Source of the DNA: a virus
Lineage: Duplodnaviria; Caudoviricetes
Direction: 5' to 3' (one strand)
IMG/VR virus record: IMGVR_UViG_3300036779_000075
Span: 1-58,838 of that record
Length of the DNA stretch: 58,838 bases
Shown: positions 1-58,838 of the stretch, one piece after another
Layout: every line of letters starts with the position of its first letter
How positions within the stretch are numbered: position 1 is the stretch's first letter
The notes under the pieces: model-generated
What the model was told of the DNA's origin: nothing
The model's database searches: none
What the model saw: the letters and a program-made list of their open reading frames with translations, nothing else
Position numbers and translations under genes: made by a program

Positions 1-414
1 CGCTGCCGACGCCGCTGCCGACGCCGCTGCCTACGACGCTGCCTACGACGCTGCCCGCGCCGCTGCCTACGCCGCTGCCTACGACGCTGCCGACGCCGCT
101 GCCCGCGCCGCTGCCGACGCCGCTGCCGACGCCGCTGCCGACGCCGCTGCCTACGACGCTGCCTACGACGCTGCCCGCGCCGCTGCCTACGCCGCTGCCT
201 ACGACGCTGCCGACGCCGCTGCCCGCGCCGCTGCCGACGCCGCTGCCGACGCCGCTGCCGACGCCGCTGCCTACGACGCTGCCTACGACGCTGCCCGCGC
301 CGCTGCCTACGCCGCTGCCTACGACGCTGCCGACGCCGCTGCCCGCGCCGCTGCCGACGCCGCTGCCCGCGCCGCTGCCTACGCCGCTGCCTACGACGCT
401 GCCGACGCCGCTGC
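1..414 (+). repeat. Coding tandem repeat; 120-bp unit x3 (1-120, 121-240, 241-360) built of GCTGCC-(TAC/GAC/CGC)-(GAC/GCC) subunits
   Basis: Identical sequence lines at 1/121/241 and 61/181/301. Confidence 0.95.
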
Positions 415-520
415 GAAGAAGGTCTTCGCCCCGACCGTCAGCGAGTTGCAGGACTCCGCGATCGACCTGTTCGCGCGCATGATCCGCATCGGCCGCGAGC
501 CCGAGCTGACCGCCGCGTAA
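1..520 (+). CDS. 3' part of Ala-rich repeat protein (continues from 58266 across the window ends)
   Basis: Frame starting at nt 2 reads [23 protein letters not shown]... then [39 protein letters not shown](520); same repeat as window end. Confidence 0.85.
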
Positions 521-528
521 CCCCGGAC

Positions 529-570
529 TCCCCTCCCGCGCGGTGCCCGCACTGCCCGCGCGGGAGGGGA
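529..570. terminator. GC-rich hairpin, probable terminator/processing stem
   Basis: tcccctcccgcgcgg ... ccgcgcgggagggga 15-bp inverted repeat just after stop. Confidence 0.55.
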
Positions 571-591
571 CTAGACGCTTAAGGACCGATC

Positions 592-1182
592 ATGACCGAC
601 GTTCACGCCGACAACCTGCGGAAAGCCGCAGAGCGCTTCGTCAGCGACGCCGAGGAATGGCGCGCCATTCCCGACTACGAGAGCAACTACGAGGTGAACT
701 CCGAAGGGCGTGTCAGGAGTCGCCGTAGGAAAGGCGCCCCAGGTGGCGTGATAGCCCAGCAGTTGGACGCCTCGTCCGGTTACAGCTCCGTAGGGCTGTA
801 CTCGAACGGCAGGTCCACGACTCACAAGGTGCACCAACTGGTCGCGGCGGCGTTCCTCGGCCCGCAGCCGAAGGGCCTCCAAGTTCGACACCTTGATGGC
901 AATCCCACTCACTCGGCCGTCACCAATCTCGCGTACGGCACGCCTGCCGAAAATCAGTGGGATCGCGTCGCGCACGGGCGCCACTTCAACGCGAACAAGA
1001 CCCATTGCCCCCAGGGACACGAATACACGCAGGCAAACACGTACACACTGCCATCGCGGCCTCGGACTCGGTACTGCCGGAAGTGCAAGACCATCGATCA
1101 GAGGGCGAGAAGGCGCGGACAGGCCGCTCCTGCGCCCACGGAGGCTGCTATCGCCGTCGGGGCGGTGGCGAGCGATGGCTGA
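592..1182 (+). CDS. NUMOD4/HNH homing endonuclease with C-terminal Zn ribbon
   Basis: WRAIPDYESNYEVNSEGRVRS (NUMOD4), VHQLVAAAF...VRHLDGNPTHSAVTNL (HNH), CPQGH...CRKC. Confidence 0.9.
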   Translation: MTDVHADNLRKAAERFVSDAEEWRAIPDYESNYEVNSEGRVRSRRRKGAPGGVIAQQLDASSGYSSVGLYSNGRSTTHKVHQLVAAAFLGPQPKGLQVRHLDGNPTHSAVTNLAYGTPAENQWDRVAHGRHFNANKTHCPQGHEYTQANTYTLPSRPRTRYCRKCKTIDQRARRRGQAAPAPTEAAIAVGAVASDG

Positions 1183-1462
1183 GCCGATCGCGCCCGTCAC
1201 ACCCGACTACCTACGCCAACTGCGCCTAATGGTCGGCGACGGTGTTAGCGGCTACTCGAACAGCGCCGTCGCTTCGCTTATCGCTGAGATCGACCGGCTT
1301 CAGCGGATCATCAACAACGTCAGCGTCGACCTCAACGACGAGGCGTTTCCGATCGGCCATCGGATCGAGCACGCCGCCAGCCACCTGCTGGAGTGCCCGG
1401 AGGCCGTGTTCGGCGAGTTCCCGCACGGGCCGGACGCGGCAGCGAAGGCGGTGAGCGTCTGA
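1175..1462 (+). CDS. hypothetical phage protein
   Basis: ATG 1175 overlapping upstream gene end; TGATG coupling with next gene. Confidence 0.65.
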   Translation: MAEPIAPVTPDYLRQLRLMVGDGVSGYSNSAVASLIAEIDRLQRIINNVSVDLNDEAFPIGHRIEHAASHLLECPEAVFGEFPHGPDAAAKAVSV

Positions 1463-2142
1463 TGTTCGGTGGCGCACTGTCCTGGCTCGCACGGGACACA
1501 CCCAAGACGCCCGCGACTCCCGTCACAGTCACCGCCTCAGGGCGCCTGTGGGACGGCCCTGGCCCCGAGGTCCCCGGCGCCCAGCGGCCCGCTGACGCAC
1601 ACCCAGCCGCCGGACACTGGTTCGAGCACGCACGGGACGCGGCAGCGCCGCGTGCGGGCCTCGCCGCCGAGACCCAGGCTGAGTACACGGGCGGCCTGCC
1701 GCCGCCGGAGGCCCTGGCCGCGACCGACCGAGCCGAGCGGGAGAGACTCGACGGTCTCCTCTACGGCCGGGCCCCAGCACCGGAAATGGACCCGAACTGG
1801 GGCGTGGGCGCCACGAGCCTGGGCGCTGGCTTCGCCGACGGCGGACCGGTCGGGCACCCGTGCAGCGCCGACCCCGGCGAGGCCCGGCGTCAGGCCGACT
1901 TCCCCGAACCGCCCGACTACCACCGGCCCCCGACGTCGACTGGCCGGCTGCTGCTTGAGATCGACGTGCAGATCGCCGGGTCGCTCGCGTCGCGCAACCA
2001 GATCCTGCGCCGCCAGCTCGTCGACGAGCAGGACCGGCGGGAGCGGGCCGAGCGGCGTGTCGCCGAGCTGGATCTGACGGTGAAGGCGCTCGGCAAGCTG
2101 ATCGCGCACGCCGCCGGGCACGACAAGACGGGCGGCGAGTGA
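1462..2142 (+). CDS. hypothetical protein, C-terminal coiled coil
   Basis: Translationally coupled ORF; C-terminal LRRQLVDEQDRRERAERRVAELDL. Confidence 0.65.
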   Translation: MFGGALSWLARDTPKTPATPVTVTASGRLWDGPGPEVPGAQRPADAHPAAGHWFEHARDAAAPRAGLAAETQAEYTGGLPPPEALAATDRAERERLDGLLYGRAPAPEMDPNWGVGATSLGAGFADGGPVGHPCSADPGEARRQADFPEPPDYHRPPTSTGRLLLEIDVQIAGSLASRNQILRRQLVDEQDRRERAERRVAELDLTVKALGKLIAHAAGHDKTGGE

Positions 2143-2390
2143 TGGCCACCTACAGCCGCCGTGAGCGCGTGACCCGCACCGTCGAGTTCACCGTTCCCGC
2201 GCAGCGCCCCTACGGCGCCTGCTGGGTCGAGGTGATGAAGGCCATCCGCGCGGCGATCCAGGAGTTTCGTGACCTGAAGTACCCGAACATCGCGCTCGAC
2301 GTGTTCGAGCCGGGCGACGACGAGATCCGCATCCTCGCGGGTGACGACGAAGTGATCGTGTACTTCGAGGCGGAAGACGGTCCGTTTTGA
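2142..2390 (+). CDS. hypothetical phage protein
   Basis: Coupled ORF with GC3-biased codons. Confidence 0.7.
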   Translation: MATYSRRERVTRTVEFTVPAQRPYGACWVEVMKAIRAAIQEFRDLKYPNIALDVFEPGDDEIRILAGDDEVIVYFEAEDGPF

Positions 2391-2719
2391 CCACGACCGC
2401 TATCTCCCTCAAGGGCCGCCAGCGCGACTTCGGTCCGCGTCTGGAGTGGGCGCCCGACATCGTGTACGTCGGGCGCCAGTGCACGCAGGGCGGCTGGCGG
2501 CTGCCCGCGTCGCAGTTCGCGAACCCGTTCCGCGCCCAGCGGGTCGGTGGCGCGGCGAAAGCGGTCGCGTTGTACCGGGAGTGGCTGCGGGGGCGGCCGG
2601 AGTTGGTGGCGGTCGCGCGGGTGGCACTGCGCGGCAAACGGCTCGGCTGCTGGTGCGCCAGCGGGATGGCGTGCCATGCCCGTGTGCTTGCGGAGATCGC
2701 GGACGGAGCGCAGCCGTGA
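2387..2719 (+). CDS. DUF4326-family protein
   Basis: VYVGR...FANPF...LRGKRLGCWC...CHARVL signature. Confidence 0.85.
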   Translation: MTTTAISLKGRQRDFGPRLEWAPDIVYVGRQCTQGGWRLPASQFANPFRAQRVGGAAKAVALYREWLRGRPELVAVARVALRGKRLGCWCASGMACHARVLAEIADGAQP

Positions 2720-2964
2720 ACGAGGCGCGCCTCTACGACTCCAGCGGCGGGGACCAGATCGGAACTGTCCTGGTCCCCGCCGGCCCGTCCTGTGATGACA
2801 CGTGTGACGCCTGCGGCGAGTGCCTGCACTGCATTCCGGAGTGCACCTACGACGTCGATGGCGTATGGGACGGGCCGCGTGAGCGACCGCACTTCTGGGT
2901 GGTGTACGCGGATCAGCTTGACGGGTTCATCGCGGCCCATCAGGGCGCGGAGATGAAGCCTTGA
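2716..2964 (+). CDS. small Cys-rich (Zn-binding) hypothetical protein
   Basis: CDACGECLHC motif; GTGA overlap. Confidence 0.65.
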   Translation: MNEARLYDSSGGDQIGTVLVPAGPSCDDTCDACGECLHCIPECTYDVDGVWDGPRERPHFWVVYADQLDGFIAAHQGAEMKP

Positions 2965-3194
2965 CCACTCACCGCCTCGACACCGACGCCCTGCACTTGG
3001 CGATCTACGCCCGCATGCACGCCGAGAAGCTGACTGCCCGGCAGGTAGCCGAGCGGGTCGGGGTCAGCGCGTCCACCCTGACGCGGATCAAGCAGGGTCA
3101 GCGGCCCGACGCGGATGGTCTGGTGTCGCTGCTGGTGTGGCTGGGGCGCGGGGTCGAGGACTTCACCGTGCTGAACGCGGGCACGCCGCTGTGA
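2961..3194 (+). CDS. XRE-family HTH protein
   Basis: TARQVAERVGVSASTLTRIKQGQRPD. Confidence 0.85.
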   Translation: MTTHRLDTDALHLAIYARMHAEKLTARQVAERVGVSASTLTRIKQGQRPDADGLVSLLVWLGRGVEDFTVLNAGTPL

Positions 3195-3256
3195 CCTCCC
3201 GTCCGCGCGACGAAAGCGCCCTCGGCCGTCGTCCGGGGCGCTCGCGTGCGGGCACG

Positions 3257-3481
3257 TCAGGAGTCGGCGGCCTCCGACCGCAGCGAGGCCAGTACCTCGT
3301 CGGCGTGACGCTCGGCCCACTCAGCGAGCCACGCGGGCACGATCGCCGCAGCCCGGTCCGTGCGATTGAGCACGTAGGTGATCGGCAGTTCGCCGAGTTC
3401 GTGCCGCGCGGCGCGCGCGTCCTGGCTGATCCGGCCGAATCGCTTGTACAGGTCTCCGGTCGCGATCTCGGTCGTGGTCAC
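3257..3481 (-). CDS. Phd/YefM-like small DNA-binding protein (orphan antitoxin-like)
   Basis: AAGGAG RBS then GTG; TTTEIATGDLYKRFGRI...ITYVLNRTDRAAAIVP resembles the Phd N-terminal fold. Confidence 0.55.
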   Translation of the reverse strand: MTTTEIATGDLYKRFGRISQDARAARHELGELPITYVLNRTDRAAAIVPAWLAEWAERHADEVLASLRSEAADS

Positions 3482-3499
3482 TCTGGCTCCTTGGGTCAC

Positions 3500-3600
3500 G
3501 ACGCGGATTCTACGCAATCTACTGAACATCGTAGCTTTCCCCATAGTCCTTAACAAGATGATCGTGGACTATCAGAACTTCAAGAAGTTCGGTAAGATTT
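3500..3600. promoter_or_regulatory. Divergent promoter/operator region upstream of rep1
   Basis: AT-rich; palindromes gaacttc-aa-gaagttc (3575-3590) and atagtcc...ggactat (3543-3572); -10-like TAAGAT (+, 3593-3598) and TAGAAT (-, 3507-3512). Confidence 0.55.
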
Positions 3601-3693
3601 AGAGCGAACTCCGCTAGGCAAGCGCGAACGGAAAAGAGCAGGCAGTGACGGTGGCCGTTGACCAGCGAGTTCCCCATCACAAGGGAGCGCGCC

Positions 3694-4575
3694 GTGGCTG
3701 ACTCGCGGGGCTTCTTGAAGCTCACGACCGACTTCACCGAGCACCCGAAGGTCGTGGAGTCCGGGGGCGACGCCGGGTGGCTGCACGTGTGTGCGCTCGC
3801 GTACTGCTCGCGCAACCTCACCGACGGCATGATCCCGATCAGCCTCGTGCCGCGCCTATCTGACCGCGAGAACCCGAAGCAACTTGCCAGCACTTTGCTA
3901 GACGTGTGCTTGTGGCATGCGGCTGGCCACGACTGCAAAAGGTGCCCGCAGCCCGACGACCGGCACTACGTCATCCATGACTACCTGGAGCACCAGACCA
4001 GCGCCGCCAAGGCGAAGGAAATCAGCGAGAAGCGCGCTGTCGCAGGTCGCAAGGGTGCGTACGCGAAAGCTGCTGGCAATTTGCCGAGCAACTTGTCTAG
4101 CAACTTGCCAGACGCTGGCCAGGCCGTTGCCACTGGCAAATCGCTAGCAGAAGTAGAGGTAGAAGTAGAGGTACATAGGAAGAAGACTTCGTCTTCTTCT
4201 CGGCGCGCACAGCGCGGCACACGCATCCCCCCTGACTTCTCCGTCACCGCCGACATGGTCGCTTGGGCACGCACCAACGCACCCAACACCGACGGTCGCC
4301 GCGAAACCGAGAAGTTCAAGAACTACTGGACCGCCAAGTCCGGACGCGACGCCACGAAGCTCGACTGGGTCGCCACTTGGCGCAACTGGATGCTCAAGGC
4401 CGAAGACGACGCCATCGCGTCCGGCCGCATCCCCCTCCCCGCAGCGACGAGCGAGTCCACGCGCCCCGCCTGGTGCGGTTCGTGCGACGAGCGGACCCGG
4501 ATGGCTGGCCCGGCGACCGCGCCGTACCGCTGCCCCACCTGCCACCCACTCACGCAGAAAGCGAGCACGACGTGA
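3694..4575 (+). CDS. Phage replication initiator (Rep1, lambda-O-like architecture)
   Basis: WLHVCALAYCSRNLTDGMIP N-domain, HDYLEHQ, KLDWVATWRNW C-domain, terminal CxxC...CxxC; internal iterons; upstream of DnaB. Confidence 0.8.
   Translation: MADSRGFLKLTTDFTEHPKVVESGGDAGWLHVCALAYCSRNLTDGMIPISLVPRLSDRENPKQLASTLLDVCLWHAAGHDCKRCPQPDDRHYVIHDYLEHQTSAAKAKEISEKRAVAGRKGAYAKAAGNLPSNLSSNLPDAGQAVATGKSLAEVEVEVEVHRKKTSSSSRRAQRGTRIPPDFSVTADMVAWARTNAPNTDGRRETEKFKNYWTAKSGRDATKLDWVATWRNWMLKAEDDAIASGRIPLPAATSESTRPAWCGSCDERTRMAGPATAPYRCPTCHPLTQKASTT
4075..4199 (+). repeat. Putative ori1: iterons inside rep1
   Basis: 12-bp-period ggcaatttgccg/agcaacttgtct/agcaacttgcca (4075-4110; further copies 3878-3899), tandem agaagtagaggt x2 (4149-4172), palindrome gaagaagac-ttc-gtcttcttc (4179-4199). 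Confidence 0.7.
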
Positions 4576-5099
4576 CCGAGATCCCGACCCTCGCGCACGG
4601 TACCGCACCGGACTCTCAGACCCTCATCCGCCGCGTCGCCTCGATCATCCGTGAGCGCGCCACCAACGCCACCCCCGGCGACTGGGGCGACGACGCCAAC
4701 GTCACGCACGGTTTCAGCGTCAAAGCCACGCACGAGGGCGAAACCTACTTTGTCGCGTGGACCGGCGACGAGGAGAACAACGACGGCGAGCCGACCAACG
4801 CCTACGCCGACCAGTTGTTCATCGCTGCGATGCAGCCACAGGTCATGCTCGCCGTCGCGGACTGGCTTGACCGGACCGCCGAACAGCATCCCGCGTCGTG
4901 GAATGTCAGCGAGTGCCCGTCGTGCGGCACTGGCCACTGCGGCCCGCACCCGGACACGCTCGGCTGCAACGAGTGCGCCGAGGACTACCCGTGTCGTATC
5001 GCGGCTCCGGCGTTCGAGCTGGCGCGTCGGTTCTGGAACGGTGTCGCGACGTTCACCACCGAGCTGGTGCCAGCAGTGCCCGTGGACGTGACCACGTGA
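4572..5099 (+). CDS. hypothetical protein with Cys clusters
   Basis: GTGA-coupled; CPSCG...CNEC...YPC. Confidence 0.7.
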   Translation: MTEIPTLAHGTAPDSQTLIRRVASIIRERATNATPGDWGDDANVTHGFSVKATHEGETYFVAWTGDEENNDGEPTNAYADQLFIAAMQPQVMLAVADWLDRTAEQHPASWNVSECPSCGTGHCGPHPDTLGCNECAEDYPCRIAAPAFELARRFWNGVATFTTELVPAVPVDVTT

Positions 5100-5428
5100 C
5101 GCCCGGTGTCCCCGTCGCCGATCTGACGGCCGCAGAGTGGGCCGCCGCCGCGCTCAAGCAGGCCGACACCGCCGGAATGCGCGTCGCGCTCATCGAGACC
5201 AGGCACCTGCGGGCGCTGCTCGCCGAGCTTGGCCAGTACCGCCTGATCGAAACCGCCGACCGGGAAGCCGCGCAACGCGTCCGCGACGAATGGGAGGCCG
5301 GCCGCCAGCCAACCGGCCAGTGCGAGGACTGCACCTGCTGCACCGCCTCCGGGTGCCACACCGGCCCCGGATCCACGTGCCCCACTAACCAGCTCGGGGA
5401 CTCCGTGTGCCCCTGCACCGGAGATTGA
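5096..5428 (+). CDS. hypothetical protein, Cys-rich C-terminus
   Basis: CEDCTCC...C...CP...CPC. Confidence 0.7.
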   Translation: MTPGVPVADLTAAEWAAAALKQADTAGMRVALIETRHLRALLAELGQYRLIETADREAAQRVRDEWEAGRQPTGQCEDCTCCTASGCHTGPGSTCPTNQLGDSVCPCTGD

Positions 5429-5433
5429 CGGCG

Positions 5434-6783
5434 ATGACCGACCGCACCCCGCCGCAGGACCAGGGCGCCGAGATGGCCGCACTCGGCGGCATGCTCCTCA
5501 ACAGGTACGCCATCGCCGAAGTCGCCGAGATCCTCACCGGCGGCGACTTCTACAAGCCCGCACACGAACAGATCTTCACCGCCATCCTCGACCTGTACGC
5601 CGACGGCCAGGGCGCCGACGCCGTCACCGTCTCCGCCCTCCTGGCCAAACGCGGCGAACTCGCCAAAGTCGGCGGCGCGGCCTACCTGCACACCATCATG
5701 GCCTGCGTACCCACCGCCGCCAACGCCGGCTACTACGCCGTCATCGTCCGCGAACACGCACTGCGCCGCCGCCTGGTCGAAGTCGGCACCCGCATCGCCC
5801 AGATGGGCTACGACACCGAAGACGGCGCCGACATCGCCGCGATCATCGACCGCGCCCAGGCCGAGACCCACGCCCTCGACCGGCCCGGCACCGGCGACGA
5901 CGAACCATCGAACATCGACGCGTTCGACCGGATGCTCGGCGACATCGAGAACGGCGTCGAAACCGGCATCCCCACCGGATTCTCCGACCTCGACGCGCTC
6001 ACCCGCGGCCTGCACCCCGAACAGCTGATCATCCTCGCCGCGCGGCCCGCCATCGGCAAATCAACAGCCGGGCTCGACATCGCCCGGCACGTCGCCATCC
6101 GCCACCGCCTCACCACCGCCGTCTTCAGCCTGGAGATGAGCCGCGCCCAACTCCTGCGCCGCGCCACCTCCGCCGAAGCCGGAGTCGAACTGCACCACCT
6201 CGCACCCGGCGCCATGTCCCCCCGCGACTGGGAACGCGTCGCCAACGCCCGCGAACGCATCGTCAGCGCACCGCTCATCATCGACGCCTCGTCACACCTG
6301 ACCATGATGGGCATCCGCACCAAAGCCCGCCGCATGGTCCAGAAGCGCGGCCTGCGCCTCGCCATCGTCGACTACCTGCAACTGGTCAACGCAGGCGGCC
6401 GCCGCCCGGAGAACCGGCAGCAGGAAGTCGCCGAGATGTCCCGTGGCTTCAAGCTGCTCGCCAAGGAACTCCAGATCCCGATCATCGTGCTCGCGCAGCT
6501 CAACCGCGGCCCCGAACAGCGCGCCGACAAGCGACCGATGATGAGCGACCTGCGCGAATCCGGCGCCATCGAGCAGGACGCCGACGTGGTGATCCTGCTG
6601 CACCGCGAGGACGCCTACGAGCGCGAATCCCCGCGCGCCGGCGAGGCCGACTTCATCGTGGCGAAGCACCGCGACGGCCCCACCGCGACGATCACGGTCG
6701 CGTTCCAGGGCCACCTGAGCCGTTTCGTCGACATGGCCAAGCAGGACTGGACGCCGAGCAGCGCGCTGGCAGGCCGCTCATGA
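5434..6783 (+). CDS. dnaB: Replicative DNA helicase
   Basis: N-terminal PPQD..AE.A.LGG.LL, Walker A AARPAIGKS, IVDYLQL, QLNR, DLRESGAIEQDAD. Confidence 0.97.
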   Translation: MTDRTPPQDQGAEMAALGGMLLNRYAIAEVAEILTGGDFYKPAHEQIFTAILDLYADGQGADAVTVSALLAKRGELAKVGGAAYLHTIMACVPTAANAGYYAVIVREHALRRRLVEVGTRIAQMGYDTEDGADIAAIIDRAQAETHALDRPGTGDDEPSNIDAFDRMLGDIENGVETGIPTGFSDLDALTRGLHPEQLIILAARPAIGKSTAGLDIARHVAIRHRLTTAVFSLEMSRAQLLRRATSAEAGVELHHLAPGAMSPRDWERVANARERIVSAPLIIDASSHLTMMGIRTKARRMVQKRGLRLAIVDYLQLVNAGGRRPENRQQEVAEMSRGFKLLAKELQIPIIVLAQLNRGPEQRADKRPMMSDLRESGAIEQDADVVILLHREDAYERESPRAGEADFIVAKHRDGPTATITVAFQGHLSRFVDMAKQDWTPSSALAGRS

Positions 6784-6959
6784 CCACCGAGCCCGAGGCC
6801 ACGACCGCCGCGGACTTCCTCGACGCCGCCACCGCGCGACTCGACGCCCTCTGCCGCGCACCTCTGACGGACGCCGAGCGCGAGCTGTGGCGCATCGCCG
6901 CCCAGCACAACGCCGCGCTACGGGCGATCGTCGAGCGGACGGCGGCGGACCCGCGATGA
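6780..6959 (+). CDS. small hypothetical protein (59 aa, below ORF-track cutoff)
   Basis: ATGA overlap with dnaB stop; MTTEPEATTAADFLDAATARL... Confidence 0.55.
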   Translation: MTTEPEATTAADFLDAATARLDALCRAPLTDAERELWRIAAQHNAALRAIVERTAADPR

Positions 6960-6991
6960 CCACACCCGAGACCACCAGGCAGGAGCCGACC

Positions 6992-7330
6992 ATGACCACC
7001 AGCGCCGCCGAAACGCAGACAGCCGACCGGCTTCTGATCGCCTGGACCGGGGACATCGCCCGCATCAAGGCGTTCCTCGACGCCCACGGCGCGTTCTACG
7101 ACGAGCTGGCCACGCGCGGCCACGGCTCCACGTGGAAGGTCGCCATCCACCAGCTCACGCCCAAGCGCGGCGGCAACCGCGTCACCGCGAGCGTCGGCGA
7201 CGTGCTCGTCTTCCGCAGCGCCCTGATCGAAGTCGACAGGCGCGAGCCCAAGCGACGCACACCCCCCCCCGAGCCGCCAGCCAGCCTGTACGACGCGCTC
7301 GCCGAGATCGAAGGCGAGGACGTGAAGTGA
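6992..7330 (+). CDS. hypothetical protein
   Basis: AGGAG RBS before ATG 6992 (alternative start 6956). Confidence 0.65.
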   Translation: MTTSAAETQTADRLLIAWTGDIARIKAFLDAHGAFYDELATRGHGSTWKVAIHQLTPKRGGNRVTASVGDVLVFRSALIEVDRREPKRRTPPPEPPASLYDALAEIEGEDVK

Positions 7331-8886
7331 GCCTCACCTTCACCGACATCTTTTGCGGCGCCGGCGGGTCCTCGACGGGTTTGGTCGGCGCGGGCTTCGA
7401 GCTGAAACTGGCCGCCAATCACTCCCGGATCGCGATCTCCACGCACGCCGCCAACCACACCGCGGCCGACCACATCTGCGCCGACATCAACAACTACGAC
7501 ATGCGCCGCCTGCCGCGCACCGACGTGCTGTGGGCGTCCCCGATCTGTCAGGAATCTTCTCCGGCGGGCGGCCGCCGCCGCCGCGTCAAGGGCCAGCTCG
7601 CGCTCGACCTGGAGGAGTACGGCGCGGTCGAGACCGGGGCGTGGGAGCGCACCCGCGCCACCGCGTACGACGTTATCCGCGCCACCGAGATCCACCGGTA
7701 CAAGGCGGTGCTGTGCGAGAACGTCGTGGAGTTCGCCGTCGACTGGGAGCTGTTCGACTGGTGGCGCTCGGGCATGGAGTCGCTCGGCTACAACTCGCAG
7801 GTCGTCTCCGTCTCCAGCGCGCACGTCGGCGCCGGGACCAACCCGCACGCCCCGCAGTGGCGCGACCGGATCTACATCGTCTTCACCCGCAAGGGCGTCC
7901 CGCTGCCCGACATCACACCGCGCCCGCTCGCCTGGTGCGCGGCCTGCGGCGAGGACGTGCACGCGGTTCAGGCGTGGCGCAACGGCCGCAAGATCGGCAA
8001 GTACAAGCAGCAGTACGACTACCGCTGCCCCAACGCCGCCTGCCGCCACGCGGTCGTCGAACCCTACGTACGCCCCGCCGCGTCGGTCATCGACTGGTCG
8101 AACACCGGCACGCGCATCGGCGACCGCGCCCGGCCGCTCGCCGCCGCGACCATGGACCGCATCCGCGCCGGCCTGGCGATGTTCCCCGAGACCCGCACCG
8201 TGCTGACCGTCAACCACTCCGGCCACGACGGGCGCGCCTTCCCCGCCGACGCCGCGCCGCTGCCCTCGCGCACCGTGAAGATCGGCGAGGGGCTGCTCGT
8301 TCCCTCCGGAGGCACCTGGAACACGGCGCCCACCAGCACCGCCGAGCCGATGCGCACCCGCATGGCCAACCCGAAGGGCTTCGAGGCCCTGGTCGCGGCG
8401 CCGTTCGTGATCGAGTACCGCAACCACGCCACCGCGGCCCCGGTCGACGACCCGCTCGCGACCGTCACCGGGCAGGGCAACCATCACGGCCTGGTCGTGC
8501 CCGGCGCGTTCTACGTCAAGCATTACGGCGGAGGCGCCCGGCCGCAGGACATGTGCCGCACCGTCGACCACCCGTTCGGCACGATCACCACCTCCGACCA
8601 CCACTCGCTGGTGATCCCGTACCGCAACGCCGCCCCGAAGACCACCGCGCAGCCGTTGCACACCATGAGCACCGTCGACTCCGCCGCGCTCGTACAGGGC
8701 GCGGTCGAGATCGAGGACTGCTACTTCCGGATGCTCCAGCCCCGCGAGCAGCTGCTCGCGCAGCGCTTCCCCGCCGAGTACATCGTGCACGGCACCAAGG
8801 GCGAGCAGACCATGCAGGCCGGCAACGCGGTGTCCTGCAACGTCGCGCAGTGGATCGGCGAGCGTGTCGCGGCGGTACTCGGATGA
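7327..8886 (+). CDS. DNA (cytosine-5) methyltransferase
   Basis: DIFCGAGG (motif I), WASPIC (IV), ENV (VI), QWRDR (VIII), QRFP, GNAV (X). Confidence 0.93.
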   Translation: MSLTFTDIFCGAGGSSTGLVGAGFELKLAANHSRIAISTHAANHTAADHICADINNYDMRRLPRTDVLWASPICQESSPAGGRRRRVKGQLALDLEEYGAVETGAWERTRATAYDVIRATEIHRYKAVLCENVVEFAVDWELFDWWRSGMESLGYNSQVVSVSSAHVGAGTNPHAPQWRDRIYIVFTRKGVPLPDITPRPLAWCAACGEDVHAVQAWRNGRKIGKYKQQYDYRCPNAACRHAVVEPYVRPAASVIDWSNTGTRIGDRARPLAAATMDRIRAGLAMFPETRTVLTVNHSGHDGRAFPADAAPLPSRTVKIGEGLLVPSGGTWNTAPTSTAEPMRTRMANPKGFEALVAAPFVIEYRNHATAAPVDDPLATVTGQGNHHGLVVPGAFYVKHYGGGARPQDMCRTVDHPFGTITTSDHHSLVIPYRNAAPKTTAQPLHTMSTVDSAALVQGAVEIEDCYFRMLQPREQLLAQRFPAEYIVHGTKGEQTMQAGNAVSCNVAQWIGERVAAVLG

Positions 8887-9311
8887 CCGCCCGCACCGCG
8901 CGTAGGCCCACGCCACCCGAGACGACCGCGCCGGCCGGAGTCCTCATCGACCTCACGCTCGACGTCGCCCCCATCCCCAAGGGGCGCCCCCGCGTGAACA
9001 CCCGCACCGGGCAGGCGTACACCCCGGCCGCGACCCGCGCCTACGAGCAGCGCATCGGCTGGCTGCTGCGTCAGGCCCGCGTGCCGTGCGCCCGGAGCGG
9101 CGAGTTGGGCGTGACTGCGGTCTTCCACCTGGCCGACGGGCAGCGCGCCGACGTGGACAACCTCGCCAAGGCGCTGCTGGACGGCGCCAATGGGATCGCG
9201 TACCGGGATGACGCGCAGGTCACGCAACTCGCCGCCCGGATCGTGCGCGGTGACGGGCTGCCGCGAATCCGCCTGACCGTGTACCGCCTAACTCCTGGAG
9301 AGACCGAATGA
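8883..9311 (+). CDS. rusA: RusA-like Holliday junction resolvase
   Basis: PIPKGRPR...YTP...DVDNLAKALLDGANGIAYRDDAQV. Confidence 0.92.
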   Translation: MTARTARRPTPPETTAPAGVLIDLTLDVAPIPKGRPRVNTRTGQAYTPAATRAYEQRIGWLLRQARVPCARSGELGVTAVFHLADGQRADVDNLAKALLDGANGIAYRDDAQVTQLAARIVRGDGLPRIRLTVYRLTPGETE

Positions 9312-9847
9312 AGCGCTACGCCCCGCTCGCCCTGATCGGCTACGCCGCCGCCATCGTCGCTGCGAACTACCTGACCGCACACCACGGCCTGATCCCGGTC
9401 GGCTTCGGCCTGACCGCCACCGCGGGCACCTACTGCGCCGGCGCCGCACTCATGCTGCGCAACCTCGTGCAGGACAGTCTCGGCCGCCGGTTCATCGTGC
9501 TGGCCATCGCAGCAGGCGCAGCGCTATCGGCCCTCACGTCCCCGGCGCTCGCGCTCGCCTCCGGTGTCGCGTTCGGTGTCAGCGAACTGGCCGACACGGC
9601 GCTCTACACGCCGCTGCGAAAGCGCGGCTGGGCGCGCGCCGTTCTGCCCGCGAGCCTGCTCGGCGCGATCCTCGACTCCCTGCTGTTCCTCGCCATCGCC
9701 GGATTCCCCGTCACCGTGCGCGGCGTCGCCGGGCAACTGGTCGGCAAGACGTGGGCCGTCTGGCTGCCGGTCGCAGCCGTGACGCTGGCGCGGGGGGTGC
9801 GGCGTGGTCCGGTACATGGGGACGCCGTCGAGTCCAGCGGTGCGTGA
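9308..9847 (+). CDS. VUT/YhhQ family queuosine-precursor transporter
   Basis: Hydrophobic TM protein: IVAANYL, AGTYCAG..L.LRNLVQ, ALAS..AF..SE.AD..LYT.LR, S..GA.LDS.LFL.IA, GQLVGK. Confidence 0.85.
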   Translation: MKRYAPLALIGYAAAIVAANYLTAHHGLIPVGFGLTATAGTYCAGAALMLRNLVQDSLGRRFIVLAIAAGAALSALTSPALALASGVAFGVSELADTALYTPLRKRGWARAVLPASLLGAILDSLLFLAIAGFPVTVRGVAGQLVGKTWAVWLPVAAVTLARGVRRGPVHGDAVESSGA

Positions 9848-10514
9848 CGCGATGCGCACCGGGCTGCTCGACTGCATGACCGGCCCGTACCAGGGCAACG
9901 TGCTGCCCGCCGACGTGCCCTGGGGCGCGGACAACGGCCGCTTCGCCAAAGACGGCCCGCGCGGGGACTGGATCGGCCACGGCGCCTGGTACGAGTGGCT
10001 GGCCGGGCAGGTGGACCGGCACGGCGCGACCTCGTGCCGCTTCGCGGTCGCCCCCGACATCCCGTTCTCCGCCGCGGGCACCCTCACCGAATCGCTGCCC
10101 TGGCTCGCGAAGATCCGCGACCTCGGCATACCCGCCGCGTTCGCCGCACAGAACGGCTGCAACCTGCTCGGCGTCCCGTGGGACGACCTGGACGTGCTGT
10201 TCCTCGCTGGCGGCCCGGCCTACCCCGGCGCCCCCGAGTGGAAGACCGGCGAAGTCGCACTGCATCTCACCTGGGAAGCGCACGAGCGCGGCAAGTGGGT
10301 GCACATGGGCCGCGTCAACAGCCGCAAGCGCCTGACTATCGCCCGCAGTTTCGGTTGCGACTCCGTGGACGGCACCTACCTCGCGTTCGGCCCCGACATC
10401 AACCTGATGCGGCTGCGCGGGTGGCTCGACGCCGCCGACGAGCGCCCGATGCTCACCGAATTCGACCGACGCCGGGCGTTCGCCGCCGCCGACACCACCG
10501 AGACGAAGGACTGA
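9804..10514 (+). CDS. TGT/DpdA-like TIM-barrel protein (putative deazaguanine base-exchange enzyme)
   Basis: WGADNGRF (cf. TGT DSGGF), AVAPD, WVHMGRVNS, CDSVDGT; overlaps the VUT gene. Confidence 0.6.
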   Translation: MVRYMGTPSSPAVRDAMRTGLLDCMTGPYQGNVLPADVPWGADNGRFAKDGPRGDWIGHGAWYEWLAGQVDRHGATSCRFAVAPDIPFSAAGTLTESLPWLAKIRDLGIPAAFAAQNGCNLLGVPWDDLDVLFLAGGPAYPGAPEWKTGEVALHLTWEAHERGKWVHMGRVNSRKRLTIARSFGCDSVDGTYLAFGPDINLMRLRGWLDAADERPMLTEFDRRRAFAAADTTETKD

Positions 10515-10517
10515 CCG

Positions 10518-10994
10518 ATGATGAACACCCAGACTGCCCCGTACCCCCACGCGCTGGCCACCCTGATCGAGCACCTGCAGTACCGGCCCGGCTTCCGCAT
10601 CTGGCTGACCGACCCGGACTACGACCGAGGGCAAGGCAGCAAGGGCCTCACGCTGATCGTCCAAGCCAGCGTGCCGGACAGCTACCACCCCGAGCGCCAG
10701 ATCACCGTCAACCACCTCTTCCCCGTGCCGCCCGCCGCGTACGACGAGCGTTCATGGCAGCGGTGGCTGTTCGACCGCCTCGGCGAAGTCGAGACGCACG
10801 AGCGGTGCGAGTTCTTCCGGATCGACGGCTACCGCCCCTATGCACCCCATCACCAGCCAGGCGCTGACCCATACACCATCTACGAGGTAGGCACATGGGC
10901 GGAGGTGGACACCGATTTCCGAGGAAAGCGCAACCATCCCGATTCCACATCGGCTGAACCGGATCGACCCGGCGGCACGAACGGCGTGGTGTGA
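10518..10994 (+). CDS. conserved actinophage-type hypothetical protein
   Basis: Strong codon bias, AAGGA RBS; VETHERCEFF...YAPHH. Confidence 0.75.
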   Translation: MMNTQTAPYPHALATLIEHLQYRPGFRIWLTDPDYDRGQGSKGLTLIVQASVPDSYHPERQITVNHLFPVPPAAYDERSWQRWLFDRLGEVETHERCEFFRIDGYRPYAPHHQPGADPYTIYEVGTWAEVDTDFRGKRNHPDSTSAEPDRPGGTNGVV

Positions 10995-11010
10995 TGCGTG
11001 CAATCAAAGC

Positions 11011-11502
11011 GTGGACATCGCCAAGTCAACCGATAGATGCGGCTGGCAATGCGGCCCGGCAGACCGGGAACGCGCGCGCAGATGGCGCGCGGAGCATCCC
11101 GACCGGGAGCGTTCATCCAAGGCGGCAAACCAGGCCCGTGACCCCGAACGGTGGCGAGCGCAGAAACAAGCCAGCTCAGGCCGCTACTACGCCAAGAATC
11201 GCGAGCAGATCAACGAACGCGCTCGCGCCAAAACGGCCGAACTGCGAGCGTTGGCCATTGCCGCCTACGGCGGACGGTGCTCCTGTCCTGGCTGCCACGT
11301 TCACCACGCCGAACTGCTCACGATCGATCACATCAATGGCGGCGGCAACGCACACCGCAAAACCATCGGCCGCGGCAGCAAGGACTTCTACCGCTGGCTC
11401 CAGCGGCAGAGTTACCCGCCTGACTTCCAAGCCCTTTGTGGCTCTTGCAACTTGGCCAAAGCGGACCGGGCGCAGTGCCCCCTGGTCGGCCAAGAGCACT
11501 GA
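11011..11502 (+). CDS. HNH-type endonuclease
   Basis: CSCPGC...LTIDHINGGG...QALCGSCNLAK. Confidence 0.8.
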   Translation: MDIAKSTDRCGWQCGPADRERARRWRAEHPDRERSSKAANQARDPERWRAQKQASSGRYYAKNREQINERARAKTAELRALAIAAYGGRCSCPGCHVHHAELLTIDHINGGGNAHRKTIGRGSKDFYRWLQRQSYPPDFQALCGSCNLAKADRAQCPLVGQEH

Positions 11503-11568
11503 GCTGGACCAGCGGACGAGCTTCCGCGGCGAGCTGGCCGGGGGCGCCGACACGAGCGGGACGGGGGC

Positions 11569-12558
11569 GTGACCGTGACCGACCCGACCCCCGACTACGG
11601 CGACCCGTCCGAGTGGGACGACGAATGGCCCGAAGGCATCCCCGCCCGGATCGCCGACGAACTGCGCGCGCTCGGCTGGAACGTCACCGGCTGGAGCGAC
11701 GGCGCCTTCGAGATCGCGCTGCCCCCGTACCACGAGACCGGTGTCTGGCTCGGCGGCGGCGGGCGACTGTGGACCGGACTGCTCGAAAGCGACAGCACCT
11801 GTCGCAACCCGGTGCAGGTGACCGCGAACCCGTCCGACCCCGGCGAGATCGCCGCGAACGCCGATCCGCTGCTGAAGGAGATCGCCAAGAACGCCGAGCG
11901 GATGGCCGCGGCGATCGCGGTCGGCGTGATCGGGGCGTTCCTCGAAGCCCTCGCCGCCGACCCGCAGCCTTGGGGCGACCCGGCCTACCCCGCCGGGATC
12001 GCCGGTCCGGACGGGATGATCCACCTGACCGAGTACGCGCTGCGCACCCTGCACACGAAGTACTGGGACTACCGGACCCGGCTTCGCGAAGCTGTGGCCG
12101 AGCGTGACGCACTGCGCCGCGAACTCGGCGTCATCACCTCCCGTCCCGACGTCCGCCAGCTTGTCGCGAGCCTCCAGCGGCTCGTCACGCGGCCCGTCAC
12201 CGTCGCTGACGCGTCCAGCGCCATGGTCGTCACGACGATCCGGCACCTCGTCGGTCAAATCGCGCTGGGGCTCGGCGTGGGCGGCCAGGCGCCACAGGGC
12301 GCCTCACAGGGGCACGCTGAGCGGCCTGGGCCCGGTTCCGGACAGTTGGAGACGGAACACGCCCATCCGGGCCCGCAGCGGGCCGCTGGTGACGTCGGGG
12401 CGCCCCGCGCCTCGGACGTCGGCGTGTTCGAACAACTCACCGACGCGCCCGGCGCCATCGCCACCGCCGACGTGCACGCCCAGATCGCAGCCGACAAGCG
12501 GACGCCCCCGACCTGCGCAGGTTGCGATCTCCCCGAGACAAACTGCGCGTGCGGATGA
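11569..12558 (+). CDS. hypothetical protein
   Basis: 329-aa ORF, GC3-biased, ATGA-coupled to next gene. Confidence 0.65.
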   Translation: MTVTDPTPDYGDPSEWDDEWPEGIPARIADELRALGWNVTGWSDGAFEIALPPYHETGVWLGGGGRLWTGLLESDSTCRNPVQVTANPSDPGEIAANADPLLKEIAKNAERMAAAIAVGVIGAFLEALAADPQPWGDPAYPAGIAGPDGMIHLTEYALRTLHTKYWDYRTRLREAVAERDALRRELGVITSRPDVRQLVASLQRLVTRPVTVADASSAMVVTTIRHLVGQIALGLGVGGQAPQGASQGHAERPGPGSGQLETEHAHPGPQRAAGDVGAPRASDVGVFEQLTDAPGAIATADVHAQIAADKRTPPTCAGCDLPETNCACG

Positions 12559-13043
12559 ACGCCCGCTACGCCGCCGGGACCGAGGTCCCCGCTGACCGGT
12601 CGATCTCCGAGATCCGCCGCACCCTGCGCCGCTACGGCGCCACCTCGTTCGCATTCGGCGAGGATGAGCACGGCGCAGTCATTGGCTTCGCCGCGCACGG
12701 CCGCAAGGTCCGCTTCGTGCTGCCGATGCCCGACCCGCACGACGAGGCGTTCACCCTCACCCCGACCCGCAAGCGCCGCACTGACACGGCCGCGGAGGCG
12801 TTGTACGAGGCGGCGGTGCGGCAGGTCTACCGCGTCTTCGCCCTGGTGATCAAAGCCAAGCTTGAGGCTGTCGAGTCTGGGCTGGTCGAGTTCCAAGCCG
12901 AGTTCCTGGCGCACCTAGTGCTGCCGGGTGGCCAGACCGTTGGAGACGTGGTCGGCGGCAAGGTTGACGAGGCGTACGCGACCGGGCAGGTACCGGAGCT
13001 GATGCCCACCTACCGGCGTGAACTCGACGGCGGCCATCGATGA
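12555..13043 (+). CDS. conserved phage hypothetical protein
   Basis: YA.GT.V..DRS..EI...L.RYGA...KAKLEAVESG...AEFLAHLVLPGGQTVG. Confidence 0.8.
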   Translation: MNARYAAGTEVPADRSISEIRRTLRRYGATSFAFGEDEHGAVIGFAAHGRKVRFVLPMPDPHDEAFTLTPTRKRRTDTAAEALYEAAVRQVYRVFALVIKAKLEAVESGLVEFQAEFLAHLVLPGGQTVGDVVGGKVDEAYATGQVPELMPTYRRELDGGHR

Positions 13044-13237
13044 CCCGCCGCCTGCGCACCGACCGGATGCACGCCCGCGCCCGCGGCATCCGCACCATCG
13101 CGCTGCTACGCGACTCGCTCGCCGACATCGCCGCGAAGGTCCACAGCGGCGAGTGGAGTGTCGGCCGGGCGCGCGTCGAACTCGGGCTGCCCCCAACTCC
13201 CGAAGCCCTTAACCCGAACGGAGCCACCGAACGATGA
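13040..13237 (+). CDS. hypothetical protein
   Basis: ATGA-coupled on both sides. Confidence 0.6.
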   Translation: MTRRLRTDRMHARARGIRTIALLRDSLADIAAKVHSGEWSVGRARVELGLPPTPEALNPNGATER

Positions 13238-13692
13238 GCACCCTCACCCCCGAACAGGTCGCCGTACACACCGTCACCGACTTCCTACTCAACCTCACCG
13301 GACCCCTGACCATCACCCAAGCCACCCACCAGGCCCTACGCGAACTCCTGCTCTGGCACATCACCCTCGACAGCGACGAGCCAGAGGACAACCGGCTCAT
13401 CGCCAATCTCGCCAAGGCCTTCGACGTCGCCAACACCCCCGCCACAGCGGACCCGGAAACCACACGGCAGCTCACCGCCATCGCCCAGCAACTCGACATG
13501 CTGTTCCGAGTCGCGGCCCAATGCGCCACCTGCGCCGCCGAGATGCGGCAAGGCGCACGACCCGCAGCCAACGTCGTGAACGTGATCGTCGACGGCACCG
13601 GCTACTGCCACGAACACGTCGACCTCGTGGGCGGGCGGTTGGTGCCCAAGACGAGCAGCGGCCTGTACGTGCCGCCCGGACGGGTGGGCTGA
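13234..13692 (+). CDS. hypothetical protein with CxxC...CxxH
   Basis: CATC...GYCHEH. Confidence 0.65.
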   Translation: MSTLTPEQVAVHTVTDFLLNLTGPLTITQATHQALRELLLWHITLDSDEPEDNRLIANLAKAFDVANTPATADPETTRQLTAIAQQLDMLFRVAAQCATCAAEMRQGARPAANVVNVIVDGTGYCHEHVDLVGGRLVPKTSSGLYVPPGRVG

Positions 13693-13693
13693 C

Positions 13694-14038
13694 ATGGCCG
13701 ACGCCACGCCTGACGCGAAATCCGGAGGTCGTAGCGCCGTACCCCTAGGCGCAACTGGCGAAGCGGTGCGAGAAAACATCAGACGACTGCGCGCGGCTCA
13801 GGGCTTTTCGACACGCCAGCTTGAGCTACGGCTGGCCATGCTAGGTCGGCCGATCCCCTCATCAGGGATTACGCGGCTGGAGTTGGGGCAAAGGCGCGTG
13901 GATGTCGACGACCTCGTGGCGCTCGCTACAGCCTTCAACGTGACACCTGGGCAACTACTCACCCCGTTCGACTGCACCGTCTGCCACGGCCAACCGCCAG
14001 CAGGATTCACCTGCCAGACCTGCGGCGCGGAAGGGTAA
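13694..14038 (+). CDS. XRE-family HTH regulator with C-terminal Zn ribbon
   Basis: NIRRLRAAQGFSTRQL...ITRLELGQRRVDVDDLVALA; CTVC...CQTC. Confidence 0.85.
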   Translation: MADATPDAKSGGRSAVPLGATGEAVRENIRRLRAAQGFSTRQLELRLAMLGRPIPSSGITRLELGQRRVDVDDLVALATAFNVTPGQLLTPFDCTVCHGQPPAGFTCQTCGAEG

Positions 14039-14040
14039 TC

Positions 14041-14259
14041 ATGACCGACGATCCCGCCGCTGAGCGTGCCCGCTTCGGCGTCCTACGCGCCATCGCCACC
14101 CGCCTCACCCGCGACGCCTGGACACGCACCCACTGCACCCACACCCTCGCCCACGGCGGACGCGGAGTCGCCCACAACCCCGCATGCAACCAGGGGCCGA
14201 TCCGCATCCGATGGAGCGGACGCGCGCGCGACGCGTTGCCCGACCTCCGCAACAGGTAA
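14041..14259 (+). CDS. hypothetical protein
   Basis: Short ORF following the regulator. Confidence 0.45.
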   Translation: MTDDPAAERARFGVLRAIATRLTRDAWTRTHCTHTLAHGGRGVAHNPACNQGPIRIRWSGRARDALPDLRNR

Positions 14260-14372
14260 CGGAGGCAGCCCGCAGGACCGCCGCAGATACTTCCACTCCC
14301 AACCAAACCGCCCCGCACCCACAACCCCAACACCTCTCCCGCGCAGCCCCTCCGCCACGCCCCTGAATCGGT

Positions 14373-14378
14373 TACGAT
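14373..14378 (+). promoter_or_regulatory. possible -10 element of late-region promoter
   Basis: TACGAT in the intergenic gap before the packaging cluster; no clear -35. Confidence 0.3.
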
Positions 14379-14424
14379 CCCACACAGTGAGCAAGACTCA
14401 GCAACCGACCACCGGGGAGCAACC

Positions 14425-14754
14425 ATGGGCAGCATCGTCCAGGCCGCAGGCACCGAACTGCACAACCTCATCAGCACGCTCGAAGCCGAAGAGCACGCGC
14501 TCGCCGCACGGTTCCGCGCCGCGTTCGACGCACTCAAGGCCGACGTCCCCGAACTCGCCCACACCGCCGCCACCGACGCCGAACAGGTCGCCCAGACCGC
14601 CGAAACCCAGGGCCTCGCCGCCGCCGAGAAGACCGCCGTAGGCGACGCACAGAACCTCGCCACCGAGGCAGGGCACGACGTCGAGACCGCCGCCAGCGCG
14701 ACCACGACCCCGCAGCCCGAACCGAACCCGACGCCGGCCGAACCCACCGCCTGA
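14425..14754 (+). CDS. acidic Ala-rich hypothetical protein
   Basis: GGGGAG RBS; TGATG coupling. Confidence 0.7.
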   Translation: MGSIVQAAGTELHNLISTLEAEEHALAARFRAAFDALKADVPELAHTAATDAEQVAQTAETQGLAAAEKTAVGDAQNLATEAGHDVETAASATTTPQPEPNPTPAEPTA

Positions 14755-15272
14755 TGTACCAGCCGCAACCCGGCGACATCGGACTCACCCAGATCGAAGG
14801 CCGAGTCGGCCGCCTCATCCGACTCGGCCAATGGCTCAACGGCACCGGTTTCGCAGACTATGAACACGCCTTCGTCTACCTCGGCAACGGGCAGATCATC
14901 GAAGCCGAACCCGGAGGCGCACGCATCGTCGAACTCACCGAATACGACCAGCGCACTCTCGCCTGGCTCAAGTGCCCGCCGCAGTACGGCGAAGCCGTCG
15001 CTGCGGCGGCACACACGCTCGAACACGTGCCCTACTCGGCCGCCGACTACCTCGCCATCGCCGCCCACCGGCTACACCTGCCGCTGCCCTGGCTCAAGAC
15101 GTACGTGGCCAGCAGCAAGCACCTGATCTGCTCCCAGCTGGCCGACCGGGCCGCAGCCATGGGCGGATGGCAGCTCTACGACGACGGACGCTGGGACGGG
15201 TACGTCACACCCGGCGACCTGTGGGAACTCGTGCAGCGGCAGAACAACGCGGCCACCGCAACCTCGGCGTGA
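14754..15272 (+). CDS. Permuted papain-like (YiiX/YebB, NlpC/P60 superfamily) hydrolase
   Basis: PQPGDI, EHAFVYLG.GQIIEA (His), PYS, LICSQLAD (C-terminal Cys). Confidence 0.75.
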   Translation: MYQPQPGDIGLTQIEGRVGRLIRLGQWLNGTGFADYEHAFVYLGNGQIIEAEPGGARIVELTEYDQRTLAWLKCPPQYGEAVAAAAHTLEHVPYSAADYLAIAAHRLHLPLPWLKTYVASSKHLICSQLADRAAAMGGWQLYDDGRWDGYVTPGDLWELVQRQNNAATATSA

Positions 15273-15295
15273 GGCTGAAACACAGGAGTTGAAAC

Positions 15296-15808
15296 GTGAC
15301 CGGCGACCCGCAAGCGGACAACGCCCGTCTGCGCGCCCAGGTCGCCGAGCTGCGGGAACGCGGGTTCACCTACCGCGCCATCGCCTACGAACTCACGATC
15401 TCCCCGGCCACCGCGTGGCGATACCACGAGGCGTGGATCCGTGAACTGCGGCAGGGCAGTATCGACCTGCAAGCGCGTGCCGAGGCCGCGCTGCGCGAGC
15501 AGCACGAGATGCTGCGGACCGAGCGCGAGCGGCTGGAGATGGAGCGGGACGCCGCCATCGAGGTGCTCACCGCCCAGCACCTGATGGTCTCCAACGGCGT
15601 CCTGATCCGTAACGAGGAACACGAGCCGCTGGAGGACGACGGGCCCGCGCTCGCCGCGCTGGACCGGCTGATCCGGATCCGGGGCGACCTGGTCAAGCTG
15701 GCCGATCATGAGGCGAAGCTGCTCGGGCTGTACGCGAAGACCGAGGTCAACGTCAGCGGCGGCGTGACGTACCGGATCGTGGGCGTCGACCCGCAGGACC
15801 TGACGTGA
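15296..15808 (+). CDS. Terminase small subunit (HTH)
   Basis: ELRERGFTYRAIAYEL HTH; AKLLGL motif; upstream of terL. Confidence 0.75.
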   Translation: MTGDPQADNARLRAQVAELRERGFTYRAIAYELTISPATAWRYHEAWIRELRQGSIDLQARAEAALREQHEMLRTERERLEMERDAAIEVLTAQHLMVSNGVLIRNEEHEPLEDDGPALAALDRLIRIRGDLVKLADHEAKLLGLYAKTEVNVSGGVTYRIVGVDPQDLT

Positions 15809-16068
15809 CCACGGCCGGGCCGACGTGGGCTGACCTTGTGCGCGAGTTCGAACGCATCCCGCGCCGCCTGTCGCAGCCGCGCCCCGTCTTCCCGCAGGAC
15901 TGGGACCTCAGCCTAGCCAGGCGGCCGTCGGTGCTGTCCACTGAGTACCCGTTCACGATCCGCTACGCGGCCAGCGTGTGGGAACAGTTGCACCCGATCG
16001 GCGAGCTCTTGCGGCCCCACCGCATCCACTACCTGCCGAACCCGCGCAGCAACGTACGCAAGCGATGA
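15805..16068 (+). CDS. hypothetical protein
   Basis: GTGA/ATGA coupling between terS and terL. Confidence 0.5.
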   Translation: MTTAGPTWADLVREFERIPRRLSQPRPVFPQDWDLSLARRPSVLSTEYPFTIRYAASVWEQLHPIGELLRPHRIHYLPNPRSNVRKR

Positions 16069-17393
16069 GCGTCGCCGACACGGTCGTCCGCTTCGAGCCG
16101 CGCGGCGCCGTCCTCGACGCGTTCCGCTCCAAAGACGGCGAGCTACTGATCAGCGGCGCGGCCGGCACGGGCAAGTCCGTCGGCGCCCTGATGAAAGTCC
16201 ACCTCGCGATGCTCAGCACCCCCGGAGCCCGCGCCCTGCTCGCCCGTAAAACCCACGCCAGCCTCACCGCATCGACCCTGGTCACCTTCCGCCAGAACGT
16301 CGCCGCCGAAGCCCTCACCGCAGGCATCGTCAAGTACTACGGCGGCTCAGGAGCCGAAGCCGCCGCCTACCGGTACCGCAACGGCAGCACCATCGTCGTC
16401 GGCGGCCTGGACCGGCCCAGCCGCCTGCTCTCGACCGAGTACGACCTCGCGATGGTCGACGAAGCCACCGAAACCGACCCGGAAGACATCGACACGATCA
16501 TCACCCGGCTGCGGCACGGGCGACTGTCGTATCAGCAGCTGCTGATGTGCACGAACCCGGCCGGCCCCACGCACCACCTCAAGGCGCGCGCCGACGCTGG
16601 CCGCGCCCGGATGCTCTACAGCCGCCACGAGGACAACCCGCGCATGTTCCAGGACGGCGCGTGGACTCTGTACGGGCAGACCTACCTGGCGCGCCTGGAG
16701 ACGCTAACCGGGGTGCGTTACCAGCGGATGCGCTGGGGGAAGTGGGTCGCGGCCGAGGGTCTGGTGTATCCGGATTGGGATCCGGCGGTGCACCTGGTGG
16801 ACCGGATGCCTCCGGGCTCCGAGAACTGGCAGCGGTGGTGGGGCATCGACTTCGGGTTCTCCAACCCTTTCGTGCTGCTGTGCTTCGCCGAAGACCCGGA
16901 CGGCAGACTGTGGCTGTATCGGCAGATTTACATGAGCCACAGGCTAGTGGAAGACCATGCCAAGCAGATCAAGGCCATCGTCTGCCCCGACGGCGTGTGG
17001 CGTGAGCCGCGCCCGCGTGGCATCGTCGCCGACCACGACGCGGAAGACCGGGCCACCTTCGAACGCCACTTCGGGATGTCCACCACGCCCGCGCGCAAGT
17101 CCGTCTCGGATGGCGTCCAGGCGATGCAGGCCAGGTTGCGTGTCCAGCCCGATGGCAAGACGCGCTTCTACGTGGTGCGCGGCAGTCTCGTCGAGCGTGA
17201 CCCGGAGCTGGTGGAGGCGAAGAAACCGACCTGCTTCGAGGACGAGATCGCGGAGTACGTGTGGCCGCACGACGTGAAGCCGGACAAGCGGGAGAACCCG
17301 GTCAAGGAGAATGATCACGCTATGGACACGGGCCGGTACGTGACTGCGGAGCGGGATCTGGGTGGCCGCCCGAGGGTGCGCGTCCTCGGCTAG
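16065..17393 (+). CDS. Terminase large subunit
   Basis: Walker A GAAGTGKS, Walker B MVDEATE, CTNP, GIDFGFSNP, NDHAMD. Confidence 0.95.
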   Translation: MSVADTVVRFEPRGAVLDAFRSKDGELLISGAAGTGKSVGALMKVHLAMLSTPGARALLARKTHASLTASTLVTFRQNVAAEALTAGIVKYYGGSGAEAAAYRYRNGSTIVVGGLDRPSRLLSTEYDLAMVDEATETDPEDIDTIITRLRHGRLSYQQLLMCTNPAGPTHHLKARADAGRARMLYSRHEDNPRMFQDGAWTLYGQTYLARLETLTGVRYQRMRWGKWVAAEGLVYPDWDPAVHLVDRMPPGSENWQRWWGIDFGFSNPFVLLCFAEDPDGRLWLYRQIYMSHRLVEDHAKQIKAIVCPDGVWREPRPRGIVADHDAEDRATFERHFGMSTTPARKSVSDGVQAMQARLRVQPDGKTRFYVVRGSLVERDPELVEAKKPTCFEDEIAEYVWPHDVKPDKRENPVKENDHAMDTGRYVTAERDLGGRPRVRVLG

Positions 17394-17821
17394 GCGGCGT
17401 AGCGGGTGGCGCTGGCCAGCAGCTCGGCGGCGACCCGGTGGTAGCAGCGTCCGCTGTACCGGTGTCCCGAGCAGGTGCAGGAGCCCTCAACCGTGTCGAT
17501 GATGTATGTGTTGGTGCCGTCGCTGGAGGTGGCGAACCATAGGCCGGGGCGGCTGCCGGGGATGATGCCGTCGGTCTCGATCAGGTCGATCGCGTTCGTC
17601 TTCGCTGACTTGGCGTCGCGGAATGCGGTCAGGTCGACGACCTCGGCGCGCAGGAGGGCGGGGAGGGTGATGCGCTGGTGGAGGGATGCGGTGTCGATGA
17701 CCCAGCGGCCGTGCTGCTTGGTGGCGGTGATGGCGCCGTAGCGGGCCCAGGTGCGGATGGTTGCGGGGGTGACGCTGGCCATGCGGGCTGCGGTCGCGGT
17801 ATCGGTGGTCTCCGTCGTCAT
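17390..17821 (-). CDS. HTH + SWIM zinc-finger protein
   Basis: TATAARMASVTPATIRTWARYG (MerR/Xis-like HTH); CTCSGHRYSGRCYH (SWIM CxC-n-CxH). Confidence 0.8.
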   Translation of the reverse strand: MTTETTDTATAARMASVTPATIRTWARYGAITATKQHGRWVIDTASLHQRITLPALLRAEVVDLTAFRDAKSAKTNAIDLIETDGIIPGSRPGLWFATSSDGTNTYIIDTVEGSCTCSGHRYSGRCYHRVAAELLASATRYAA

Positions 17822-17856
17822 GTCTACATAGTATGCCTACCAACTATACATGTCAA
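17822..17856 (-). promoter_or_regulatory. Consensus housekeeping-sigma promoter, leaderless
   Basis: TTGACA(17856-17851)-17 bp-TACTAT(17833-17828)-6 nt-ATG. Confidence 0.85.
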
Positions 17857-17904
17857 CGAGGTAGGCCTAGAGACAGGGCATACAGACTGTGCAATCATAG
17901 GCTT

Positions 17905-18120
17905 ATGCCCGAACCCGACGACCGCATCCGCAAGCTCCGCGCCGAACGCGAGAACCTGCTCGAACAAGCCGAACAGTTACGCCAGCAGATCCTCGCCGAG
18001 GTACGCGGAGCTTTCCCCGCCGAAGGCAACCCGCCGCGCGGGATGCTTACCCGTATGGTCAACGCCACTGGCTGGACGCGGGCCTATGTCTCCGACATCC
18101 GCAAGGGGAAAGTGACCTGA
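17905..18120 (+). CDS. small coiled-coil + HTH protein (likely repressor of the divergent gene)
   Basis: MLTRMVNATGWTRAYVSDIRKG. Confidence 0.7.
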   Translation: MPEPDDRIRKLRAERENLLEQAEQLRQQILAEVRGAFPAEGNPPRGMLTRMVNATGWTRAYVSDIRKGKVT

Positions 18121-18572
18121 TGACCGACATCCACCAGTTCTTGGCTGCACGACTCGACAAGGCTGAGGCCGCCGCGCACGCCGCCGCGCAATCCACCGCC
18201 AGCACCGCCGCAGCCGAGGACGGCGGTGAGGCGCCGCGCTGGAGCACCGTCGCCGGCACGAAGCTGTGGTCCGACCCGGACGGGCGCATGTTCGGCGAGA
18301 CCGGCCACCCCGCGTCGGCCGCGCACATCGTCTACTGGGATCCGGCCAGGGTGCTCGCCGACATCGCAGCCAAGCGCGCGATCCTGGCCAGCCTTGCCGT
18401 CTCCCGCAGCGACATCGAAGGCGCGCTCGCGAAACTCCCCGACGACGCACCGATCGAGGTGAGCGCAGCGCTCATCTCCACGCTCGGCATGATCGGCGTC
18501 ACAGAGAAACGGCTCGCCGATCCGTTTGCCGACCACACTGACCACGAACCGGCGTGGAAGCTCGATGCCTGA
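18120..18572 (+). CDS. DUF6221-like hypothetical protein
   Basis: FLAARLD..E; HIV.WDPARVLADIAAKRAIL; LADPFADH.DH..AW. Confidence 0.7.
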   Translation: MTDIHQFLAARLDKAEAAAHAAAQSTASTAAAEDGGEAPRWSTVAGTKLWSDPDGRMFGETGHPASAAHIVYWDPARVLADIAAKRAILASLAVSRSDIEGALAKLPDDAPIEVSAALISTLGMIGVTEKRLADPFADHTDHEPAWKLDA

Positions 18573-18831
18573 CTGGTCCGGCCTGACGCCACGCGAGACA
18601 GCCGCCCTCGACCAGTTCGGCGCCAAGTTCCGCGACATACAGCAAGAACTGTGCGCCTCGCTCCAGCGAACCGGAGACGCCCTCACCGCCATGTGCACCG
18701 CCCTCAAGGACTTCGGCGATGAATTGCAGGTCACCGGATTCCAACTCGCGATCGAGGACCAGGAGGCGCTCGCCGAGCACCCGGACCTTCTAGACGCTGA
18801 TCGGCACCTTGACGACTGGTACGGAGGCTGA
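18565..18831 (+). CDS. hypothetical protein
   Basis: Overlapping ORF with phage-like codon use. Confidence 0.55.
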   Translation: MPDWSGLTPRETAALDQFGAKFRDIQQELCASLQRTGDALTAMCTALKDFGDELQVTGFQLAIEDQEALAEHPDLLDADRHLDDWYGG

Positions 18832-18832
18832 C

Positions 18833-19075
18833 GTGCGTTTCTACTTCGACTACTCACGCTCTATCCGCTGCCGGTTCGGCCGCCACGACCAGGGCGACGC
18901 GGAACACGGATGTCAGGGCGGCTTCAAGCCACTGTTCCGTGGCTGCGCAAGGTTCTGCCTGTGCCCGTGCCACGAGCGGCCGTCGAGCGCGCTGAGATGG
19001 GACGATCCACGCTCCGCCGTGCGCTACCGCAGCCCGCTCACGTATGACGCGCCCCGACGACGCGCGACCGATTAG
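18833..19075 (+). CDS. small Cys-rich protein
   Basis: GGAGG RBS; CRFGRH...C...C..FCLCPCH. Confidence 0.55.
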   Translation: MRFYFDYSRSIRCRFGRHDQGDAEHGCQGGFKPLFRGCARFCLCPCHERPSSALRWDDPRSAVRYRSPLTYDAPRRRATD

Positions 19076-19090
19076 CCCGTCCCGCCCCCT

Positions 19091-19127
19091 GTAGCGCCTC
19101 GGCTGAGCTTCCCGGCCGGGGCGCTGC
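19091..19127. terminator. Hairpin between convergent ORF and tRNAs
   Basis: gtagcgcctcggctg ... cggccggggcgctgc. Confidence 0.6.
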
Positions 19128-19142
19128 TCTATGCCGCCGTCG

Positions 19143-19226
19143 CGGAAGGTGCGGGACTCGAACCCGCAACGGTGTCACCCGTGACGCTTTAGCAAAGCGC
19201 TTGGCACGCCAGATGCCAGACCTTCC
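19143..19226 (-). tRNA. tRNA-Ser(GCT)
   Basis: Acceptor GGAAGGT/ACCTTCC, G73, anticodon arm GCGCT-TTGCTAA-AGCGT, long variable arm, T arm GCGGG-TTCGAGT-CCCGC; no encoded CCA. Confidence 0.85.
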
Positions 19227-19229
19227 CTG

Positions 19230-19313
19230 CGGAGGATGCGAGAGTCGAACTCGCCGCCGTGTTACCGGCCACGCTTTTCGGGAGCGTTTGGCATGCCACG
19301 TGCCGAATCCTCC
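19230..19313 (-). tRNA. tRNA-Ser(CGA), atypical C33
   Basis: Acceptor GGAGGAT/ATCCTCC, G73, anticodon arm ACGCT-CCCGAAA-AGCGT, long variable arm, T arm GCGAG-TTCGACT-CTCGC; no CCA. Confidence 0.8.
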
Positions 19314-19324
19314 TGGTCGCCGCC

Positions 19325-19330
19325 ATCGTA
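19325..19330 (-). promoter_or_regulatory. -10 element for the tRNA pair
   Basis: TACGAT on - strand 11 nt upstream of the tRNA-Ser(CGA) 5' end. Confidence 0.5.
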
Positions 19331-19426
19331 GCGGCCCAGCGCCATCTGCTTCCGCAAATACTGAGGCATTGATACTGTTCGGATAGCGGACAGTGAGTCA
19401 TCCTCAGCGAACGGCGGGAGGCGGCA

Positions 19427-19711
19427 ATGGCATCCACCACCGCAACCGCCCCCACGACGCGCACACCCACCGGTCGGCGGCGGCTGGCAGGCGTGCGCAC
19501 CGCCCTGGCGTCAAGGGTCCGCCAGGGCGTAGCGATGGCCAGCGCGGCGCGGAACCGCCTACGGATCCCCGCGCTGACCATCGCCGGACTCGGCTGCTTC
19601 GCCGCCGCCTGGTTCCAGCTGGGACTGTTCGCCGGACTGCTCGCCACGAGCGTGAGCGTGTTCGTATACCAGTGGCTCACAGCGCCCGAACCAGACAGCA
19701 GCAAGCGCTGA
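19427..19711 (+). CDS. small membrane protein preceding portal
   Basis: Two hydrophobic segments; TGATG coupling to portal. Confidence 0.7.
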   Translation: MASTTATAPTTRTPTGRRRLAGVRTALASRVRQGVAMASAARNRLRIPALTIAGLGCFAAAWFQLGLFAGLLATSVSVFVYQWLTAPEPDSSKR

Positions 19712-21108
19712 TGGCGCGCACCCTCATCGGCGCGATCGCCCAAGCCCTCACCACCAAAGCCGCCGACCCCCCGGTCCCATACGCCCGCACCGGGTACACC
19801 ACCGCCTACCTCCAGCAGGGCACCAGCGACCCCACCGCGTACATGCGCGCCTACGGCGGCAACGGCACCGTCTTCTCGATCGTCTCCATGCTCGCCAGGC
19901 AGACCGCGAAAGTGCCCTGGCACCTCTACCGCGCCGCGCCGCAAGACGGACGCCGCCGCTACACCACCGGCGACAAAGGCTCGGATCAGCGCGTCGAAGT
20001 GTTGCAGCACCACGCCATGAACCTGTGGACCAAACCCAACCAGTGGACCACCGGCTACCAGTTCCGGGAGTTGGGCCAGACCTACCTCGACCTCACCGGC
20101 GAGGACTACATCGTCATCGGCCGCGACCCCCGCGCCACGCTGCCCATGTCGCTGTGGCAGGTGCGCCCCGACCGGATGGAACCCGTCCCGCACCGTGAGA
20201 AGTACCTGGCCGGCTACGTGTACACGGGTCCGTCCGGCGAGCAGGTGCCGCTGCAATGCGACGAGGTCATCCAGCTCAAGTACCCGAACCCGTTCGACCC
20301 CTACCACGGTTTGGGGCCGATCCAGTCGATCCTCGTGGACGTTGACGCGGCGAAGTACTCGGCGCAGTGGAACCGGAACTTCTTCCTCAACTCCGCGGTG
20401 CCCGGCGGTGTGATCCAGATCGACAAGCGGCTCGACGACGACGAGTGGAACGAGTTCACCAACCGCTGGCGCGAGAGCCACCGCGGCGTCGGAGCCGCAC
20501 ACCGCGTCGCCGTGCTCGAACAAGGCGCGACCTGGGTCCCTAACGCGCACTCCGCCAGGGAGATGGACTTCGCGAACCTGCGCAACATCTCCCGCGACGT
20601 CATCCGCGAAGCGTTCGCCATGCACAAGGCGATGCTCGGCACCGTCGAAGACGTCAACCGCGCCAACGCCGAAACCGCGCAGGAACTCTTCGAAGCGTTC
20701 CTGATCACCGACCGGCTCGACCGGTGGCGCGACGTCCTCAACTGCTTCTACCTGCCCCTGTTCGGCAGCACCGGCGACGGCGTGGAGCTCGATCACGACG
20801 ACGCCGTCACCGGCAACCGTGAAGCCGACGCCCTCGAACTCAAGAGCAAGGCCGAGGCCGCGCAGCGGCTCATCGACTCCGGCCTCGACCCACACGACGT
20901 GCTCGAAGCCGTCGGCCTACCCGACATGGGCGTCGTCGAGCAAGCCACCCAGGCGCCTGCGCTCCCCCCGGCATGGGTGCCCGCCGCGCCACCCGAGGCC
21001 GCCCCGGCCGCGCCCGACGTCGACGCGCTGCTCGCGAAGTACATGCCCGAACTGCGTGAACTGCTCGAATCCCGTGCCGCCTGGAACACCCTCGCGGGCG
21101 CCCGATGA
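19711..21108 (+). CDS. Portal protein, HK97 family
   Basis: KPN, LDLTGEDY, V.PDRM, NPFDPYHGLGPI, FFLNSAVPGGVI, DVNRANAE. Confidence 0.93.
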   Translation: MARTLIGAIAQALTTKAADPPVPYARTGYTTAYLQQGTSDPTAYMRAYGGNGTVFSIVSMLARQTAKVPWHLYRAAPQDGRRRYTTGDKGSDQRVEVLQHHAMNLWTKPNQWTTGYQFRELGQTYLDLTGEDYIVIGRDPRATLPMSLWQVRPDRMEPVPHREKYLAGYVYTGPSGEQVPLQCDEVIQLKYPNPFDPYHGLGPIQSILVDVDAAKYSAQWNRNFFLNSAVPGGVIQIDKRLDDDEWNEFTNRWRESHRGVGAAHRVAVLEQGATWVPNAHSAREMDFANLRNISRDVIREAFAMHKAMLGTVEDVNRANAETAQELFEAFLITDRLDRWRDVLNCFYLPLFGSTGDGVELDHDDAVTGNREADALELKSKAEAAQRLIDSGLDPHDVLEAVGLPDMGVVEQATQAPALPPAWVPAAPPEAAPAAPDVDALLAKYMPELRELLESRAAWNTLAGAR

Positions 21109-21130
21109 CAACCGCCAGGAGGAGAGCAGC

Positions 21131-22144
21131 GTGAACGTCGTACAGCGCACCCGCCGACGCCTGAGCAACCTGCTCGCCCACCAGCAGGCCCCGGCCGAAC
21201 GCGGCTGGTACCGCATCGTGCGCAACACGGCAGACGCGACGGCCCCGACGCGGGTGGACATCTACGAGGAGGTCGGCGGCGGCGGAGGCTGGTTCTCCGA
21301 CCCTGGCGTTACCGCCGTCGACTTCGTCGCGCAGCTCGCCGCGATCACCGGCGACCTCGAAGTGCACATCAACTCCCCCGGTGGCGACGTTTTCGAGGGC
21401 CTGGCGATCTACAATGCGCTCGCTCAGCGGCCTGGGAGCGTCACCACGATCGTCGACGGCCTCGCCGCGTCGGCGGCGTCGTTCATCGCGATGGCCGGCA
21501 CGCAGCGTGTGATCTGCCCCGGCGCGATGATGATGATCCACGACGCGTCGGGGCTGTGTATCGGCAACGCCGCCGACATGCGCGAGTTGGCCGATCTGCT
21601 GGACAAGGTCTCGGACAACATCGCCGCGATCTACGCCGCGCACAGCGGGCAGCCAGCCGGATGGCGCGACGCGATGCAGGAGGAGAGCTGGTACACCGCC
21701 GACGAGGCGATCGCGGCCGGTCTCGCGCACAAGCTCGCGCAGCGGCCCGCCGAGGGCGCGCTGGACGCGGCGGCGAAGTTCGACCTGTCGGCGTACCTGC
21801 ACCCCCCGCGCCTGGCCAACGCGCCCGAGACGCCCGCAGGGACGCGCCACGGCCCGTTCACCGGCACCCACACCCACCCGCACGCCGCCAACGGCGCACA
21901 GGGCGAGGACGCCACCCACGAGCACGAGCATTCGCACGACGGTGACGCCGACCACGGGCACACGCACAGCGACGGCGCGAGCGACGCGGCGAAGGCCGCC
22001 CCCACGGCCGCGCTCAACCCGGAGCCGGCGCCAGTGGACGCCGACGGCGCCGGCGAAGACGACCACGCGGGGCTGCCCGCATGGCTCCGCGACCACGCCA
22101 CGCCCCTCCCGGCGTGGTTCAACCCCGCCCCGGAGGCGAAATGA
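21131..22144 (+). CDS. ClpP-like prohead protease with His-rich C-terminal extension
   Basis: VHINSPGGDVFEG, DGLAASAAS, MMIHDA, ESWYTADEA. Confidence 0.93.
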   Translation: MNVVQRTRRRLSNLLAHQQAPAERGWYRIVRNTADATAPTRVDIYEEVGGGGGWFSDPGVTAVDFVAQLAAITGDLEVHINSPGGDVFEGLAIYNALAQRPGSVTTIVDGLAASAASFIAMAGTQRVICPGAMMMIHDASGLCIGNAADMRELADLLDKVSDNIAAIYAAHSGQPAGWRDAMQEESWYTADEAIAAGLAHKLAQRPAEGALDAAAKFDLSAYLHPPRLANAPETPAGTRHGPFTGTHTHPHAANGAQGEDATHEHEHSHDGDADHGHTHSDGASDAAKAAPTAALNPEPAPVDADGAGEDDHAGLPAWLRDHATPLPAWFNPAPEAK

Positions 22145-23547
22145 CGATCACCATTCCCGACTCCCCGGCGGGACTCGCCGAAGTCCTCAACGACGCCGGA
22201 AAGCTGAAGGACCTGTGGGCGTCCAAGGAGGCGCTCGGCGAGTTCATCGAGGGCTACGCCAAGGCCGTCGACAAGGCCGACCGCGGCGAGATCAAGGCGG
22301 AGGCCCGCGAGCAGATGCAACTCGTGCTCGCCGAGTACCTCAAGCAGTCCGGCGCCGAGAACGCGAACGCCCCCAAGGTCGACATGTCCGACGGGCCGGC
22401 GCACCGGCTCAAGCCGTACATCAAGGATCTGCCGTCCGGGTGGCGCAAGTCGCTGCACAACAAGCGCGCCTCGGGCGTGAAAGCGGACGGGATCTTCGAG
22501 GACACGAGCGAGTTCCTGCGCGCGACCTGGCACAAGGCGAGCCAGATGCGCGACTGGGAGAAGCTCGGCCCGAAGCTGGAGAAGCTCCAGGAGATCCAGA
22601 ACAGCTACGGCTCGGAGGTTCCCGGCGACGGCGGGTTCCTGATCCCGGAGGAACTGCGTTCGGAGATCCTTCAGGTCGCGCTGGAGACCGCGGTCGTGCG
22701 GCCGCGGGCCACCATCATCCCGATGTCCAGCCTGCGCGTCCCGATCCCGATGATCGACGACACGTCGCACCAGTCGAGCATCCTGGGCGGTGTCGTCGGC
22801 TACTGGACCGAGGAAGCGGCGGGCTTGACCGAGTCGCAGGCCAGCTTCGGCCGCGTCGAACTCGATGCCAAGAAGTTGACGGCATACGCCGAGGTCCCCA
22901 ACGAACTTCTGGCGGATGCCCCGGCATTCGAGGGCTTCTTCTCCGGCACCTTCCCCAAGGCGATCTCCTGGTTCGAGGACGTGGCGTTCCTCGTCGGGAC
23001 CGGCGCCGGCGAACCGCAGGGCTTCGTCAATTCCCTGGTGTCCGTGTCGCAGGCCGCCGAGGGGGGGCAGCCCAGCAAGACGATCGTCTGGGAAAACATC
23101 ATCAACATGTACTCCCGGATGCTCCCCACGTCGCTGGGCCGGGCGGTGTGGATCGCGAGCATCGACACCTTCCCGCAGCTCGCGACCATGTCCCTTTCCG
23201 TCGGTACCGGCGGCGGCCCGGTGTGGATCGGGAACATGTCCGGCGGCCAGGGCGGCATGGACACGCCCCCGGTCACCATCCTCGGGCGCCCGGTGTTCTT
23301 CACGGAGAAGACCGGCCCACTGGGTTCCGCCGGCGACATCAGCCTTGTGGACCTGTCGTACTACCTGATCGGCGACCGCATGCAGATGCAGGTCTCCGCG
23401 TCCCCGCACTACAAGTTCGCCAGCGACAGGACGGCCTACCGGGTCGTGTCCAGGGTCGACGGGAAGCCGTGGCTCCAGTCGCCCATCACCCCCCGCAACG
23501 GCGGCCCCACCCTCTCGCCCGTCGTGCAGCTCACGGCCCGCCAGTGA
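22141..23547 (+). CDS. Major capsid protein, HK97 fold
   Basis: DGGFLIPEE, WTEE, FGRVEL.AKKL, GTGAGEPQG, ILGRPV, GDI.LVDLSYYLIGDR, RVDG. Confidence 0.95.
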   Translation: MTITIPDSPAGLAEVLNDAGKLKDLWASKEALGEFIEGYAKAVDKADRGEIKAEAREQMQLVLAEYLKQSGAENANAPKVDMSDGPAHRLKPYIKDLPSGWRKSLHNKRASGVKADGIFEDTSEFLRATWHKASQMRDWEKLGPKLEKLQEIQNSYGSEVPGDGGFLIPEELRSEILQVALETAVVRPRATIIPMSSLRVPIPMIDDTSHQSSILGGVVGYWTEEAAGLTESQASFGRVELDAKKLTAYAEVPNELLADAPAFEGFFSGTFPKAISWFEDVAFLVGTGAGEPQGFVNSLVSVSQAAEGGQPSKTIVWENIINMYSRMLPTSLGRAVWIASIDTFPQLATMSLSVGTGGGPVWIGNMSGGQGGMDTPPVTILGRPVFFTEKTGPLGSAGDISLVDLSYYLIGDRMQMQVSASPHYKFASDRTAYRVVSRVDGKPWLQSPITPRNGGPTLSPVVQLTARQ

Positions 23548-23807
23548 ACGGCGTCAAGAACGTCCAGGCCAAGGACGCGCGCGCCGTACGCAAGGCCATC
23601 GACGAGAACGAAGAGTTCGTGCTGTTCGACGGCGACGAGCCCCTGTACCGGTGCACCCCGGTCGCGCAGGCGCTGGAGAAGGACGCCAAGCGCTTCCACT
23701 ACTACCCGCACGACCCGGCCGAGTGCCTGTACACCTGCTGGCGCCACCCGCGGGTGGCCGAGCAGGCGCCGCACGACGAGCAGCCGGTACCGGCCACAAC
23801 CCCGTAG
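23544..23807 (+). CDS. hypothetical protein
   Basis: GTGA overlap with the capsid stop. Confidence 0.55.
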   Translation: MNGVKNVQAKDARAVRKAIDENEEFVLFDGDEPLYRCTPVAQALEKDAKRFHYYPHDPAECLYTCWRHPRVAEQAPHDEQPVPATTP

Positions 23808-23904
23808 CACCCCGCAGCGCGCCGGCAATCAACCCCCGGTGCCCGGAACAGCAAGCGCGCAGTGACGCCCGCGCCCAAGAACCCAGTCGGAGAGGCACGC
23901 CACC

Positions 23905-24342
23905 ATGGCACAGGAATTCCTGGGCAAGTACGGCAACGTCCTGCTCGCCGCGTCCGGTGTCGCGATCAACATGAGCGAGTGCGTGGGTGTCGCGTTCTTC
24001 GGGACGAACGACAACACCTACACCCTCACCCTGTCCACCTCGTTCGGCGGCTCGTACAGCCAGCCGGCGGGGTGGAACCCGATCACGCACTACTACACCA
24101 ACGCGGACAACGGCGCCGGAACCAGCGCCTGGTCGGACAAGGTGACGCAGGCCGCGAGCAACGTGGTGACGATCGCCACGGACATCGCGGTGTGCATCCA
24201 CCTGTTCGGGTCGATGGTCCCGGACACGTACAAGTACGTGAAGTGCACCGCGTCCTCGCCCGGCGACGGCACCCTGGTCGCGGTGCTCTACGAGCTGAAC
24301 GCGCCGCGCAAGCCGGTCAACCTCCCGAAGATCTCGGCGTAG
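23905..24342 (+). CDS. putative head decoration/virion protein
   Basis: GGAGAGG RBS; beta-rich; position after capsid. Confidence 0.65.
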   Translation: MAQEFLGKYGNVLLAASGVAINMSECVGVAFFGTNDNTYTLTLSTSFGGSYSQPAGWNPITHYYTNADNGAGTSAWSDKVTQAASNVVTIATDIAVCIHLFGSMVPDTYKYVKCTASSPGDGTLVAVLYELNAPRKPVNLPKISA

Positions 24343-24352
24343 GCGGCGGGCG

Positions 24353-24850
24353 ATGGCGAACTTCAACTCGGGCAAGCAGCTGCGCAGGCTGCTGTACGGC
24401 ACCCAGGTCATCAAGGCCGCGCAGACGCCCCCCAACTCGGGATCCTCGGCGACGCTGTTCACGGTCGCGGGCGGCATGGTCCTGGTCACGTCGCTGGTGG
24501 GCCGGGTCACCACCGTCCTGTCCGGGACGACCGGCGCGATCTCCCTCGGCGCCACCCCGACCGTGGGCGCGGCGGGCGCGCAGGTGGCGGGTATCGCGGC
24601 GGCCACGGTGGTCGGCGGCGGCGAGGTCGGGGCCGCGTTCGCGGTGGCGGCCACGATCGCCGGCGCCCCCACCACGCTGGCGAACGGCGGGGCGAGCGCC
24701 GTGGCGGGCAAGTCCCCGTTCCTGGCGCAGTCGGCGTTCACCGTGCAGGCCGGTGTCATCACGATCACCACGTCGGTCGCGACGATGACCGGCGCGATCG
24801 ACTGGTACCTGACGTACGTGCCGCTGGACGACGGGGCGGCGGTTTCCTGA
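24353..24850 (+). CDS. virion structural protein (paralog A)
   Basis: Gly/Ala/Thr-rich; similar to next gene. Confidence 0.7.
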   Translation: MANFNSGKQLRRLLYGTQVIKAAQTPPNSGSSATLFTVAGGMVLVTSLVGRVTTVLSGTTGAISLGATPTVGAAGAQVAGIAAATVVGGGEVGAAFAVAATIAGAPTTLANGGASAVAGKSPFLAQSAFTVQAGVITITTSVATMTGAIDWYLTYVPLDDGAAVS

Positions 24851-24851
24851 C

Positions 24852-25364
24852 ATGGGCGTGAACCCGGCCGCGCAGGCGGCGCAACTGTTCGCTTCGGCGT
24901 ACGGGGCGCTGGTGACCGGCGGCGCGAAGACGCTGCCCGCCACCACGAGCGGCGACATTTTCACCGTGTCGGGCGGCCGGGTCATCGTCACGAGTCTCAT
25001 CGGTGTCGTGTCCACGGCGATCCAGGCGCAGGCGACGATGCTGTCCGTGGGCAACAAGCCGACGGGCGGCGCGTCCGCCGTCGCGACGCTGTGCGCGACC
25101 GCCGACCTGAACGGCAAGCCGGTCGGCACGTCCCTGGCCGTGCCTCTGACCAAGGCCAGCGCGCTGATCGTGTCCGGTGCGGACGGGACGCTCGTGTGGA
25201 ACGGCGCTTCCGGAGCGCAGGGCGTTGTGCTCGAATCGGGCGGCCTGGCGCTGGTGCCCGCCGGGTCGATCCAGGTGACCACCGGTGCGACGAGCACGGG
25301 CGCGATCACCTGGTCGGTGACGTACGTGCCTTATGACGCGGGCGCGACGGTGGTGGCTGCCTGA
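24852..25364 (+). CDS. virion structural protein (paralog B)
   Basis: IFTVSGGRVIVTSL.G.V.T and GAI.W..TYVP.D.GA.V shared with paralog A. Confidence 0.7.
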   Translation: MGVNPAAQAAQLFASAYGALVTGGAKTLPATTSGDIFTVSGGRVIVTSLIGVVSTAIQAQATMLSVGNKPTGGASAVATLCATADLNGKPVGTSLAVPLTKASALIVSGADGTLVWNGASGAQGVVLESGGLALVPAGSIQVTTGATSTGAITWSVTYVPYDAGATVVAA

Positions 25365-25684
25365 TGCCGAGGATCACTGTCGCTGGCGGCCCGACCAACG
25401 CCGCCGCGCGGCCGGGCGAGGTCGGCTACATCGGGCCTGACGCCGCGGCCACAGAGGACGCCGCCGCGCCGGCACCCGAGGCGCCCGCTGTGCCCGCGGC
25501 GGCGCAGGGCACCGGACCGGGAACCTCCCCGACACCCGGTCCGGTGCCCGACTACGCGTCGATGACACTCACGCAGCTGCGTGAGCAGGCCAAGGAGCGC
25601 GGGCTGACGGTCGGCGGCTCCAAGGCCGACCTGACGGCGCGGCTGGCCGGTCAGGACCCTGTGGCGCCGGGCGGGGAGTCCTGA
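25364..25684 (+). CDS. SAP/Rho-N (HeH) domain protein
   Basis: YASMTLTQLREQAKERGLTVGGSKADLTARL. Confidence 0.85.
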   Translation: MPRITVAGGPTNAAARPGEVGYIGPDAAATEDAAAPAPEAPAVPAAAQGTGPGTSPTPGPVPDYASMTLTQLREQAKERGLTVGGSKADLTARLAGQDPVAPGGES

Positions 25685-25689
25685 TGGAT

Positions 25690-25848
25690 ATGAGCGTGTG
25701 GCAGTGCGGCGAATGCGGCTGCCAGAGCATCGCCTACGGCCTTGAGTTGTGCCCGCAGTGCGGGGCACCGAAGGCCGCTCAGGCACCTGCGGATGCCGCG
25801 CCGAAGCGCGCCTCGAAAGCCGCGGCGGCGGCACAGGGGGGTGCCTGA
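25690..25848 (+). CDS. small Zn-ribbon protein (52 aa, not in ORF track)
   Basis: MSVWQCGECG...CPQCGAPK. Confidence 0.7.
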   Translation: MSVWQCGECGCQSIAYGLELCPQCGAPKAAQAPADAAPKRASKAAAAAQGGA

Positions 25849-25850
25849 CC

Positions 25851-26108
25851 GTGTCGTGGTTCCAGCTGCTCGATATCCGCAGGCAGGCGCGGGCGGAGTT
25901 CGAGCGCGACCCGATGGTCGTGGGGCCGCCGTCGGCGTGCCCGAACGACGGCGAGCCCCTGCTGCCGGGGCCGCCGTCGGAGTCCGGGATCTGGTTCTGC
26001 CCGTACGACGGCTGGCAGTACCCCCGCGACTGGGTGCGGCCTGAGCCGCCCGCGGGCCTGTTCGACGGGGTCGCGGAAGGACCCGGCTCCTACGGCGGAC
26101 TGCCGTAG
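25851..26108 (+). CDS. small CxxD...CxxD protein
   Basis: ACPNDGEPL...FCPYDGWQYP. Confidence 0.7.
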   Translation: MSWFQLLDIRRQARAEFERDPMVVGPPSACPNDGEPLLPGPPSESGIWFCPYDGWQYPRDWVRPEPPAGLFDGVAEGPGSYGGLP

Positions 26109-26210
26109 TTCGCGATGTGCGCCACAACTGAATACGCACTCCGAAGGCCACCCCGCCAGGGGTAATCGGACGAGAAAGCAAGGTCCAGTCGTAAGGAGGT
26201 GAACACGCCA

Positions 26211-26762
26211 GTGAAGGCGACGCACGGCCACACGAAGAAGCACGCCGGCGGGACGAAGCACGCCGGGTCGGCGAAACACAAGCCGTCGGCGGCGCAGCAG
26301 GCCGCGCGCAAGAAGTTCCAGCAGGCCGGTGCACACGCCGCGCACCTGCACGCCGTCGCCAAGCACCAGGGACACCCGAAACCGGCGAAGTGGTCGCCGT
26401 GCGCGGGCGTGGCGTGCTGCGCCGTGGAGGCCCTCGCCGCGTCCCTGCAACTCGCCGGCCACCCCGCCACCGGCGCGGACGTGCTGGACCTGTACTGGCG
26501 TATCACCGGCGACCCGGACGCCGGCGCGACGATCGAGGCGGCGATCGAAGCCGCCGCCGAGTACGGGCTCGCCGGCGTCCGACCGCTGGACGCCCGCCCC
26601 GCCAAGCGCCTGACGGACGGGGTGGTGCTCGGTGTGGACCTGGCGCAGCGGCACGCTCTGACCCTCGACGGGCACGGCGTGTGGACCTGGGGCCAGTGGC
26701 GCCCGGCGTCCTGCGGGCTGCTCGCCACGGCCAATGAGGCGTGGGAGCTGACATGGCCGTAA
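26211..26762 (+). CDS. basic His/Lys-rich N-terminus + possible papain/C39-like domain
   Basis: AAGGAGG RBS; CCAVEALA...DAGATI...HAL...WTWG. Confidence 0.55.
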   Translation: MKATHGHTKKHAGGTKHAGSAKHKPSAAQQAARKKFQQAGAHAAHLHAVAKHQGHPKPAKWSPCAGVACCAVEALAASLQLAGHPATGADVLDLYWRITGDPDAGATIEAAIEAAAEYGLAGVRPLDARPAKRLTDGVVLGVDLAQRHALTLDGHGVWTWGQWRPASCGLLATANEAWELTWP

Positions 26763-27832
26763 CCACACCCGCCTACTGCTCCCGCGAGGACGTCAAACGG
26801 GCCGTCGACATCAAGGAAACGGCGCGCGTCAACTGGCAGATCGACCGCGCCATCCAGTCCGTCGCCCGCGTCATCGAGAAGCACCTGCACCGCCGGTTCT
26901 ACCCCGAGGACACCACCCGCTACTTCCCGTGGCCGAACTTCCAGTACGCCTACCCGTGGGTGCTGTGGTTCGACCAGTGGGACCTCGCGATCCCCACCTC
27001 GGTCACCACCGGCACCGCAGGAGGCACGCAGGGCGGTGTCACGATCCCGCTCACAGTGTGCAACTTCGAACCGGTCAACTCGGGGCCGCCGTTCACCTAC
27101 CTTGAGCTGCGCCGCGACATGAACTACGGCTTCGGCGTGGGCCCGACACCGCAACGCGACATCGCGATCACCGGCACGTGGGGGTACTGGGCGTTCACCG
27201 ACCCGGCCGGGTCGCTCGCCGCCGCGATCACCACGACCACGGCGAGCGCTGTGACCGTCTCGGACGGGTCTAAGGTCGGCGTCGGCGACCTGCTGATCGT
27301 CGACTCCGAGCGGATGCTGATCTCCGACCGCTCCAGCACGGACACCGGGCAGACCAACCTCACCGGCATCACCACCGCGTCCAGCGGCGACGTCGCCATG
27401 GGCGTGACCGACGGCACGGCGCTGCACATCGACGAGGTCATCCAGCTCGACTCCGAGCGCATGCTGATCGTCGACATCACCGGCAACACCGCCACGGTCA
27501 AGCGCGCCTGGGACGGCACCGTCCTGGCCGCCCACTCGGCCGGTACGCACGTATACGCATTCCGCACCCTCACGGTGCTACGCGGGCAACTCGGCACCCA
27601 GGCAGCCACCCACCAGAACGCTGCGCCAGCCAGCATCCACCGCGTTCCGCAGCCGGCCCGCGACCTAGCGATCGCCGAAGCCACCAACCGGGTCACCCAA
27701 GAAATCGGCGGCTACTCCGACCCCGAGGGCGAAGGTGGCAGCGCCGTCAAGGGCCTCGGCAGTTCGCTAGCGGACCTGTGGGACGAGGCCGAGACCACCC
27801 TCGGCCGCAAGGCCAGGAGGCGCACGATCTGA
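26753..27832 (+). CDS. Head-to-tail adaptor with inserted repeated beta modules
   Basis: YCSREDVK, RVIE..LHRRFYP, ITGTWGY; duplicated DSERML(I/V) module. Confidence 0.75.
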   Translation: MAVTTPAYCSREDVKRAVDIKETARVNWQIDRAIQSVARVIEKHLHRRFYPEDTTRYFPWPNFQYAYPWVLWFDQWDLAIPTSVTTGTAGGTQGGVTIPLTVCNFEPVNSGPPFTYLELRRDMNYGFGVGPTPQRDIAITGTWGYWAFTDPAGSLAAAITTTTASAVTVSDGSKVGVGDLLIVDSERMLISDRSSTDTGQTNLTGITTASSGDVAMGVTDGTALHIDEVIQLDSERMLIVDITGNTATVKRAWDGTVLAAHSAGTHVYAFRTLTVLRGQLGTQAATHQNAAPASIHRVPQPARDLAIAEATNRVTQEIGGYSDPEGEGGSAVKGLGSSLADLWDEAETTLGRKARRRTI

Positions 27833-28293
27833 TGGCCTTCGACTATCAGGCGCTGGTCGACGCGGTGCAGTCCTACGCCGAGCAGACCGGCGTGTTCGAG
27901 AACCCGGTCGCCACCCACGAGCCCAAGTCCCGGCCGGGGCCGGGCGTGACCTGCTCGACGTGGGTCGAGGAGATCTCCCCCATCCCGGCGGCGTCCGGGC
28001 TGAACGCGGTCACCGGGCTGGTCACGATGACGGTGCGGCTCCAGACCCCGTTCATCCAACAGCCGGCCGACCAGATCGACCCGACGCTGATGCGCGCGGT
28101 CGGCGCGGTGATGGGCCAGTTCGGCGGCGGGTTCACCCTCGGCAACGTCGTGCGCAACGTGGACCTGCTCGGGATGCACTCGCAGGGGCTGCGCGCCAGG
28201 GCCGGGCACGTCAACCAGGACGGCACGAACTACCGGGCGATGGACATCTCCCTGCCGCTGATCGTCAACGACCTGTACGGGGAGGCGCCCTGA
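27832..28293 (+). CDS. Tail terminator/completion-like protein
   Basis: Position, size, GFTLGNVVRNVD. Confidence 0.6.
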   Translation: MAFDYQALVDAVQSYAEQTGVFENPVATHEPKSRPGPGVTCSTWVEEISPIPAASGLNAVTGLVTMTVRLQTPFIQQPADQIDPTLMRAVGAVMGQFGGGFTLGNVVRNVDLLGMHSQGLRARAGHVNQDGTNYRAMDISLPLIVNDLYGEAP

Positions 28294-28688
28294 TGGGCAG
28301 CACGATCAATATCCACGGGCCGCTGTTCGACGGGGTGGCCGCGAAGGAGCTCAAGACGGCGGTGCTCGCGGTGCAGAAGGAGGTCGCGGACTACGCGCTG
28401 TTCCAGTGGCAGCTGAACCTCGAAGGCTCGTTGCAGAACCCGACCGGCGCGTACCAGTCGCAGCTGAACGTGCTGCGCCGCGGCCCGGATCTGGTGGTGA
28501 ACGACGGCTGGCCGGGTTCGGGGCTGGTGTACGGGCCGTGGCTGGAGGGTGTGGGCACGCGCAACAAGTCGACGCGGTTCAAGGGCTATTTCGCGTTGCG
28601 GCGGGCGGCTAACTCGGTTGCGCAGAAGGTCACCGTGATCGCGCAGCCGATCATCGACAAGTTCATCGTCAAGGCGAACGGAGTCTGA
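28293..28688 (+). CDS. HK97 gp10-like neck protein
   Basis: PTGAYQS...VYGPWLEG.G...FKGY. Confidence 0.65.
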   Translation: MGSTINIHGPLFDGVAAKELKTAVLAVQKEVADYALFQWQLNLEGSLQNPTGAYQSQLNVLRRGPDLVVNDGWPGSGLVYGPWLEGVGTRNKSTRFKGYFALRRAANSVAQKVTVIAQPIIDKFIVKANGV

Positions 28689-28689
28689 C

Positions 28690-29439
28690 GTGGCCAAGCA
28701 GTCCGGCCTCGGGATGGGCGCCCTGGTGGGCGGCTACGACCTGTCCGGCGACATCATGTCCTTCTCGAAGATCTCCGGCTCGGTGGCGACCCTCGATGTC
28801 ACCCCGATCAGCAAGTCGGCGTTCGTGCGGATCTTCGGGCTGCGTGACGGCGGTATCGACTTCAACACCGCGTTCGACTCCGCTGCCGGCGCCTCGCACC
28901 CCGTGCTCGCAGCGCTGCCGCGCGGCGACGTGCAGGTCATGGGGTGCATCAACCTCGTGGTCGGCGGCGAGGCTGCCTGCGAGGTCGCCAAGCAGATCGA
29001 CTACAACCCGAACCGCGCCAACACGGGCATGCTCGACGCCGCCGTCACTTCCCAGGCCAACGGCTACGGCCTGGAGTGGGCGAAGCTGCTGACCGCCTAT
29101 CTGCGTACGGACACGGCGGCGACGAACGGCGCGAGCTATGACAGCGCCGCGTCGTCGTCGTTCGGGTTCCAGGCCTATTTGCAGGTCACGGCGTTCACGG
29201 GGACGGATGTGACGGTCAAGTTGCAGGACTCGGCGGACAACGCGACATTCGCTGACCTCGCGGGCGGCGCGTTCACGCAGATCACGTCGGGCACGCCGCA
29301 GGCGCAGCGGATCGCGGTGGGCAACACGGCGACGGTGCGCAGGTACATCCGCGCGGTCACGGTCACTACGGGCGGTTTCACGTCGGTGACGTTCGCGGTC
29401 GCGATCAACAAGAACCCGGTGGCTGGAGTGGTGTTCTGA
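28690..29439 (+). CDS. Tail tube-like protein 1 (with C-terminal extra domain)
   Basis: MAKQSGLG, LDVTPISKSA..RI.GLRDG; VKLQDSADN. Confidence 0.65.
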   Translation: MAKQSGLGMGALVGGYDLSGDIMSFSKISGSVATLDVTPISKSAFVRIFGLRDGGIDFNTAFDSAAGASHPVLAALPRGDVQVMGCINLVVGGEAACEVAKQIDYNPNRANTGMLDAAVTSQANGYGLEWAKLLTAYLRTDTAATNGASYDSAASSSFGFQAYLQVTAFTGTDVTVKLQDSADNATFADLAGGAFTQITSGTPQAQRIAVGNTATVRRYIRAVTVTTGGFTSVTFAVAINKNPVAGVVF

Positions 29440-29879
29440 TGTTCGATCAGCAGCCCAACCGGATCGCGCCGCTCGGCCCGTCGTCGGCGTACGTCACCTA
29501 CGCGATCAGCATGCGCCCGGATACCGGGTTCCGGTTCACCTGCCAGGAGGTGGGGTGCGAGTACTGGCGTGAGGGCTGGGATTCGCCGGTCGACGAGCGC
29601 ACCGAGCAGGGCCGGATGTGGGCGCACGTGATCCGGCACGAGTCGCGGCGCACGTTCAAGGAACTGCGGCGCGAGGACGGGGTGACGGTGTTCCGGTTCG
29701 ACCCGTATCAGCGGTGTTTCCGGGATCACGACACGCTGCCGGATCTTTTCGTGGTGCGGGACGGGGACTGGCGCGGCAATCCGACCAAGCGCGGCCGGGT
29801 GCACGCCAACGGCCTGGAGTGGGCCGAGGACTTTCAGGAGCACGAGGGTGCCCTGGCCGATCTGCGACAGAGAGGGTGA
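29439..29879 (+). CDS. hypothetical tail-region protein
   Basis: TGATG-coupled; TCQEVGC. Confidence 0.65.
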   Translation: MFDQQPNRIAPLGPSSAYVTYAISMRPDTGFRFTCQEVGCEYWREGWDSPVDERTEQGRMWAHVIRHESRRTFKELRREDGVTVFRFDPYQRCFRDHDTLPDLFVVRDGDWRGNPTKRGRVHANGLEWAEDFQEHEGALADLRQRG

Positions 29880-29885
29880 TATCAA

Positions 29886-30299
29886 GTGGCGAAGACTAGC
29901 GGCCTCGGCGCGACGGTGATCGTGGACGATGCGAGCAGTGTCGCTCAGACGATCAGCAACGACCTGACCGACTTCCAGTTCGCGACCCCGCGCGCTGTTC
30001 AGGACATTACAGGTGTTGACAAGTCGGCGCACGAGCGGCTGCTGCTGCTCGTGGACTACTCGGGGACGTTCAAGGGCGTGTTCAACACGGCGGCGAACAT
30101 GTCGCACGCCGTCATGAAGACGATCCCGTCCACGTCGGTGAACCGGAACGTGAAGGTCGAGCCCACGAGCGGGTCGACGCCGTACCTGTCGTGCCTGTGC
30201 GTGCTGACGGACTACGCGCTCACGCGCTCGAACGCGGGTGACCTCACCTGGTCGGTGCCTGCAGCCTTGGCTGACGGCACCGTCCCCAGCTGGTCGTAA
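29886..30299 (+). CDS. Major tail (tube) protein-like 2
   Basis: MAKTSGLG, QDITGVDKSAHERLLLL; directly before the chaperone. Confidence 0.7.
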   Translation: MAKTSGLGATVIVDDASSVAQTISNDLTDFQFATPRAVQDITGVDKSAHERLLLLVDYSGTFKGVFNTAANMSHAVMKTIPSTSVNRNVKVEPTSGSTPYLSCLCVLTDYALTRSNAGDLTWSVPAALADGTVPSWS

Positions 30300-30309
30300 G
30301 GACACTGGT

Positions 30310-30726
30310 ATGGGTTTCAAGGCCAAGAAGAAGCTGTACCTCCTCCGCTTCGCCGCCGACCACGACCTGGCCGGCCTCGAAGTCACCATGTCGTCGGTGT
30401 CCATGGGCGCGCTGCTCAGCCTCCAGGAGATGTCCACCCGGCAGGACGAGATCGTCCGGGACAAGACCCAGTTCCGGGAGATGATCGAGGTCTTCGCCGG
30501 GGCGATGATCGGCTGGAACCTTGAGGACGACTTCGACCGGCCGATCCCGATCACGGTCGACGGAGTGCTCACCCAGGACACCGACTTCATCATGTCGATC
30601 ATCGTCGAGTGGACGAAGGCGATCTCCGGCGTGTCCCGCCCTTTGGGCGACGGCTCGACCTCTGGCGGGCAGTCCCCGGAGGCGTCGCTGCCGATGGAAC
30701 CAAGGTCACCGAGCCCCCCGAGCTGA
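30310..30726 (+). CDS. Tail assembly chaperone (G)
   Basis: WNLEDD..RPIP; between tail tube and tape measure. Confidence 0.8.
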   Translation: MGFKAKKKLYLLRFAADHDLAGLEVTMSSVSMGALLSLQEMSTRQDEIVRDKTQFREMIEVFAGAMIGWNLEDDFDRPIPITVDGVLTQDTDFIMSIIVEWTKAISGVSRPLGDGSTSGGQSPEASLPMEPRSPSPPS

Positions 30727-30863
30727 AACGCGCCCGCTTCGTCCTGAACGCGCTGGAGCGGTTCAACTACCCGTCCCTGGCCGCGCTGTACGCCGAGGAC
30801 GCCGAACTGATGCAGCTGCTGGCCATCGAGGAGCGAGGGAGGCCCGAGAGCGATGACAGCTAA
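30639..30863 (+). CDS. -1 frameshift extension (GT-type tail chaperone); slippery C CCT TTG at 30639-30645
   Basis: X XXY YYZ heptamer in frame; -1 ORF runs to 30863, overlapping the tape measure start. Confidence 0.75.
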   Translation, partial: PFGRRLDLWRAVPGGVAADGTKVTEPPELKRARFVLNALERFNYPSLAALYAEDAELMQLLAIEERGRPESDDS

Positions 30864-33057
30864 CCTCATCGAGATCGTCATCTCGGGCAAGAACCTCGCC
30901 GGGCCCGCGATCAAATCCGCAGGGGAGCAGGCCAGCGGCCTGGGCGGCGTGATGGGCAAGATGGCCAAGTTCTCCGTCGAGGCGCTGGGCGCGGTGGCGG
31001 CGGAGTCGGTGCACATGGCCACCGAGTACGAGTCGTCCACCACCCGCCTGGTGACCTCCGCCGGGGAGCAGAACAAGAACCTGGACATGGTCCGCAAGGG
31101 CATGCTGGACATGGCCGGGCAGGTCGGGGTGTCGGCGCTGGATTTGTCGAAGGCCATGTACTTCGTCGAGTCCGCCGGGTTCCACGGCGCGGAAGGCCTG
31201 ACGGTGCTGAAGGCCGCGGCCCAGGGCGCGGCGGCGGAGGGCGCGGACACCACGACCGTGGTCAAGGCGATGACCGACGTGCTGGTGGACTACCACCTGA
31301 AGGCGTCGGACGCGGGCAAGGTCACCTCACAGATGATCACGGCGGTGTCGTTCGGCAAGACCTCGCTCCAGGAGTTCTCCGGCGCGTTCGCGAGCATCGT
31401 CCCGGCCGCGTCCGCCGCCGGCATCTCGTTCAACGACGTGGCCGCCGCGCTCGCGGAGATGACCAACCACGGGTTCACCGCGAACCGCGCGTCCCAGAAC
31501 CTCGCGCAGGCCCTGCGGTCGCTGCTGAATCCCACCGGGCCGATGACGAAGGCGTTCGTCGAGTTCGGGGTGTCCTCCGAGGAGCTGAAGAAGAAGCTCT
31601 CCGGTCCGAACGGCCTGACCGACGCCATGGAGTACCTCTCCCAGAAGGCGGAGAAGGCGGGCAAGGAGGGCACTCCGGCGTTCGCCGCGGCCTTGAAGCT
31701 GCTGATGGGTACCGCGCCCGGCGCGAACGCCGCGCTGGCCACGGTCGGGGAGAACTTCGACGCAACCAGCAAGGCCATCAAGGGGATCGGGAAGGCGAGC
31801 ACCGATTCGAAGGGGCAGGTGCAGGGCTTCGCGGAGATGCAGGCGACGTTCGGGCAGAAGACGAAGGATCTGCGCGCGACCCTGGACTCGCTGATGATCG
31901 AGTTGGGCAACAAGCTTCTGCCGGTGTTCAAGGACTTCGCCGACGCGATGCTGAACCATCAGGGCCTGGTGCTGGACCTGGTCAAGGTGTTCGGGGTGCT
32001 GGCGGGTGTCATGGTGGTGGCGGGCGCGGCGATGAAGGTGTGGGGCGCCGTGACGGCGGTCGCGTCCGGCGCGATGAGTGTCGCGCGGGGTGTGATGTGG
32101 CTGTTCACCGATGCGTGTATCGGCACGCGGATCGAGTTGGCGGCGCTGGCGGTGCAGGAGAGGCTGTCGGCGGCGGCGGCGTGGCTGATGAACGACGCGG
32201 CGATCGGCACGCGGCTGGGGCTGATGGCGCTCGCGGTGCAGGAGTTCGCGACCGCGACCGCGGCGAAGGCCGCCGCCGCCGCGCAGTGGCTGCTGAACGC
32301 CGCGATGGACGCGAACCCGATCACGCTGATCGTGATCGCCATCGCGGCCCTGGTCGGCGCGTTCATCTACCTGTGGACGCACGTGAAGGGCTTCCGGGAC
32401 TTCTGGAAGCAGGCGTGGCACGACGTGAGCAGCTGGTTCTTCGACGCGGTTCACGGGGTCGAGGGCGCGGCCGAGGCGATGGGCCGGTTCTTCACCGACA
32501 CGGTGCCGCGCTGGTTCCGCGACGCGGTCGGCGGGATCGAAAAGGCGTGGGATGCGGTGTACGACACGATCATCGCGCCGGTCAAGCACGCGTACGACGA
32601 CGTGATGGGCCTGGTCAATACGATGATCGGCGGTATCGAGCAGCTGCTCGGGATCGCGAACCAGTCGGCCGGGCAGGTCGGCAGCGACGTGGGCGGCATG
32701 GCTAACGCGATCAGCCAGAACCTCGCGCACGCCTCCGGAGGGGGCGGCGGCGGTGGCCGTGCGTTGGGCGGTATGGCGCACGGCGGGGTGTTCAGCGCGG
32801 CGGCGTCCGGTGGCGTGCGCGGCGGGTGGACGCGGATGGACGAGGACGGCTTCGAACTGGTGCGGCTGCCCAACGGCGCGACGGTGATGCCGCACGCGAA
32901 CGCGATGGGCGCGCTCGCCTCCCCGCAACCGGGAGGCGGCGCGGCGCAGACCGAGGTGTCGTTCGCCGGCAACATCGACTCGGCGTTCGCCACGTACTTC
33001 ATGCGCCTGGTCCGCGACGGGAAGATCCAGATCAAGCAGAAGGCACTGGTGCCCTGA
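30853..33057 (+). CDS. Tape measure protein (TP901-type)
   Basis: Ala-rich helical; AQWLLNAAMDANPITLIV; W/F-spaced repeats. Confidence 0.93.
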   Translation: MTANLIEIVISGKNLAGPAIKSAGEQASGLGGVMGKMAKFSVEALGAVAAESVHMATEYESSTTRLVTSAGEQNKNLDMVRKGMLDMAGQVGVSALDLSKAMYFVESAGFHGAEGLTVLKAAAQGAAAEGADTTTVVKAMTDVLVDYHLKASDAGKVTSQMITAVSFGKTSLQEFSGAFASIVPAASAAGISFNDVAAALAEMTNHGFTANRASQNLAQALRSLLNPTGPMTKAFVEFGVSSEELKKKLSGPNGLTDAMEYLSQKAEKAGKEGTPAFAAALKLLMGTAPGANAALATVGENFDATSKAIKGIGKASTDSKGQVQGFAEMQATFGQKTKDLRATLDSLMIELGNKLLPVFKDFADAMLNHQGLVLDLVKVFGVLAGVMVVAGAAMKVWGAVTAVASGAMSVARGVMWLFTDACIGTRIELAALAVQERLSAAAAWLMNDAAIGTRLGLMALAVQEFATATAAKAAAAAQWLLNAAMDANPITLIVIAIAALVGAFIYLWTHVKGFRDFWKQAWHDVSSWFFDAVHGVEGAAEAMGRFFTDTVPRWFRDAVGGIEKAWDAVYDTIIAPVKHAYDDVMGLVNTMIGGIEQLLGIANQSAGQVGSDVGGMANAISQNLAHASGGGGGGGRALGGMAHGGVFSAAASGGVRGGWTRMDEDGFELVRLPNGATVMPHANAMGALASPQPGGGAAQTEVSFAGNIDSAFATYFMRLVRDGKIQIKQKALVP

Positions 33058-33058
33058 G

Positions 33059-34747
33059 ATGAGCCCGTGGATCACACTGCCGCAGGACCCGGTCGTCGCG
33101 GGCGAGAGCGGGCACCTGAACGACCACCACAAGATCTATGCCGCGGTGCTCTCGCTATGGCAGGCGGCGGCGCAGGGCGACATCAACGCGATGGCGCCCC
33201 CGTACGGCGCGGTCGGCGACGGGGTGACCGACGACACCGCCGCGATCAATAACGCCCTGCTCGCGGCGGACGCGCAGGGCGGCGGCACCGTGCACCTTCC
33301 GCCGGGCAAGTTCCTGGTCTCCAGCGAGATCGACGTCCCGCCGAACACGACTCTGCAGGGCGCCACGCGCGTGACGCTGCCGTTCGATCCGTCCGTGGTG
33401 CCGCCGGTCTCGCGGATCGTGGCCGCCGCCGGCTGGGCGCCGGGCGCGGCGACCGGGATCGTGCGGTTCCGCTCGAAAACGCCCGGCGGCTGGTCGCAGC
33501 AGAACTTCTACTCGGGCCTGCGCAATCTGATGATCGACGGGTCGCTGAACGCCAGCGGCAACCTCAACGGCGTCTACATGGTGGGGCCGGTCTTCGACAG
33601 CCACTTCGAGGACGTGCTGGTCTACAAGGCGCCGCACAACGCCGTCACGGCGGCCGCGCAGGCCGAGACGGGTATCGGCCCCACGTTCCCGTGGCACGCC
33701 CGCTGGCGCCGGGTGACGGCCTACTACAGCGGGTTCCGCGGGTTCTCCGTCGTCAACTTCACGGACAGCGTCTACGAAGACTGCATGGCATTCGGGAATG
33801 TCGACAATGGGTGGATATTCACGAATACCGGCAACTCCGAGGTGCTCGCCTGCAAGGCCGAGTGGAACGGCGGCTCCGGGTTCGTGGTGACCGGCTCCGG
33901 TACGGGGATGGCGTTCACCGGCTGCGAGACCGACCAGAACACCTCCCGCGGCTTCTACCTCAACGCGGTCACCGACAGCGACGGCGGCGGCATCTCGATC
34001 ACCGGCGGCAAAACCCACACGGACGGGCACGACGGCACCAGCGCCTCGGTCGAGATCACCGCCTGCACGGTGCCGATCAACATCAACGGGTTGAACATCC
34101 AGGCGGGTGCCAACAGCGGCTCCACGTACCCTGTCAACGGCCTCAAAGCCACCGGCAATACGGGCCCGCTCGTCGTCAACGGCTGCACGCTCGCCGGCCG
34201 CACCAAGGGCTTCTCGAACGGCGGCACCAACGCCTCGCTGACCCTGGCCGCCAGCACGGAGTACATCGGCAACGCGGGATCGGCCGTGGCCGTGGCCTTC
34301 CAGCAGCGGTACATCAAGGCCGCCGACCAGACCGTCACCAACTCCGCCGCCTTCGTGGACGACGCCGACGTCGTCACCCCGTCGCTGCCCGCAGGCAGCG
34401 TGTGGGAGGTCGAGGGCCTGCTGGCGTACGACGACTCCACCGCCGGGGACTTCAAGTTCCAGTTCGCCAGCCCGGCCGGCGCCACGTTCGTGTGGAACAC
34501 GATGGGCGCCGGTACCGGCGCCGCGACGTCCCCGGTGAACATGGGATCCTCGATCGGCAGCGCCGGCAGCGTGTACGCGCTCGGCGGCGTCGGCGCCGGA
34601 ACCCAGGTCCCGGCCGTGATCCGCGGCATCCTCACCATCGGAGCCACCGCCGGCGTGTTCAAGCTCCAGTGGGCGCAGAACGCCGCGGACGCCGCGACCC
34701 TCACGGTGCGCGCCGGGTCCTACGTCAAGCTCAACCGGGTCTCGTAG
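33059..34747 (+). CDS. Tail spike / beta-helix (pectate-lyase-like) receptor-binding depolymerase
   Basis: YGAVGDGVTDDTAAI, GGGTVHLPPGKF, beta-helix repeats (N.G.GF). Confidence 0.8.
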   Translation: MSPWITLPQDPVVAGESGHLNDHHKIYAAVLSLWQAAAQGDINAMAPPYGAVGDGVTDDTAAINNALLAADAQGGGTVHLPPGKFLVSSEIDVPPNTTLQGATRVTLPFDPSVVPPVSRIVAAAGWAPGAATGIVRFRSKTPGGWSQQNFYSGLRNLMIDGSLNASGNLNGVYMVGPVFDSHFEDVLVYKAPHNAVTAAAQAETGIGPTFPWHARWRRVTAYYSGFRGFSVVNFTDSVYEDCMAFGNVDNGWIFTNTGNSEVLACKAEWNGGSGFVVTGSGTGMAFTGCETDQNTSRGFYLNAVTDSDGGGISITGGKTHTDGHDGTSASVEITACTVPININGLNIQAGANSGSTYPVNGLKATGNTGPLVVNGCTLAGRTKGFSNGGTNASLTLAASTEYIGNAGSAVAVAFQQRYIKAADQTVTNSAAFVDDADVVTPSLPAGSVWEVEGLLAYDDSTAGDFKFQFASPAGATFVWNTMGAGTGAATSPVNMGSSIGSAGSVYALGGVGAGTQVPAVIRGILTIGATAGVFKLQWAQNAADAATLTVRAGSYVKLNRVS

Positions 34748-34756
34748 GCGGCGGGC

Positions 34757-37558
34757 GTGGGCGGCTACAGCGACACCTACTCGGACCTGTACGACCCGGC
34801 TTTCCCGGCGTCGCCGCTGGACCTGCGCACCGAGCTGACGCTCGGCGGCGCGTGGACGGACATCAGCACCGGGGTGTACTACCGCGGCGGCGTGGCCATA
34901 GCGCGCGGGCACCCGGACGAGAGCTCCGCGGCCAACCCGGCCTCCAGCGCGATGACGCTGGACAACCGCGGCGGCGTGTTCAGCCCGCGCAACCCGCTCG
35001 GCCCGTACTACGGGCTGATCGGGCGCAACACGCCGCTGCGCCAGTCCGTGCCCGCCGGGTCGGTGTGCCTGCGCCTGGAGGACGGCACCAGCGGCTACGC
35101 CTCGTGCCGCGACCGGGCCGCCCTGGACATCACCGGGGACATCGACGTGCGCCTCGACATGCAGTTGTCGGGCTACGGGCAGATGACGCTCGCCACCAAG
35201 TGGCTCACGCTGGCGGACCGGTCCTGGGCGCTGCGCCTCAACCCCGACGGGACGCTCGCGTGGGAGTACCTGAACGGCGCGGGCGCCGGGCGCCTGGCGG
35301 TCGGCGACACCCCGATCCCGCTCGGGCGCGTCGCGGTGCGCGTGACCTGGAAGGCGGACAACGGGGCCGGCGGCCACACGACCACGTTCTACACGGCGCC
35401 CGCGATGGCCGGGCCGTGGACGCAGCTCGGCAGCTCCCTGAGCAGCGCGGGCGTCTTCACGCTCGCCGTCACCGCCGCGCCGCTGGTGGTCGGGTTCAGC
35501 CCCGGCTACATCACCAATACCGGGAACACGAACCACACCGGGCCGACGGGGAAGCTCTACGCGTTCGAGCTGCTGAGCGGTATCGGCGGCACACCGGTCG
35601 CGTCACCCGATTTCACGGCGCAGTCACCGGGCGCCGTGTCGTTCACCGACGCGCAGGCGAACCTGTGGAGCCTTGCCGGCGGTGCGGAGATCAGCGACCG
35701 CCGGTACCGCTTCCACGGCGAGGTCCCGGCGTGGCCGCCGCGCTGGGACGAGACCGGCCGCGACGTGACCACCCCGATCCAGGCCGCCGGCCTGCTGCGG
35801 CGCCTGACCCAGTCCGGCAGCGGCGGCAGTACGCCGATCAACTCGGCCCTGTACCGCGCGTACGTGCGGCTGGCCGGGCCGACGGCGCCGATCGCTTACT
35901 GGCCGTGCGAGGACGGCGCGACCTCGACGCAGCTGGCCTCGGCGCTGGGCGGTACCGCGATGATGGTGCGCGGCGCGCCGCAGCTGGCGAGCGACAGCAG
36001 TTTCCTGTGCTCGGCCGCGCTGCCGGTGGTCGGCGGCTCGACATGGGTGGGCGTGGTGCCGGCGGTGCCCACCTCGGCGAACACGCTGCGGTTTCTGCTG
36101 AAGGTCCCTTCTTCGTCGCCGCCCACGGACGGCGCGGTGCTGGCGCGGCTGTACACGTACGGCACCGTGAACCGCGCCGACCTGATCTACCGCACCGGCG
36201 GCGGCCTGCAACTGAAAGGCGTCGACCAGGCCGGGACGCTGATCTTCGATACCGGGGCCGTCGCGTTCGGGATCCTCGACCGGCAGCCGCGCGTGTCGGT
36301 GGAGTTGCAGGAGGTCGGCGGGGTCGTGCAGTACTCGATGGTCGCCGTGTATCCGGGCGTGCCGGGCGCCGTGAACTCGACGGGCACCGTCGCGGGCACG
36401 ATCGGGGGCGCCTACCAGGTGTGGATCGCGCCCGACGGCGACGTGGCGCAGGCCGTGATCGGGCACGTCACGGTGCAGGCGGCGTGGGACACCCTGTTCA
36501 ACATCGCCTCCGCGCTCGACGCCTGGCAGGGGGAGGGCGCCGCGGCCCGGTTCGCGCGCCTGTGCACCGAGGAGGGCCTGGGGTCGCGCGTGTACGGGCA
36601 CCCGGCGGACTCGACGCCCATGGGCCCGCAGGGCATCGCGAAACTGACCGAGCTGCTACAGCAGTGCGAGGACGCCGACGGCGGATTGCAGTTCGAGCCG
36701 CGCCAGACGCTCGGCCTGGGCTACCGCACCAGGGCGAGCATGCTCAACCAGGCGCCGGCGCTCGCGCTGGACTACTCGCTCGCGCAGCTGAGCCCCCCTC
36801 TGGAGCCGACTGACGACGACCAGTACGTCACCAACGACGTCACGGCCACGCGTACCGGCGGCGGCTCGTCGGCGCGGCAGATCGACAGCAGCGGCCCGAT
36901 GTCGGTGCAGCCGCCCCCGGCGGGCATCGGCCGCTACGACTCGGCGGTCAGCGCGAACCTCGCGTCCGACACGCAGCTGGACGACGACGCCGGATGGGCT
37001 GTGCACTTGGGCACGGTGGACGAGCTGCGCTACCCGGCGTTGAGCGTGCAGCTGGCGCGCGGCGAGCTGGCGGCGCTGTCCGGGCAGGCGCAGGACGTGG
37101 AGATCGGCGACCGGGTCACGGTGGTGAACACGCCCTCGTGGCTGCCGCCGGACGGCATCAGCCAGATCGTGCGCGGCATGAGCGAGGCCCCGTACGGCTT
37201 CACGTTCGGCATCACGTGGGTGTGCGTCCCGGAGTCGCCGTACCGGGTGGGGGTGTACGACGATCCGGTGCTGGGGCGGTACGACACGGACGGCTCCACG
37301 CTCCAGGCCGGGATCTCCGCGGCGGCGGTGACGATGCTGGTGACGACGTCGAATCCGGGTTCACCGCTGTGGACCACCATCGGCGGCGACTTCCCGTTCG
37401 ACATCGAGGTCGGCGGGGAGCGGATGACGGTCACGAACGTCACCGGCGCCAACTCGCCGCAGGCCTTCACGGTCACCCGCTCGGTCAACGGCGTGGTCAA
37501 GCCGCAGAAGCCGGGCACGGACGTGCGCCTGTTCCAGCCAGCCGTCTACAGCATGTGA
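34757..37558 (+). CDS. Large minor tail/baseplate hub protein with LamG-like domains
   Basis: LDNRGG.FSPRNP.GPYYG, LDITGDIDVR, AYWPCEDG. Confidence 0.8.
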   Translation: MGGYSDTYSDLYDPAFPASPLDLRTELTLGGAWTDISTGVYYRGGVAIARGHPDESSAANPASSAMTLDNRGGVFSPRNPLGPYYGLIGRNTPLRQSVPAGSVCLRLEDGTSGYASCRDRAALDITGDIDVRLDMQLSGYGQMTLATKWLTLADRSWALRLNPDGTLAWEYLNGAGAGRLAVGDTPIPLGRVAVRVTWKADNGAGGHTTTFYTAPAMAGPWTQLGSSLSSAGVFTLAVTAAPLVVGFSPGYITNTGNTNHTGPTGKLYAFELLSGIGGTPVASPDFTAQSPGAVSFTDAQANLWSLAGGAEISDRRYRFHGEVPAWPPRWDETGRDVTTPIQAAGLLRRLTQSGSGGSTPINSALYRAYVRLAGPTAPIAYWPCEDGATSTQLASALGGTAMMVRGAPQLASDSSFLCSAALPVVGGSTWVGVVPAVPTSANTLRFLLKVPSSSPPTDGAVLARLYTYGTVNRADLIYRTGGGLQLKGVDQAGTLIFDTGAVAFGILDRQPRVSVELQEVGGVVQYSMVAVYPGVPGAVNSTGTVAGTIGGAYQVWIAPDGDVAQAVIGHVTVQAAWDTLFNIASALDAWQGEGAAARFARLCTEEGLGSRVYGHPADSTPMGPQGIAKLTELLQQCEDADGGLQFEPRQTLGLGYRTRASMLNQAPALALDYSLAQLSPPLEPTDDDQYVTNDVTATRTGGGSSARQIDSSGPMSVQPPPAGIGRYDSAVSANLASDTQLDDDAGWAVHLGTVDELRYPALSVQLARGELAALSGQAQDVEIGDRVTVVNTPSWLPPDGISQIVRGMSEAPYGFTFGITWVCVPESPYRVGVYDDPVLGRYDTDGSTLQAGISAAAVTMLVTTSNPGSPLWTTIGGDFPFDIEVGGERMTVTNVTGANSPQAFTVTRSVNGVVKPQKPGTDVRLFQPAVYSM

Positions 37559-37565
37559 GGCCCTT

Positions 37566-38012
37566 GTGACGTCGAAGCCTGCCGCTGGTTCCCGCATCAA
37601 GGCGGCGAACGCGCCCGCGCCGTACCTGCTGTCGGCGGCGTGCTCCGCCCCGGTGACGGTGACGGGTACCGCGATGACGGACATCCCCGGCTGCTCGATC
37701 ACGTTCAGCACGGTGAACGCGAACGCCAGCGTGCTGGTGACCGGCGTGTTCGACGCGCAGGCGGTGACGATGTCGGGTGCCGCGGTGGCGACGGGGAACT
37801 GCGCCGTGGACGGGACGCTGCAGCCGGGCCAGGCCACGCACGATGAGATCGCGGTCGGCGACCGGGGCACCGTGTCGCAGGTGTGGAACGTGACGCTCGC
37901 CGCGGCGGGCAGTCACCTGATCAAGCTTCAGGGCGCGTTGTCGGGGGCGTCCGGGTCGACGCAGTTCAACGCGACGCACACGACGCTGACGCTGCTGGTC
38001 CTGGACTGGTGA
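37566..38012 (+). CDS. minor tail protein
   Basis: TDIPGCSITF; small beta protein at end of tail cluster. Confidence 0.65.
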   Translation: MTSKPAAGSRIKAANAPAPYLLSAACSAPVTVTGTAMTDIPGCSITFSTVNANASVLVTGVFDAQAVTMSGAAVATGNCAVDGTLQPGQATHDEIAVGDRGTVSQVWNVTLAAAGSHLIKLQGALSGASGSTQFNATHTTLTLLVLDW

Positions 38013-38073
38013 CGCGGCGTGGAGGGGTGCGGCATCATGTGCAGCAGGTTCTATTATCGGATGGAGATGTCCG

Positions 38074-38535
38074 GTGAGCGGTACGGCCGCGCACGAGCAG
38101 CGCGAGACGCTGCACATCCTCACCAGGGTTCCGGCGCACGAGCGGCGCGAGGACGACCCGCACTACCACCTGTTCGAGCAGGCCAAGGCGCGCCTGAAGC
38201 GGCAGGGGCTGTGGAAGTGCGTGATCGCCGACGACCTGTGCGAGGGCGAACCCGAACTGCACCACACGTACATCGAGTTCTCCCAGATCAACGAGGTCGA
38301 TCCGGAGAAGGTCGCCAGGGCGCTGGGGCTGCACTTCGCCAGCGACGAGGACTTCCAGGTGTGGGCGGAGTCTCCGGGGAACCTCGAGGTTCTGTGCCGT
38401 ACGCACCACATCTCGCACCTGGGGATCCACGTGCTGCCGGGGCCTTTGTGGGATGCGGTGCGCTTCCGCCGGGACGGGACCGAGGCGCCGGCCGAGTTCA
38501 TTCCGGCGAAGGACGTGCCGGGGGGCGCCCGGTGA
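38074..38535 (+). CDS. HNH-like metal-binding hypothetical protein
   Basis: C....C...ELHH...NLEVLCRTHH...GIH. Confidence 0.65.
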   Translation: MSGTAAHEQRETLHILTRVPAHERREDDPHYHLFEQAKARLKRQGLWKCVIADDLCEGEPELHHTYIEFSQINEVDPEKVARALGLHFASDEDFQVWAESPGNLEVLCRTHHISHLGIHVLPGPLWDAVRFRRDGTEAPAEFIPAKDVPGGAR

Positions 38536-38837
38536 ACTGGCTCATTCACGTCATGGGCCTGGACAATCCGGTCGGCCGATGGGAACTGTTCTGGTCGGGC
38601 ATCGCGAGCGACCTGACCCAGTTCTCGATTCCGGTCGCCGTGGTGGCCTTCTGGTACCACCACACATGCCACGTCAACCACCCCCGCTTCTGCTGGCGCC
38701 CCGGCACGCACCCCGTCGCCGGCACCTCGTACCGCGCGTGCAAGAAGCACCACCCCGCCGTGCCCGACCGGATCTCCGCCGATCACATCGCGCACGCGCA
38801 CCGCCAGGTCACGGACTCGACGGGGGGCGCGTCGTGA
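38532..38837 (+). CDS. small membrane protein with Cys/His C-terminus
   Basis: FWSGIASDL, one TM, CHV...CWR...CKKHHP. Confidence 0.65.
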   Translation: MNWLIHVMGLDNPVGRWELFWSGIASDLTQFSIPVAVVAFWYHHTCHVNHPRFCWRPGTHPVAGTSYRACKKHHPAVPDRISADHIAHAHRQVTDSTGGAS

Positions 38838-39781
38838 CGGTCACCGGCTGTGATATCGCCTGGCAGAAGCCGACCGGGGCGCAGCTGGCCGCGGCGGGAA
38901 TCCACTTCGCGAGCCTGTACGTCGGGCAGGACACCACGGGCAAGAACATGACCCCGGCCGTGGTCGCGGACTACGCGGCGCACGGCGTGGCGGTGATCGC
39001 GAACTTCGAGTACGGCGCCCAGCAGATGCTCGGCGGCGCGCCACAGGGCGCGGTCGACGCGGCGCTCGGGCTTCAGCAGGCCCGCGCGTGCGGGATGCCG
39101 GCGGGGCGCCCGATCATTTACAGCGCGGACTGGGCGGCCACGGCGGCGCAGATCACGGGCGCGGTCATCCCGTACCTGGTGGCGGCGCGCGGCGTGACGG
39201 GGCCGGGCACGGTGGGTGTGTACGGCTCGTACGCGGTGGTTACGGCGGTGTCCGCGTACTGGGCGGCGCATTTTCCCGGTGAGCGGGTGTTCCTGTGGCA
39301 GACGGTCGCCTGGTCGAATTCGCGCTGGGCGCAGCTCGGCGAGGTGCAGCAGACGGGCGGCACGATCACGGTCGGCGGTATCGCGCTCGACCTGGACTAT
39401 GCACCGGCCGGTGATGTCGGCCAATGGATCCCTGGAGAAGACATGCCGTTGACCACGCAAGATGTGAAGGCTGTCGCCGACGAGGTGCTCGGCCGGCTGA
39501 TCCCCCGCGCTGGTGGCCAGTCCGGCCCGACGAGCCTGGGCGGGATGGTCGCCTGGAATGACGCGCACGTGCAGAACCTCGCCAACCAGGTCAGCGGAGT
39601 GAAGGACGCGATCGCCGCGTCGGGGGCGCCGGTCGACGTGAAGGCGCTGGCCGTGTCGCTGGCCGCCGCCGTGCAGCCCGCGATCGTCGCAGCCGTGCAG
39701 GCGGGGATCGCGCCGGAGGCCGACCAGCTCGCGGTGACGTTCGAGCAGCACCTCGCGTCCACGTTCGCGCAGGCCAAGTAG
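38834..39781 (+). CDS. Endolysin, DUF1906/Rv2525c-like glycoside hydrolase
   Basis: GCD.A, GKNMT, NFE, PIIYSAD, GVYGS, WQTVAWS, DLD. Confidence 0.85.
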   Translation: MTVTGCDIAWQKPTGAQLAAAGIHFASLYVGQDTTGKNMTPAVVADYAAHGVAVIANFEYGAQQMLGGAPQGAVDAALGLQQARACGMPAGRPIIYSADWAATAAQITGAVIPYLVAARGVTGPGTVGVYGSYAVVTAVSAYWAAHFPGERVFLWQTVAWSNSRWAQLGEVQQTGGTITVGGIALDLDYAPAGDVGQWIPGEDMPLTTQDVKAVADEVLGRLIPRAGGQSGPTSLGGMVAWNDAHVQNLANQVSGVKDAIAASGAPVDVKALAVSLAAAVQPAIVAAVQAGIAPEADQLAVTFEQHLASTFAQAK

Positions 39782-40227
39782 TGTCGCGAATCGACGGGCT
39801 GCTGCACGTGCTGCGGCAGCAGCCGTACGAGGCGGCGCTCGCGCTCGCGCTGGCGGTCAGCGCCGTGGCGAGCCTGAGCACGGGCGCTCCGCCCGGTGCC
39901 GCGGCGCGGGTGCTGCCGGTGTGGGCGCTGCGGCCCGCCGCGGCACTGCTCGCGCTGTCGGGCGCGCTGACGGTGGGCGGCCTGTTCGGCGCCGGGTACG
40001 TGCTCTCGGACGTGCGGCGCGTGCTCGCGCGCAGGGTCGAGCAGTCGGGGCAGACGCTGATGGGCGGCGTGCTGCTCGCGGTCGCGCTGGGCGCGTTCTC
40101 GGCGGGCCGCGTGGGGATCGTCCCGGGCACGATCTACGCGGCGCTGGCCGCGGCCAGTTCGGGGCGGGCGGCGCTGATCGGGCACACCTTCCGTGCGGCC
40201 GGCCGTGAGCGGACGGACCTGATATGA
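39781..40227 (+). CDS. 4-TM membrane protein (holin-like)
   Basis: Hydrophobic helices; coupled to the endolysin. Confidence 0.6.
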   Translation: MSRIDGLLHVLRQQPYEAALALALAVSAVASLSTGAPPGAAARVLPVWALRPAAALLALSGALTVGGLFGAGYVLSDVRRVLARRVEQSGQTLMGGVLLAVALGAFSAGRVGIVPGTIYAALAAASSGRAALIGHTFRAAGRERTDLI

Positions 40228-40658
40228 GGGCTGACACGGTTGCCGCCGTGGCCGCTGTCGCGGTGTCGGTGCTCACCGCGCTGGGCACCCTGTACCGGGG
40301 TGTGCGCCGCCGGGAGCGCGATCAGGGGGCGGCGCCGTTCCTCGCGGGCAAGGCCGCGATCGAGGAAGCGGAGACGGCGCTGGCGTGGAAGGATCGGCGC
40401 ATCCGTGACCTGGCCGCGAGCGAGGCGACGCTCAAGACGGACCTCGCCGCCGCGGTCGCGACTTCCGCGGCGCAGCAGGAGCAGCTGACGCGGCTTCAGG
40501 CCCGGCTGTACCAGGTGGAGTCGGAGAACCGGGAGCTGCTGGCGCACAAGGAGGAGTCGGAGCAGCGCGACCGTGCCTCTCGGGAGCGGATCTCGGCGCT
40601 GGAGTCGACGGTGGACGATCTGAAGCGGAAGCTGTCGCTCGGCGGCCCGACGTTCTGA
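40224..40658 (+). CDS. N-terminal TM + coiled-coil lysis-cassette protein
   Basis: One TM then heptad repeats. Confidence 0.7.
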   Translation: MRADTVAAVAAVAVSVLTALGTLYRGVRRRERDQGAAPFLAGKAAIEEAETALAWKDRRIRDLAASEATLKTDLAAAVATSAAQQEQLTRLQARLYQVESENRELLAHKEESEQRDRASRERISALESTVDDLKRKLSLGGPTF

Positions 40659-40712
40659 AACACCGGACTTGATCTAGCTGTGCCGGTATCCTGGAATCCC
40701 CCGTGTGACACG

Positions 40713-40746
40713 AGAAGCCCCCGCCCTCCCCCCGGCGGGGGCTTCT
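40713..40746. terminator. Bidirectional terminator hairpin
   Basis: agaagcccccgcc/ggcgggggcttct between convergent genes. Confidence 0.75.
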
Positions 40747-40806
40747 CCGCGTGCCCGTGGTGCTCGCCGCTCCTGGTGCCGGCGTGCGGCCGTAAGACCG
40801 CCGGAT

Positions 40807-41484
40807 CTATCTGCCCGACTGGACGAGCGTCACGTCGGCGTGTGCGGTCTTCAGATCTGCTGCGACTTTCGCGGCGGCGGCGTCCAGGTCGGATTGCGTC
40901 GCGGCCGAGATCTGGTAGCCGACCGCTGCCTGGATCCATGCGTTGATGTCGGACTGCACGGTGGCCGTGTCGTCGCGCCACCGGCCCATCGCCGCGGGTT
41001 CGTCGGCGGGGTTGAATCCGGCGTCGGCCTGGGTGAACGCGTCCTGGTATGTGGTGACGTCCTGTTCGATGCGGGTGGAGGTGCGCCAGGCGGAGAATTT
41101 GGACGCGGCCGAGTTCGGGTCGTCGAGCGCGGCCAGGCCGGCGTTGGCGTCCGCGTACCGGGTGGTGCCGACGATTGCTCGTCCGGTGGCGAATTCCGAG
41201 GCGTAGTGGTCGATGGCGTTGTTCAGCACTGCGGCGGCCTTCGTGCGCGCGGAGGCTGGTGCGAGGGGGTTGGCCGCGGTACTGCTGTTCGTCGCGGTGG
41301 GGGCGGCTGTGTGTGGCGCGGCGGTGGCGTTCGTGTTGCCGGAGTGTAGTGCGGCTCCGAGTGCCGCGATCAGTGCGAAGACGGCGAGGATGGTTCCGGC
41401 GGCGATGAGGGCGATCTTGTTGGTTCGGCGGCGCTTGGCGTTCGGCTGCTGCGGCGCGGTGGTTCCTTGTTCGCGTTCTTGCAT
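40807..41484 (-). CDS. Membrane-anchored secreted helical protein
   Basis: Basic stretch + TM (IALIAAGTILAVFALIAALGAAL), Ala/Thr linker, helical ectodomain. Confidence 0.75.
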   Translation of the reverse strand: MQEREQGTTAPQQPNAKRRRTNKIALIAAGTILAVFALIAALGAALHSGNTNATAAPHTAAPTATNSSTAANPLAPASARTKAAAVLNNAIDHYASEFATGRAIVGTTRYADANAGLAALDDPNSAASKFSAWRTSTRIEQDVTTYQDAFTQADAGFNPADEPAAMGRWRDDTATVQSDINAWIQAAVGYQISAATQSDLDAAAAKVAADLKTAHADVTLVQSGR

Positions 41485-41582
41485 GGTGCCCCCCAGGCTG
41501 CTTGGTCTGCGGGGGCACGGTAGCGCTACGGGGGGTGGCCGCGCGTGGTTTCGGGGTGAATGGGGGCGTGCGCCCGGCGCGC

Positions 41583-42374
41583 TCACGCCGCGAGCGGGTG
41601 GCAGGCGGGGCAGCGGTACGGCGGTCCGTTGTCTTCGACCATCCTGGTGCGTTCGTTGCATGCTCCGCAGTGCGGTGGGCGTTTCGGCTGGGTGCTAGTC
41701 CCGGCTGGTGTGGCGGACTCAGCGCGCCAATCGGCGACATGGCCAGGCAGGTCCCCCTCGGCGGCGACCTTGCGCCACCAAGCGCTGCTTCGGGGCTTGC
41801 GGGTGATCTTTATCCAGTCGATGAATCTCTTCTCATCTTCCTCGCCAAGGTCGATCCCGGCGGTGCGCAGGATGCGCTGAGGCGGAAGAAGATGAGGATC
41901 TTCTTCATGAGGGAACTGAGGAGATGGGCCGGACCGCGGTCCGGCCAAAGGCGGACTAGCGTCCGGCCATAGGTCGCTTATGCCCGGACTGTCGTCCGGC
42001 CTTGGACTGGTCTTTGGCCGGACTGTCGTCCGAGCATTGGCGCTATGGCCGGACTGTGGTCCGGGTACGGATTCGGCGAACCGCGGCAGCCGGTAGGTCG
42101 TTTGGACCCCCTTCATGGCGTAGATCGTCCGGCCCGTCTTGTCCTTGCCGACCGGCACGCGCACCTCAAGACCGCGCTTCGCCAGCCGCTGGAGGACGCG
42201 CCCGACGCCGTCTGCGGTCATCCGCATCCAAGAGCACAGCTCATCCATGCCGGGGAAGCACTCGCGCGTCTCTTCGTCGGCGTCGTCGGCCAGGATCAGC
42301 AGCAGTGCCAGTTCCCCGGCGTCGAGGTCGGCGGGGGCGTGGTCCTTGACCTCGCGGTACAGCTGGAATCCCAT
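41583..42374 (-). CDS. Second replication initiator (Rep2; wHTH N-domain, internal iterons, C-terminal Zn motif)
   Basis: ELALLLILADDA.EETRECFPG...L..LAKRGL; C-terminal CGACNERTRM...YRCPACHP. Confidence 0.75.
   Translation of the reverse strand: MGFQLYREVKDHAPADLDAGELALLLILADDADEETRECFPGMDELCSWMRMTADGVGRVLQRLAKRGLEVRVPVGKDKTGRTIYAMKGVQTTYRLPRFAESVPGPQSGHSANARTTVRPKTSPRPDDSPGISDLWPDASPPLAGPRSGPSPQFPHEEDPHLLPPQRILRTAGIDLGEEDEKRFIDWIKITRKPRSSAWWRKVAAEGDLPGHVADWRAESATPAGTSTQPKRPPHCGACNERTRMVEDNGPPYRCPACHPLAA
41885..42064. repeat. Putative ori2: five palindromic iterons CCGGAC-N4-GTCCGG
   Basis: Copies at 41929, 41951, 41984, 42018, 42049; adjacent gaagaagat-gagg-atcttcttc palindrome (41885-41906). 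Confidence 0.8.
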
Positions 42375-42496
42375 CACACCGGTCCAGCCGTGCGTCTGGG
42401 GCGCGCGCACTTTGTACCCGAAGTGACCCCGGCGCTGTCTAGGGATGTGGCACTTCTGCAAGGATGTGACCGTACATCGCTATAGAGGGGACATCC

Positions 42497-43249
42497 GTGG
42501 CTGAGAAGAAGGCAGCTCGACAACCGTTGCGCGACCTTGTGGCCAACGACCTTCGCACGAAGATCGAGAATGGCGATCTCGCTCCCGGAGCGCAGCTTCC
42601 CAGCGAGACGGAGATCGTCGGGCAGTACGGCGTGTCCAACATGACTGCCCGAGCCGTGATCGCTGTGCTTCGCGGCGAGGGCCTGATCCGGGTCGAACGC
42701 GGCAAGGGGGCGTTTGTCAGGGATTCCTCGCCGATCCTGCGGGACGCGACGACGCGGCTGTCCGCGCAGCAGTGGGGGGCTGGTCACGCGATCTGGAGTT
42801 CCGATCTGGGGCTTAGGCCGTTGGGCATTGACCGCGTCGACGTGAACCGGATGCAGCCCCCGAAGGACGTGGCGGCCCTGCTGGCCTACGACGGTGAGGT
42901 CGTGGTGCGTGATCGCGTCTACTCGGTCGAGGGCAGGCCGGTGCAGTGGGCGGTGTCCTACATCCCGGCCGACCTGGCGGCCGAGACGCTGATCGAACGC
43001 GTGGACACAGGGCCCGGCGGCACGTACGCGCGCTTGCGGGACATCGGGCACGAACCGGTGAAGTTCGTGGAACAGGTGCGGGTGCGCATGCCGCGTCCGA
43101 TCGAGCGCGAGAACCTGAAGCTGGACGTCGGTCAGCCCGTCGCCGCGATCCGCCGGACGGCGGCGACGGAGGCCGGCCGAGTGGTCGAGGTGAACGACAT
43201 GGTGTTGGTCGGAGATGCCTACGTGTTGCAATGGTCCTTCACCTCCTGA
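42497..43249 (+). CDS. GntR/HutC (UTRA) repressor, KorSA/KorA-like
   Basis: LPSE.E...YGVS..TAR...L..EGLI...GKGAFV + UTRA domain; upstream of the transfer cluster. Confidence 0.9.
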   Translation: MAEKKAARQPLRDLVANDLRTKIENGDLAPGAQLPSETEIVGQYGVSNMTARAVIAVLRGEGLIRVERGKGAFVRDSSPILRDATTRLSAQQWGAGHAIWSSDLGLRPLGIDRVDVNRMQPPKDVAALLAYDGEVVVRDRVYSVEGRPVQWAVSYIPADLAAETLIERVDTGPGGTYARLRDIGHEPVKFVEQVRVRMPRPIERENLKLDVGQPVAAIRRTAATEAGRVVEVNDMVLVGDAYVLQWSFTS

Positions 43250-43266
43250 CCTGATCTGTCCTGTTC

Positions 43267-43300
43267 AGGGCCCTGGGCGCTCGCCTAGGGCCCTTTTTCT
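43267..43300 (+). terminator. Intrinsic terminator
   Basis: agggccctgggcg-ct-cgcctagggccct followed by T-tract. Confidence 0.85.
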
Positions 43301-43318
43301 ATGCCCGATTCAGGTTCG

Positions 43319-43367
43319 TTGACAGTCTAGCTTGACTTAGATGTCTATGTCGAGCAACACTGTCTAC
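43319..43367 (+). promoter_or_regulatory. Transfer-operon promoter with GTCTA half-site repeats (candidate GntR operator)
   Basis: TTGACA and TTGACT boxes, AACACT 6 nt before ATG (leaderless-type); gtcta x3, also at 42436. Confidence 0.55.
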
Positions 43368-43622
43368 ATGGAACTCGCCGGGAACACGACGCCGAAGGCG
43401 CCCGAAGAGGGCGACTGGCTCACAGTCGCCGAGTTCGCGGCCCTGTTCCGCGTCCAGCCTCAGACGATCTACACGGCGATCGCGGCAGGCAAGATCGAGG
43501 GCGTCATCCGCATCGGCGACCGACGGGGCACTCGCATCCCGGCGGCGTCGGTCGAGCCGTTCCGCCGTAGCCGCCTCGTCGCGTCCCAGCAGTCCGACCC
43601 GACCGCGCCGAGCGCCGCCTGA
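43368..43622 (+). CDS. Excisionase-like HTH_17 protein
   Basis: WLTVAEFAALFRVQPQTIYTAIAAGKI...RIP. Confidence 0.85.
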   Translation: MELAGNTTPKAPEEGDWLTVAEFAALFRVQPQTIYTAIAAGKIEGVIRIGDRRGTRIPAASVEPFRRSRLVASQQSDPTAPSAA

Positions 43623-43900
43623 TGGCCGCCTGCGTCCTGAGCGCCGACGACCCGGCCCTGCAAGCCGATATCGACGCCGCCCGCCAGGCCGCCGACGCCC
43701 CCGAAGCGGTCGACGACTACCGCCACGCCCTGATCCAGGCCATGGCCGACCGCGACGCCGGAACCGACCCCGCCACCGTGCTGCGCGCCCTGTGGCGCGC
43801 CGCGTACATCGCCGGACACCTCGACCGCGCCCGCCACGACCGCCACCAGACCCGCCGCGCGCGGCTCGAAACCGCCGTACTCGCCACCACCGCCCCCTGA
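43622..43900 (+). CDS. hypothetical protein
   Basis: TGATG coupling. Confidence 0.6.
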   Translation: MAACVLSADDPALQADIDAARQAADAPEAVDDYRHALIQAMADRDAGTDPATVLRALWRAAYIAGHLDRARHDRHQTRRARLETAVLATTAP

Positions 43901-43925
43901 CCCGCCGACCCACTGGAGCCCCGCG

Positions 43926-44264
43926 ATGCTCACGGACACCGACGGCGACTCGGCCGCCCCCGAATACGCCGAAACACGCTCCACCACCGTCGTCATCGGC
44001 CGCCCCATGATCGACGCCATCACCATCGAGACCAGCATCGTCGTCTCCAACCACGCCAGCGGACGCGGCTACCACGTCAACCTCCACACCGAGAACGACG
44101 TGGTCGAGTTCAACCCGCTGCGCGCCCGCGACGCCGCGAACAAGTTCAGGCGCATCGCGGCCGACCTCGACACCCTCGCCGACGACGCGGACAGGCTCAC
44201 CGCCCTCGAAGCCGAAACCAAGGCCCTGCTAGACGGACGCGCCCGCACCGCCGACACCGCATAG
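43926..44264 (+). CDS. hypothetical protein
   Basis: GGAG RBS; GC3 bias. Confidence 0.65.
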   Translation: MLTDTDGDSAAPEYAETRSTTVVIGRPMIDAITIETSIVVSNHASGRGYHVNLHTENDVVEFNPLRARDAANKFRRIAADLDTLADDADRLTALEAETKALLDGRARTADTA

Positions 44265-44298
44265 GCCGCCGACAAACCACCCCGGAAGGACACCGACC

Positions 44299-44496
44299 AT
44301 GGGCATCCGCCCCACCCGCCAGGCCGTACTCGCCGAAGAGATCACCCACCGGCAGGGGCGCCTCGACAACCAGCGGGCCGCACTCGCCCGCACCACCGAC
44401 CCCGAGCAGCGCGAAACCCTCAAGCAGGGGATCCACCGCAACGAGGGCCAGATCTCACGCGCATCCACCGAACTGTCCGACCTGCTGAACAGCTAG
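44299..44496 (+). CDS. small coiled-coil protein
   Basis: GAAGGA RBS. Confidence 0.65.
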   Translation: MGIRPTRQAVLAEEITHRQGRLDNQRAALARTTDPEQRETLKQGIHRNEGQISRASTELSDLLNS

Positions 44497-44671
44497 CCCC
44501 GATCGGCCGCCCGCGCCCTGCTGCCACCTCCCCTCCAAGGCCGGGGCGCGGGCGGTCACCACCCGATCGATCGGGCCGGAAGCCCGACGGACCCCAACCC
44601 CGTTCGCCTCCCGCCAGCCGCCGGGCTCCCCGTCCGACCGGACGAACACCTACCGCGAGAGGAACCCGACC

Positions 44672-44836
44672 GTGGGCAGCAAGGACAAGCCCCAGACCCC
44701 GAGCGCGCAGGTCCCGCGCACCGCAGCCGACGTGCTCGCCGACGGATGGCAGGACGGCGACGACTTCGAGATTTCCTTCATCGTCACCGCCCCCGCACAG
44801 CCACAGAACACCAAGCAGCGGAACCGCCGGTCCTGA
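44672..44836 (+). CDS. small hypothetical protein (54 aa, not in ORF track)
   Basis: GAGAGGA RBS; MGSKDKPQTP...GWQDGDDFEISFIV. Confidence 0.55.
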   Translation: MGSKDKPQTPSAQVPRTAADVLADGWQDGDDFEISFIVTAPAQPQNTKQRNRRS

Positions 44837-44947
44837 CCGGCCCGGACGCCCTGCGGCCACCACCACAGCCCCGCGACCGCAGGGCGCCCAGACCGACCAG
44901 CACCACCCGAAACCGACCACACGCCACAACCCGGAAGGACCGCCGCG

Positions 44948-45277
44948 ATGCGCCTGAACTTCGGCGAGATCGACTTCGACACCAAGGGCCTGCCGCGCAT
45001 CTACTCGCTGAGCGTCTCCCCGGCCTACACCGACAAGAACAGCCTGATCGTCAGAATCCTGCTCGACAGTTGCCAGCGCGCGGCAGTCGCGAAATGGGCC
45101 GACCGCCTCGGCGTTCCGGTCGTGGACCGCAAGCCGTACCAGTCGCGCCCGGCCGCCCGCTGGACGCACACCTTCGAGGCCGTGCGCGAGGTCGAGGGCT
45201 ACCGGGTGAAGGTGTGGACGTCGATCGACCTCGACGAGCCCGCGACCGGCAGCAGCGAGCCGGACGGCGGCGCGTGA
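44948..45277 (+). CDS. hypothetical protein
   Basis: GGAAGGA RBS. Confidence 0.65.
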   Translation: MRLNFGEIDFDTKGLPRIYSLSVSPAYTDKNSLIVRILLDSCQRAAVAKWADRLGVPVVDRKPYQSRPAARWTHTFEAVREVEGYRVKVWTSIDLDEPATGSSEPDGGA

Positions 45278-45429
45278 TGTTCAAAGCCCTCGCCGCCTCG
45301 CTCGGCTTCGCCTACGCCGCGCACTCCCCCATCCTGTCCGCCGCGCTCCTGCCCACCGTGGCGATCACCGTCGCGGCCGAAGCCGCCTACGTCATCCGCA
45401 CGCTGCGCCGGAAGAAGGTCCGCACGTGA
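45277..45429 (+). CDS. small membrane protein (Spd-like)
   Basis: Hydrophobic, basic C-terminus; coupled to the DUF2637 gene. Confidence 0.55.
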   Translation: MFKALAASLGFAYAAHSPILSAALLPTVAITVAAEAAYVIRTLRRKKVRT

Positions 45430-46517
45430 CCGAGCAAACCACCCCGGCACCGCTGTGGCGCCCCACCCCCGAAGGCGCGCGCACGCTGCTGGTGTTCATC
45501 GCCGCCGCAGTCGCCGTGATCGGCGCCATCGCCCTCGCGCTCTCCTTCGTCAGCGTCGACCAGGCCGCCCGCCCCTACTTCGGCGCCGCGTCCTGGGCGA
45601 TCCCCGTCCTGATGGACACCACCATCGGCGTCATGACGTTCTTCTCCATCGTCTCCGAGCTGAACGGGATCACCGCGCCCCTGGCCCGCTACGGCGGCCG
45701 CGCACTGGTCGCCCTCACCGTGTACGCCAACGTCGCCCCCCAGCACAGCCTGTACGGCAGGATCCTGCACGGCGCACCGCCCGCCGTGTGGACGCTGGTC
45801 GTCGTCATCGCCGAGAACACCATCCGCCGCCTCATGCGCCTGAGCGACGAGAAGCACATCGAAGCGCTACGCCGCTCCCTGTGGCTGCTGCGCCCGGCCG
45901 CGACATGGCGGATCTGGCGGCGCATGCGCATCGAGCAGATCACCACCTACCGCGCCGCGCTCGACCACGACGCCGCCCGCGCCGCGGTGGTCGGCCGTCT
46001 GCGCGTGAGCCACGGGCGCATGTGGCGCAGCAAGGCGCCCCTGGCCGAGCGGATCGCGCTGCGCCTGCAGGGCCGCGATCCGGCCGGTGTGGCCGAGATC
46101 CTGACCGCGCACCAGGAGACCGCCGCACTGCTCGCCGGACCCGCCACCGGCCCGCAGGAGGCGCCCGAACCCGCCGAAACCGGCAACGCCTTGATGCCGC
46201 TGGACCCCATCGTCTACCCGCTGACAGAACGCCCCGTTCTCTCGCCGTTCGGCGCCGCGAACGCGCTGGGCATCCCGTTCTCCCCCGGCGCCCGCGCAGT
46301 GCTGCCGTGGCTCGGCTTCAGCGCCACACAGAACGCACTGGAGAACGGACAGAACGCAGAGAACGACGCGGAGAACGACCGGGGCGCCGCGATGCGGATG
46401 CGGACCGCCGGCATGTCCATCGGAGCCATCGCCGACCAGCTCGGCCGCTCCAAAAGCTGGGTCCACGGCGTCGTGACCGCCGAGCCCGTCGAGCACGCCA
46501 ACGGATCAGCGGCCTGA
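45426..46517 (+). CDS. DUF2637-like multi-TM transfer/spread protein with C-terminal HTH
   Basis: ALSF...WAIPV..D...LTVYANV...HGAPP; W.L.P..T.RIWRRM; C-terminal HTH. Confidence 0.75.
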   Translation: MTEQTTPAPLWRPTPEGARTLLVFIAAAVAVIGAIALALSFVSVDQAARPYFGAASWAIPVLMDTTIGVMTFFSIVSELNGITAPLARYGGRALVALTVYANVAPQHSLYGRILHGAPPAVWTLVVVIAENTIRRLMRLSDEKHIEALRRSLWLLRPAATWRIWRRMRIEQITTYRAALDHDAARAAVVGRLRVSHGRMWRSKAPLAERIALRLQGRDPAGVAEILTAHQETAALLAGPATGPQEAPEPAETGNALMPLDPIVYPLTERPVLSPFGAANALGIPFSPGARAVLPWLGFSATQNALENGQNAENDAENDRGAAMRMRTAGMSIGAIADQLGRSKSWVHGVVTAEPVEHANGSAA

Positions 46518-46602
46518 CCGCCTGCCGGTGGCCCGTCCCGTCCCCGCAGACGGGCGGACCGCCGCGGGCGACCAGCCCGAAACCGAACCGAGAGGAACCC
46601 GC

Positions 46603-46758
46603 ATGCCCGGCAAGAGCACCGACAAGGACGTCACCGTCACCAAGCCCACCGGCGAGAGCAGGACCTTCGGCCCGATGCCGACCTTCGACGCCGTGGTCGC
46701 CGCCGCCGCCGCCCAGCTCGCCGGGCACGGCGCCACCGTGCGCCCCACCGCCCGCTAG
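46603..46758 (+). CDS. small hypothetical protein
   Basis: GAGAGGA RBS. Confidence 0.5.
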   Translation: MPGKSTDKDVTVTKPTGESRTFGPMPTFDAVVAAAAAQLAGHGATVRPTAR

Positions 46759-46864
46759 CCGAGCAGCAGGTCTGAGCACTGCACGGCACCCGACCGGCTC
46801 GACGTCGGCCGGGTGGCCGCGGGTACTGAGCCCAGCCGCCCCTCGAAGGAGGACAGCACACGTC

Positions 46865-49060
46865 ATGACCGAGACACCCGAGGTCGAGCGGGCCAACGGG
46901 CACGGCCCGATCGTGTCCGGCGCGACCGGGAACGTGCCGGGACAGCGCGAACCCCAGGACGCGCCCCCGCCCGAGTTGTCGCCCGTCCCGGATCCCGATG
47001 ACGAGCCGGCCGACGAACCCGACGACGCTGAGATCCTGATCGACCTCGGCGACCTGCGGGAACTGCTACCCGAGCCGATCCGCGCACCCCGCCGGTTCGT
47101 CGGCCGCCACGCCCGGCACGTCGCCGTCGGCGCCCAGGTGTACGCCGCCCGGCGCCGCGACGCGCGCTCGACCGCCCGGCACGAACGGATGATGCGCGCC
47201 GCCGAAGCCGCAGGCGACCACGCCTCGGCGCTGGAGTGGGAGACCCGCGCCGCCGCGTTCCGCAAGGAACGCCACTCCCGGCGCATGGCGCTGCTGCGCG
47301 CACCGATCTACGCGGCCAAGGCCGCCATCAACCTCGCCGCCCTCACCGCGGGCGCCCTGATCGCGCTCGGGCTGATCCTCGGCGTGACCAGCAAGAACCC
47401 CGCCGAAGCAACCGTGCCGCTGCGCGCGGCGTTCCGCGTGGTGTGGTGGATCTGCTGGGCGATCGACATGGCCTGGCGCCCAGCGCTGGCCGCGACCCCG
47501 GTACTGATCCTGACCGGCCTGTGGGCGCTGGGCCGGGCGCACTCCCCCTCGCCGTCCATGCTGTACGGCGAGGACGACGAGGGCGACGGCCGCGAACTGG
47601 TGCCGGACGAGTCCGCGATCCTCTCCGCGCTGCGCAATCTGAACCTCGGCCCGATGAACAAGGCCGTACGCGAAGGCTGGCGCCCGCGCTGGATCCTCGG
47701 CGCGGTCGAGGACGGCGCCGGCTGGCACTCGCAGCTGCTGCTGCCGCAGGGCGTCACCGTCGAGATGATCAACCGGTACAAGAACACCCTCGCTAGCAAC
47801 CTGCTGCGCAAGCCCATCGAGGTGTGGCCCACCGAGCCGGACAACAAGCCCGGCGTGCTGGACCTGTGGGTGGCCAACCCGAACACCCTGACCGGCCCGG
47901 TGCCGCCGTGGCCGCTGCTGAAGACCGGCACCGCGGACTACTTCAAGGGCGTGCCGGTCGCGCTCTCGCTGCGCGGCGAGCCGATCCGCGCGCAGCTCAT
48001 GGCCCGCAACTACATGATCGGCGGGATCATGGGGACGGGTAAGTCCTCGGCGACCAGGGCGATCGTTCTCGGCGCCGCGCTCGATCCGCTGGTCGAGATC
48101 GAGGTGTACGTCATGGCGTACAACGCCGACTACGACCTGATGCGCCCGCGGCTGCGCGCCCTGGTCAAGGGCGACGAGGACGAGGACATCGAGCAGGCGG
48201 TCAAGGCCCTGCGCCGGCTGCGCTCCGAGGTCACCCGGCGCGGCCAGGTGCTCGAAGAGACCGGTGAGCTCAAGCTCACCCGCGAGCTCGCGCGCCGCGA
48301 CAAGCGGATGCGCCCGCTGGTCGTGGTGTTCGACGAGGTGCACGAGCTGTTCGAGCACAAGCAGTACGGCGAGGAGGCCGCCGAGCTGGCCGTGAAGGTC
48401 CTGAAGAAGGCCCGCAAGTGCGGGATCACGCTGGTGTTCGTGACCGTCTCGCCGACCGCGGCCAGCATCCCGAAGGACGTGACCCGCAACACCTCCAACC
48501 GGGTCGCGTTCGCGGTCGGCGACCACGTCGCCAACGACGGGCTGCTGGGCACCGGCAAGCACAAGGCCGGGGTCACCGCGACCACGCTGAACCCGGCAAC
48601 CGACATCGGCACCTCGCTCACCGTCGGGTTCACCTCCAACCCGTTCGACATCGCGCGCTGGCAGTACGTCACCGACGAGCAGGTGGCGCCCGTCATCGAC
48701 CGGACGTGCAAGGCCCGCGAGGGCACGGAGCGCGCCGCGCTCGACCAGCCGGCGGCGGTCGCGGTCATCGACCCGATCGAGGACGTCGCGGCGATCCTCG
48801 GCGACGCGCCCCGGATGCGCACGCAGGACGTCCTGGAGCGGCTGCGGCTGATGCGCCCGTCGGCGTACGAGGAGCTGGACTTCCCGAAGCTGACCGGGCT
48901 GCTGCGCGCGGTCGACGCCGAGCCGCACAAGTCGTCGGGCATCTCGACGGTCGACGCCCGCAAGGTGCGCGACGCGCTCGACCGGCGCCGCGGCGAGGAC
49001 CCCGGCGGGGGCGACGAGGCGCCGGAAGACGACGAAATCGGCCAGGGAGGCACCCAGTGA
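46865..49060 (+). CDS. traB: FtsK/SpoIIIE-family conjugative DNA translocase (TraB/TraSA-like)
   Basis: Two TM segments, Walker A GIMGTGKS, Walker B VVVFDEVHE, ARKCGI, C-terminal wHTH; GAAGGAGG RBS. Confidence 0.88.
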   Translation: MTETPEVERANGHGPIVSGATGNVPGQREPQDAPPPELSPVPDPDDEPADEPDDAEILIDLGDLRELLPEPIRAPRRFVGRHARHVAVGAQVYAARRRDARSTARHERMMRAAEAAGDHASALEWETRAAAFRKERHSRRMALLRAPIYAAKAAINLAALTAGALIALGLILGVTSKNPAEATVPLRAAFRVVWWICWAIDMAWRPALAATPVLILTGLWALGRAHSPSPSMLYGEDDEGDGRELVPDESAILSALRNLNLGPMNKAVREGWRPRWILGAVEDGAGWHSQLLLPQGVTVEMINRYKNTLASNLLRKPIEVWPTEPDNKPGVLDLWVANPNTLTGPVPPWPLLKTGTADYFKGVPVALSLRGEPIRAQLMARNYMIGGIMGTGKSSATRAIVLGAALDPLVEIEVYVMAYNADYDLMRPRLRALVKGDEDEDIEQAVKALRRLRSEVTRRGQVLEETGELKLTRELARRDKRMRPLVVVFDEVHELFEHKQYGEEAAELAVKVLKKARKCGITLVFVTVSPTAASIPKDVTRNTSNRVAFAVGDHVANDGLLGTGKHKAGVTATTLNPATDIGTSLTVGFTSNPFDIARWQYVTDEQVAPVIDRTCKAREGTERAALDQPAAVAVIDPIEDVAAILGDAPRMRTQDVLERLRLMRPSAYEELDFPKLTGLLRAVDAEPHKSSGISTVDARKVRDALDRRRGEDPGGGDEAPEDDEIGQGGTQ

Positions 49061-49213
49061 GGCAGGGAGTTCTCCCTATCCGCCTCCCTGGCCGCAATCG
49101 ACGCCATGACCTGCGATGACACACCGTTAGGGAGGCAGGGAGGCGAGGGAGGCGGCCGCGCGGTGACCGGTGAAACACCGGTTTTCGCGCATAGGGTCCA
49201 CCTCCCTCCCTGC
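49044..49213. repeat. clt-like locus: 8-bp AGGGAGGC repeats (candidate TraB recognition sequences)
   Basis: Perfect copies at 49044, 49129, 49137, 49146; inverted at 49082; variants at 49056, 49064, 49201-49213. Confidence 0.75.
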
Positions 49214-49253
49214 CCCGATCCGACGTCCACGACCTGACACGGAAGGCCCGATC

Positions 49254-49706
49254 ATGACCCGCCGCCGACCGCTGCGCACCCTCACCCGCAAGGCGCGCCG
49301 AAGCCTCAAGCGCCGCGCCCGGCGGGCCTGGCGCCGCTCACTTCGACGCGCCGTCGCATGGCGCCGCCGGCAGATCGCCCGCCAGGCCCGCGCCCGGCAG
49401 GAGCGCCGGGCCGCGCACGCCGCGGCGCCGGAGCTGTCCGCCCGCTCGATCACCGGCAGGCCGCGCCCCGCGAAGACCGCCGCACCGAGCGCCGCGCCGG
49501 CCAGTGGACCGGCGACCACCAAGCGCACCCGCGACGGGAAGTTCAACGGCTCGAAGTCGACCGGGAAGAAGACCGCGGCGAAGAAGACGGTCGCGAAGAA
49601 GGCCGCCGTCCCGGACGCGCAGCGCGACCTCGCCCGCGGCGACGCTACCCTGCGCCGCGTCGAGGGCCGTCTCGCGCGCACCGAGAAGCGCATCGACAAG
49701 CTCTGA
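49254..49706 (+). CDS. Highly basic Arg/Lys-rich protein
   Basis: GGAAGG RBS; RRR-rich N-terminus, KKTAAKKTVAKKAA. Confidence 0.6.
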   Translation: MTRRRPLRTLTRKARRSLKRRARRAWRRSLRRAVAWRRRQIARQARARQERRAAHAAAPELSARSITGRPRPAKTAAPSAAPASGPATTKRTRDGKFNGSKSTGKKTAAKKTVAKKAAVPDAQRDLARGDATLRRVEGRLARTEKRIDKL

Positions 49707-49742
49707 TCTGACCCCCGATATGTGACCTTATCGAGGGCCAGA
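49707..49742. other. loxP-like recombination site (14-8-14)
   Basis: tctgacccccgata-tgtgacct-tatcgagggccaga; arms 12/14 inverted match; 20 bp upstream of the Cre-like gene. Confidence 0.75.
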
Positions 49743-49762
49743 ACCGAAAGGGATCAGCCGCA

Positions 49763-50794
49763 GTGACCATCGAGGCGTACCGCCCCGCAGAGATCGCTAC
49801 CGCCGCACCGGGTGCGCCCGAGCCGTACGACCCGGAGACCGCCGACCGCCTTGCCGCGCTCGACGCGGCCAGCGACTGGCATGCTGAGCAGATGCGCCCG
49901 GACAACACCCAGAGCGCCTACCGCGACGACTGGAACGCGTGGCTTGAGTTCACCGCCGCGACCGGCCTGCCGCTGACCGCCGCGACGCGCGGCACCTTGC
50001 GCGCGTTCGTCATCTGGCTCTGGGAGGCAGGCCGCGCGCCGACGACGATTGACCGGCGGCTGGCCGGCCTGGTCGTCACCCTGCGGCGCGATCACCGGGT
50101 TGTGATCAACCCTGACGATACGGCGGCCGCGCGGCAGCTGCTCAAGGACTGCGTCCGCAAGTCCGCCGAGTTGCGTGAGGCTCCGCGCGGCCGCGGGCAG
50201 GCAGCGCCGCTGCTGCTCGCCGATCTGCGCAGGATCAGCGCAGCGTGCCCCGACTCGCTCACCGGTATCCGGGATCGGGCGCTCCTGCTGCTCGGGTTCG
50301 CTATCGCCGGGCGCCGCTCGGAGGTCGCCGGGCTCATGGTGCGCGACATCGCCGACGACCCGAACGGGCTCGTGGTCGACGTGCGAGTGTCCAAGACGAA
50401 GCCGCGCGTGGTCGCCGTCCCGTACGGGTCGAATCCGCTCACGTGCCCTGTGCGGGCCTGGCGTGCGTGGTGCGAGGCGGCCGGGCTCGACGGTCCGGAC
50501 GGTCCGGCGTTCCGCCGCGTCGATCGCCACGGGCGGCTACTCGGTGGCCTGTCCGGCGCTGCGGCGGGCGACATCGTGACCCGCGCGGGCGAGCGGGCCG
50601 GAGTTGCGGTGCACCTGACGGGGCACAGCGTGCGCGCGGGTCTGGCGACCGAGGCGAGACGCGCGGGCAAGGACCGCAAGGCCATCGCCGCGGTCACGGG
50701 GCACGTGCCGAACTCGGCCGCGCTCGATCAGTACCTGCGCACGGTGGACCGCTGGTCGGACGAGGACAACGCGCTCATCGGGATCGGGCTCTAG
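49763..50794 (+). CDS. Cre-like tyrosine recombinase (resolvase)
   Basis: NT..AY..DW, RDRALLLLGF...RRSE, SKT, GHSVRAG, TGH, Y. Confidence 0.9.
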   Translation: MTIEAYRPAEIATAAPGAPEPYDPETADRLAALDAASDWHAEQMRPDNTQSAYRDDWNAWLEFTAATGLPLTAATRGTLRAFVIWLWEAGRAPTTIDRRLAGLVVTLRRDHRVVINPDDTAAARQLLKDCVRKSAELREAPRGRGQAAPLLLADLRRISAACPDSLTGIRDRALLLLGFAIAGRRSEVAGLMVRDIADDPNGLVVDVRVSKTKPRVVAVPYGSNPLTCPVRAWRAWCEAAGLDGPDGPAFRRVDRHGRLLGGLSGAAAGDIVTRAGERAGVAVHLTGHSVRAGLATEARRAGKDRKAIAAVTGHVPNSAALDQYLRTVDRWSDEDNALIGIGL

Positions 50795-50807
50795 CTCCAA
50801 AGCGAAA

Positions 50808-50832
50808 CGCCCCGGCCTGGTTGACCGGGGCG
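50808..50832. terminator. Hairpin terminator
   Basis: cgccccgg/ccggggcg; T-rich tail on the - strand. Confidence 0.65.
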
Positions 50833-51066
50833 CTCACTGGGTCGCCGTCCGCCACACGCCTTACGTGGCTTCGAGCCGCACCCTCGCGTCGGGCACCGCG
50901 TGCGTGCCCTCAATTGGTAGCTGTTGTGCCCCGCCTGTCGACCTCATGCCTCCGGCAACGGGGCTAGGACGCCTACCGGACCGCCTAGCGTCGTGCGGCA
51001 TTGTAGCGCGGGCCGCGACAGGACTGGGTCGGACTGCGGCACGGCAGAGTGAATCAGGGTTCTCGG

Positions 51067-51346
51067 TGCGAGTAGATTGCGAGTAGAGGTCAGGTTCGCG
51101 GCCGTTCAGCCGCGGTGATTGCGTACCCTGGCGCAGGGGTGGCGTTCACTATCCCTGCTGGTCACCGTTGACGTCGTGTCAACACACCAGTTCGATAGGT
51201 CGGCCCCGGCGCGCCGCTGTTGAATCTCTCTTATGCATGCGAGAGAGCCGCTCTCTCGCATGCACGCTTGTGACCTGGAGGAACTAGAACAACGCGTTGT
51301 CGGCTGCGGGAAGAATCCGGGCCGCTGCGAGTAGATTGCGAGCAGG
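51067..51346. other. Putative intact attP
   Basis: Arm-type TGCGAGTAGA direct repeats (51067, 51078; 51326, variants 51337, 51305) flanking inverted core gttgac-gtcgt-gtcaac (51167-51183). Confidence 0.65.
51234..51264. terminator. Perfect 14-bp inverted repeat downstream of integrase
   Basis: tgcatgcgagagag-ccg-ctctctcgcatgca. Confidence 0.55.
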
Positions 51347-52621
51347 GCGCCGGGGCGGGCCGTTGCGGCCGAGCAGCCACGCCGCTAGCGCCTCGATCAG
51401 GGTGACCGGCTGCCATTGCTGCCAGACCTGCTCAAGCCACTCGATCAGCTCGGCGCGCATCTCAGGCGTGGGGTGCGCGTAGGTGCCGGGTGCGCCGGCC
51501 GCCGCGTGCCCGAGCCGGTAGTCGCGCATTACCGGGTGGATGCGGCCGTTGTTGAGCAATGCGGCCTGCGTGTGCTTCAAATCGTGCAGGTGCAGCCCGG
51601 CGTGCACGGGCGCGACAGCCTCGCGCGCCCGGCCCCTCGGCGTCACCTCGGCCGCCCTGCCGTCGCAGGCGGGGCGCCAGCGGTCGCGGTTCCAGGCGTC
51701 GTACTGCCGGTAGCCGCCCAGCCTGTTCGGGAACAGGACGTCCTGCTGCTGCGGCAGCGCCGCCAGGTACGCGAGCAGCAGGACGACCAGGAACGGCGGC
51801 AGGTCGATGACCCGGCCCGGCGGGTATCCGGGGCCCAGCGAGCCCGACGCCCCGGACTTCGGGGGGCCGAGGAAGCGGCGCGAGTGCTTGTCCTCGTGTA
51901 CGGCGCCCTTGGCCGGATCGATGACGTAGTAGCCCGCCGCGGCGCGGCTGGCGTCCGCCGCGCGCAGGACGAGGAACCGGCGGCGCATCGCGGCCAACTC
52001 CGACCAGCGCATGCCCGTGAACAGTGCTATCAGGACCATCAGGGCCTCGTCGCCGCGCAGGCGCAGCATGATCTGCTCAACCTGGTCCAGCGGAACGACG
52101 ACGCCCTCGCGCTTGGGCTTGGGTGGCGTGACGGACTCGCGCCCGCGCCGGTCCTTCGGCGGCATGGGCGACACGCTGATCATCTTGTTGCGCACGGCGT
52201 CCGCGAGGCAGTCGCTCAGCGGCGCGGTGATGACGGCGACGGTGGACGCGGCGTACCGGTCGCGCAGGCTGTTGATCCACTCCTCCATCTTCAGTGGGCG
52301 GATCGCGGCCAGCGGTGTACTCCCCCAACGCGGCCCGATGTGCTTGCGCCAGTGCTGCTCGTAGGATTCGCGGGTGTTGGGCCTGTAGCGCTGGACGGGG
52401 AACCACTCCCCCCACCACTCCCCCACGGTGCGCTCGCCGAGCTTGGGGTCGATCCAAGTGCGGGCCCGGATCGCGGCTTCCTGGTCGCGGCCGTACTTGA
52501 GCGCGGTGTCCTTCGTGCGGAAGCCGTCCTCGTAGCCCTCGAGGTGCCGCCCCTTCTCATTGCGCTCGGCGAGCTGCCAGCGCACCCACCACGATCCGTT
52601 GCGCTTGCCGGCGTACGCCAC
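51284..52621 (-). CDS. int: Tyrosine integrase
   Basis: GGAGG RBS + GTG; arm-binding N-domain (GF.TK..A..Y), WIDP..G, TGMRWSE, PPKS, HDLKH, RLGH, TYAH. Confidence 0.92.
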   Translation of the reverse strand: MAYAGKRNGSWWVRWQLAERNEKGRHLEGYEDGFRTKDTALKYGRDQEAAIRARTWIDPKLGERTVGEWWGEWFPVQRYRPNTRESYEQHWRKHIGPRWGSTPLAAIRPLKMEEWINSLRDRYAASTVAVITAPLSDCLADAVRNKMISVSPMPPKDRRGRESVTPPKPKREGVVVPLDQVEQIMLRLRGDEALMVLIALFTGMRWSELAAMRRRFLVLRAADASRAAAGYYVIDPAKGAVHEDKHSRRFLGPPKSGASGSLGPGYPPGRVIDLPPFLVVLLLAYLAALPQQQDVLFPNRLGGYRQYDAWNRDRWRPACDGRAAEVTPRGRAREAVAPVHAGLHLHDLKHTQAALLNNGRIHPVMRDYRLGHAAAGAPGTYAHPTPEMRAELIEWLEQVWQQWQPVTLIEALAAWLLGRNGPPRRPARNLLAAARILPAADNALF

Positions 52622-52640
52622 GGTTCCTCCCTGTCTCGGG

Positions 52641-53279
52641 TCACAGGCACACGGACAGTATGGGTTCGACCCGCAGCAGGATGGGGCACGTGCGTTCCGG
52701 CGTGGGACTCGGGTGCGGGCCGGGCGTCCGGGTCGGCGACGGTGCCGGCTTGGTGGGTACCGCGCTCGGCGTCGGCACCGGGCTTGGTTCGGGACTGGGC
52801 GGTGCGCCGGTCGGCGACTGGCTGGCGGTGGGCGCGGGACTGCGGCGACGGGAGGGGATGGTGGCGCCGGACGGCAGCGGCGGCCTGCCGGAGTGTCCTG
52901 AGTGCGTGCCCGCGGGGTGCGGTGTCGGGCCGGGCGCGGTGATCGCGGCCGACGGGAAAGGGCTTCGCGACATCTGCGGCAGCGCGGCGCGCGGGGCGGC
53001 TCCGGGGTGGGCGAGCACCGCGGCGGTGATGGCCGCTCCCCCGGCGGCGCCGATGAATCCGGCGGCGAGGGTGCGGCCGTGCTCGCGTGCCTGTGCGGGT
53101 ACGACGGCGGCGAGGCCGCCGAGTCCGCCGATGTAGAGCCTGAATTTGCGGCGGCGTTCCTCGGCTTCCTCCCCCGCCGCATCCCCCAGTTCTCGCTGGA
53201 GGTCTTGGATCTCCTGTTGGATCTCGCGCAGCCTGGCCCGGATCTGGCCTCTGCGCTCCTCCCCCATCTCGCCGGTCAC
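52641..53279 (-). CDS. Membrane protein with Pro/Ser/Thr-rich ectodomain
   Basis: Coiled-coil N-terminus, hydrophobic segments, PSP repeats, terminal C...C. Confidence 0.6.
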   Translation of the reverse strand: MTGEMGEERRGQIRARLREIQQEIQDLQRELGDAAGEEAEERRRKFRLYIGGLGGLAAVVPAQAREHGRTLAAGFIGAAGGAAITAAVLAHPGAAPRAALPQMSRSPFPSAAITAPGPTPHPAGTHSGHSGRPPLPSGATIPSRRRSPAPTASQSPTGAPPSPEPSPVPTPSAVPTKPAPSPTRTPGPHPSPTPERTCPILLRVEPILSVCL

Positions 53280-53386
53280 ACCCCACCCCTCCTGACGCCA
53301 TTGTCAGAGTAGAGGGATCAACATACTGCGAAGAGATTGAGTGAGAAAGCGACGATTACAGGGTCACCCGAAAGAGTGACGTAACG

Positions 53387-53581
53387 TTAATCTGCCTGGT
53401 CAGGATCCCGGACGCGCCGCAGCTGCTCCCGCAGCTCATCCACGTCCCAGCGGGCATGGCCGCCCGGCGTGACCAGCGAGGGCGTGACGATGCCCTGGTC
53501 CCACCACCGCGCGAGCGTTGACCGCGCAACGCCGAGGGCTTTCGCGGCGCCACCGGTCGTGAGGAGCTGGCTGTCGGGCAT
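53387..53581 (-). CDS. BldC/MerR-like small HTH protein
   Basis: LLTTGGAAKALGVARSTLARW...TPGGHARW. Confidence 0.8.
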   Translation of the reverse strand: MPDSQLLTTGGAAKALGVARSTLARWWDQGIVTPSLVTPGGHARWDVDELREQLRRVRDPDQAD

Positions 53582-53680
53582 GGCGCGCATCGTTGCGCAC
53601 CGATCGCCTACGTTTCACCTCGAAAGAGACGATTATTAGCGTTTGAGCGTGAATAAGACGTTTGCGGGAGGCTGCTTGGC

Positions 53681-54055
53681 CTAAGCGCCCTCGGCCTGCC
53701 GCTGCTCGCCCTCCCCCAGCCGGTCGAGCAGCTGCCCGGCGATCTCGTTCATGCGCCGGGCCTCCTGGAGCAGTTCCTCGCGCTCGGCGTCCTCGTCCTC
53801 GGCGGGCAGCCATTCGGCGATGGCGGCGCGCCGGACGATCGTGTACGGCTCGCCCAGTGCGGCGGCGACGGCGCGCAGGTGCTTGGCGGCCGGCACCCGG
53901 TTCACGGCGCCTTTCGCGAGGTCGAAGATCAGCCCGGACGAGGCCGTCTCGCCGGTTTCGGGGTCGACGGCGCGCTCGGCCAGCTGCTGGTAGGTCAGGC
54001 CGCGGTCGCGCGCCGCCTGGATCATGTCGCGCAGCGTGGGGGGGCTGCCGGGCAT
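53681..54055 (-). CDS. Immunity repressor (XRE HTH)
   Basis: GLTYQQLAERA...LRAVAAALG; divergent from the Cro-like gene; AGGAG RBS. Confidence 0.75.
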   Translation of the reverse strand: MPGSPPTLRDMIQAARDRGLTYQQLAERAVDPETGETASSGLIFDLAKGAVNRVPAAKHLRAVAAALGEPYTIVRRAAIAEWLPAEDEDAEREELLQEARRMNEIAGQLLDRLGEGEQRQAEGA

Positions 54056-54155
54056 GGTGTCTCCTGTTGTAGGTGGTCCGCCGGGGAGTTCGGGCCTCCG
54101 TTGACAGATTGTCCACGTCTCTGGATGGAAACGCCAGACCTGGCGTGCGATTGCG

Positions 54156-54184
54156 TTGACAGCGCGTCATGACGGGCGTAGCGT
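54156..54184 (+). promoter_or_regulatory. Early rightward promoter
   Basis: TTGACA-17 bp-TAGCGT; repeated (g/a)atggaa motifs at 54123, 54193, 54451 may be operators. Confidence 0.75.
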
Positions 54185-54213
54185 TCGAATCCGGAAATGG
54201 AAGTGGGGGGTAG

Positions 54214-54486
54214 ATGACCCGGTACCAAGCCCGTGACCTTGAGAGGTTGCGCAGGCTCATGGCCGAGCCCCGGCGGATGGTGCCCTACTCGGTCCGCACG
54301 CTCGCCGACGAGGTCGGGGCCAACCGCAGCACGATCGGCTACCTGTTGGCCGGCGAGCGGCAGACCGTGGACGAGACGGTCGCCCGCGGCGTCGCGGAGG
54401 CGTTCGGGTGCTCCGTCGAGGACCTTTTCGAGCCCGCTGTGATCACATGCGGAAATGGAAACACCGAGAGCGGAGAGGCGCAGTGA
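54214..54486 (+). CDS. Cro-like HTH protein
   Basis: SVRTLADEVGANRSTIGYLLAG...VEDLF. Confidence 0.8.
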   Translation: MTRYQARDLERLRRLMAEPRRMVPYSVRTLADEVGANRSTIGYLLAGERQTVDETVARGVAEAFGCSVEDLFEPAVITCGNGNTESGEAQ

Positions 54487-54710
54487 CCCGGACCAAGAGC
54501 AAGCCCCGCCTGCGCGACGCGAACGGCGCCTCCGAGTACGTCGGGGGCGTCAAGACGCCGCGCTGGTTCAAGGACCAGGGGCGCGCGGGCCTGATCAAGG
54601 CCTACCAGATCGGCCAGACCTGGTGCTTCGACGAGGCCGACCTCGACGAGCTGATCGAGAACAGCTTCTGCGACCCGGCGAACTACGGGCGGAGCGCGAA
54701 GGCCAGCTAA
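54483..54710 (+). CDS. Excisionase-like HTH protein
   Basis: GLIKAYQIGQTWCFDEADLDELI. Confidence 0.7.
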   Translation: MTRTKSKPRLRDANGASEYVGGVKTPRWFKDQGRAGLIKAYQIGQTWCFDEADLDELIENSFCDPANYGRSAKAS

Positions 54711-54781
54711 ACGAACGCGCCCACCCCCTGCGACGGGATGGGCGCCTGTGATCAACCGGTAAGTGCTCAACGTCAGAGAGG

Positions 54782-55264
54782 TTGACCGTGTTAGACCAGA
54801 TTAGGCGATTCCGCCGCTCCAGCGCCACCACCGAACCCCCGCCCCGCCGCCACGCGCGCCCGGCCGAAGTCCCGCAGCCGCCCCACGCGGCCCCGGTACC
54901 GGCGCCGGCCGACCTGTACGCCGCCGAGCACCAGTACCTGCCGTCCACGATCGACGGGCTGCGCACACACGCCAAGCGGTGCCTCGGCAAGGCCGCCGAC
55001 GCGCGGATCGAGATCGACGAGCTGTACGACAAGATCGCTCGCTGGGAGGCGGAGGCGGCCGACCACTTCCGCATCGCCGCGCTCGTCGAGTTCGAGAACA
55101 TGCCGAGCCCTCAGTCTGCGGCGCCGGTCCCGGCGATGGGCGCCGACGAATTGGTCAACGGCTGGCAGTCGGGTTTCGAGCGCGCTGTCGAGCCATCCGA
55201 GCGGAACGCCGACCGGGGCGAGGCCGTAACCGAGATCCTGCCCGTCGTCGGCGGTGCGCTGTGA
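54782..55264 (+). CDS. hypothetical protein
   Basis: ORF in early operon; start uncertain. Confidence 0.6.
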   Translation: MTVLDQIRRFRRSSATTEPPPRRHARPAEVPQPPHAAPVPAPADLYAAEHQYLPSTIDGLRTHAKRCLGKAADARIEIDELYDKIARWEAEAADHFRIAALVEFENMPSPQSAAPVPAMGADELVNGWQSGFERAVEPSERNADRGEAVTEILPVVGGAL

Positions 55265-55557
55265 TCCTCTTCAGCTTTGCGCTCGACCTCGATGACCTGC
55301 CCAAGCCGTTCAAGATCGACATAGCTGGGCGCGGCGGGGGCGTCTGCGTGAACATCAGCCTGGAGAGCGCCGAAGACGCGCTCGCCTACGCCAAGGCGCT
55401 CGGCGCGGCAATCGAGGACATCACGGACGACGAGCGGCCGATGAGCGGCCACTTCGCGATGCACTCGGTATCCGCGACCAAGAGGGACCCCGGCCTGACG
55501 ATCTTCCTCGCGGGATCGACGGTCGTGGACCTCGACGCTCAGGCGGTCCCGGCATGA
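55261..55557 (+). CDS. hypothetical protein
   Basis: GTGA/ATGA coupling. Confidence 0.6.
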   Translation: MILFSFALDLDDLPKPFKIDIAGRGGGVCVNISLESAEDALAYAKALGAAIEDITDDERPMSGHFAMHSVSATKRDPGLTIFLAGSTVVDLDAQAVPA

Positions 55558-56429
55558 CGACCCTCGACGAGACCCGCACCGTCATCACCGAGCCTGGCGT
55601 GTATGAGATGCCTGCCGAGGTTTACCACGCGGATCCGATCCCCGGCGGCTCGCTGTCCTCGTCCGGCGCGCGGCGCCTGCTGCCGCCCTCCTGCCCGGCG
55701 CTGTTCCGCTACGAGCAGGTGCACGGCCGCAAGCCGCGCCGGGTGTTCGAGATCGGGCACGCCGCCCACGCCCTCGTGCTCGGCACCGGCCCGGAGCTGG
55801 TGAAGGTCGACGCCGACTCATGGCGCACCAATGCCGCGAAGGACGCCGCAGCACAGGCCCGCGAACGCGGCGCGGTTCCGCTGCTGCCCGACGAGTACGC
55901 CGAGATCCACGCGATGGCCGAGGCTCTGCGCGCGCACCCGGTGGCGCGGGCGCTGTTCGACCCGAACTACGGCAGCGCGGAGCAGGCCCTGGTGTGGCGC
56001 GACGAGCGGGCCGGGATCTGGCGGCGGGCGATGCTCGACTGGCTGCCCGACGCGGGCGGCGGCCGACTGATCGTGCCGGACTACAAGACCACGACGTGCG
56101 CGGAGCCCGCCGAGCTGTCCAAGACGGTGCACAAGTGGGGCTATCACCAGCAGCACGCCTGGTACGTGGACGGCGCGCAGGCTCTAGGGCTCGGCGATCA
56201 GGACGCGGCGTTCGTGTTCGTGTTCCAGGAGAAGACCGCGCCGTACCTGGTGACGGTCATCGAGTTGGACGCGTTGGCGCTGCGCATTGGCCGGGAGCTG
56301 AACCGGCAGGCCATCGACCTGTTCGCGCAGTGCTCCGCCTCGGGCGTGTGGCCCGGCTACTCAGACGAAGTCGAATCTGTGCCGCTGCCCGTGTGGGTCG
56401 AGCGCGCCTATGAGCGGGGCGAACTGTGA
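55554..56429 (+). CDS. RecE/exonuclease VIII-like PD-(D/E)xK nuclease
   Basis: YHAD..LSSS, G.AAH..VL, RAMLD, DYKTT, YHQQ.AWY, FVFQEK.APY. Confidence 0.9.
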   Translation: MTTLDETRTVITEPGVYEMPAEVYHADPIPGGSLSSSGARRLLPPSCPALFRYEQVHGRKPRRVFEIGHAAHALVLGTGPELVKVDADSWRTNAAKDAAAQARERGAVPLLPDEYAEIHAMAEALRAHPVARALFDPNYGSAEQALVWRDERAGIWRRAMLDWLPDAGGGRLIVPDYKTTTCAEPAELSKTVHKWGYHQQHAWYVDGAQALGLGDQDAAFVFVFQEKTAPYLVTVIELDALALRIGRELNRQAIDLFAQCSASGVWPGYSDEVESVPLPVWVERAYERGEL

Positions 56430-56830
56430 GAGCCCCGTGGGTCGACCCCGTAAAGACCACTATCCGCACGATCGACGAACTGCTCGGCGCGCTTCCCGAA
56501 GAGGTCGGCGACCAGATCCACACGGGCATGTTCGAAGACGACGCGAAGACGGCGGCAGCGCTGCGCGTACTCGCAATCGTGCACGACAGGTCCTGGTACG
56601 ACGCTGTCGGTCCGGTCGGCATCGACTGGGCGCCGATCCTCTCCCGTGCGCGGCTGCGTCCCGGTGGCCCGGACAACTCCGACCGGTGCTGCTACGAGAT
56701 CGCCGCCTCGCTCGCCGGGCATCCCGGCGCCCACGTGCAACTGCGCTACGCGGCGACCGTGATGCCGCGTCACACCTATCTCGCGGTGCTTGACGCGCTG
56801 CGCATCGCCGTCGAAGGAGTCGCACCATGA
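56426..56830 (+). CDS. hypothetical protein
   Basis: Coupled between the RecE- and RecT-like genes. Confidence 0.65.
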   Translation: MRAPWVDPVKTTIRTIDELLGALPEEVGDQIHTGMFEDDAKTAAALRVLAIVHDRSWYDAVGPVGIDWAPILSRARLRPGGPDNSDRCCYEIAASLAGHPGAHVQLRYAATVMPRHTYLAVLDALRIAVEGVAP

Positions 56831-57807
56831 CCGTCACCGACCAGCAGAACAACGGGATGCCGGCGGTCGCGCTTCCCTCCCGCATCGGGCAGGCCACTGC
56901 CGTCGAGCAGTCCCGCGCGGTCGCCGAGGTGCAGGCCGCGATCGTGGTGGCGCAGCAGTGCCCGCGCAACATCGGCAGCGCGCGCACCGACATGCAGCTG
57001 TCCTGCCAGCAGCGAGCCCTCGCTGAGCGCGCGTTCTACCGGTTCCCGCGCGGCGGCAAGGCGGTGTCCGGCGCGACCGTGCACCTGGCCCGCGAACTGG
57101 CGCGCTGCTGGGGCAACGTCCAGTACGGCGTCAACGAGTTGCGCCGCGACGACTCCTATGGCGAGTCCGAGCTGACCGCCTGGGCGTGGGACGTGCAGAC
57201 CAACACCCGCTCGTCGCAGGTTTTCATCGTCCCTCACCGCCGCGACGCGGGCGGCAAGCAGGACCGGCTGGTCGACCTGCGGGACATCTACGAGAACAAC
57301 GCGAACAACGGCGCGCGGCGGCTGCGCGAGGCGATCTTCAGCATCCTTCCGCCGTGGTTCGTGGAGGAAGCCAAGGAGATCTGCACGCAGGCCATCGCGA
57401 AGGGCGACGGGCGCCCGCTGGAGGAGCGCATCGACGGCGCCGTGGCCGTGTTCGAGGCCATGGGCGTCACCGCCGACCGGCTGGAGCAGAAGCTGCTGCG
57501 CCCGCGCGGCAAGTGGACGGCGCACGACCTCGCCCAGCTGCTGGTCACGCACAAGAGCCTTCAGCGCGGCGAGATCACGATCGATGAGGAGTTCCCGCAG
57601 CCGCGGGTGACGGCCTCGGAGATCCTGACCGCACCCAAGGGCGCCGCGCAGCAGCCGCGCGACACCGTCAAGGCCGACTCCCCTCAGCAGCAGCCGCTCA
57701 CGGCGCTGGCGCACACCGGGCCGCACGACGAGTCGGGCTACTCCCCCGAGTGTGAGGCGTGCTCGGCCGACCAGGCGTACGAGGACCGGCAGGCGGCCGA
57801 GTCGTGA
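56827..57807 (+). CDS. Single-strand annealing (RecT-like) protein
   Basis: AEVQAA...PR, FYRFPRGG..VSG.TVHLARELARCWGN; paired with RecE-like gene. Confidence 0.7.
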   Translation: MTVTDQQNNGMPAVALPSRIGQATAVEQSRAVAEVQAAIVVAQQCPRNIGSARTDMQLSCQQRALAERAFYRFPRGGKAVSGATVHLARELARCWGNVQYGVNELRRDDSYGESELTAWAWDVQTNTRSSQVFIVPHRRDAGGKQDRLVDLRDIYENNANNGARRLREAIFSILPPWFVEEAKEICTQAIAKGDGRPLEERIDGAVAVFEAMGVTADRLEQKLLRPRGKWTAHDLAQLLVTHKSLQRGEITIDEEFPQPRVTASEILTAPKGAAQQPRDTVKADSPQQQPLTALAHTGPHDESGYSPECEACSADQAYEDRQAAES

Positions 57808-57959
57808 TCGCTGCCCTGCGTCTGACGGCCGCCGAGCACACCGTGCTGGTCATCGTCGCGATCTGGATCGTCGTCTCGGTCGTTCTCGCCCTGCTGGCCG
57901 ACGCGTTCATCCGCGCCGGCCGCGGCCCCGGTCGGGACGTGGACGATCGCGATGCCTAG
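57804..57959 (+). CDS. small single-TM protein
   Basis: VLVIVAIWIVVSVVLALL. Confidence 0.65.
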   Translation: MIAALRLTAAEHTVLVIVAIWIVVSVVLALLADAFIRAGRGPGRDVDDRDA

Positions 57960-58269
57960 GCGCCACCAGCCGGGCGGGGACCTGGAGCGCGGCATGCCCC
58001 GGCGCACGGTCGTCGCCCGCAACCCGGACGTGACCGCGACGTGCCCGGAGCCGGGCTGCGGCGAACCGGACGCCGGGTCGATCGCCGAGGCGCCCGGGCT
58101 GCCCCGGCCACGCGTCCCGGACGGCTGGATCTACGTAATCGTGCGCTCGTCCGCGCTGCCGGGCCGCTAGTTCTGCTCGGCGCCGTGCGCGGCCGTCGGC
58201 ATCGCACTCGCGCAACTGCGGCCTGGCGCCGCTCCCCCGAAACCTACGACTTCGAAGGACCCGACATGA
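57952..58269 (+). pseudogene. Zn-finger protein interrupted by in-frame TAG (58168-58170)
   Basis: CPEPGC...GW...PGR*FCSAPCA; read-through frame ends in ATGA overlap with the next gene. Confidence 0.6.
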
Positions 58270-58838
58270 CGACCTCCGAACTGCGCACCCTCGACCTGGA
58301 CTCGCTCGTCCTGGCCAGTGGCGGCCACTCCGACTCGAAGGACGAGTTCTGCCTACTGGAGGCCGCCGCCTATGTGGCCGGCGAGCCGTGGTCCGACCAC
58401 CCGCAGTGCGTGTGCCCGACGCTCGGCGCGTTCGGCCGCGCGCTGAACGACCGGCTGCCCGACGGCAAGCGGCAGCTGCTCAAGCCGCTGATCCCGGAGC
58501 TGATCGGCACGAAGGATGACGGACGCCGTGAAGCGCGCGGCTACATGGCGCTGGACTGGCTGATCCGCACGTACACCCCCGCGTTCCTGGCGCTGACGGC
58601 GCGGATCGATCCGGAGGTAGTCGAGCGTGTGCGATCGCTGCCGCCGATCGTGGACATGGCGACGGCGCGAGCCGCAGGCGTGGTGGTGAAGGAGGCGCGG
58701 GAGAAGGCCGCCGCTGCCTACGACGCTGCCGACGCCGCTGCCTACGACGCTGCCTACGACGCTGCCCGCGCCGCTGCCTACGCCGCTGCCTACGACGCTG
58801 CCGACGCCGCTGCCCGCGCCGCTGCCGACGCCGCTGCC
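58266..58838 (+). CDS. 5' part of Ala-rich repeat protein
   Basis: GAAGGA RBS; [24 protein letters not shown]...ALND; enters the AAYDAA repeat and runs off the window. Confidence 0.88.

Follow-up and report, generated by a model that had tools for sequence, protein, structure and literature searches.

The window, by which we mean the whole stretch of 58,838 bp analysed, is a circularly assembled replicon (~59 kb) from a soil metagenome. It comprises a complete tailed actinophage of temperate type and, within this, a block of ~9-10 kb that follows the plan of an actinomycete integrative and conjugative element (AICE). Each of these two parts carries a replication initiator of its own, Rep1 in the phage early operon and Rep2 in the block, with an origin lying inside the initiator gene. 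The explanation that we consider probable, given the anatomy, the module distribution and the mosaic structure observed here, is that of a phage-AICE mosaic in which the zinc ribbon and the palindrome common to both initiators are portable modules that have been shuffled. What is new is a variant of iteron-type initiators, found in a phage-AICE mosaic.

The genome has ~70% GC and its phage part encodes terminase, portal, ClpP, capsid, tape measure, lysin, DnaB and integrase together with Xis-like and cro-like genes. The phage's own tyrosine integrase, the second in the window, lies at 51284-53182 on the minus strand (PHROG 1, integrase, 2.2e-42), adjoined by the Xis-like gene (53387-53590) and close to the cro-like HTH gene (54214-54486). 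The only tRNA genes in the window are two for tRNA-Ser (19142-19313). The final 115 nt of the window are repeated at 13-127, within a tandem repeat of 120-nt period. Logan contigs of run X1 span 39000-48533 and 48504-53000 with 0 differences and an even depth of ~21-29, and bridge both junctions of the AICE-like block; since X1 and the record probably go back to one sample, these bridging contigs are not independent.

Rep1 (3694-4575, plus strand; 293 aa from the GTG at 3694) is located upstream of the phage DnaB-type replicative helicase (5407-6783, plus strand; Pfam DnaB_C 6.3e-96, DnaB 1.4e-30). The longest ORF begins at 3658, and the start that agrees with homologues is the one at 3694 (VADSRGF...). 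Rep1 matches PHROG replication-initiation families at 3e-21 to 2.6e-18, 2447 and 3926 with its N-terminal part and 3992 and 1408 with its C-terminal part, and no Pfam family, HTH_36 included, matched the protein in the Pfam scan. The AF2 model of Rep1 contains a confidently folded N-terminal domain (20-140), a disordered stretch (147-180), a helical C-terminal domain (187-255) and a small strand pair (270-300). Foldseek searches with the N-terminal domain gave weak matches only, to MarR and ORC winged helices (best E 0.085).

The iterons of origin 1 (4073-4172) are CTRGCAANTTGCC-like units followed by two copies of the 12-mer AGAAGTAGAGGT (4149-4172), with two more units at 3876-3901; the in-gene repeats amount to four to five units and two 12-mers. 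The units at 3876-3901 and 4073-4147 account for 10 of the 15 CTRGCAANTTGCC-like matches in the window, where a mean of 4.2 is expected and where none of 100 shuffles reached 15. This region encodes the linker of Rep1 predicted to be disordered by AF2. Directly after the iterons, in the 50-nt stretch of the gene with the lowest GC, is the palindrome GAAGAAGAC-TTC-GTCTTCTTC, that is GAAGAAGACTTCGTCTTCTTC (4179-4199), which codes RKKTSSSS. The 50-nt GC falls to 0.42 at 4150-4199 in Rep1 and to 0.48 at 41800-41849 in Rep2, against 0.54-0.74 in the other bins of both rep genes.

Rep2 (41583-42374, minus strand; 263 aa, product P0002), for which we found 41 homologues and for which 42374 is the start that agrees with homologues, matches Pfam HTH_36 (PF13730; 28.5 bits, cut-off 25) and PHROG replication-initiation families 270, 6643 and 345, the last of these annotated as 'replication initiation O-like'. 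Its AF2 model has the same architecture as that of Rep1, with a winged-helix-like N-terminal domain (1-100), a disordered stretch (103-157) and helices (164-221). The iterons of origin 2 (41927-42065) are five CGGAC-N4-GTCCGGCC(A/T)A(A/T)G units, which, with their CGGAC-N4-GTCCGG parts at 41929-42064, make up 10 of the 12 strand-wise matches to CGGAC-N4-GTCCGG in the window; as the total for the window is by itself no more than chance could give (12 against a mean of 7.1, reached by 10 of 100 shuffles), the signal lies in the clustering of the units. The palindrome GAAGAAGAT-(4 nt)-ATCTTCTTC, that is GAAGAAGATGAGGATCTTCTTC (41885-41906), has a second partner for one of its arms at 41832-41843. 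An earlier note on this DNA had claimed that each gene holds its own iteron array with a palindrome downstream of it, and that the iterons differ. We confirmed both points, as neither iteron type was found at the other origin, and the pattern GAAGAAGA-N-TCTTCTTC has just these 2 matches in the 58,838 bp and none in 100 shuffles.

We propose that the N-terminal winged-helix-type domain of each Rep would read the iterons of its own gene, these and the low-GC palindrome being encoded in the linker predicted to be disordered, with the helical C-terminal domain and the four-cysteine zinc ribbon coming next. The palindrome may act as an unwinding or loading site, and the C-terminal module would then pass the open origin to a DnaB-type helicase, either that of the host or, where present, that of the phage. 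Rep1 would fire the early or lytic origin of the phage beside the phage DnaB, and Rep2, under the control of its divergent GntR regulator, could drive replication of the element in a plasmid or transfer mode, resembling AICE replication ahead of TraB-mediated transfer. The settings of the two genes fit this division of roles, which had been suggested earlier, Rep1 being found with DnaB and Rep2 in the AICE-like block; nevertheless, 'plasmid or transfer origin' is a reading from context only, because a Rep2-type gene lies directly before DnaB in an integrated element of Frankia.

The sole stretch common to Rep1 and Rep2 by BLASTP is the C-terminal CxxC...CxxCHP motif (Rep1 261-298 and Rep2 252-290; 23 of 39 residues identical, E 2e-11), in agreement with the claims that the two proteins share this motif and have unrelated N-terminal domains. 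Both peptides that had been quoted are present, but in Rep1 the HPL given as the end of the protein is followed by seven residues, TQKASTT. Profile comparison widens the common C-terminal region to ~80 columns (Rep1 213-302 and Rep2 177-263, probability 96.7%). The motif, encoded at 4465-4551 on the plus strand in Rep1 (RPAWCGSCDERTRMAGPATAPYRCPTCHPL) and at 41592-41681 on the minus strand in Rep2 (RPPHCGACNERTRMVEDNGPPYRCPACHPL), has the consensus RPxWCGxCDExTR...RCPxCHPL and corresponds to no Pfam or NCBIfam model. A search with it, as had been advised, returned 678 protein clusters (E<=1e-3). Among the best 150 of the 678, the motif lies at most 20 aa from the C-terminus in 97, and Pfam HTH_36 is present in 27; 48 of 74 long C-terminal carriers match replication-initiator PHROGs, from at least five groups. 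The zinc motif is a portable module, widely reused among initiators of actinobacterial phages and mobile elements.

The earlier note had gone further, suggesting that one element may have two switchable origins which feed a single helicase, and that the zinc motif of the Reps serves specifically for docking to the phage DnaB. We consider this unlikely, even though DnaB stands close behind Rep1, the same motif ends both Reps, and zinc-motif Reps have a full-length DnaB gene shortly after them in G001, G002/G003, G004 and one Frankia locus. In general the motif is not partnered by a phage-encoded DnaB: among 25 viral loci with the motif, duplicates removed, only 3 have a same-strand DnaB within ~2.6 kb on the downstream side (a count for which the 48 larger of 68 called ORFs were scanned). 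Moreover, Rep1 N-domain homologues that lack the motif are also located upstream of a DnaB-like gene (L009-L013, 5 of 27 Rep1-related loci), and the motif occurs in zf-CCHC proteins of 110-120 aa which are not initiators. When residues 183-305 of Rep1 were folded together with the phage DnaB, the prediction weakly supported a complex, scoring 0.46 against 0.00 for the best of three controls. In the calibration of the tool, 58 of the 80 complexes with solved structures reached the mark, as did 2 of the 110 pairs that were mismatched; at 0.60 or below, only 7 of the 80 solved complexes passed, together with both passing mismatches. Between runs at least 79% of contacts are the same, with a partner pLDDT of at least 74; as the prediction for Rep1 183-305 gives no contacts, binding cannot be assigned to the motif as opposed to the helical domain. 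No helicase-loader gene was recognised in the window.

Doubtful too, in our opinion, is a role of the zinc ribbon purely in nucleic acid binding, for instance to DNA that is single-stranded or forms a hairpin once the origin is open, with no docking of proteins. A four-cysteine ribbon with conserved Arg and Thr between the cysteine pairs would suit this role, and so would the tandem copies of the motif that certain proteins contain (P0165 and P0166 have 4 stretches each), its joining to zf-CCHC knuckles in small proteins and the fact that motif carriers mostly have no helicase gene nearby. It is harder to reconcile with our searches by structure and by sequence, which found no relative of the motif with a known DNA-binding role, and with the lack of any single DNA element accompanying the motif. 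The palindrome is present in only 2 of 28 zinc-motif loci, both of the L007 lineage, and the two features are therefore not mechanistically tied.

The distribution of the palindrome is consistent with the mosaic of shuffled modules that we favour. The exact 21-mer of Rep1 occurs in 11 IMG/VR contigs and 9 times within rep-like ORFs (8 distinct, since L075 and L079 are near-identical), which BLAST groups into at least 3 clusters by their N-parts and at least 3 by their C-parts. A homologue of Rep1 in L007 (53% identical) has other repeats and the identical 21-mer, and a homologue of Rep2 in L005 (56% identical) has other iterons and an identical block of 45 nt that includes the palindrome. These sequence comparisons indicate that the palindrome is likewise a portable module shuffled among initiators, and that the specificity parts and the core parts of Reps vary separately. 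The portable nature of the zinc ribbon and of the palindrome would thus explain why Rep1 and Rep2 have them in common, and the idea that the two features form a private link between Rep1 and Rep2 fails, both being widespread.

In rep-like ORFs the 21-mer always lies exactly where the exchanged N- and C-halves meet, and 9 of 9 read it in the frame KKTSSSS, as would be expected if it were a conserved module-boundary linker, kept for recombination or for its peptide, and no origin element. We regard this as improbable. In Rep2 the arms are unchanged but are read in a different frame (HEEDPHLLP), so that it is the DNA, and not the peptide, which the two palindromes have in common. Furthermore, the codons of the palindrome (GAA, GAT, CTT, TCT, ACT) end in A/T in genes with 76-81% G+C at third positions, and the palindrome forms the lowest-GC 50-nt stretch, directly after the iterons and within the linker predicted to be disordered.

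The second half of the mosaic, the AICE-like block, has all its genes open and with coding-type GC3. Divergent from Rep2 is a GntR/UTRA regulator (42497-43249, plus strand; 250 aa; Pfam GntR 3.3e-17, UTRA 4.4e-20), and divergent from Rep1 is a 99-aa ORF (3257-3556) with no domain recognisable by Pfam or PHROG; the divergent arrangement described in the earlier note is thus present at both genes, but the regulator of Rep2 is not small. There follow, all on the plus strand, a Xis-like HTH_17 protein (43341-43622; Pfam HTH_17 3.6e-08; PHROG 66, excisionase), a DUF2637 membrane protein (45426-46517; Pfam 1.9e-17), which is a candidate Spd (spread) protein because of its position before the TraB-like gene, a TraB-like FtsK/SpoIIIE DNA translocase (46865-49060; PF01580, 5.4e-07, 29.7 bits, cut-off 24), whose coding frame was set by GC3 plot, and a tyrosine integrase (49763-50794; Phage_integrase, PF00589, 1.2e-09). 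Among plasmids of actinomycetes, 40 records match the TraB-like protein, one of them a 13.5-kb Streptomyces plasmid with an int/xis/FtsK/spdB/GntR layout, and among 50,697 phage records none does; the comparable plasmid NZ_CP108827.1 carries a GntR gene. No ParA or ParB family was found in Pfam scans of the called ORFs. No att-type direct repeat of at least 13 nt flanks the block (the longest word common to its borders is 12 nt), nor is there a tRNA fragment or T-arm-like fragment at these borders, and for this reason we do not present the block as a separately excisable AICE.

The combination recurs in two records that are related to the window and diverged from it. In G001, a Rep2 homologue and a GntR gene adjoin the lysis genes, and GntR, HTH_17 and TraB-like genes also form a string, one small ORF of which is 73% identical; in G002 a GntR gene and an FtsK-domain gene accompany a Rep with the zinc motif, and in both records the Rep and GntR genes are paired divergently. 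Such recurrence, together with the open genes, the even depth and the bridged junctions, makes it very improbable that the block is cargo without function, a remnant in decay or a product of chimeric assembly, with no role for Rep2 and origin 2, despite the missing att repeats, the absence of close Rep2 or TraB-like relatives among GenBank phages and scans which found no further copies.

A bolder extension of the mosaic model, to which we give rather little credence, is that of a lineage of temperate actinophages permanently carrying an AICE-type block for conjugation, replication and integration, with two origins that have different iteron readers and a common 'handshake', a near-invariant GAAGAAGA hairpin and a portable zinc ribbon, engaging a DnaB-type helicase. 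If this were true, the elements might be spread in virions as well as through TraB-mediated transfer of double-strand DNA, and the 'handshake' would be used by many unrelated actinobacterial initiators.

Initiators of the phage lambda O type are iteron-dependent theta initiators with the origin inside the gene. Rep1 and Rep2 resemble them in having an N-terminal DNA-binding domain, in-gene iterons in a flexible linker and then a low-GC stretch, and in a C-terminal part that would be expected to recruit the helicase system; in contrast to lambda O, both Reps have a C4 zinc ribbon at their end, and a perfect palindrome with 9-bp arms comes after the iterons. The likeness is one of architecture, with no membership of the lambda O family shown by sequence. 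Residues 15-269 of Rep1 are ~31% identical to gp71 of mycobacteriophage Marvin and relatives (E 1e-20 to 5e-22), a cluster annotated as 'replication initiation protein / RepA-like replication initiator', and the alignment stops before the zinc motif. Compared with the HTH_36 (PF13730) and DnaD_N-like winged-helix initiators, Rep2 passes the cut-off and Rep1 has no match.

AICEs such as pSAM2, SLP1 and pMEA300 are described, in the available part of PMC2440964, as having modules for integration/excision, replication, FtsK-like transfer and regulation, all of which the block holds within ~9-10 kb, in the form of a tyrosine integrase with an excisionase, a single FtsK/SpoIIIE transfer protein and a GntR regulator. 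It differs in lying within a phage genome, without detectable att repeats or tRNA target, and in its initiator, as Rep2 is of the HTH_36/zinc-ribbon type and is none of the replication types named in that part of the source, RepSA, RepAM and Prim-Pol (PMC2440964). Phage-plasmids, which move between cells as phages, offer a further parallel, in that functions of phages and of plasmids are united in one replicon, which has several replication modules (PMC12282955, available part); what the replicon studied here has in addition, compared with the phage-plasmids described there, is a pair of integrases and a conjugation gene of the TraB type.

The window most likely holds two lambda-O-like initiator/origin units. 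One is built on Rep1, the initiator of the phage early operon, encoded on the plus strand (ORF 3658–4575, with a GTG at 3694 as the start that fits its homologues), and the other on Rep2, encoded on the minus strand (ORF 41583–42461, the recorded product being a 263-aa form that starts at 42374) in a block resembling an actinomycete integrative and conjugative element (AICE). The only significant stretch between the two proteins by BLASTP was the C-terminal zinc motif (23/39 identical residues, E 2e-11), in agreement with the earlier note, which had described one such motif at the end of two Reps with unrelated N-domains. Comparison of the two family profiles also aligned C-terminal regions only (Rep1 213–302 with Rep2 177–263; probability 96.7%, E 4e-10), with most of the signal coming from the zinc motif.

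AF2 models of the two proteins have the same order of parts. In Rep1 (36-row alignment, mean pLDDT 79) a confident N-domain (residues 20–140) is followed by a disordered stretch (147–180), exactly that encoded by the iterons and palindrome, then by a helical bundle (187–255, pLDDT ~97) and a short strand pair (270–300). In Rep2 (12-row alignment, mean pLDDT 67) a fold at residues 1–100 precedes disorder at 103–157 and helices at 164–221. Foldseek returned 0 PDB matches to the Rep1 model at E ≤ 0.001. Mycobacteriophage proteins annotated as replication initiators are ~31% identical to Rep1 residues 15–269, and Rep2 scores above the Pfam HTH_36 cut-off.

The window has two copies of the palindrome GAAGAAGA-N(1–10)-TCTTCTTC, at 4179–4199 and 41885–41906, whereas 100 shuffles gave none. 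Both are perfect, with 9-bp arms, and the reading frame differs between them, giving RKKTSSSS in Rep1 and HEEDPHLLP in Rep2. Just upstream of each, in the sense of its own gene, lies a private repeat array. The Rep1 array consists of CTRGCAANTTGCC-like units at 3876–3901 and 4073–4147, which account for 10 of the 15 matches in the window (a total of 15 was reached in 0/100 shuffles), followed by two copies of a 12-mer at 4149–4172. The Rep2 array consists of five CGGAC-N4-GTCCGG units at 41929–42064, unusual for their clustering and not for their window-wide count by itself. Neither repeat type is present at the other origin. The common palindrome, preceded in each gene by its own iterons, stands as the earlier note had claimed. 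GC content falls to 0.42 at 4150–4199, while the other 50-nt bins of both genes lie at 0.54–0.74, excluding a Rep2 bin of 0.48 at 41800–41849. The claim that each Rep is divergent from a small regulator held in part: divergent ORFs are present at both genes, but the one at Rep2 encodes a GntR/UTRA protein of full size, and the one at Rep1, of 99 aa, shows no recognisable domain.

We infer that the N-domain of each initiator would bind its own iterons, that the low-GC palindrome beside them would be the site that opens or extrudes, and that the C-terminal helical domain and zinc ribbon would hand the opened origin over to a DnaB-type helicase. Of these steps the link to the helicase is the weakest, and the proposal that the zinc motif docks the phage DnaB survived only in weakened form. 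DnaB follows zinc-motif Reps in five lineages, and Rep1 183–305 folded with the phage DnaB scored 0.46, against 0.00 for the best of three controls, a weak support. In calibration the mark was reached by 58/80 solved complexes and 2/110 mismatched pairs, with only 7/80 solved complexes, plus both passing mismatches, at or below 0.60. Runs showed at least 79% contact agreement and partner pLDDT of at least 74; no interface was reported. Against the proposal, DnaB lies downstream in only 3/25 non-duplicate motif loci, and DnaB-like genes also follow Rep1 homologues that lack the motif. A helicase docked by the ribbon would in most carriers have to be that of the host; that the ribbon is instead a nucleic-acid-binding module is equally open.

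The profile search of the zinc motif beyond the window, suggested in the earlier note, found many carriers. A five-sequence profile searched against 1.84 billion cluster representatives matched 678 at E ≤ 1e-3, 33 of them at E ≤ 1e-10. In the best 150 of the 678, the motif is at most 20 residues from the C-terminus in 97, HTH_36 is present in 27 and Phage_rep_org_N in 1. Of the 74 that are at least 190 aa long with a C-terminal motif, 49 had a PHROG match at E ≤ 1e-8, and 48 of those matched at least one replication-initiator family, in at least five groups (2149/1408, 2447/3926, 270/391/1032, 3171/8064 and 1456/37920/4707). A word-index search with the motif region of Rep1 (256–305) returned only two proteins. 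As a short and a long form of the motif are both found in the Rep1 family and in the Rep2 family, the motif has been exchanged between families. Six IMG/VR loci (L048, L050, L052, L054, L059 and L060) encode proteins of 110–120 aa that join a zf-CCHC knuckle to the zinc motif, so the motif also occurs outside initiators. No Pfam or NCBIfam model covers the motif (the NCBIfam search gave only sub-threshold noise), nor does any solved structure: the motif profile matched PDB sequences mostly over ~10–13 residues of C2H2-finger proteins, with a few longer matches at E ≥ 0.048, and the Rep1 profile gave one sub-threshold row (E 0.26), all judged unrelated. Found at the C-terminus of initiators from at least five unrelated N-domain families, this well-defined ribbon (RPxWCGxCDExTR...RCPxCHPL) is a candidate for an interface, common to mobile-element initiators, with the actinobacterial replisome.

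The DNA encoding the motif is 91% identical between Rep1 and Rep2 over 35 nt; recent gene conversion between the two stretches was set aside, the similarity being attributed to identical residues and GC-rich codon choice. Seven residues (TQKASTT) extend beyond the zinc motif in Rep1. This tail and its stop codon (window 4552–4600; loci L006, L007 and L037) are conserved across Reps with different N-domains and overlap the GTG at which the next gene begins (..ACGACGTGACCGAG..), which points to coupled translation or to a module boundary that is conserved. Between Rep1 and DnaB, the ORF at 4566–5099 has a Cys-rich stretch and matches Ead/Ea22-like proteins weakly, at 24.9 bits against a cut-off of 27.

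The palindrome also behaves as a portable module. The exact Rep1 21-mer was found in 11 IMG/VR contigs, inside a rep-like ORF in nine of them, eight of which are distinct (L075 and L079 hold the same ORF). Contig L072 has 51% GC and no spanning ORF of at least 150 codons; L080 has 56% GC and the remaining nine 66–72%. Within rep-like ORFs the 21-mer is read KKTSSSS in every case, the repeats ahead of it are each time private to the gene and different, and BLAST clustering divides both the parts before and the parts after the palindrome into at least three clusters each. The Rep2 form recurs in locus L005 as an identical 45-nt block, though the proteins are 56% identical and the iterons differ. 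Because only 2/28 zinc-motif viral loci have the palindrome, and several palindrome-bearing genes lack the motif, the two are mutually independent. Among 120 Rep1 homologues KKTSSS occurs in 13 and a W[RDE]N[WR] motif in 43, but both in only four, which rules out a strict coupling of the palindrome to a single type of C-domain. The 21-nt palindrome, conserved without a single change where rep halves have been swapped, is a concrete candidate for the core unwinding or loading site of high-GC phage origins, a poorly defined class. The zinc-motif rep genes of L039, L049 and L051 have another recurrent hairpin, GACGCGT-loop-ACGCGTC, at the equivalent position, ~100–250 nt before the motif.

The remainder of the window, from 51.3 to 58.8 kb and from 1 to 40.7 kb, is a complete temperate tailed phage. 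It encodes an integrase, an Xis-like gene, a cro-like HTH gene, a PD-(D/E)XK exonuclease, an HNH endonuclease, a DUF4326 gene, Rep1, DnaB, a C5 methylase, terminase (15978–17393), portal (19393–21108), a ClpP-type protease, capsid, tape measure and a lysin followed by two small ORFs, possibly holins. Two adjacent tRNA-Ser genes (anticodons gct and cga; 19142–19313, minus strand) lie between terminase and portal. The record is classed as linear in IMG/VR, with a CheckV completeness of 100%. Its last 115 nt repeat positions 13–127, within a tandem repeat of 120-nt period, and the assembly therefore closes on itself as a circle broken in the repeat; an Ala/Asp-rich tandem-repeat ORF runs across the record ends (58041–58838 and 1–~430). 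The first 25 kb had no megablast match among phages.

The lysis genes are separated from the phage integrase by a block with the AICE module set. Its order is Rep2 (minus strand), GntR (plus strand), an HTH_17 Xis-like gene, several small ORFs, a DUF2637 protein, a 731-aa FtsK/SpoIIIE protein (frame set from the GC3 plot), one more ORF and a tyrosine integrase. The FtsK-like (TraB-like) protein had no tblastn match in 50,697 GenBank phage records and no further copy in viral contigs, and matched 40 actinomycete plasmid records, including a Streptomyces plasmid of 13.5 kb on which the gene order is int, xis, Prim-Pol, FtsK, spdB, GntR. Contigs of another assembler from sequencing run X1 span both block borders at even depth, a check that is not independent, since the window may itself come from X1, a soil metagenome. 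Comparison of 40400–42600 with 50600–51500 found no direct repeat longer than 12 nt and no att-type repeats at the borders, which also lack a tRNA or T-arm fragment; on this evidence we dropped both a fresh site-specific insertion of the block and a tandem array excised together. The two tyrosine integrase genes (49763–53182) converge on a 490-bp spacer in which GCGAGTAGATTGCGAG is repeated (51068 and 51327) and a hairpin lies at ~51226–51262, all candidate arm sites or attP; no att core was identified in this spacer.

Rep2 had no tblastn match among 50,697 GenBank phages or 72,556 plasmids, nor in a single-protein search of genome contigs, whereas alignment A3, used for Rep2-type genes, found two loci in genome contigs; metagenome contigs gave no match. 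Two Logan contigs (63,121 and 60,625 bp), matched by their length, each appear to encode a Rep1-like and a Rep2-like protein. One Rep2-type gene, in Frankia sp. EI5c (L067, NZ_LRTK01000035.1), is 42% identical, has the long motif form and lies beside an integrase with DnaB directly downstream, so that Rep2-type initiators are not limited to conjugative blocks. This integrated element adjoins recR/ybaB/dnaX, and its initiator gene has five GGCGGACAACCATCCGCC iterons and a 15-nt inverted repeat of the GAGAGAGA type.

Two related viral records also combine phage genes with such a block, which is therefore no one-off. In G001, a 63-kb record of 76% completeness, a homologue 56% identical to Rep2 is divergent from a GntR and adjoins holin, GH25 lysin and tail genes. 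G001 also has a further phage Rep type with the zinc motif, upstream of DnaB, and a second GntR/HTH_17 pair, after which come small ORFs (one with 73% identity to window 43622–43900) and a 720-aa FtsK-domain (TraB-like) protein. A third rep-like gene lacks the motif, and its linker reads QASVNQASVHQSSVSQASL. In all, this one record (loci L005, L006, L082 and L086) holds three rep-like genes, two GntR+HTH_17 pairs and a TraB-like gene. In G002 (100% complete at 116 kb, with terminal repeats) a Rep1 homologue is accompanied by DnaB, and a further zinc-motif Rep is divergent from a GntR that shares 65% identity with that of the window; an FtsK-domain gene is also present.

For the AICE pSAM2, conjugal transfer has been shown to need autonomous replication (PMC2440964). 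From this precedent and the gene context, Rep1 would serve the lytic origin, and Rep2 an origin for replication in the plasmid state or during transfer. A limited literature search, which does not establish absence from print, returned no description of the zinc ribbon as a family, of an invariant palindrome at a module junction, of a complete tailed phage with an AICE-type TraB block within it, or of such a phage-block combination recurring. Iteron origins inside genes, AICEs and mosaic phage genomes have each been described before; a complete tailed phage with an AICE-like TraB block, recurring in two diverged records, points to elements that straddle the divide between phages and conjugative elements in Actinobacteria.

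Follow-up and report, generated by a model that had tools for sequence, protein, structure and literature searches.

A putative TraB-type conjugation module carried by a complete temperate actinomycete siphovirus

The 58,838-nt stretch of DNA analysed here (IMG/VR record IMGVR_UViG_3300036779_000075; hereafter the window) represents a temperate siphovirus genome of ~59 kb that is complete and circularly permuted. Sequence comparisons support a TraB-type transfer unit as a physical part of this genome, and suggest that the phage may be passed on through mating in addition to its virions. With moderate confidence, we regard the element as a conjugative, AICE-like prophage; a phage-plasmid maintained by stable partitioning fits less well. 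The initial annotation had proposed a candidate conjugative phage-plasmid; its TraB-type unit within a complete temperate phage stands, and its plasmid part is weakened because PF13614 and PF02195 searches of the window matched no ParA or ParB (none had been visible before), Rep is of phage type, the genome encodes integrases and no site resembling lox turned up. The retained integrase and attP fit an AICE-like life of integration, excision, transfer and re-integration better than a stable episome.

Phage genome and module boundaries

Circular permutation is indicated because both window ends fall inside one tandem coding repeat (12/120-nt) and the 3'-open ORF at the window end is completed in frame 2 where the window begins. 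CheckV rates the record as 100% complete. The virion set (TerL, portal, protease, MCP, TMP, tail proteins and endolysin) is present together with lysogeny genes, and attP and int are uninterrupted. Early genes are continuous across the window ends, GC content is even (0.66–0.73) and the window contains no host genes. The host is a high-GC actinomycete, probably mycelial; the closest named relatives of the phage's TraB are from Actinocrinis and Streptomyces.

As initially annotated, the module lies between the lysis cassette and attP of an otherwise complete siphovirus, in a slot bounded by lysis genes (38.8–40.7 kb) and attP/int (50.8–52.6 kb). The lysis cassette, which forms the left boundary, opens with a plus-strand endolysin gene (38834–39781; phrog_13480, E = 6.6e-25) whose last 180 nt share 88% identity with a related phage, G001. 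Two small plus-strand membrane-protein genes follow (39781–40227 and 40224–40658), with three hydrophobic segments in the first product and one N-terminal segment in the second (Kyte-Doolittle scan); neither had a match in family searches, and their position suggests holin-like or lysis accessory roles. A GC-rich plus-strand hairpin (40712–40747; perfect 14-nt arms, 8-nt loop) closes the late operon. On the right, the attP region (50795–51283; 75–80% nucleotide identity to G001) has an arm-like repeat, GCGAGTAGATTGCGAG, at 51064–51112, a further copy of which lies beyond the region at 51323–51371; searches for the attP core and attB returned neither. The boundary itself is the minus-strand gene for a 445-aa phage integrase (51284–52621; phrog_1, E = 9.5e-43; 83% amino acid identity in G001), the stop of which adjoins a perfect 31-bp palindrome with a 1-nt spacer (51234–51264).

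The left edge of the module is probably at ~40.8 kb, where a minus-strand ORF of unassigned function was called (40807–41661; 140 aa by coding bias, or as many as 284 aa if the first ATG is used); it had no Pfam or PHROG match and a weak SCO2400-family match (E = 0.0037). Judged by gene content, the slot carries an intact, heritable transfer module of ~10 kb and of actinomycete AICE/plasmid type. All module ORFs are open in the window, with strong third-position GC bias.

Composition and relatives of the module

By similarity, the module is a three-part mosaic. On the left, the initiator with its iterons, GntR, Xis and two small ORFs have counterparts in a sister phage (G001) only, the middle (small ORFs, DUF2637, TraB, clt-like array and a conserved ORF) is 54–77% identical to non-phage soil AICE-like elements, and the Xer-like recombinase resembles that of the plasmid-phage pZL12.

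The minus-strand initiator gene rep2 (41583–42461; PHROG 'replication initiation', E = 5.4e-6) encodes a protein with an HTH_36 domain (Pfam, E = 1.3e-6) at the N-terminus and a CxxC...CxxC motif at the C-terminus. Homologues are rare (41 among 5.8 billion proteins); that of G001 is 55% identical, and one from Frankia sp. EI5c (42%) is encoded immediately upstream of a DnaB gene. We interpret Rep as a rare phage-type, lambda-O-like initiator with a presumed origin within its own gene. By the criteria of PMC3218068 it does not belong to the AICE replicases of RepSA, RepAM or Prim-Pol type. The iterons first ascribed to rep2 correspond to an iteron-like array that is notable for its clustering: 7 of the 12 window copies of GGCCGGAC, on both strands, cluster at 41927–42134 inside the Rep ORF, the total itself not exceeding chance (mean 9.75). 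TRF reports a 34-bp unit repeated 3.5 times at 41952–42064. Contigs with Rep homologues are often 58.8–63.4 kb long, which suggests that a ~60-kb genome including the module is normal for the lineage.

Divergent from rep is a plus-strand GntR/UTRA gene (42497–43249; Pfam E = 3e-17 and 4e-20), with a strong terminator directly 3' of it (43267–43294). It shares 35% identity across 242 aa with the GntR gene of pSVH1, itself divergent from the spd/traB operon, and its product is a candidate TraR/Kor-type regulator. Downstream on the same strand are an Xis-like HTH_17 protein (43341–43622; PF12728, E = 3.6e-8; phrog_66 excisionase, E = 9.7e-7), two small ORFs with 73% and 52% amino acid identity in G001 (43622–43900 and 43926–44264) and four further small ORFs from the gene call (44299–45429); the small ORF at 44948–45277 is 59% identical to one in the non-phage element L006. 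A plus-strand DUF2637 membrane protein with a C-terminal HTH (45426–46517; PF10935, E = 1.9e-17) has two hydrophobic segments and 54–63% identity in L006 and L015, and is a candidate transfer or spread accessory. The regulator, xis and DUF2637 calls of the initial annotation were all recovered by family searches.

The plus-strand traB gene (46865–49060) encodes a 731-aa FtsK-like double-stranded DNA translocase (PF01580, E = 5.4e-7) that is full length (99% coverage against homologues). Its Walker A (G386–S395) and Walker B (D490, E491) motifs, first described as intact, are invariant across 24 homologues, and in structural comparison the protein matches the FtsK motor best (6t8o_A, E = 9e-15). 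Identity is 69–76% to TraBs from soil metagenomes, 35% to pCM32 Tra and 26% to pSVH1 TraB. The membrane anchor is weakly predicted (one segment, KD 1.68).

The 8-bp repeats noted originally form a clt-like array at 49044–49153, where five of the six AGGGAGGC copies in the window (4 plus, 1 minus; all exact) lie within 110 bp around the traB stop at 49060 and degenerate copies extend to ~49215. This clustering is a new observation here, and the array agrees with clt as published, where TraB binds 8-bp direct repeats (PMC4447253). Among the seven nearest metagenome loci checked, four (L004, L005, L006 and L043) have a AGGGAGGC array 3' of traB and a fifth, L003, has six copies of a variant 8-mer, AGAGAGGC, after the gene; across 19 IMG/VR loci checked, AGGGAGGC is the commonest 8-mer in 12 and reaches at least four copies in 14. 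Presence beside traB in most relatives points to a conserved clt-like site. A conserved plus-strand ORF follows (49254–49706; 60–77% identity in L003, L004, L005, L006 and L043; no match in family searches), and its counterpart is also 3' of traB in AICE-like relatives.

At the right end, a plus-strand gene (49763–50794) encodes a 343-aa Xer/Cre-like tyrosine recombinase with PF00589 (E = 1.2e-9) and SAM_1 domains, consistent with the Cre-like label given initially; it has weak matches at the XerC/XerD level and lacks an arm-binding domain. It is 57.6% identical to gp036 of plasmid-phage ZL12 and 50–59% identical to counterparts on 54–90 kb Streptomyces plasmids. The lox-like site of the initial annotation was not found, the sole strong inverted repeat near the recombinase being the palindrome beside the phage int stop.

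G001, an independently assembled IMG/VR contig, shares int and DnaB (69% amino acid identity) and keeps both junctions: endolysin–Rep, and recombinase remnant–attP–int. Its slot likewise contains GntR, Xis and the two small ORFs, but the FtsK protein, of 720 aa, is a different one; of the recombinase only the last 59 bp are kept. The slot also shows erosion, with HNH/AP2 and GIY-YIG endonuclease genes inserted and an HTH_36 N-terminus fused to GIY-YIG. In 10 of 34 IMG/VR loci, TraB-clt units lie immediately upstream of TerS/TerL/portal. None of 27 phages sharing the tail protein has Rep, DUF2637 or TraB in the flanks examined, so the module is not general to this virion type.

Alternative readings and a possible life cycle

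The 41–51 kb block might instead be a separate AICE-like insertion that excises itself, replicates and conjugates by means of the Xer-like recombinase and Xis, the phage being a mere vehicle or landing site. It does hold a full AICE-like set (recombinase, Xis-like protein, initiator, GntR, TraB, clt), and the TraB tree places the window with L006 and L003, apart from other phage-linked TraBs. L003 and L006 have no phage genes within 10 kb, and the 54–77% identity of the transfer block to such elements suggests a fairly recent import that could still act as a separate element. However, no att-like repeats flank the module, whether exact (the longest shared 10-mer is at chance level) or imperfect (best 21/30; null 90th percentile 21), and this, with the junctions and slot kept in G001, argues against both a chimera and the recent insertion of an autonomous AICE. 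G001, and not AICEs, has the counterparts of the left third (Rep, the end of GntR, two ORFs) and of the 3' end of the recombinase gene, G001 has a transfer cassette in the slot even without the recombinase, the rare Rep family is tied to ~60-kb contigs and DnaB, and the recombinase's nearest named relatives are in ZL12 and large Streptomyces plasmids; we consider such an insertion quite unlikely. That the contig is chimeric, or joins separate elements lying in tandem at a single chromosomal site, is extremely improbable: the contig ends do sit in a collapsed repeat, but both junctions recur in G001, and the lack of host genes, the continuity of early genes over the window ends and the even GC all oppose it.

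The unit could also serve the phage alone, with TraB, clt and membrane proteins carrying phage or prophage DNA through the cross-walls of hyphae in a single mycelium, or acting in another phage function such as exclusion, and with no mating between individuals. The position upstream of TerS/TerL/portal in the 10 loci suggests integration into phage programmes, and isolated Streptomyces phages commonly carry FtsK-like genes. Those proteins are not close to the window's TraB, however (no tblastn match at E 1e-5), the GntR repressor with its own terminator resembles plasmid kil-kor control, and the pSVH1 TraB machinery is described as mediating both inter- and intramycelial transfer (PMC4447253), which makes the roles hard to separate. 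We judge a purely phage-serving role unlikely, though worth keeping in view. Erosion of the G001 slot would suit a decaying AICE remnant captured by recombination and with no current role, but the open, GC-biased ORFs of the window, the full-length TraB with intact motifs and the retained non-coding clt-like array make inert cargo very improbable here.

Under the preferred reading of a conjugative, AICE-like prophage, phage Int and Xis would excise a 59-kb circle with two alternative fates. Terminase could package it, or TraB hexamers could attach to the AGGGAGGC array and drive the circle, as double-stranded DNA, into an adjacent hypha, as in pSVH1 and AICEs. The GntR protein would hold traB off until excision (kil-kor logic), the second initiator would support replication of the circle in the recipient, the phage integrase would restore lysogeny there, and the Xer-like recombinase would most likely resolve multimers. 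Several observations weigh against this reading: the module owns an Xis-like gene and a recombinase, a 59-kb circle is far above classical AICE size, the TraB anchor prediction is weak, and no SpdB2 homologue was detected (pSVH1 tblastn matched the GntR and TraB genes only).

Comparison with known elements

AICEs and pSVH1-type plasmids share with the window a single FtsK-like TraB, a clt of 8-bp repeats, a GntR Kor/TraR regulator, Int, Xis and an initiator. AICEs are 9–24 kb long and lack virion genes, whereas the window has a full virion set and its module is embedded in a 59-kb phage without att repeats of its own; SpdB2 of pSVH1 has no homologue seen in the window. The iteron-like repeats inside the Rep ORF parallel those of RepAM, which is reported to bind repeats located within its own coding sequence (PMC2440964).

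Classical phage-plasmids (P1, N15, SSU5) are likewise temperate, with a plasmid-type initiator, iterons and a Cre/Xer-like recombinase. P1 has Cre-lox, a parallel to the window's recombinase. Such elements are kept by partition systems, usually do not integrate and are rarely conjugative; the window, in contrast, has an integrase and no ParAB, and its double-stranded DNA transfer would be via TraB, not type IV secretion.

A phage with a conjugation module is not unprecedented: the Streptomyces plasmid-phage pZL12 (GenBank record NC_013420; Zhong et al. 2010, J Bacteriol 192:3747), whose tra gene is required for conjugal transfer (PMC3583192), is a precedent. Like the window, it unites on one molecule the structural and lysis genes of a tailed phage with an FtsK-like tra, neighbouring membrane genes, GntR and a Xer-like recombinase (gp036), which is also placed after tail/lysis genes. 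Unlike the window, with its phage integrase and attP and no ParAB, pZL12 is a 90-kb plasmid with ParA/ParB, and integration into a chromosome was not noted for it. Its Tra has no detectable similarity to the window TraB (tblastn, E 1e-5), and the common genes are limited to the recombinase and, weakly, GntR (29%).

PhiNon1 of Nonomuraea gerenzanensis (59,257 bp, 70% GC) carries a prophage; it exists in two states, a multicopy circle and a form inserted at a tRNA gene, and its authors liken it to pZL12 (PMC5431353). Compared by description alone, its size, GC and dual state resemble what we propose for the window. The TraB match in the chromosome record of Nonomuraea has the look of a common AICE (GntR, DUF2637, TraB, int).

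Form and gene content of the phage genome

The initial annotation had described, between the lysis genes and attP of a siphovirus, a replication initiator (Rep) with iterons, a divergent GntR/UTRA gene, an Xis gene, small open reading frames (ORFs), a DUF2637 gene, an FtsK-family gene, 8-bp repeats and a Cre-like recombinase. All of these were found in the window, and the observation is real and robust. The composite make-up, a temperate phage genome with a conjugation-type module, is well supported and we regard it as very likely.

The window corresponds to a 58,838-bp IMG/VR virus record (GC ~70%; CheckV completeness 100%; IMG/VR class 'linear'), in which genes were called by third-position GC bias and annotated using PHROGs and Pfam. 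An early/replication region encodes DnaB (5407-6783) and a DNA methyltransferase (7327-8886). The virion gene set is complete, with TerL (16065-17393), portal (19672-21108), protease, MCP, head-tail adaptor, tape measure protein (30853-33057, structural region), tail proteins and an endolysin (38834-39781), after which come two small membrane proteins, the last ending at 40658. To the right of the module lie a phage integrase of 445 aa (51284-52621, minus strand) and, beyond it, a divergent repressor/cro-like pair and RecE-like early genes that extend past the window end. Neither the module nor the structural region had a megablast match among 50,697 phage records.

The window ends (1-414 and 58709-58838) share one 12-nt/120-nt tandem coding repeat, and frame 2 at the 5' end supplies the remainder of the ORF left open at the 3' end. 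Because both ends lie in one repeat and an ORF continues across them, the contig is a circle broken in a collapsed repeat. With attP and int intact within the contig, the sequenced molecule is an excised or virion form and not an integrated prophage with host flanks; extrachromosomal maintenance in lysogeny would give such a circular/attP form, but so would virion or induced DNA. The gene spanning the contig ends (1-520 / 58266-58838), where the assembly break falls, encodes a long alanine-rich repeat with a period of 12 nt, organized in a super-repeat of 120 nt that occurs at least 3.5 times.

The phage integrase is divergent: it matched phrog_1 (E 1e-42), yet was missed by Pfam Phage_integrase in a six-frame search. 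A search for attB with the attP region against 401 Actinomycetes genomes, including two unpublished ones (G339 and G065), returned only chance-level matches of 20-55 nt, and no tRNA was found at four of these sites. Two tandem tRNA-Ser genes (anticodons GCT and CGA; 19142-19313, minus strand) between TerL and the portal gene form an unusual break in the packaging/head operon, and a minus-strand ORF lies near them (17390-17821).

A mosaic module and its counterpart in a sister phage

Rep (41583-42461, minus strand) matched HTH_36 (E 1.3e-6) and PHROG replication initiators (E 5e-6). Seven of the 12 window copies of the iteron-like repeat GGCCGGAC lie within its ORF, which also contains a 34-bp unit repeated 3.5 times. 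Replicases of the RepSA, RepAM (DUF3631) and Prim-Pol types, one of which an AICE would carry by the criteria of Ghinet et al. 2011, are absent; the matches of Rep are confined to HTH_36 and the PHROG lambda-O-like initiator, with none in NCBIfam. The family is rare, with only 41 homologues among 5.8 billion proteins, several of them on contigs of 58.8-63.4 kb. A species-representative genome collection contained one, in Frankia sp. EI5c, directly upstream of a DnaB gene whose product is 53% identical to the phage's own.

Comparison of Rep with the ORF upstream of DnaB (4473-5099) revealed no similarity. Another ORF upstream of DnaB (3658-4575) carries a CxxC...CxxC zinc-ribbon tail (4438-4551) with 59% identity over 39 aa to the Rep C-terminus; it may represent either a remnant or a first initiator that has a helicase-contact domain in common with Rep. 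A comparable Rep-like fragment of 31 aa adjoins DnaB in a related phage from a separate IMG/VR contig, G001.

Divergent from Rep is the GntR/UTRA gene (42497-43249), with a strong terminator at its end. It shares 35% identity with the GntR gene that is divergent from the spd/traB operon of the conjugative Streptomyces plasmid pSVH1, which makes it a candidate TraR/Kor regulator; traB and traR (GntR) are described as a kil-kor pair (PMC4447253). An Xis-like HTH_17 gene (43341-43622) and a gene for a DUF2637 membrane protein with a C-terminal HTH (45426-46517) follow, and a conserved ORF (49254-49706) comes after the FtsK-family gene. The reported lack of parAB was borne out, with no window match to the ParA (PF13614) and ParB (PF02195) models and positive control searches for both. 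The phage-plasmid label is the weakest part of the initial annotation, given the missing partition system, a phage-type initiator and the presence of integrases.

The recombinase (343 aa, 49763-50794) is Xer/Cre-like, with a PF02899 SAM-like N domain, a PF00589 catalytic domain and no arm-binding domain. It matched XerC and XerD models (E 5e-12 and 4e-11) far below the model cut-offs. Its identity was 57.6% with gp036 of ZL12, a plasmid-phage of Streptomyces, and 50-59% with recombinases encoded on Streptomyces plasmids of 54-90 kb. The lox-like site proposed near it did not materialize: a scan of 49050-51300 for two ~13-bp inverted arms with a 6-8 bp spacer yielded only weak overlapping palindromes and a perfect 31-bp palindrome (51234-51264; 15-nt arms, 1-nt spacer). 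The latter is not lox-like, lies directly after the phage int stop within a stretch conserved in G001, and could be a terminator or operator.

Scanning IMG/VR with the phage integrase recovered one relative, G001 (63,364 bp, CheckV 76%), with an integrase of 83% amino acid identity. The two phages have early genes in common, including DnaB (69% aa). On the left side of the module, the endolysin 3' end (88% nt) and Rep (55% aa; 73% nt) are conserved, as is the stretch 43570-44566 (75-90% nt); on the right, the conserved sequence comprises the 3'-terminal 59 bp of the gene for the Xer-like recombinase (93% nt) together with attP and its surroundings, int and the region of the repressor. With these flanks conserved, both module junctions are therefore reproduced in an independent assembly. 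Between the flanks, G001 has no recombinase gene; its cassette encodes an FtsK/SpoIIIE protein of 720 aa, only 26% identical to its window counterpart over 180 aa, besides an HNH/AP2 endonuclease and an ORF of 293 aa. In both phages the slot is occupied by a TraB/FtsK cassette, and the middle is swapped between them. Neither the window MCP nor Pfam Phage_capsid was found in G001, and the head module of the sister phage therefore differs.

The module is itself a three-part mosaic. Its left part, with the rare Rep family, is specific to the phage lineage. The transfer block (44948-49706) is AICE-like, matching L003 and L006, two non-phage loci whose 10-kb flanks contain a serine integrase and regulators and no virion genes. 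The recombinase part has its nearest named matches in ZL12 gp036 and large Streptomyces plasmids.

G001 also has two GntR-Xis units, one per contig end, and its module contains, besides the HNH/AP2 gene next to the FtsK gene, an ORF in which a GIY-YIG nuclease domain is fused to an N-terminus of HTH_36 type. These nuclease genes (in the G001 locus L125: 14567-15070, minus strand; 19161-19736, plus strand) look like homing-endonuclease insertions.

TraB, its clt-like array and their occurrence in viral contigs

The FtsK-family protein (TraB; 731 aa, 46865-49060) matched PF01580 (E 5.4e-7), and its Walker A (G386-S395) and Walker B (D490/E491) motifs were invariant across 24 sequences. An AlphaFold model (mean pLDDT 65.6) was confident for the motor and for a C-terminal helix/strand domain (604-710), and also included long N-terminal helices (70-226). 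Its top Foldseek matches were FtsK motor domains (E 9e-15, TM 0.63). Hydrophobicity was limited to one weak segment (residues 150-168). Among 893 homologues in a large protein collection, the best (69-76% identity) came from soil metagenomes and Actinocrinis MAGs, and many Streptomyces chromosomal proteins were ~55% identical.

TraB matched 40 actinomycete plasmid records, including the integrative plasmid pCM32 (35%) and, distantly, pSVH1 (NC_007431; tblastn, PLSDB; 26% over 333 aa, E 3e-15), and the recombinase had its relative in ZL12. TraB had no tblastn match among the 50,697 isolated phage records at E 1e-5, and Rep had none in phages or plasmids. The FtsK motor, the distant relationship to pSVH1 and the clt-like array fit a TraB-type translocase. 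tblastn of all window proteins against pSVH1 matched only the GntR and TraB genes, no SpdB2-type spread protein was found, and a DUF2637 membrane protein and small ORFs take its place. SpdB2 homologues have been reported on actinophages (PMC4447253).

The strongest new evidence for TraB identity is a non-coding array of the 8-mer AGGGAGGC at the traB stop codon, a putative clt; clt sites are described as direct 8-bp repeats recognized by the cognate TraB (PMC4447253). The 58.8-kb window has six copies of AGGGAGGC, of which five fall within 110 bp around this stop (49044-49153). Of seven further loci checked, four (L004, L005, L006, L043) had a AGGGAGGC array directly 3' of traB, L003 had six copies of a variant, AGAGAGGC, at the corresponding place, and L015 and L055 had no array after traB. 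In IMG/VR, AGGGAGGC was the commonest 8-mer in 12 of 19 loci checked and reached at least four copies in 14. The region 3' of the G001 FtsK gene had no clear 8-mer array. The conserved array offers a directly testable candidate recognition sequence for a large, uncharacterized TraB subfamily.

A single TraB sequence used as query found no match in IMG/VR; an alignment-based scan identified 34 records with TraB homologues at 37-59% identity. Half of these (17 of 34) encode a phrog_12 portal, and in ten, traB has TerL or portal no more than 10 kb away. In L066, L067, L069-L073, L082, L084 and L090, TraB homologues of 46-58% identity are located 2-9 kb upstream of TerS/TerL/portal/protease/MCP genes on the same strand; L066, L070 and L084 present, on one strand, TraB, small ORFs, TerS, TerL, portal, protease and MCP. 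Four records of this terminase-adjacent group have tape-measure genes, and nine of the ten loci have at least four AGGGAGGC copies after TraB (L066 has only three). Separately, G035 (62,227 bp, direct terminal repeats, rated 100% complete) is a further complete phage genome with a TraB-type gene. Its TraB homologue shows 37-38% identity, an integrase gene follows on the same strand after ~3 kb, and the portal gene is ~34 kb distant.

In a rapid maximum-likelihood phylogeny covering 75 TraBs, in which long branches are unreliable, all seven terminase-adjacent TraBs included fell in one 22-row clade (SH-aLRT 100), and the window grouped with the non-phage L006 and L003 (SH-aLRT 100). The G001 protein sat with pSVH1 on a very long, unreliably placed branch. 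These patterns suggest that phages captured a TraB-type gene independently on several occasions. More tentatively, and in our view somewhat less likely than not, temperate phages of mycelial actinomycetes may have recruited the single-protein TraB-clt system repeatedly, at least three times: in the window's AICE-like cassette, in the divergent G001 cassette and in the terminase-adjacent clade. Such phages would make up an unrecognized class of 'conjugative prophages', able to travel as virions and also as naked dsDNA via hyphal contacts, and would be joined to AICEs in a single continuum along which modules are exchanged. The association of TraB-clt with phages appears recurrent and is directly testable.

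Possible roles of the module and its precedents

We lean, by a modest margin, towards a reading in which TraB would move the excised 59-kb circle at clt and the phage integrase would re-integrate the transferred circle. The module might instead be a nested AICE that is still autonomous: Int, Rep and Tra co-occur, with the recombinase at the right edge of the module, as in the AICE criteria of Ghinet et al. 2011 (PMC3218068). No exact or imperfect module-flanking repeats beyond chance were found between 40640-41600 and 50795-51290, and a tandem-element or att-repeat arrangement was rejected on that ground. Nor was any tRNA or tRNA fragment found at the module flanks; an Rfam scan by E-value across 40.6-51.4 kb returned three irrelevant sub-threshold matches.

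Other rivals place TraB in a phage-internal DNA-spreading role or treat the module as inert cargo. FtsK-like genes have been reported in isolated Streptomyces phages, where they were discussed in relation to host development. Should transfer of the excised circle be correct and the whole phage genome be pumped via TraB, lysogeny could reach hosts without the phage receptor or with surface-level resistance. Such transfer would tie phage host range to plasmid host range in the bacteria that are the chief antibiotic producers, and a concrete evolutionary bridge would connect AICEs and temperate phages. Provirus-calling pipelines may label such AICE-phage composites as plain viruses.

An actinomycete element that is phage and conjugative replicon at once is not new, and the nearest relatives are pZL12-like plasmid-phages and AICEs. 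AICEs have long been held to descend from plasmids and phages alike (PMC2440964). The title of the pZL12/phiZL12 report (Zhong et al. 2010) covers replication, transfer and a plasmid/lytic phage cycle, and in the pZL12 GenBank record virion genes occur together with ParAB, a GntR gene and an FtsK-like gene that has membrane-protein genes as neighbours. PhiNon1 of Nonomuraea is described as a 59-kb element that replicates and integrates (PMC5431353). In the open-access papers searched, no account of a TraB-clt unit of AICE type within an integrative tailed phage came up, and neither the Samy prophage paper nor an actinobacterial prophage survey mentions FtsK or TraB.

Rep, DUF2637 and TraB were seen in none of 27 phages with a related tail protein (31-58% identity) within the flanks examined. 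A 933-aa tail protein of the window (34757-37558; phrog_5313, E 5e-229) includes a phosphodiesterase-like segment (phrog_24476), and phage ZL12 likewise encodes a glycerophosphodiester phosphodiesterase, downstream of the tail genes.
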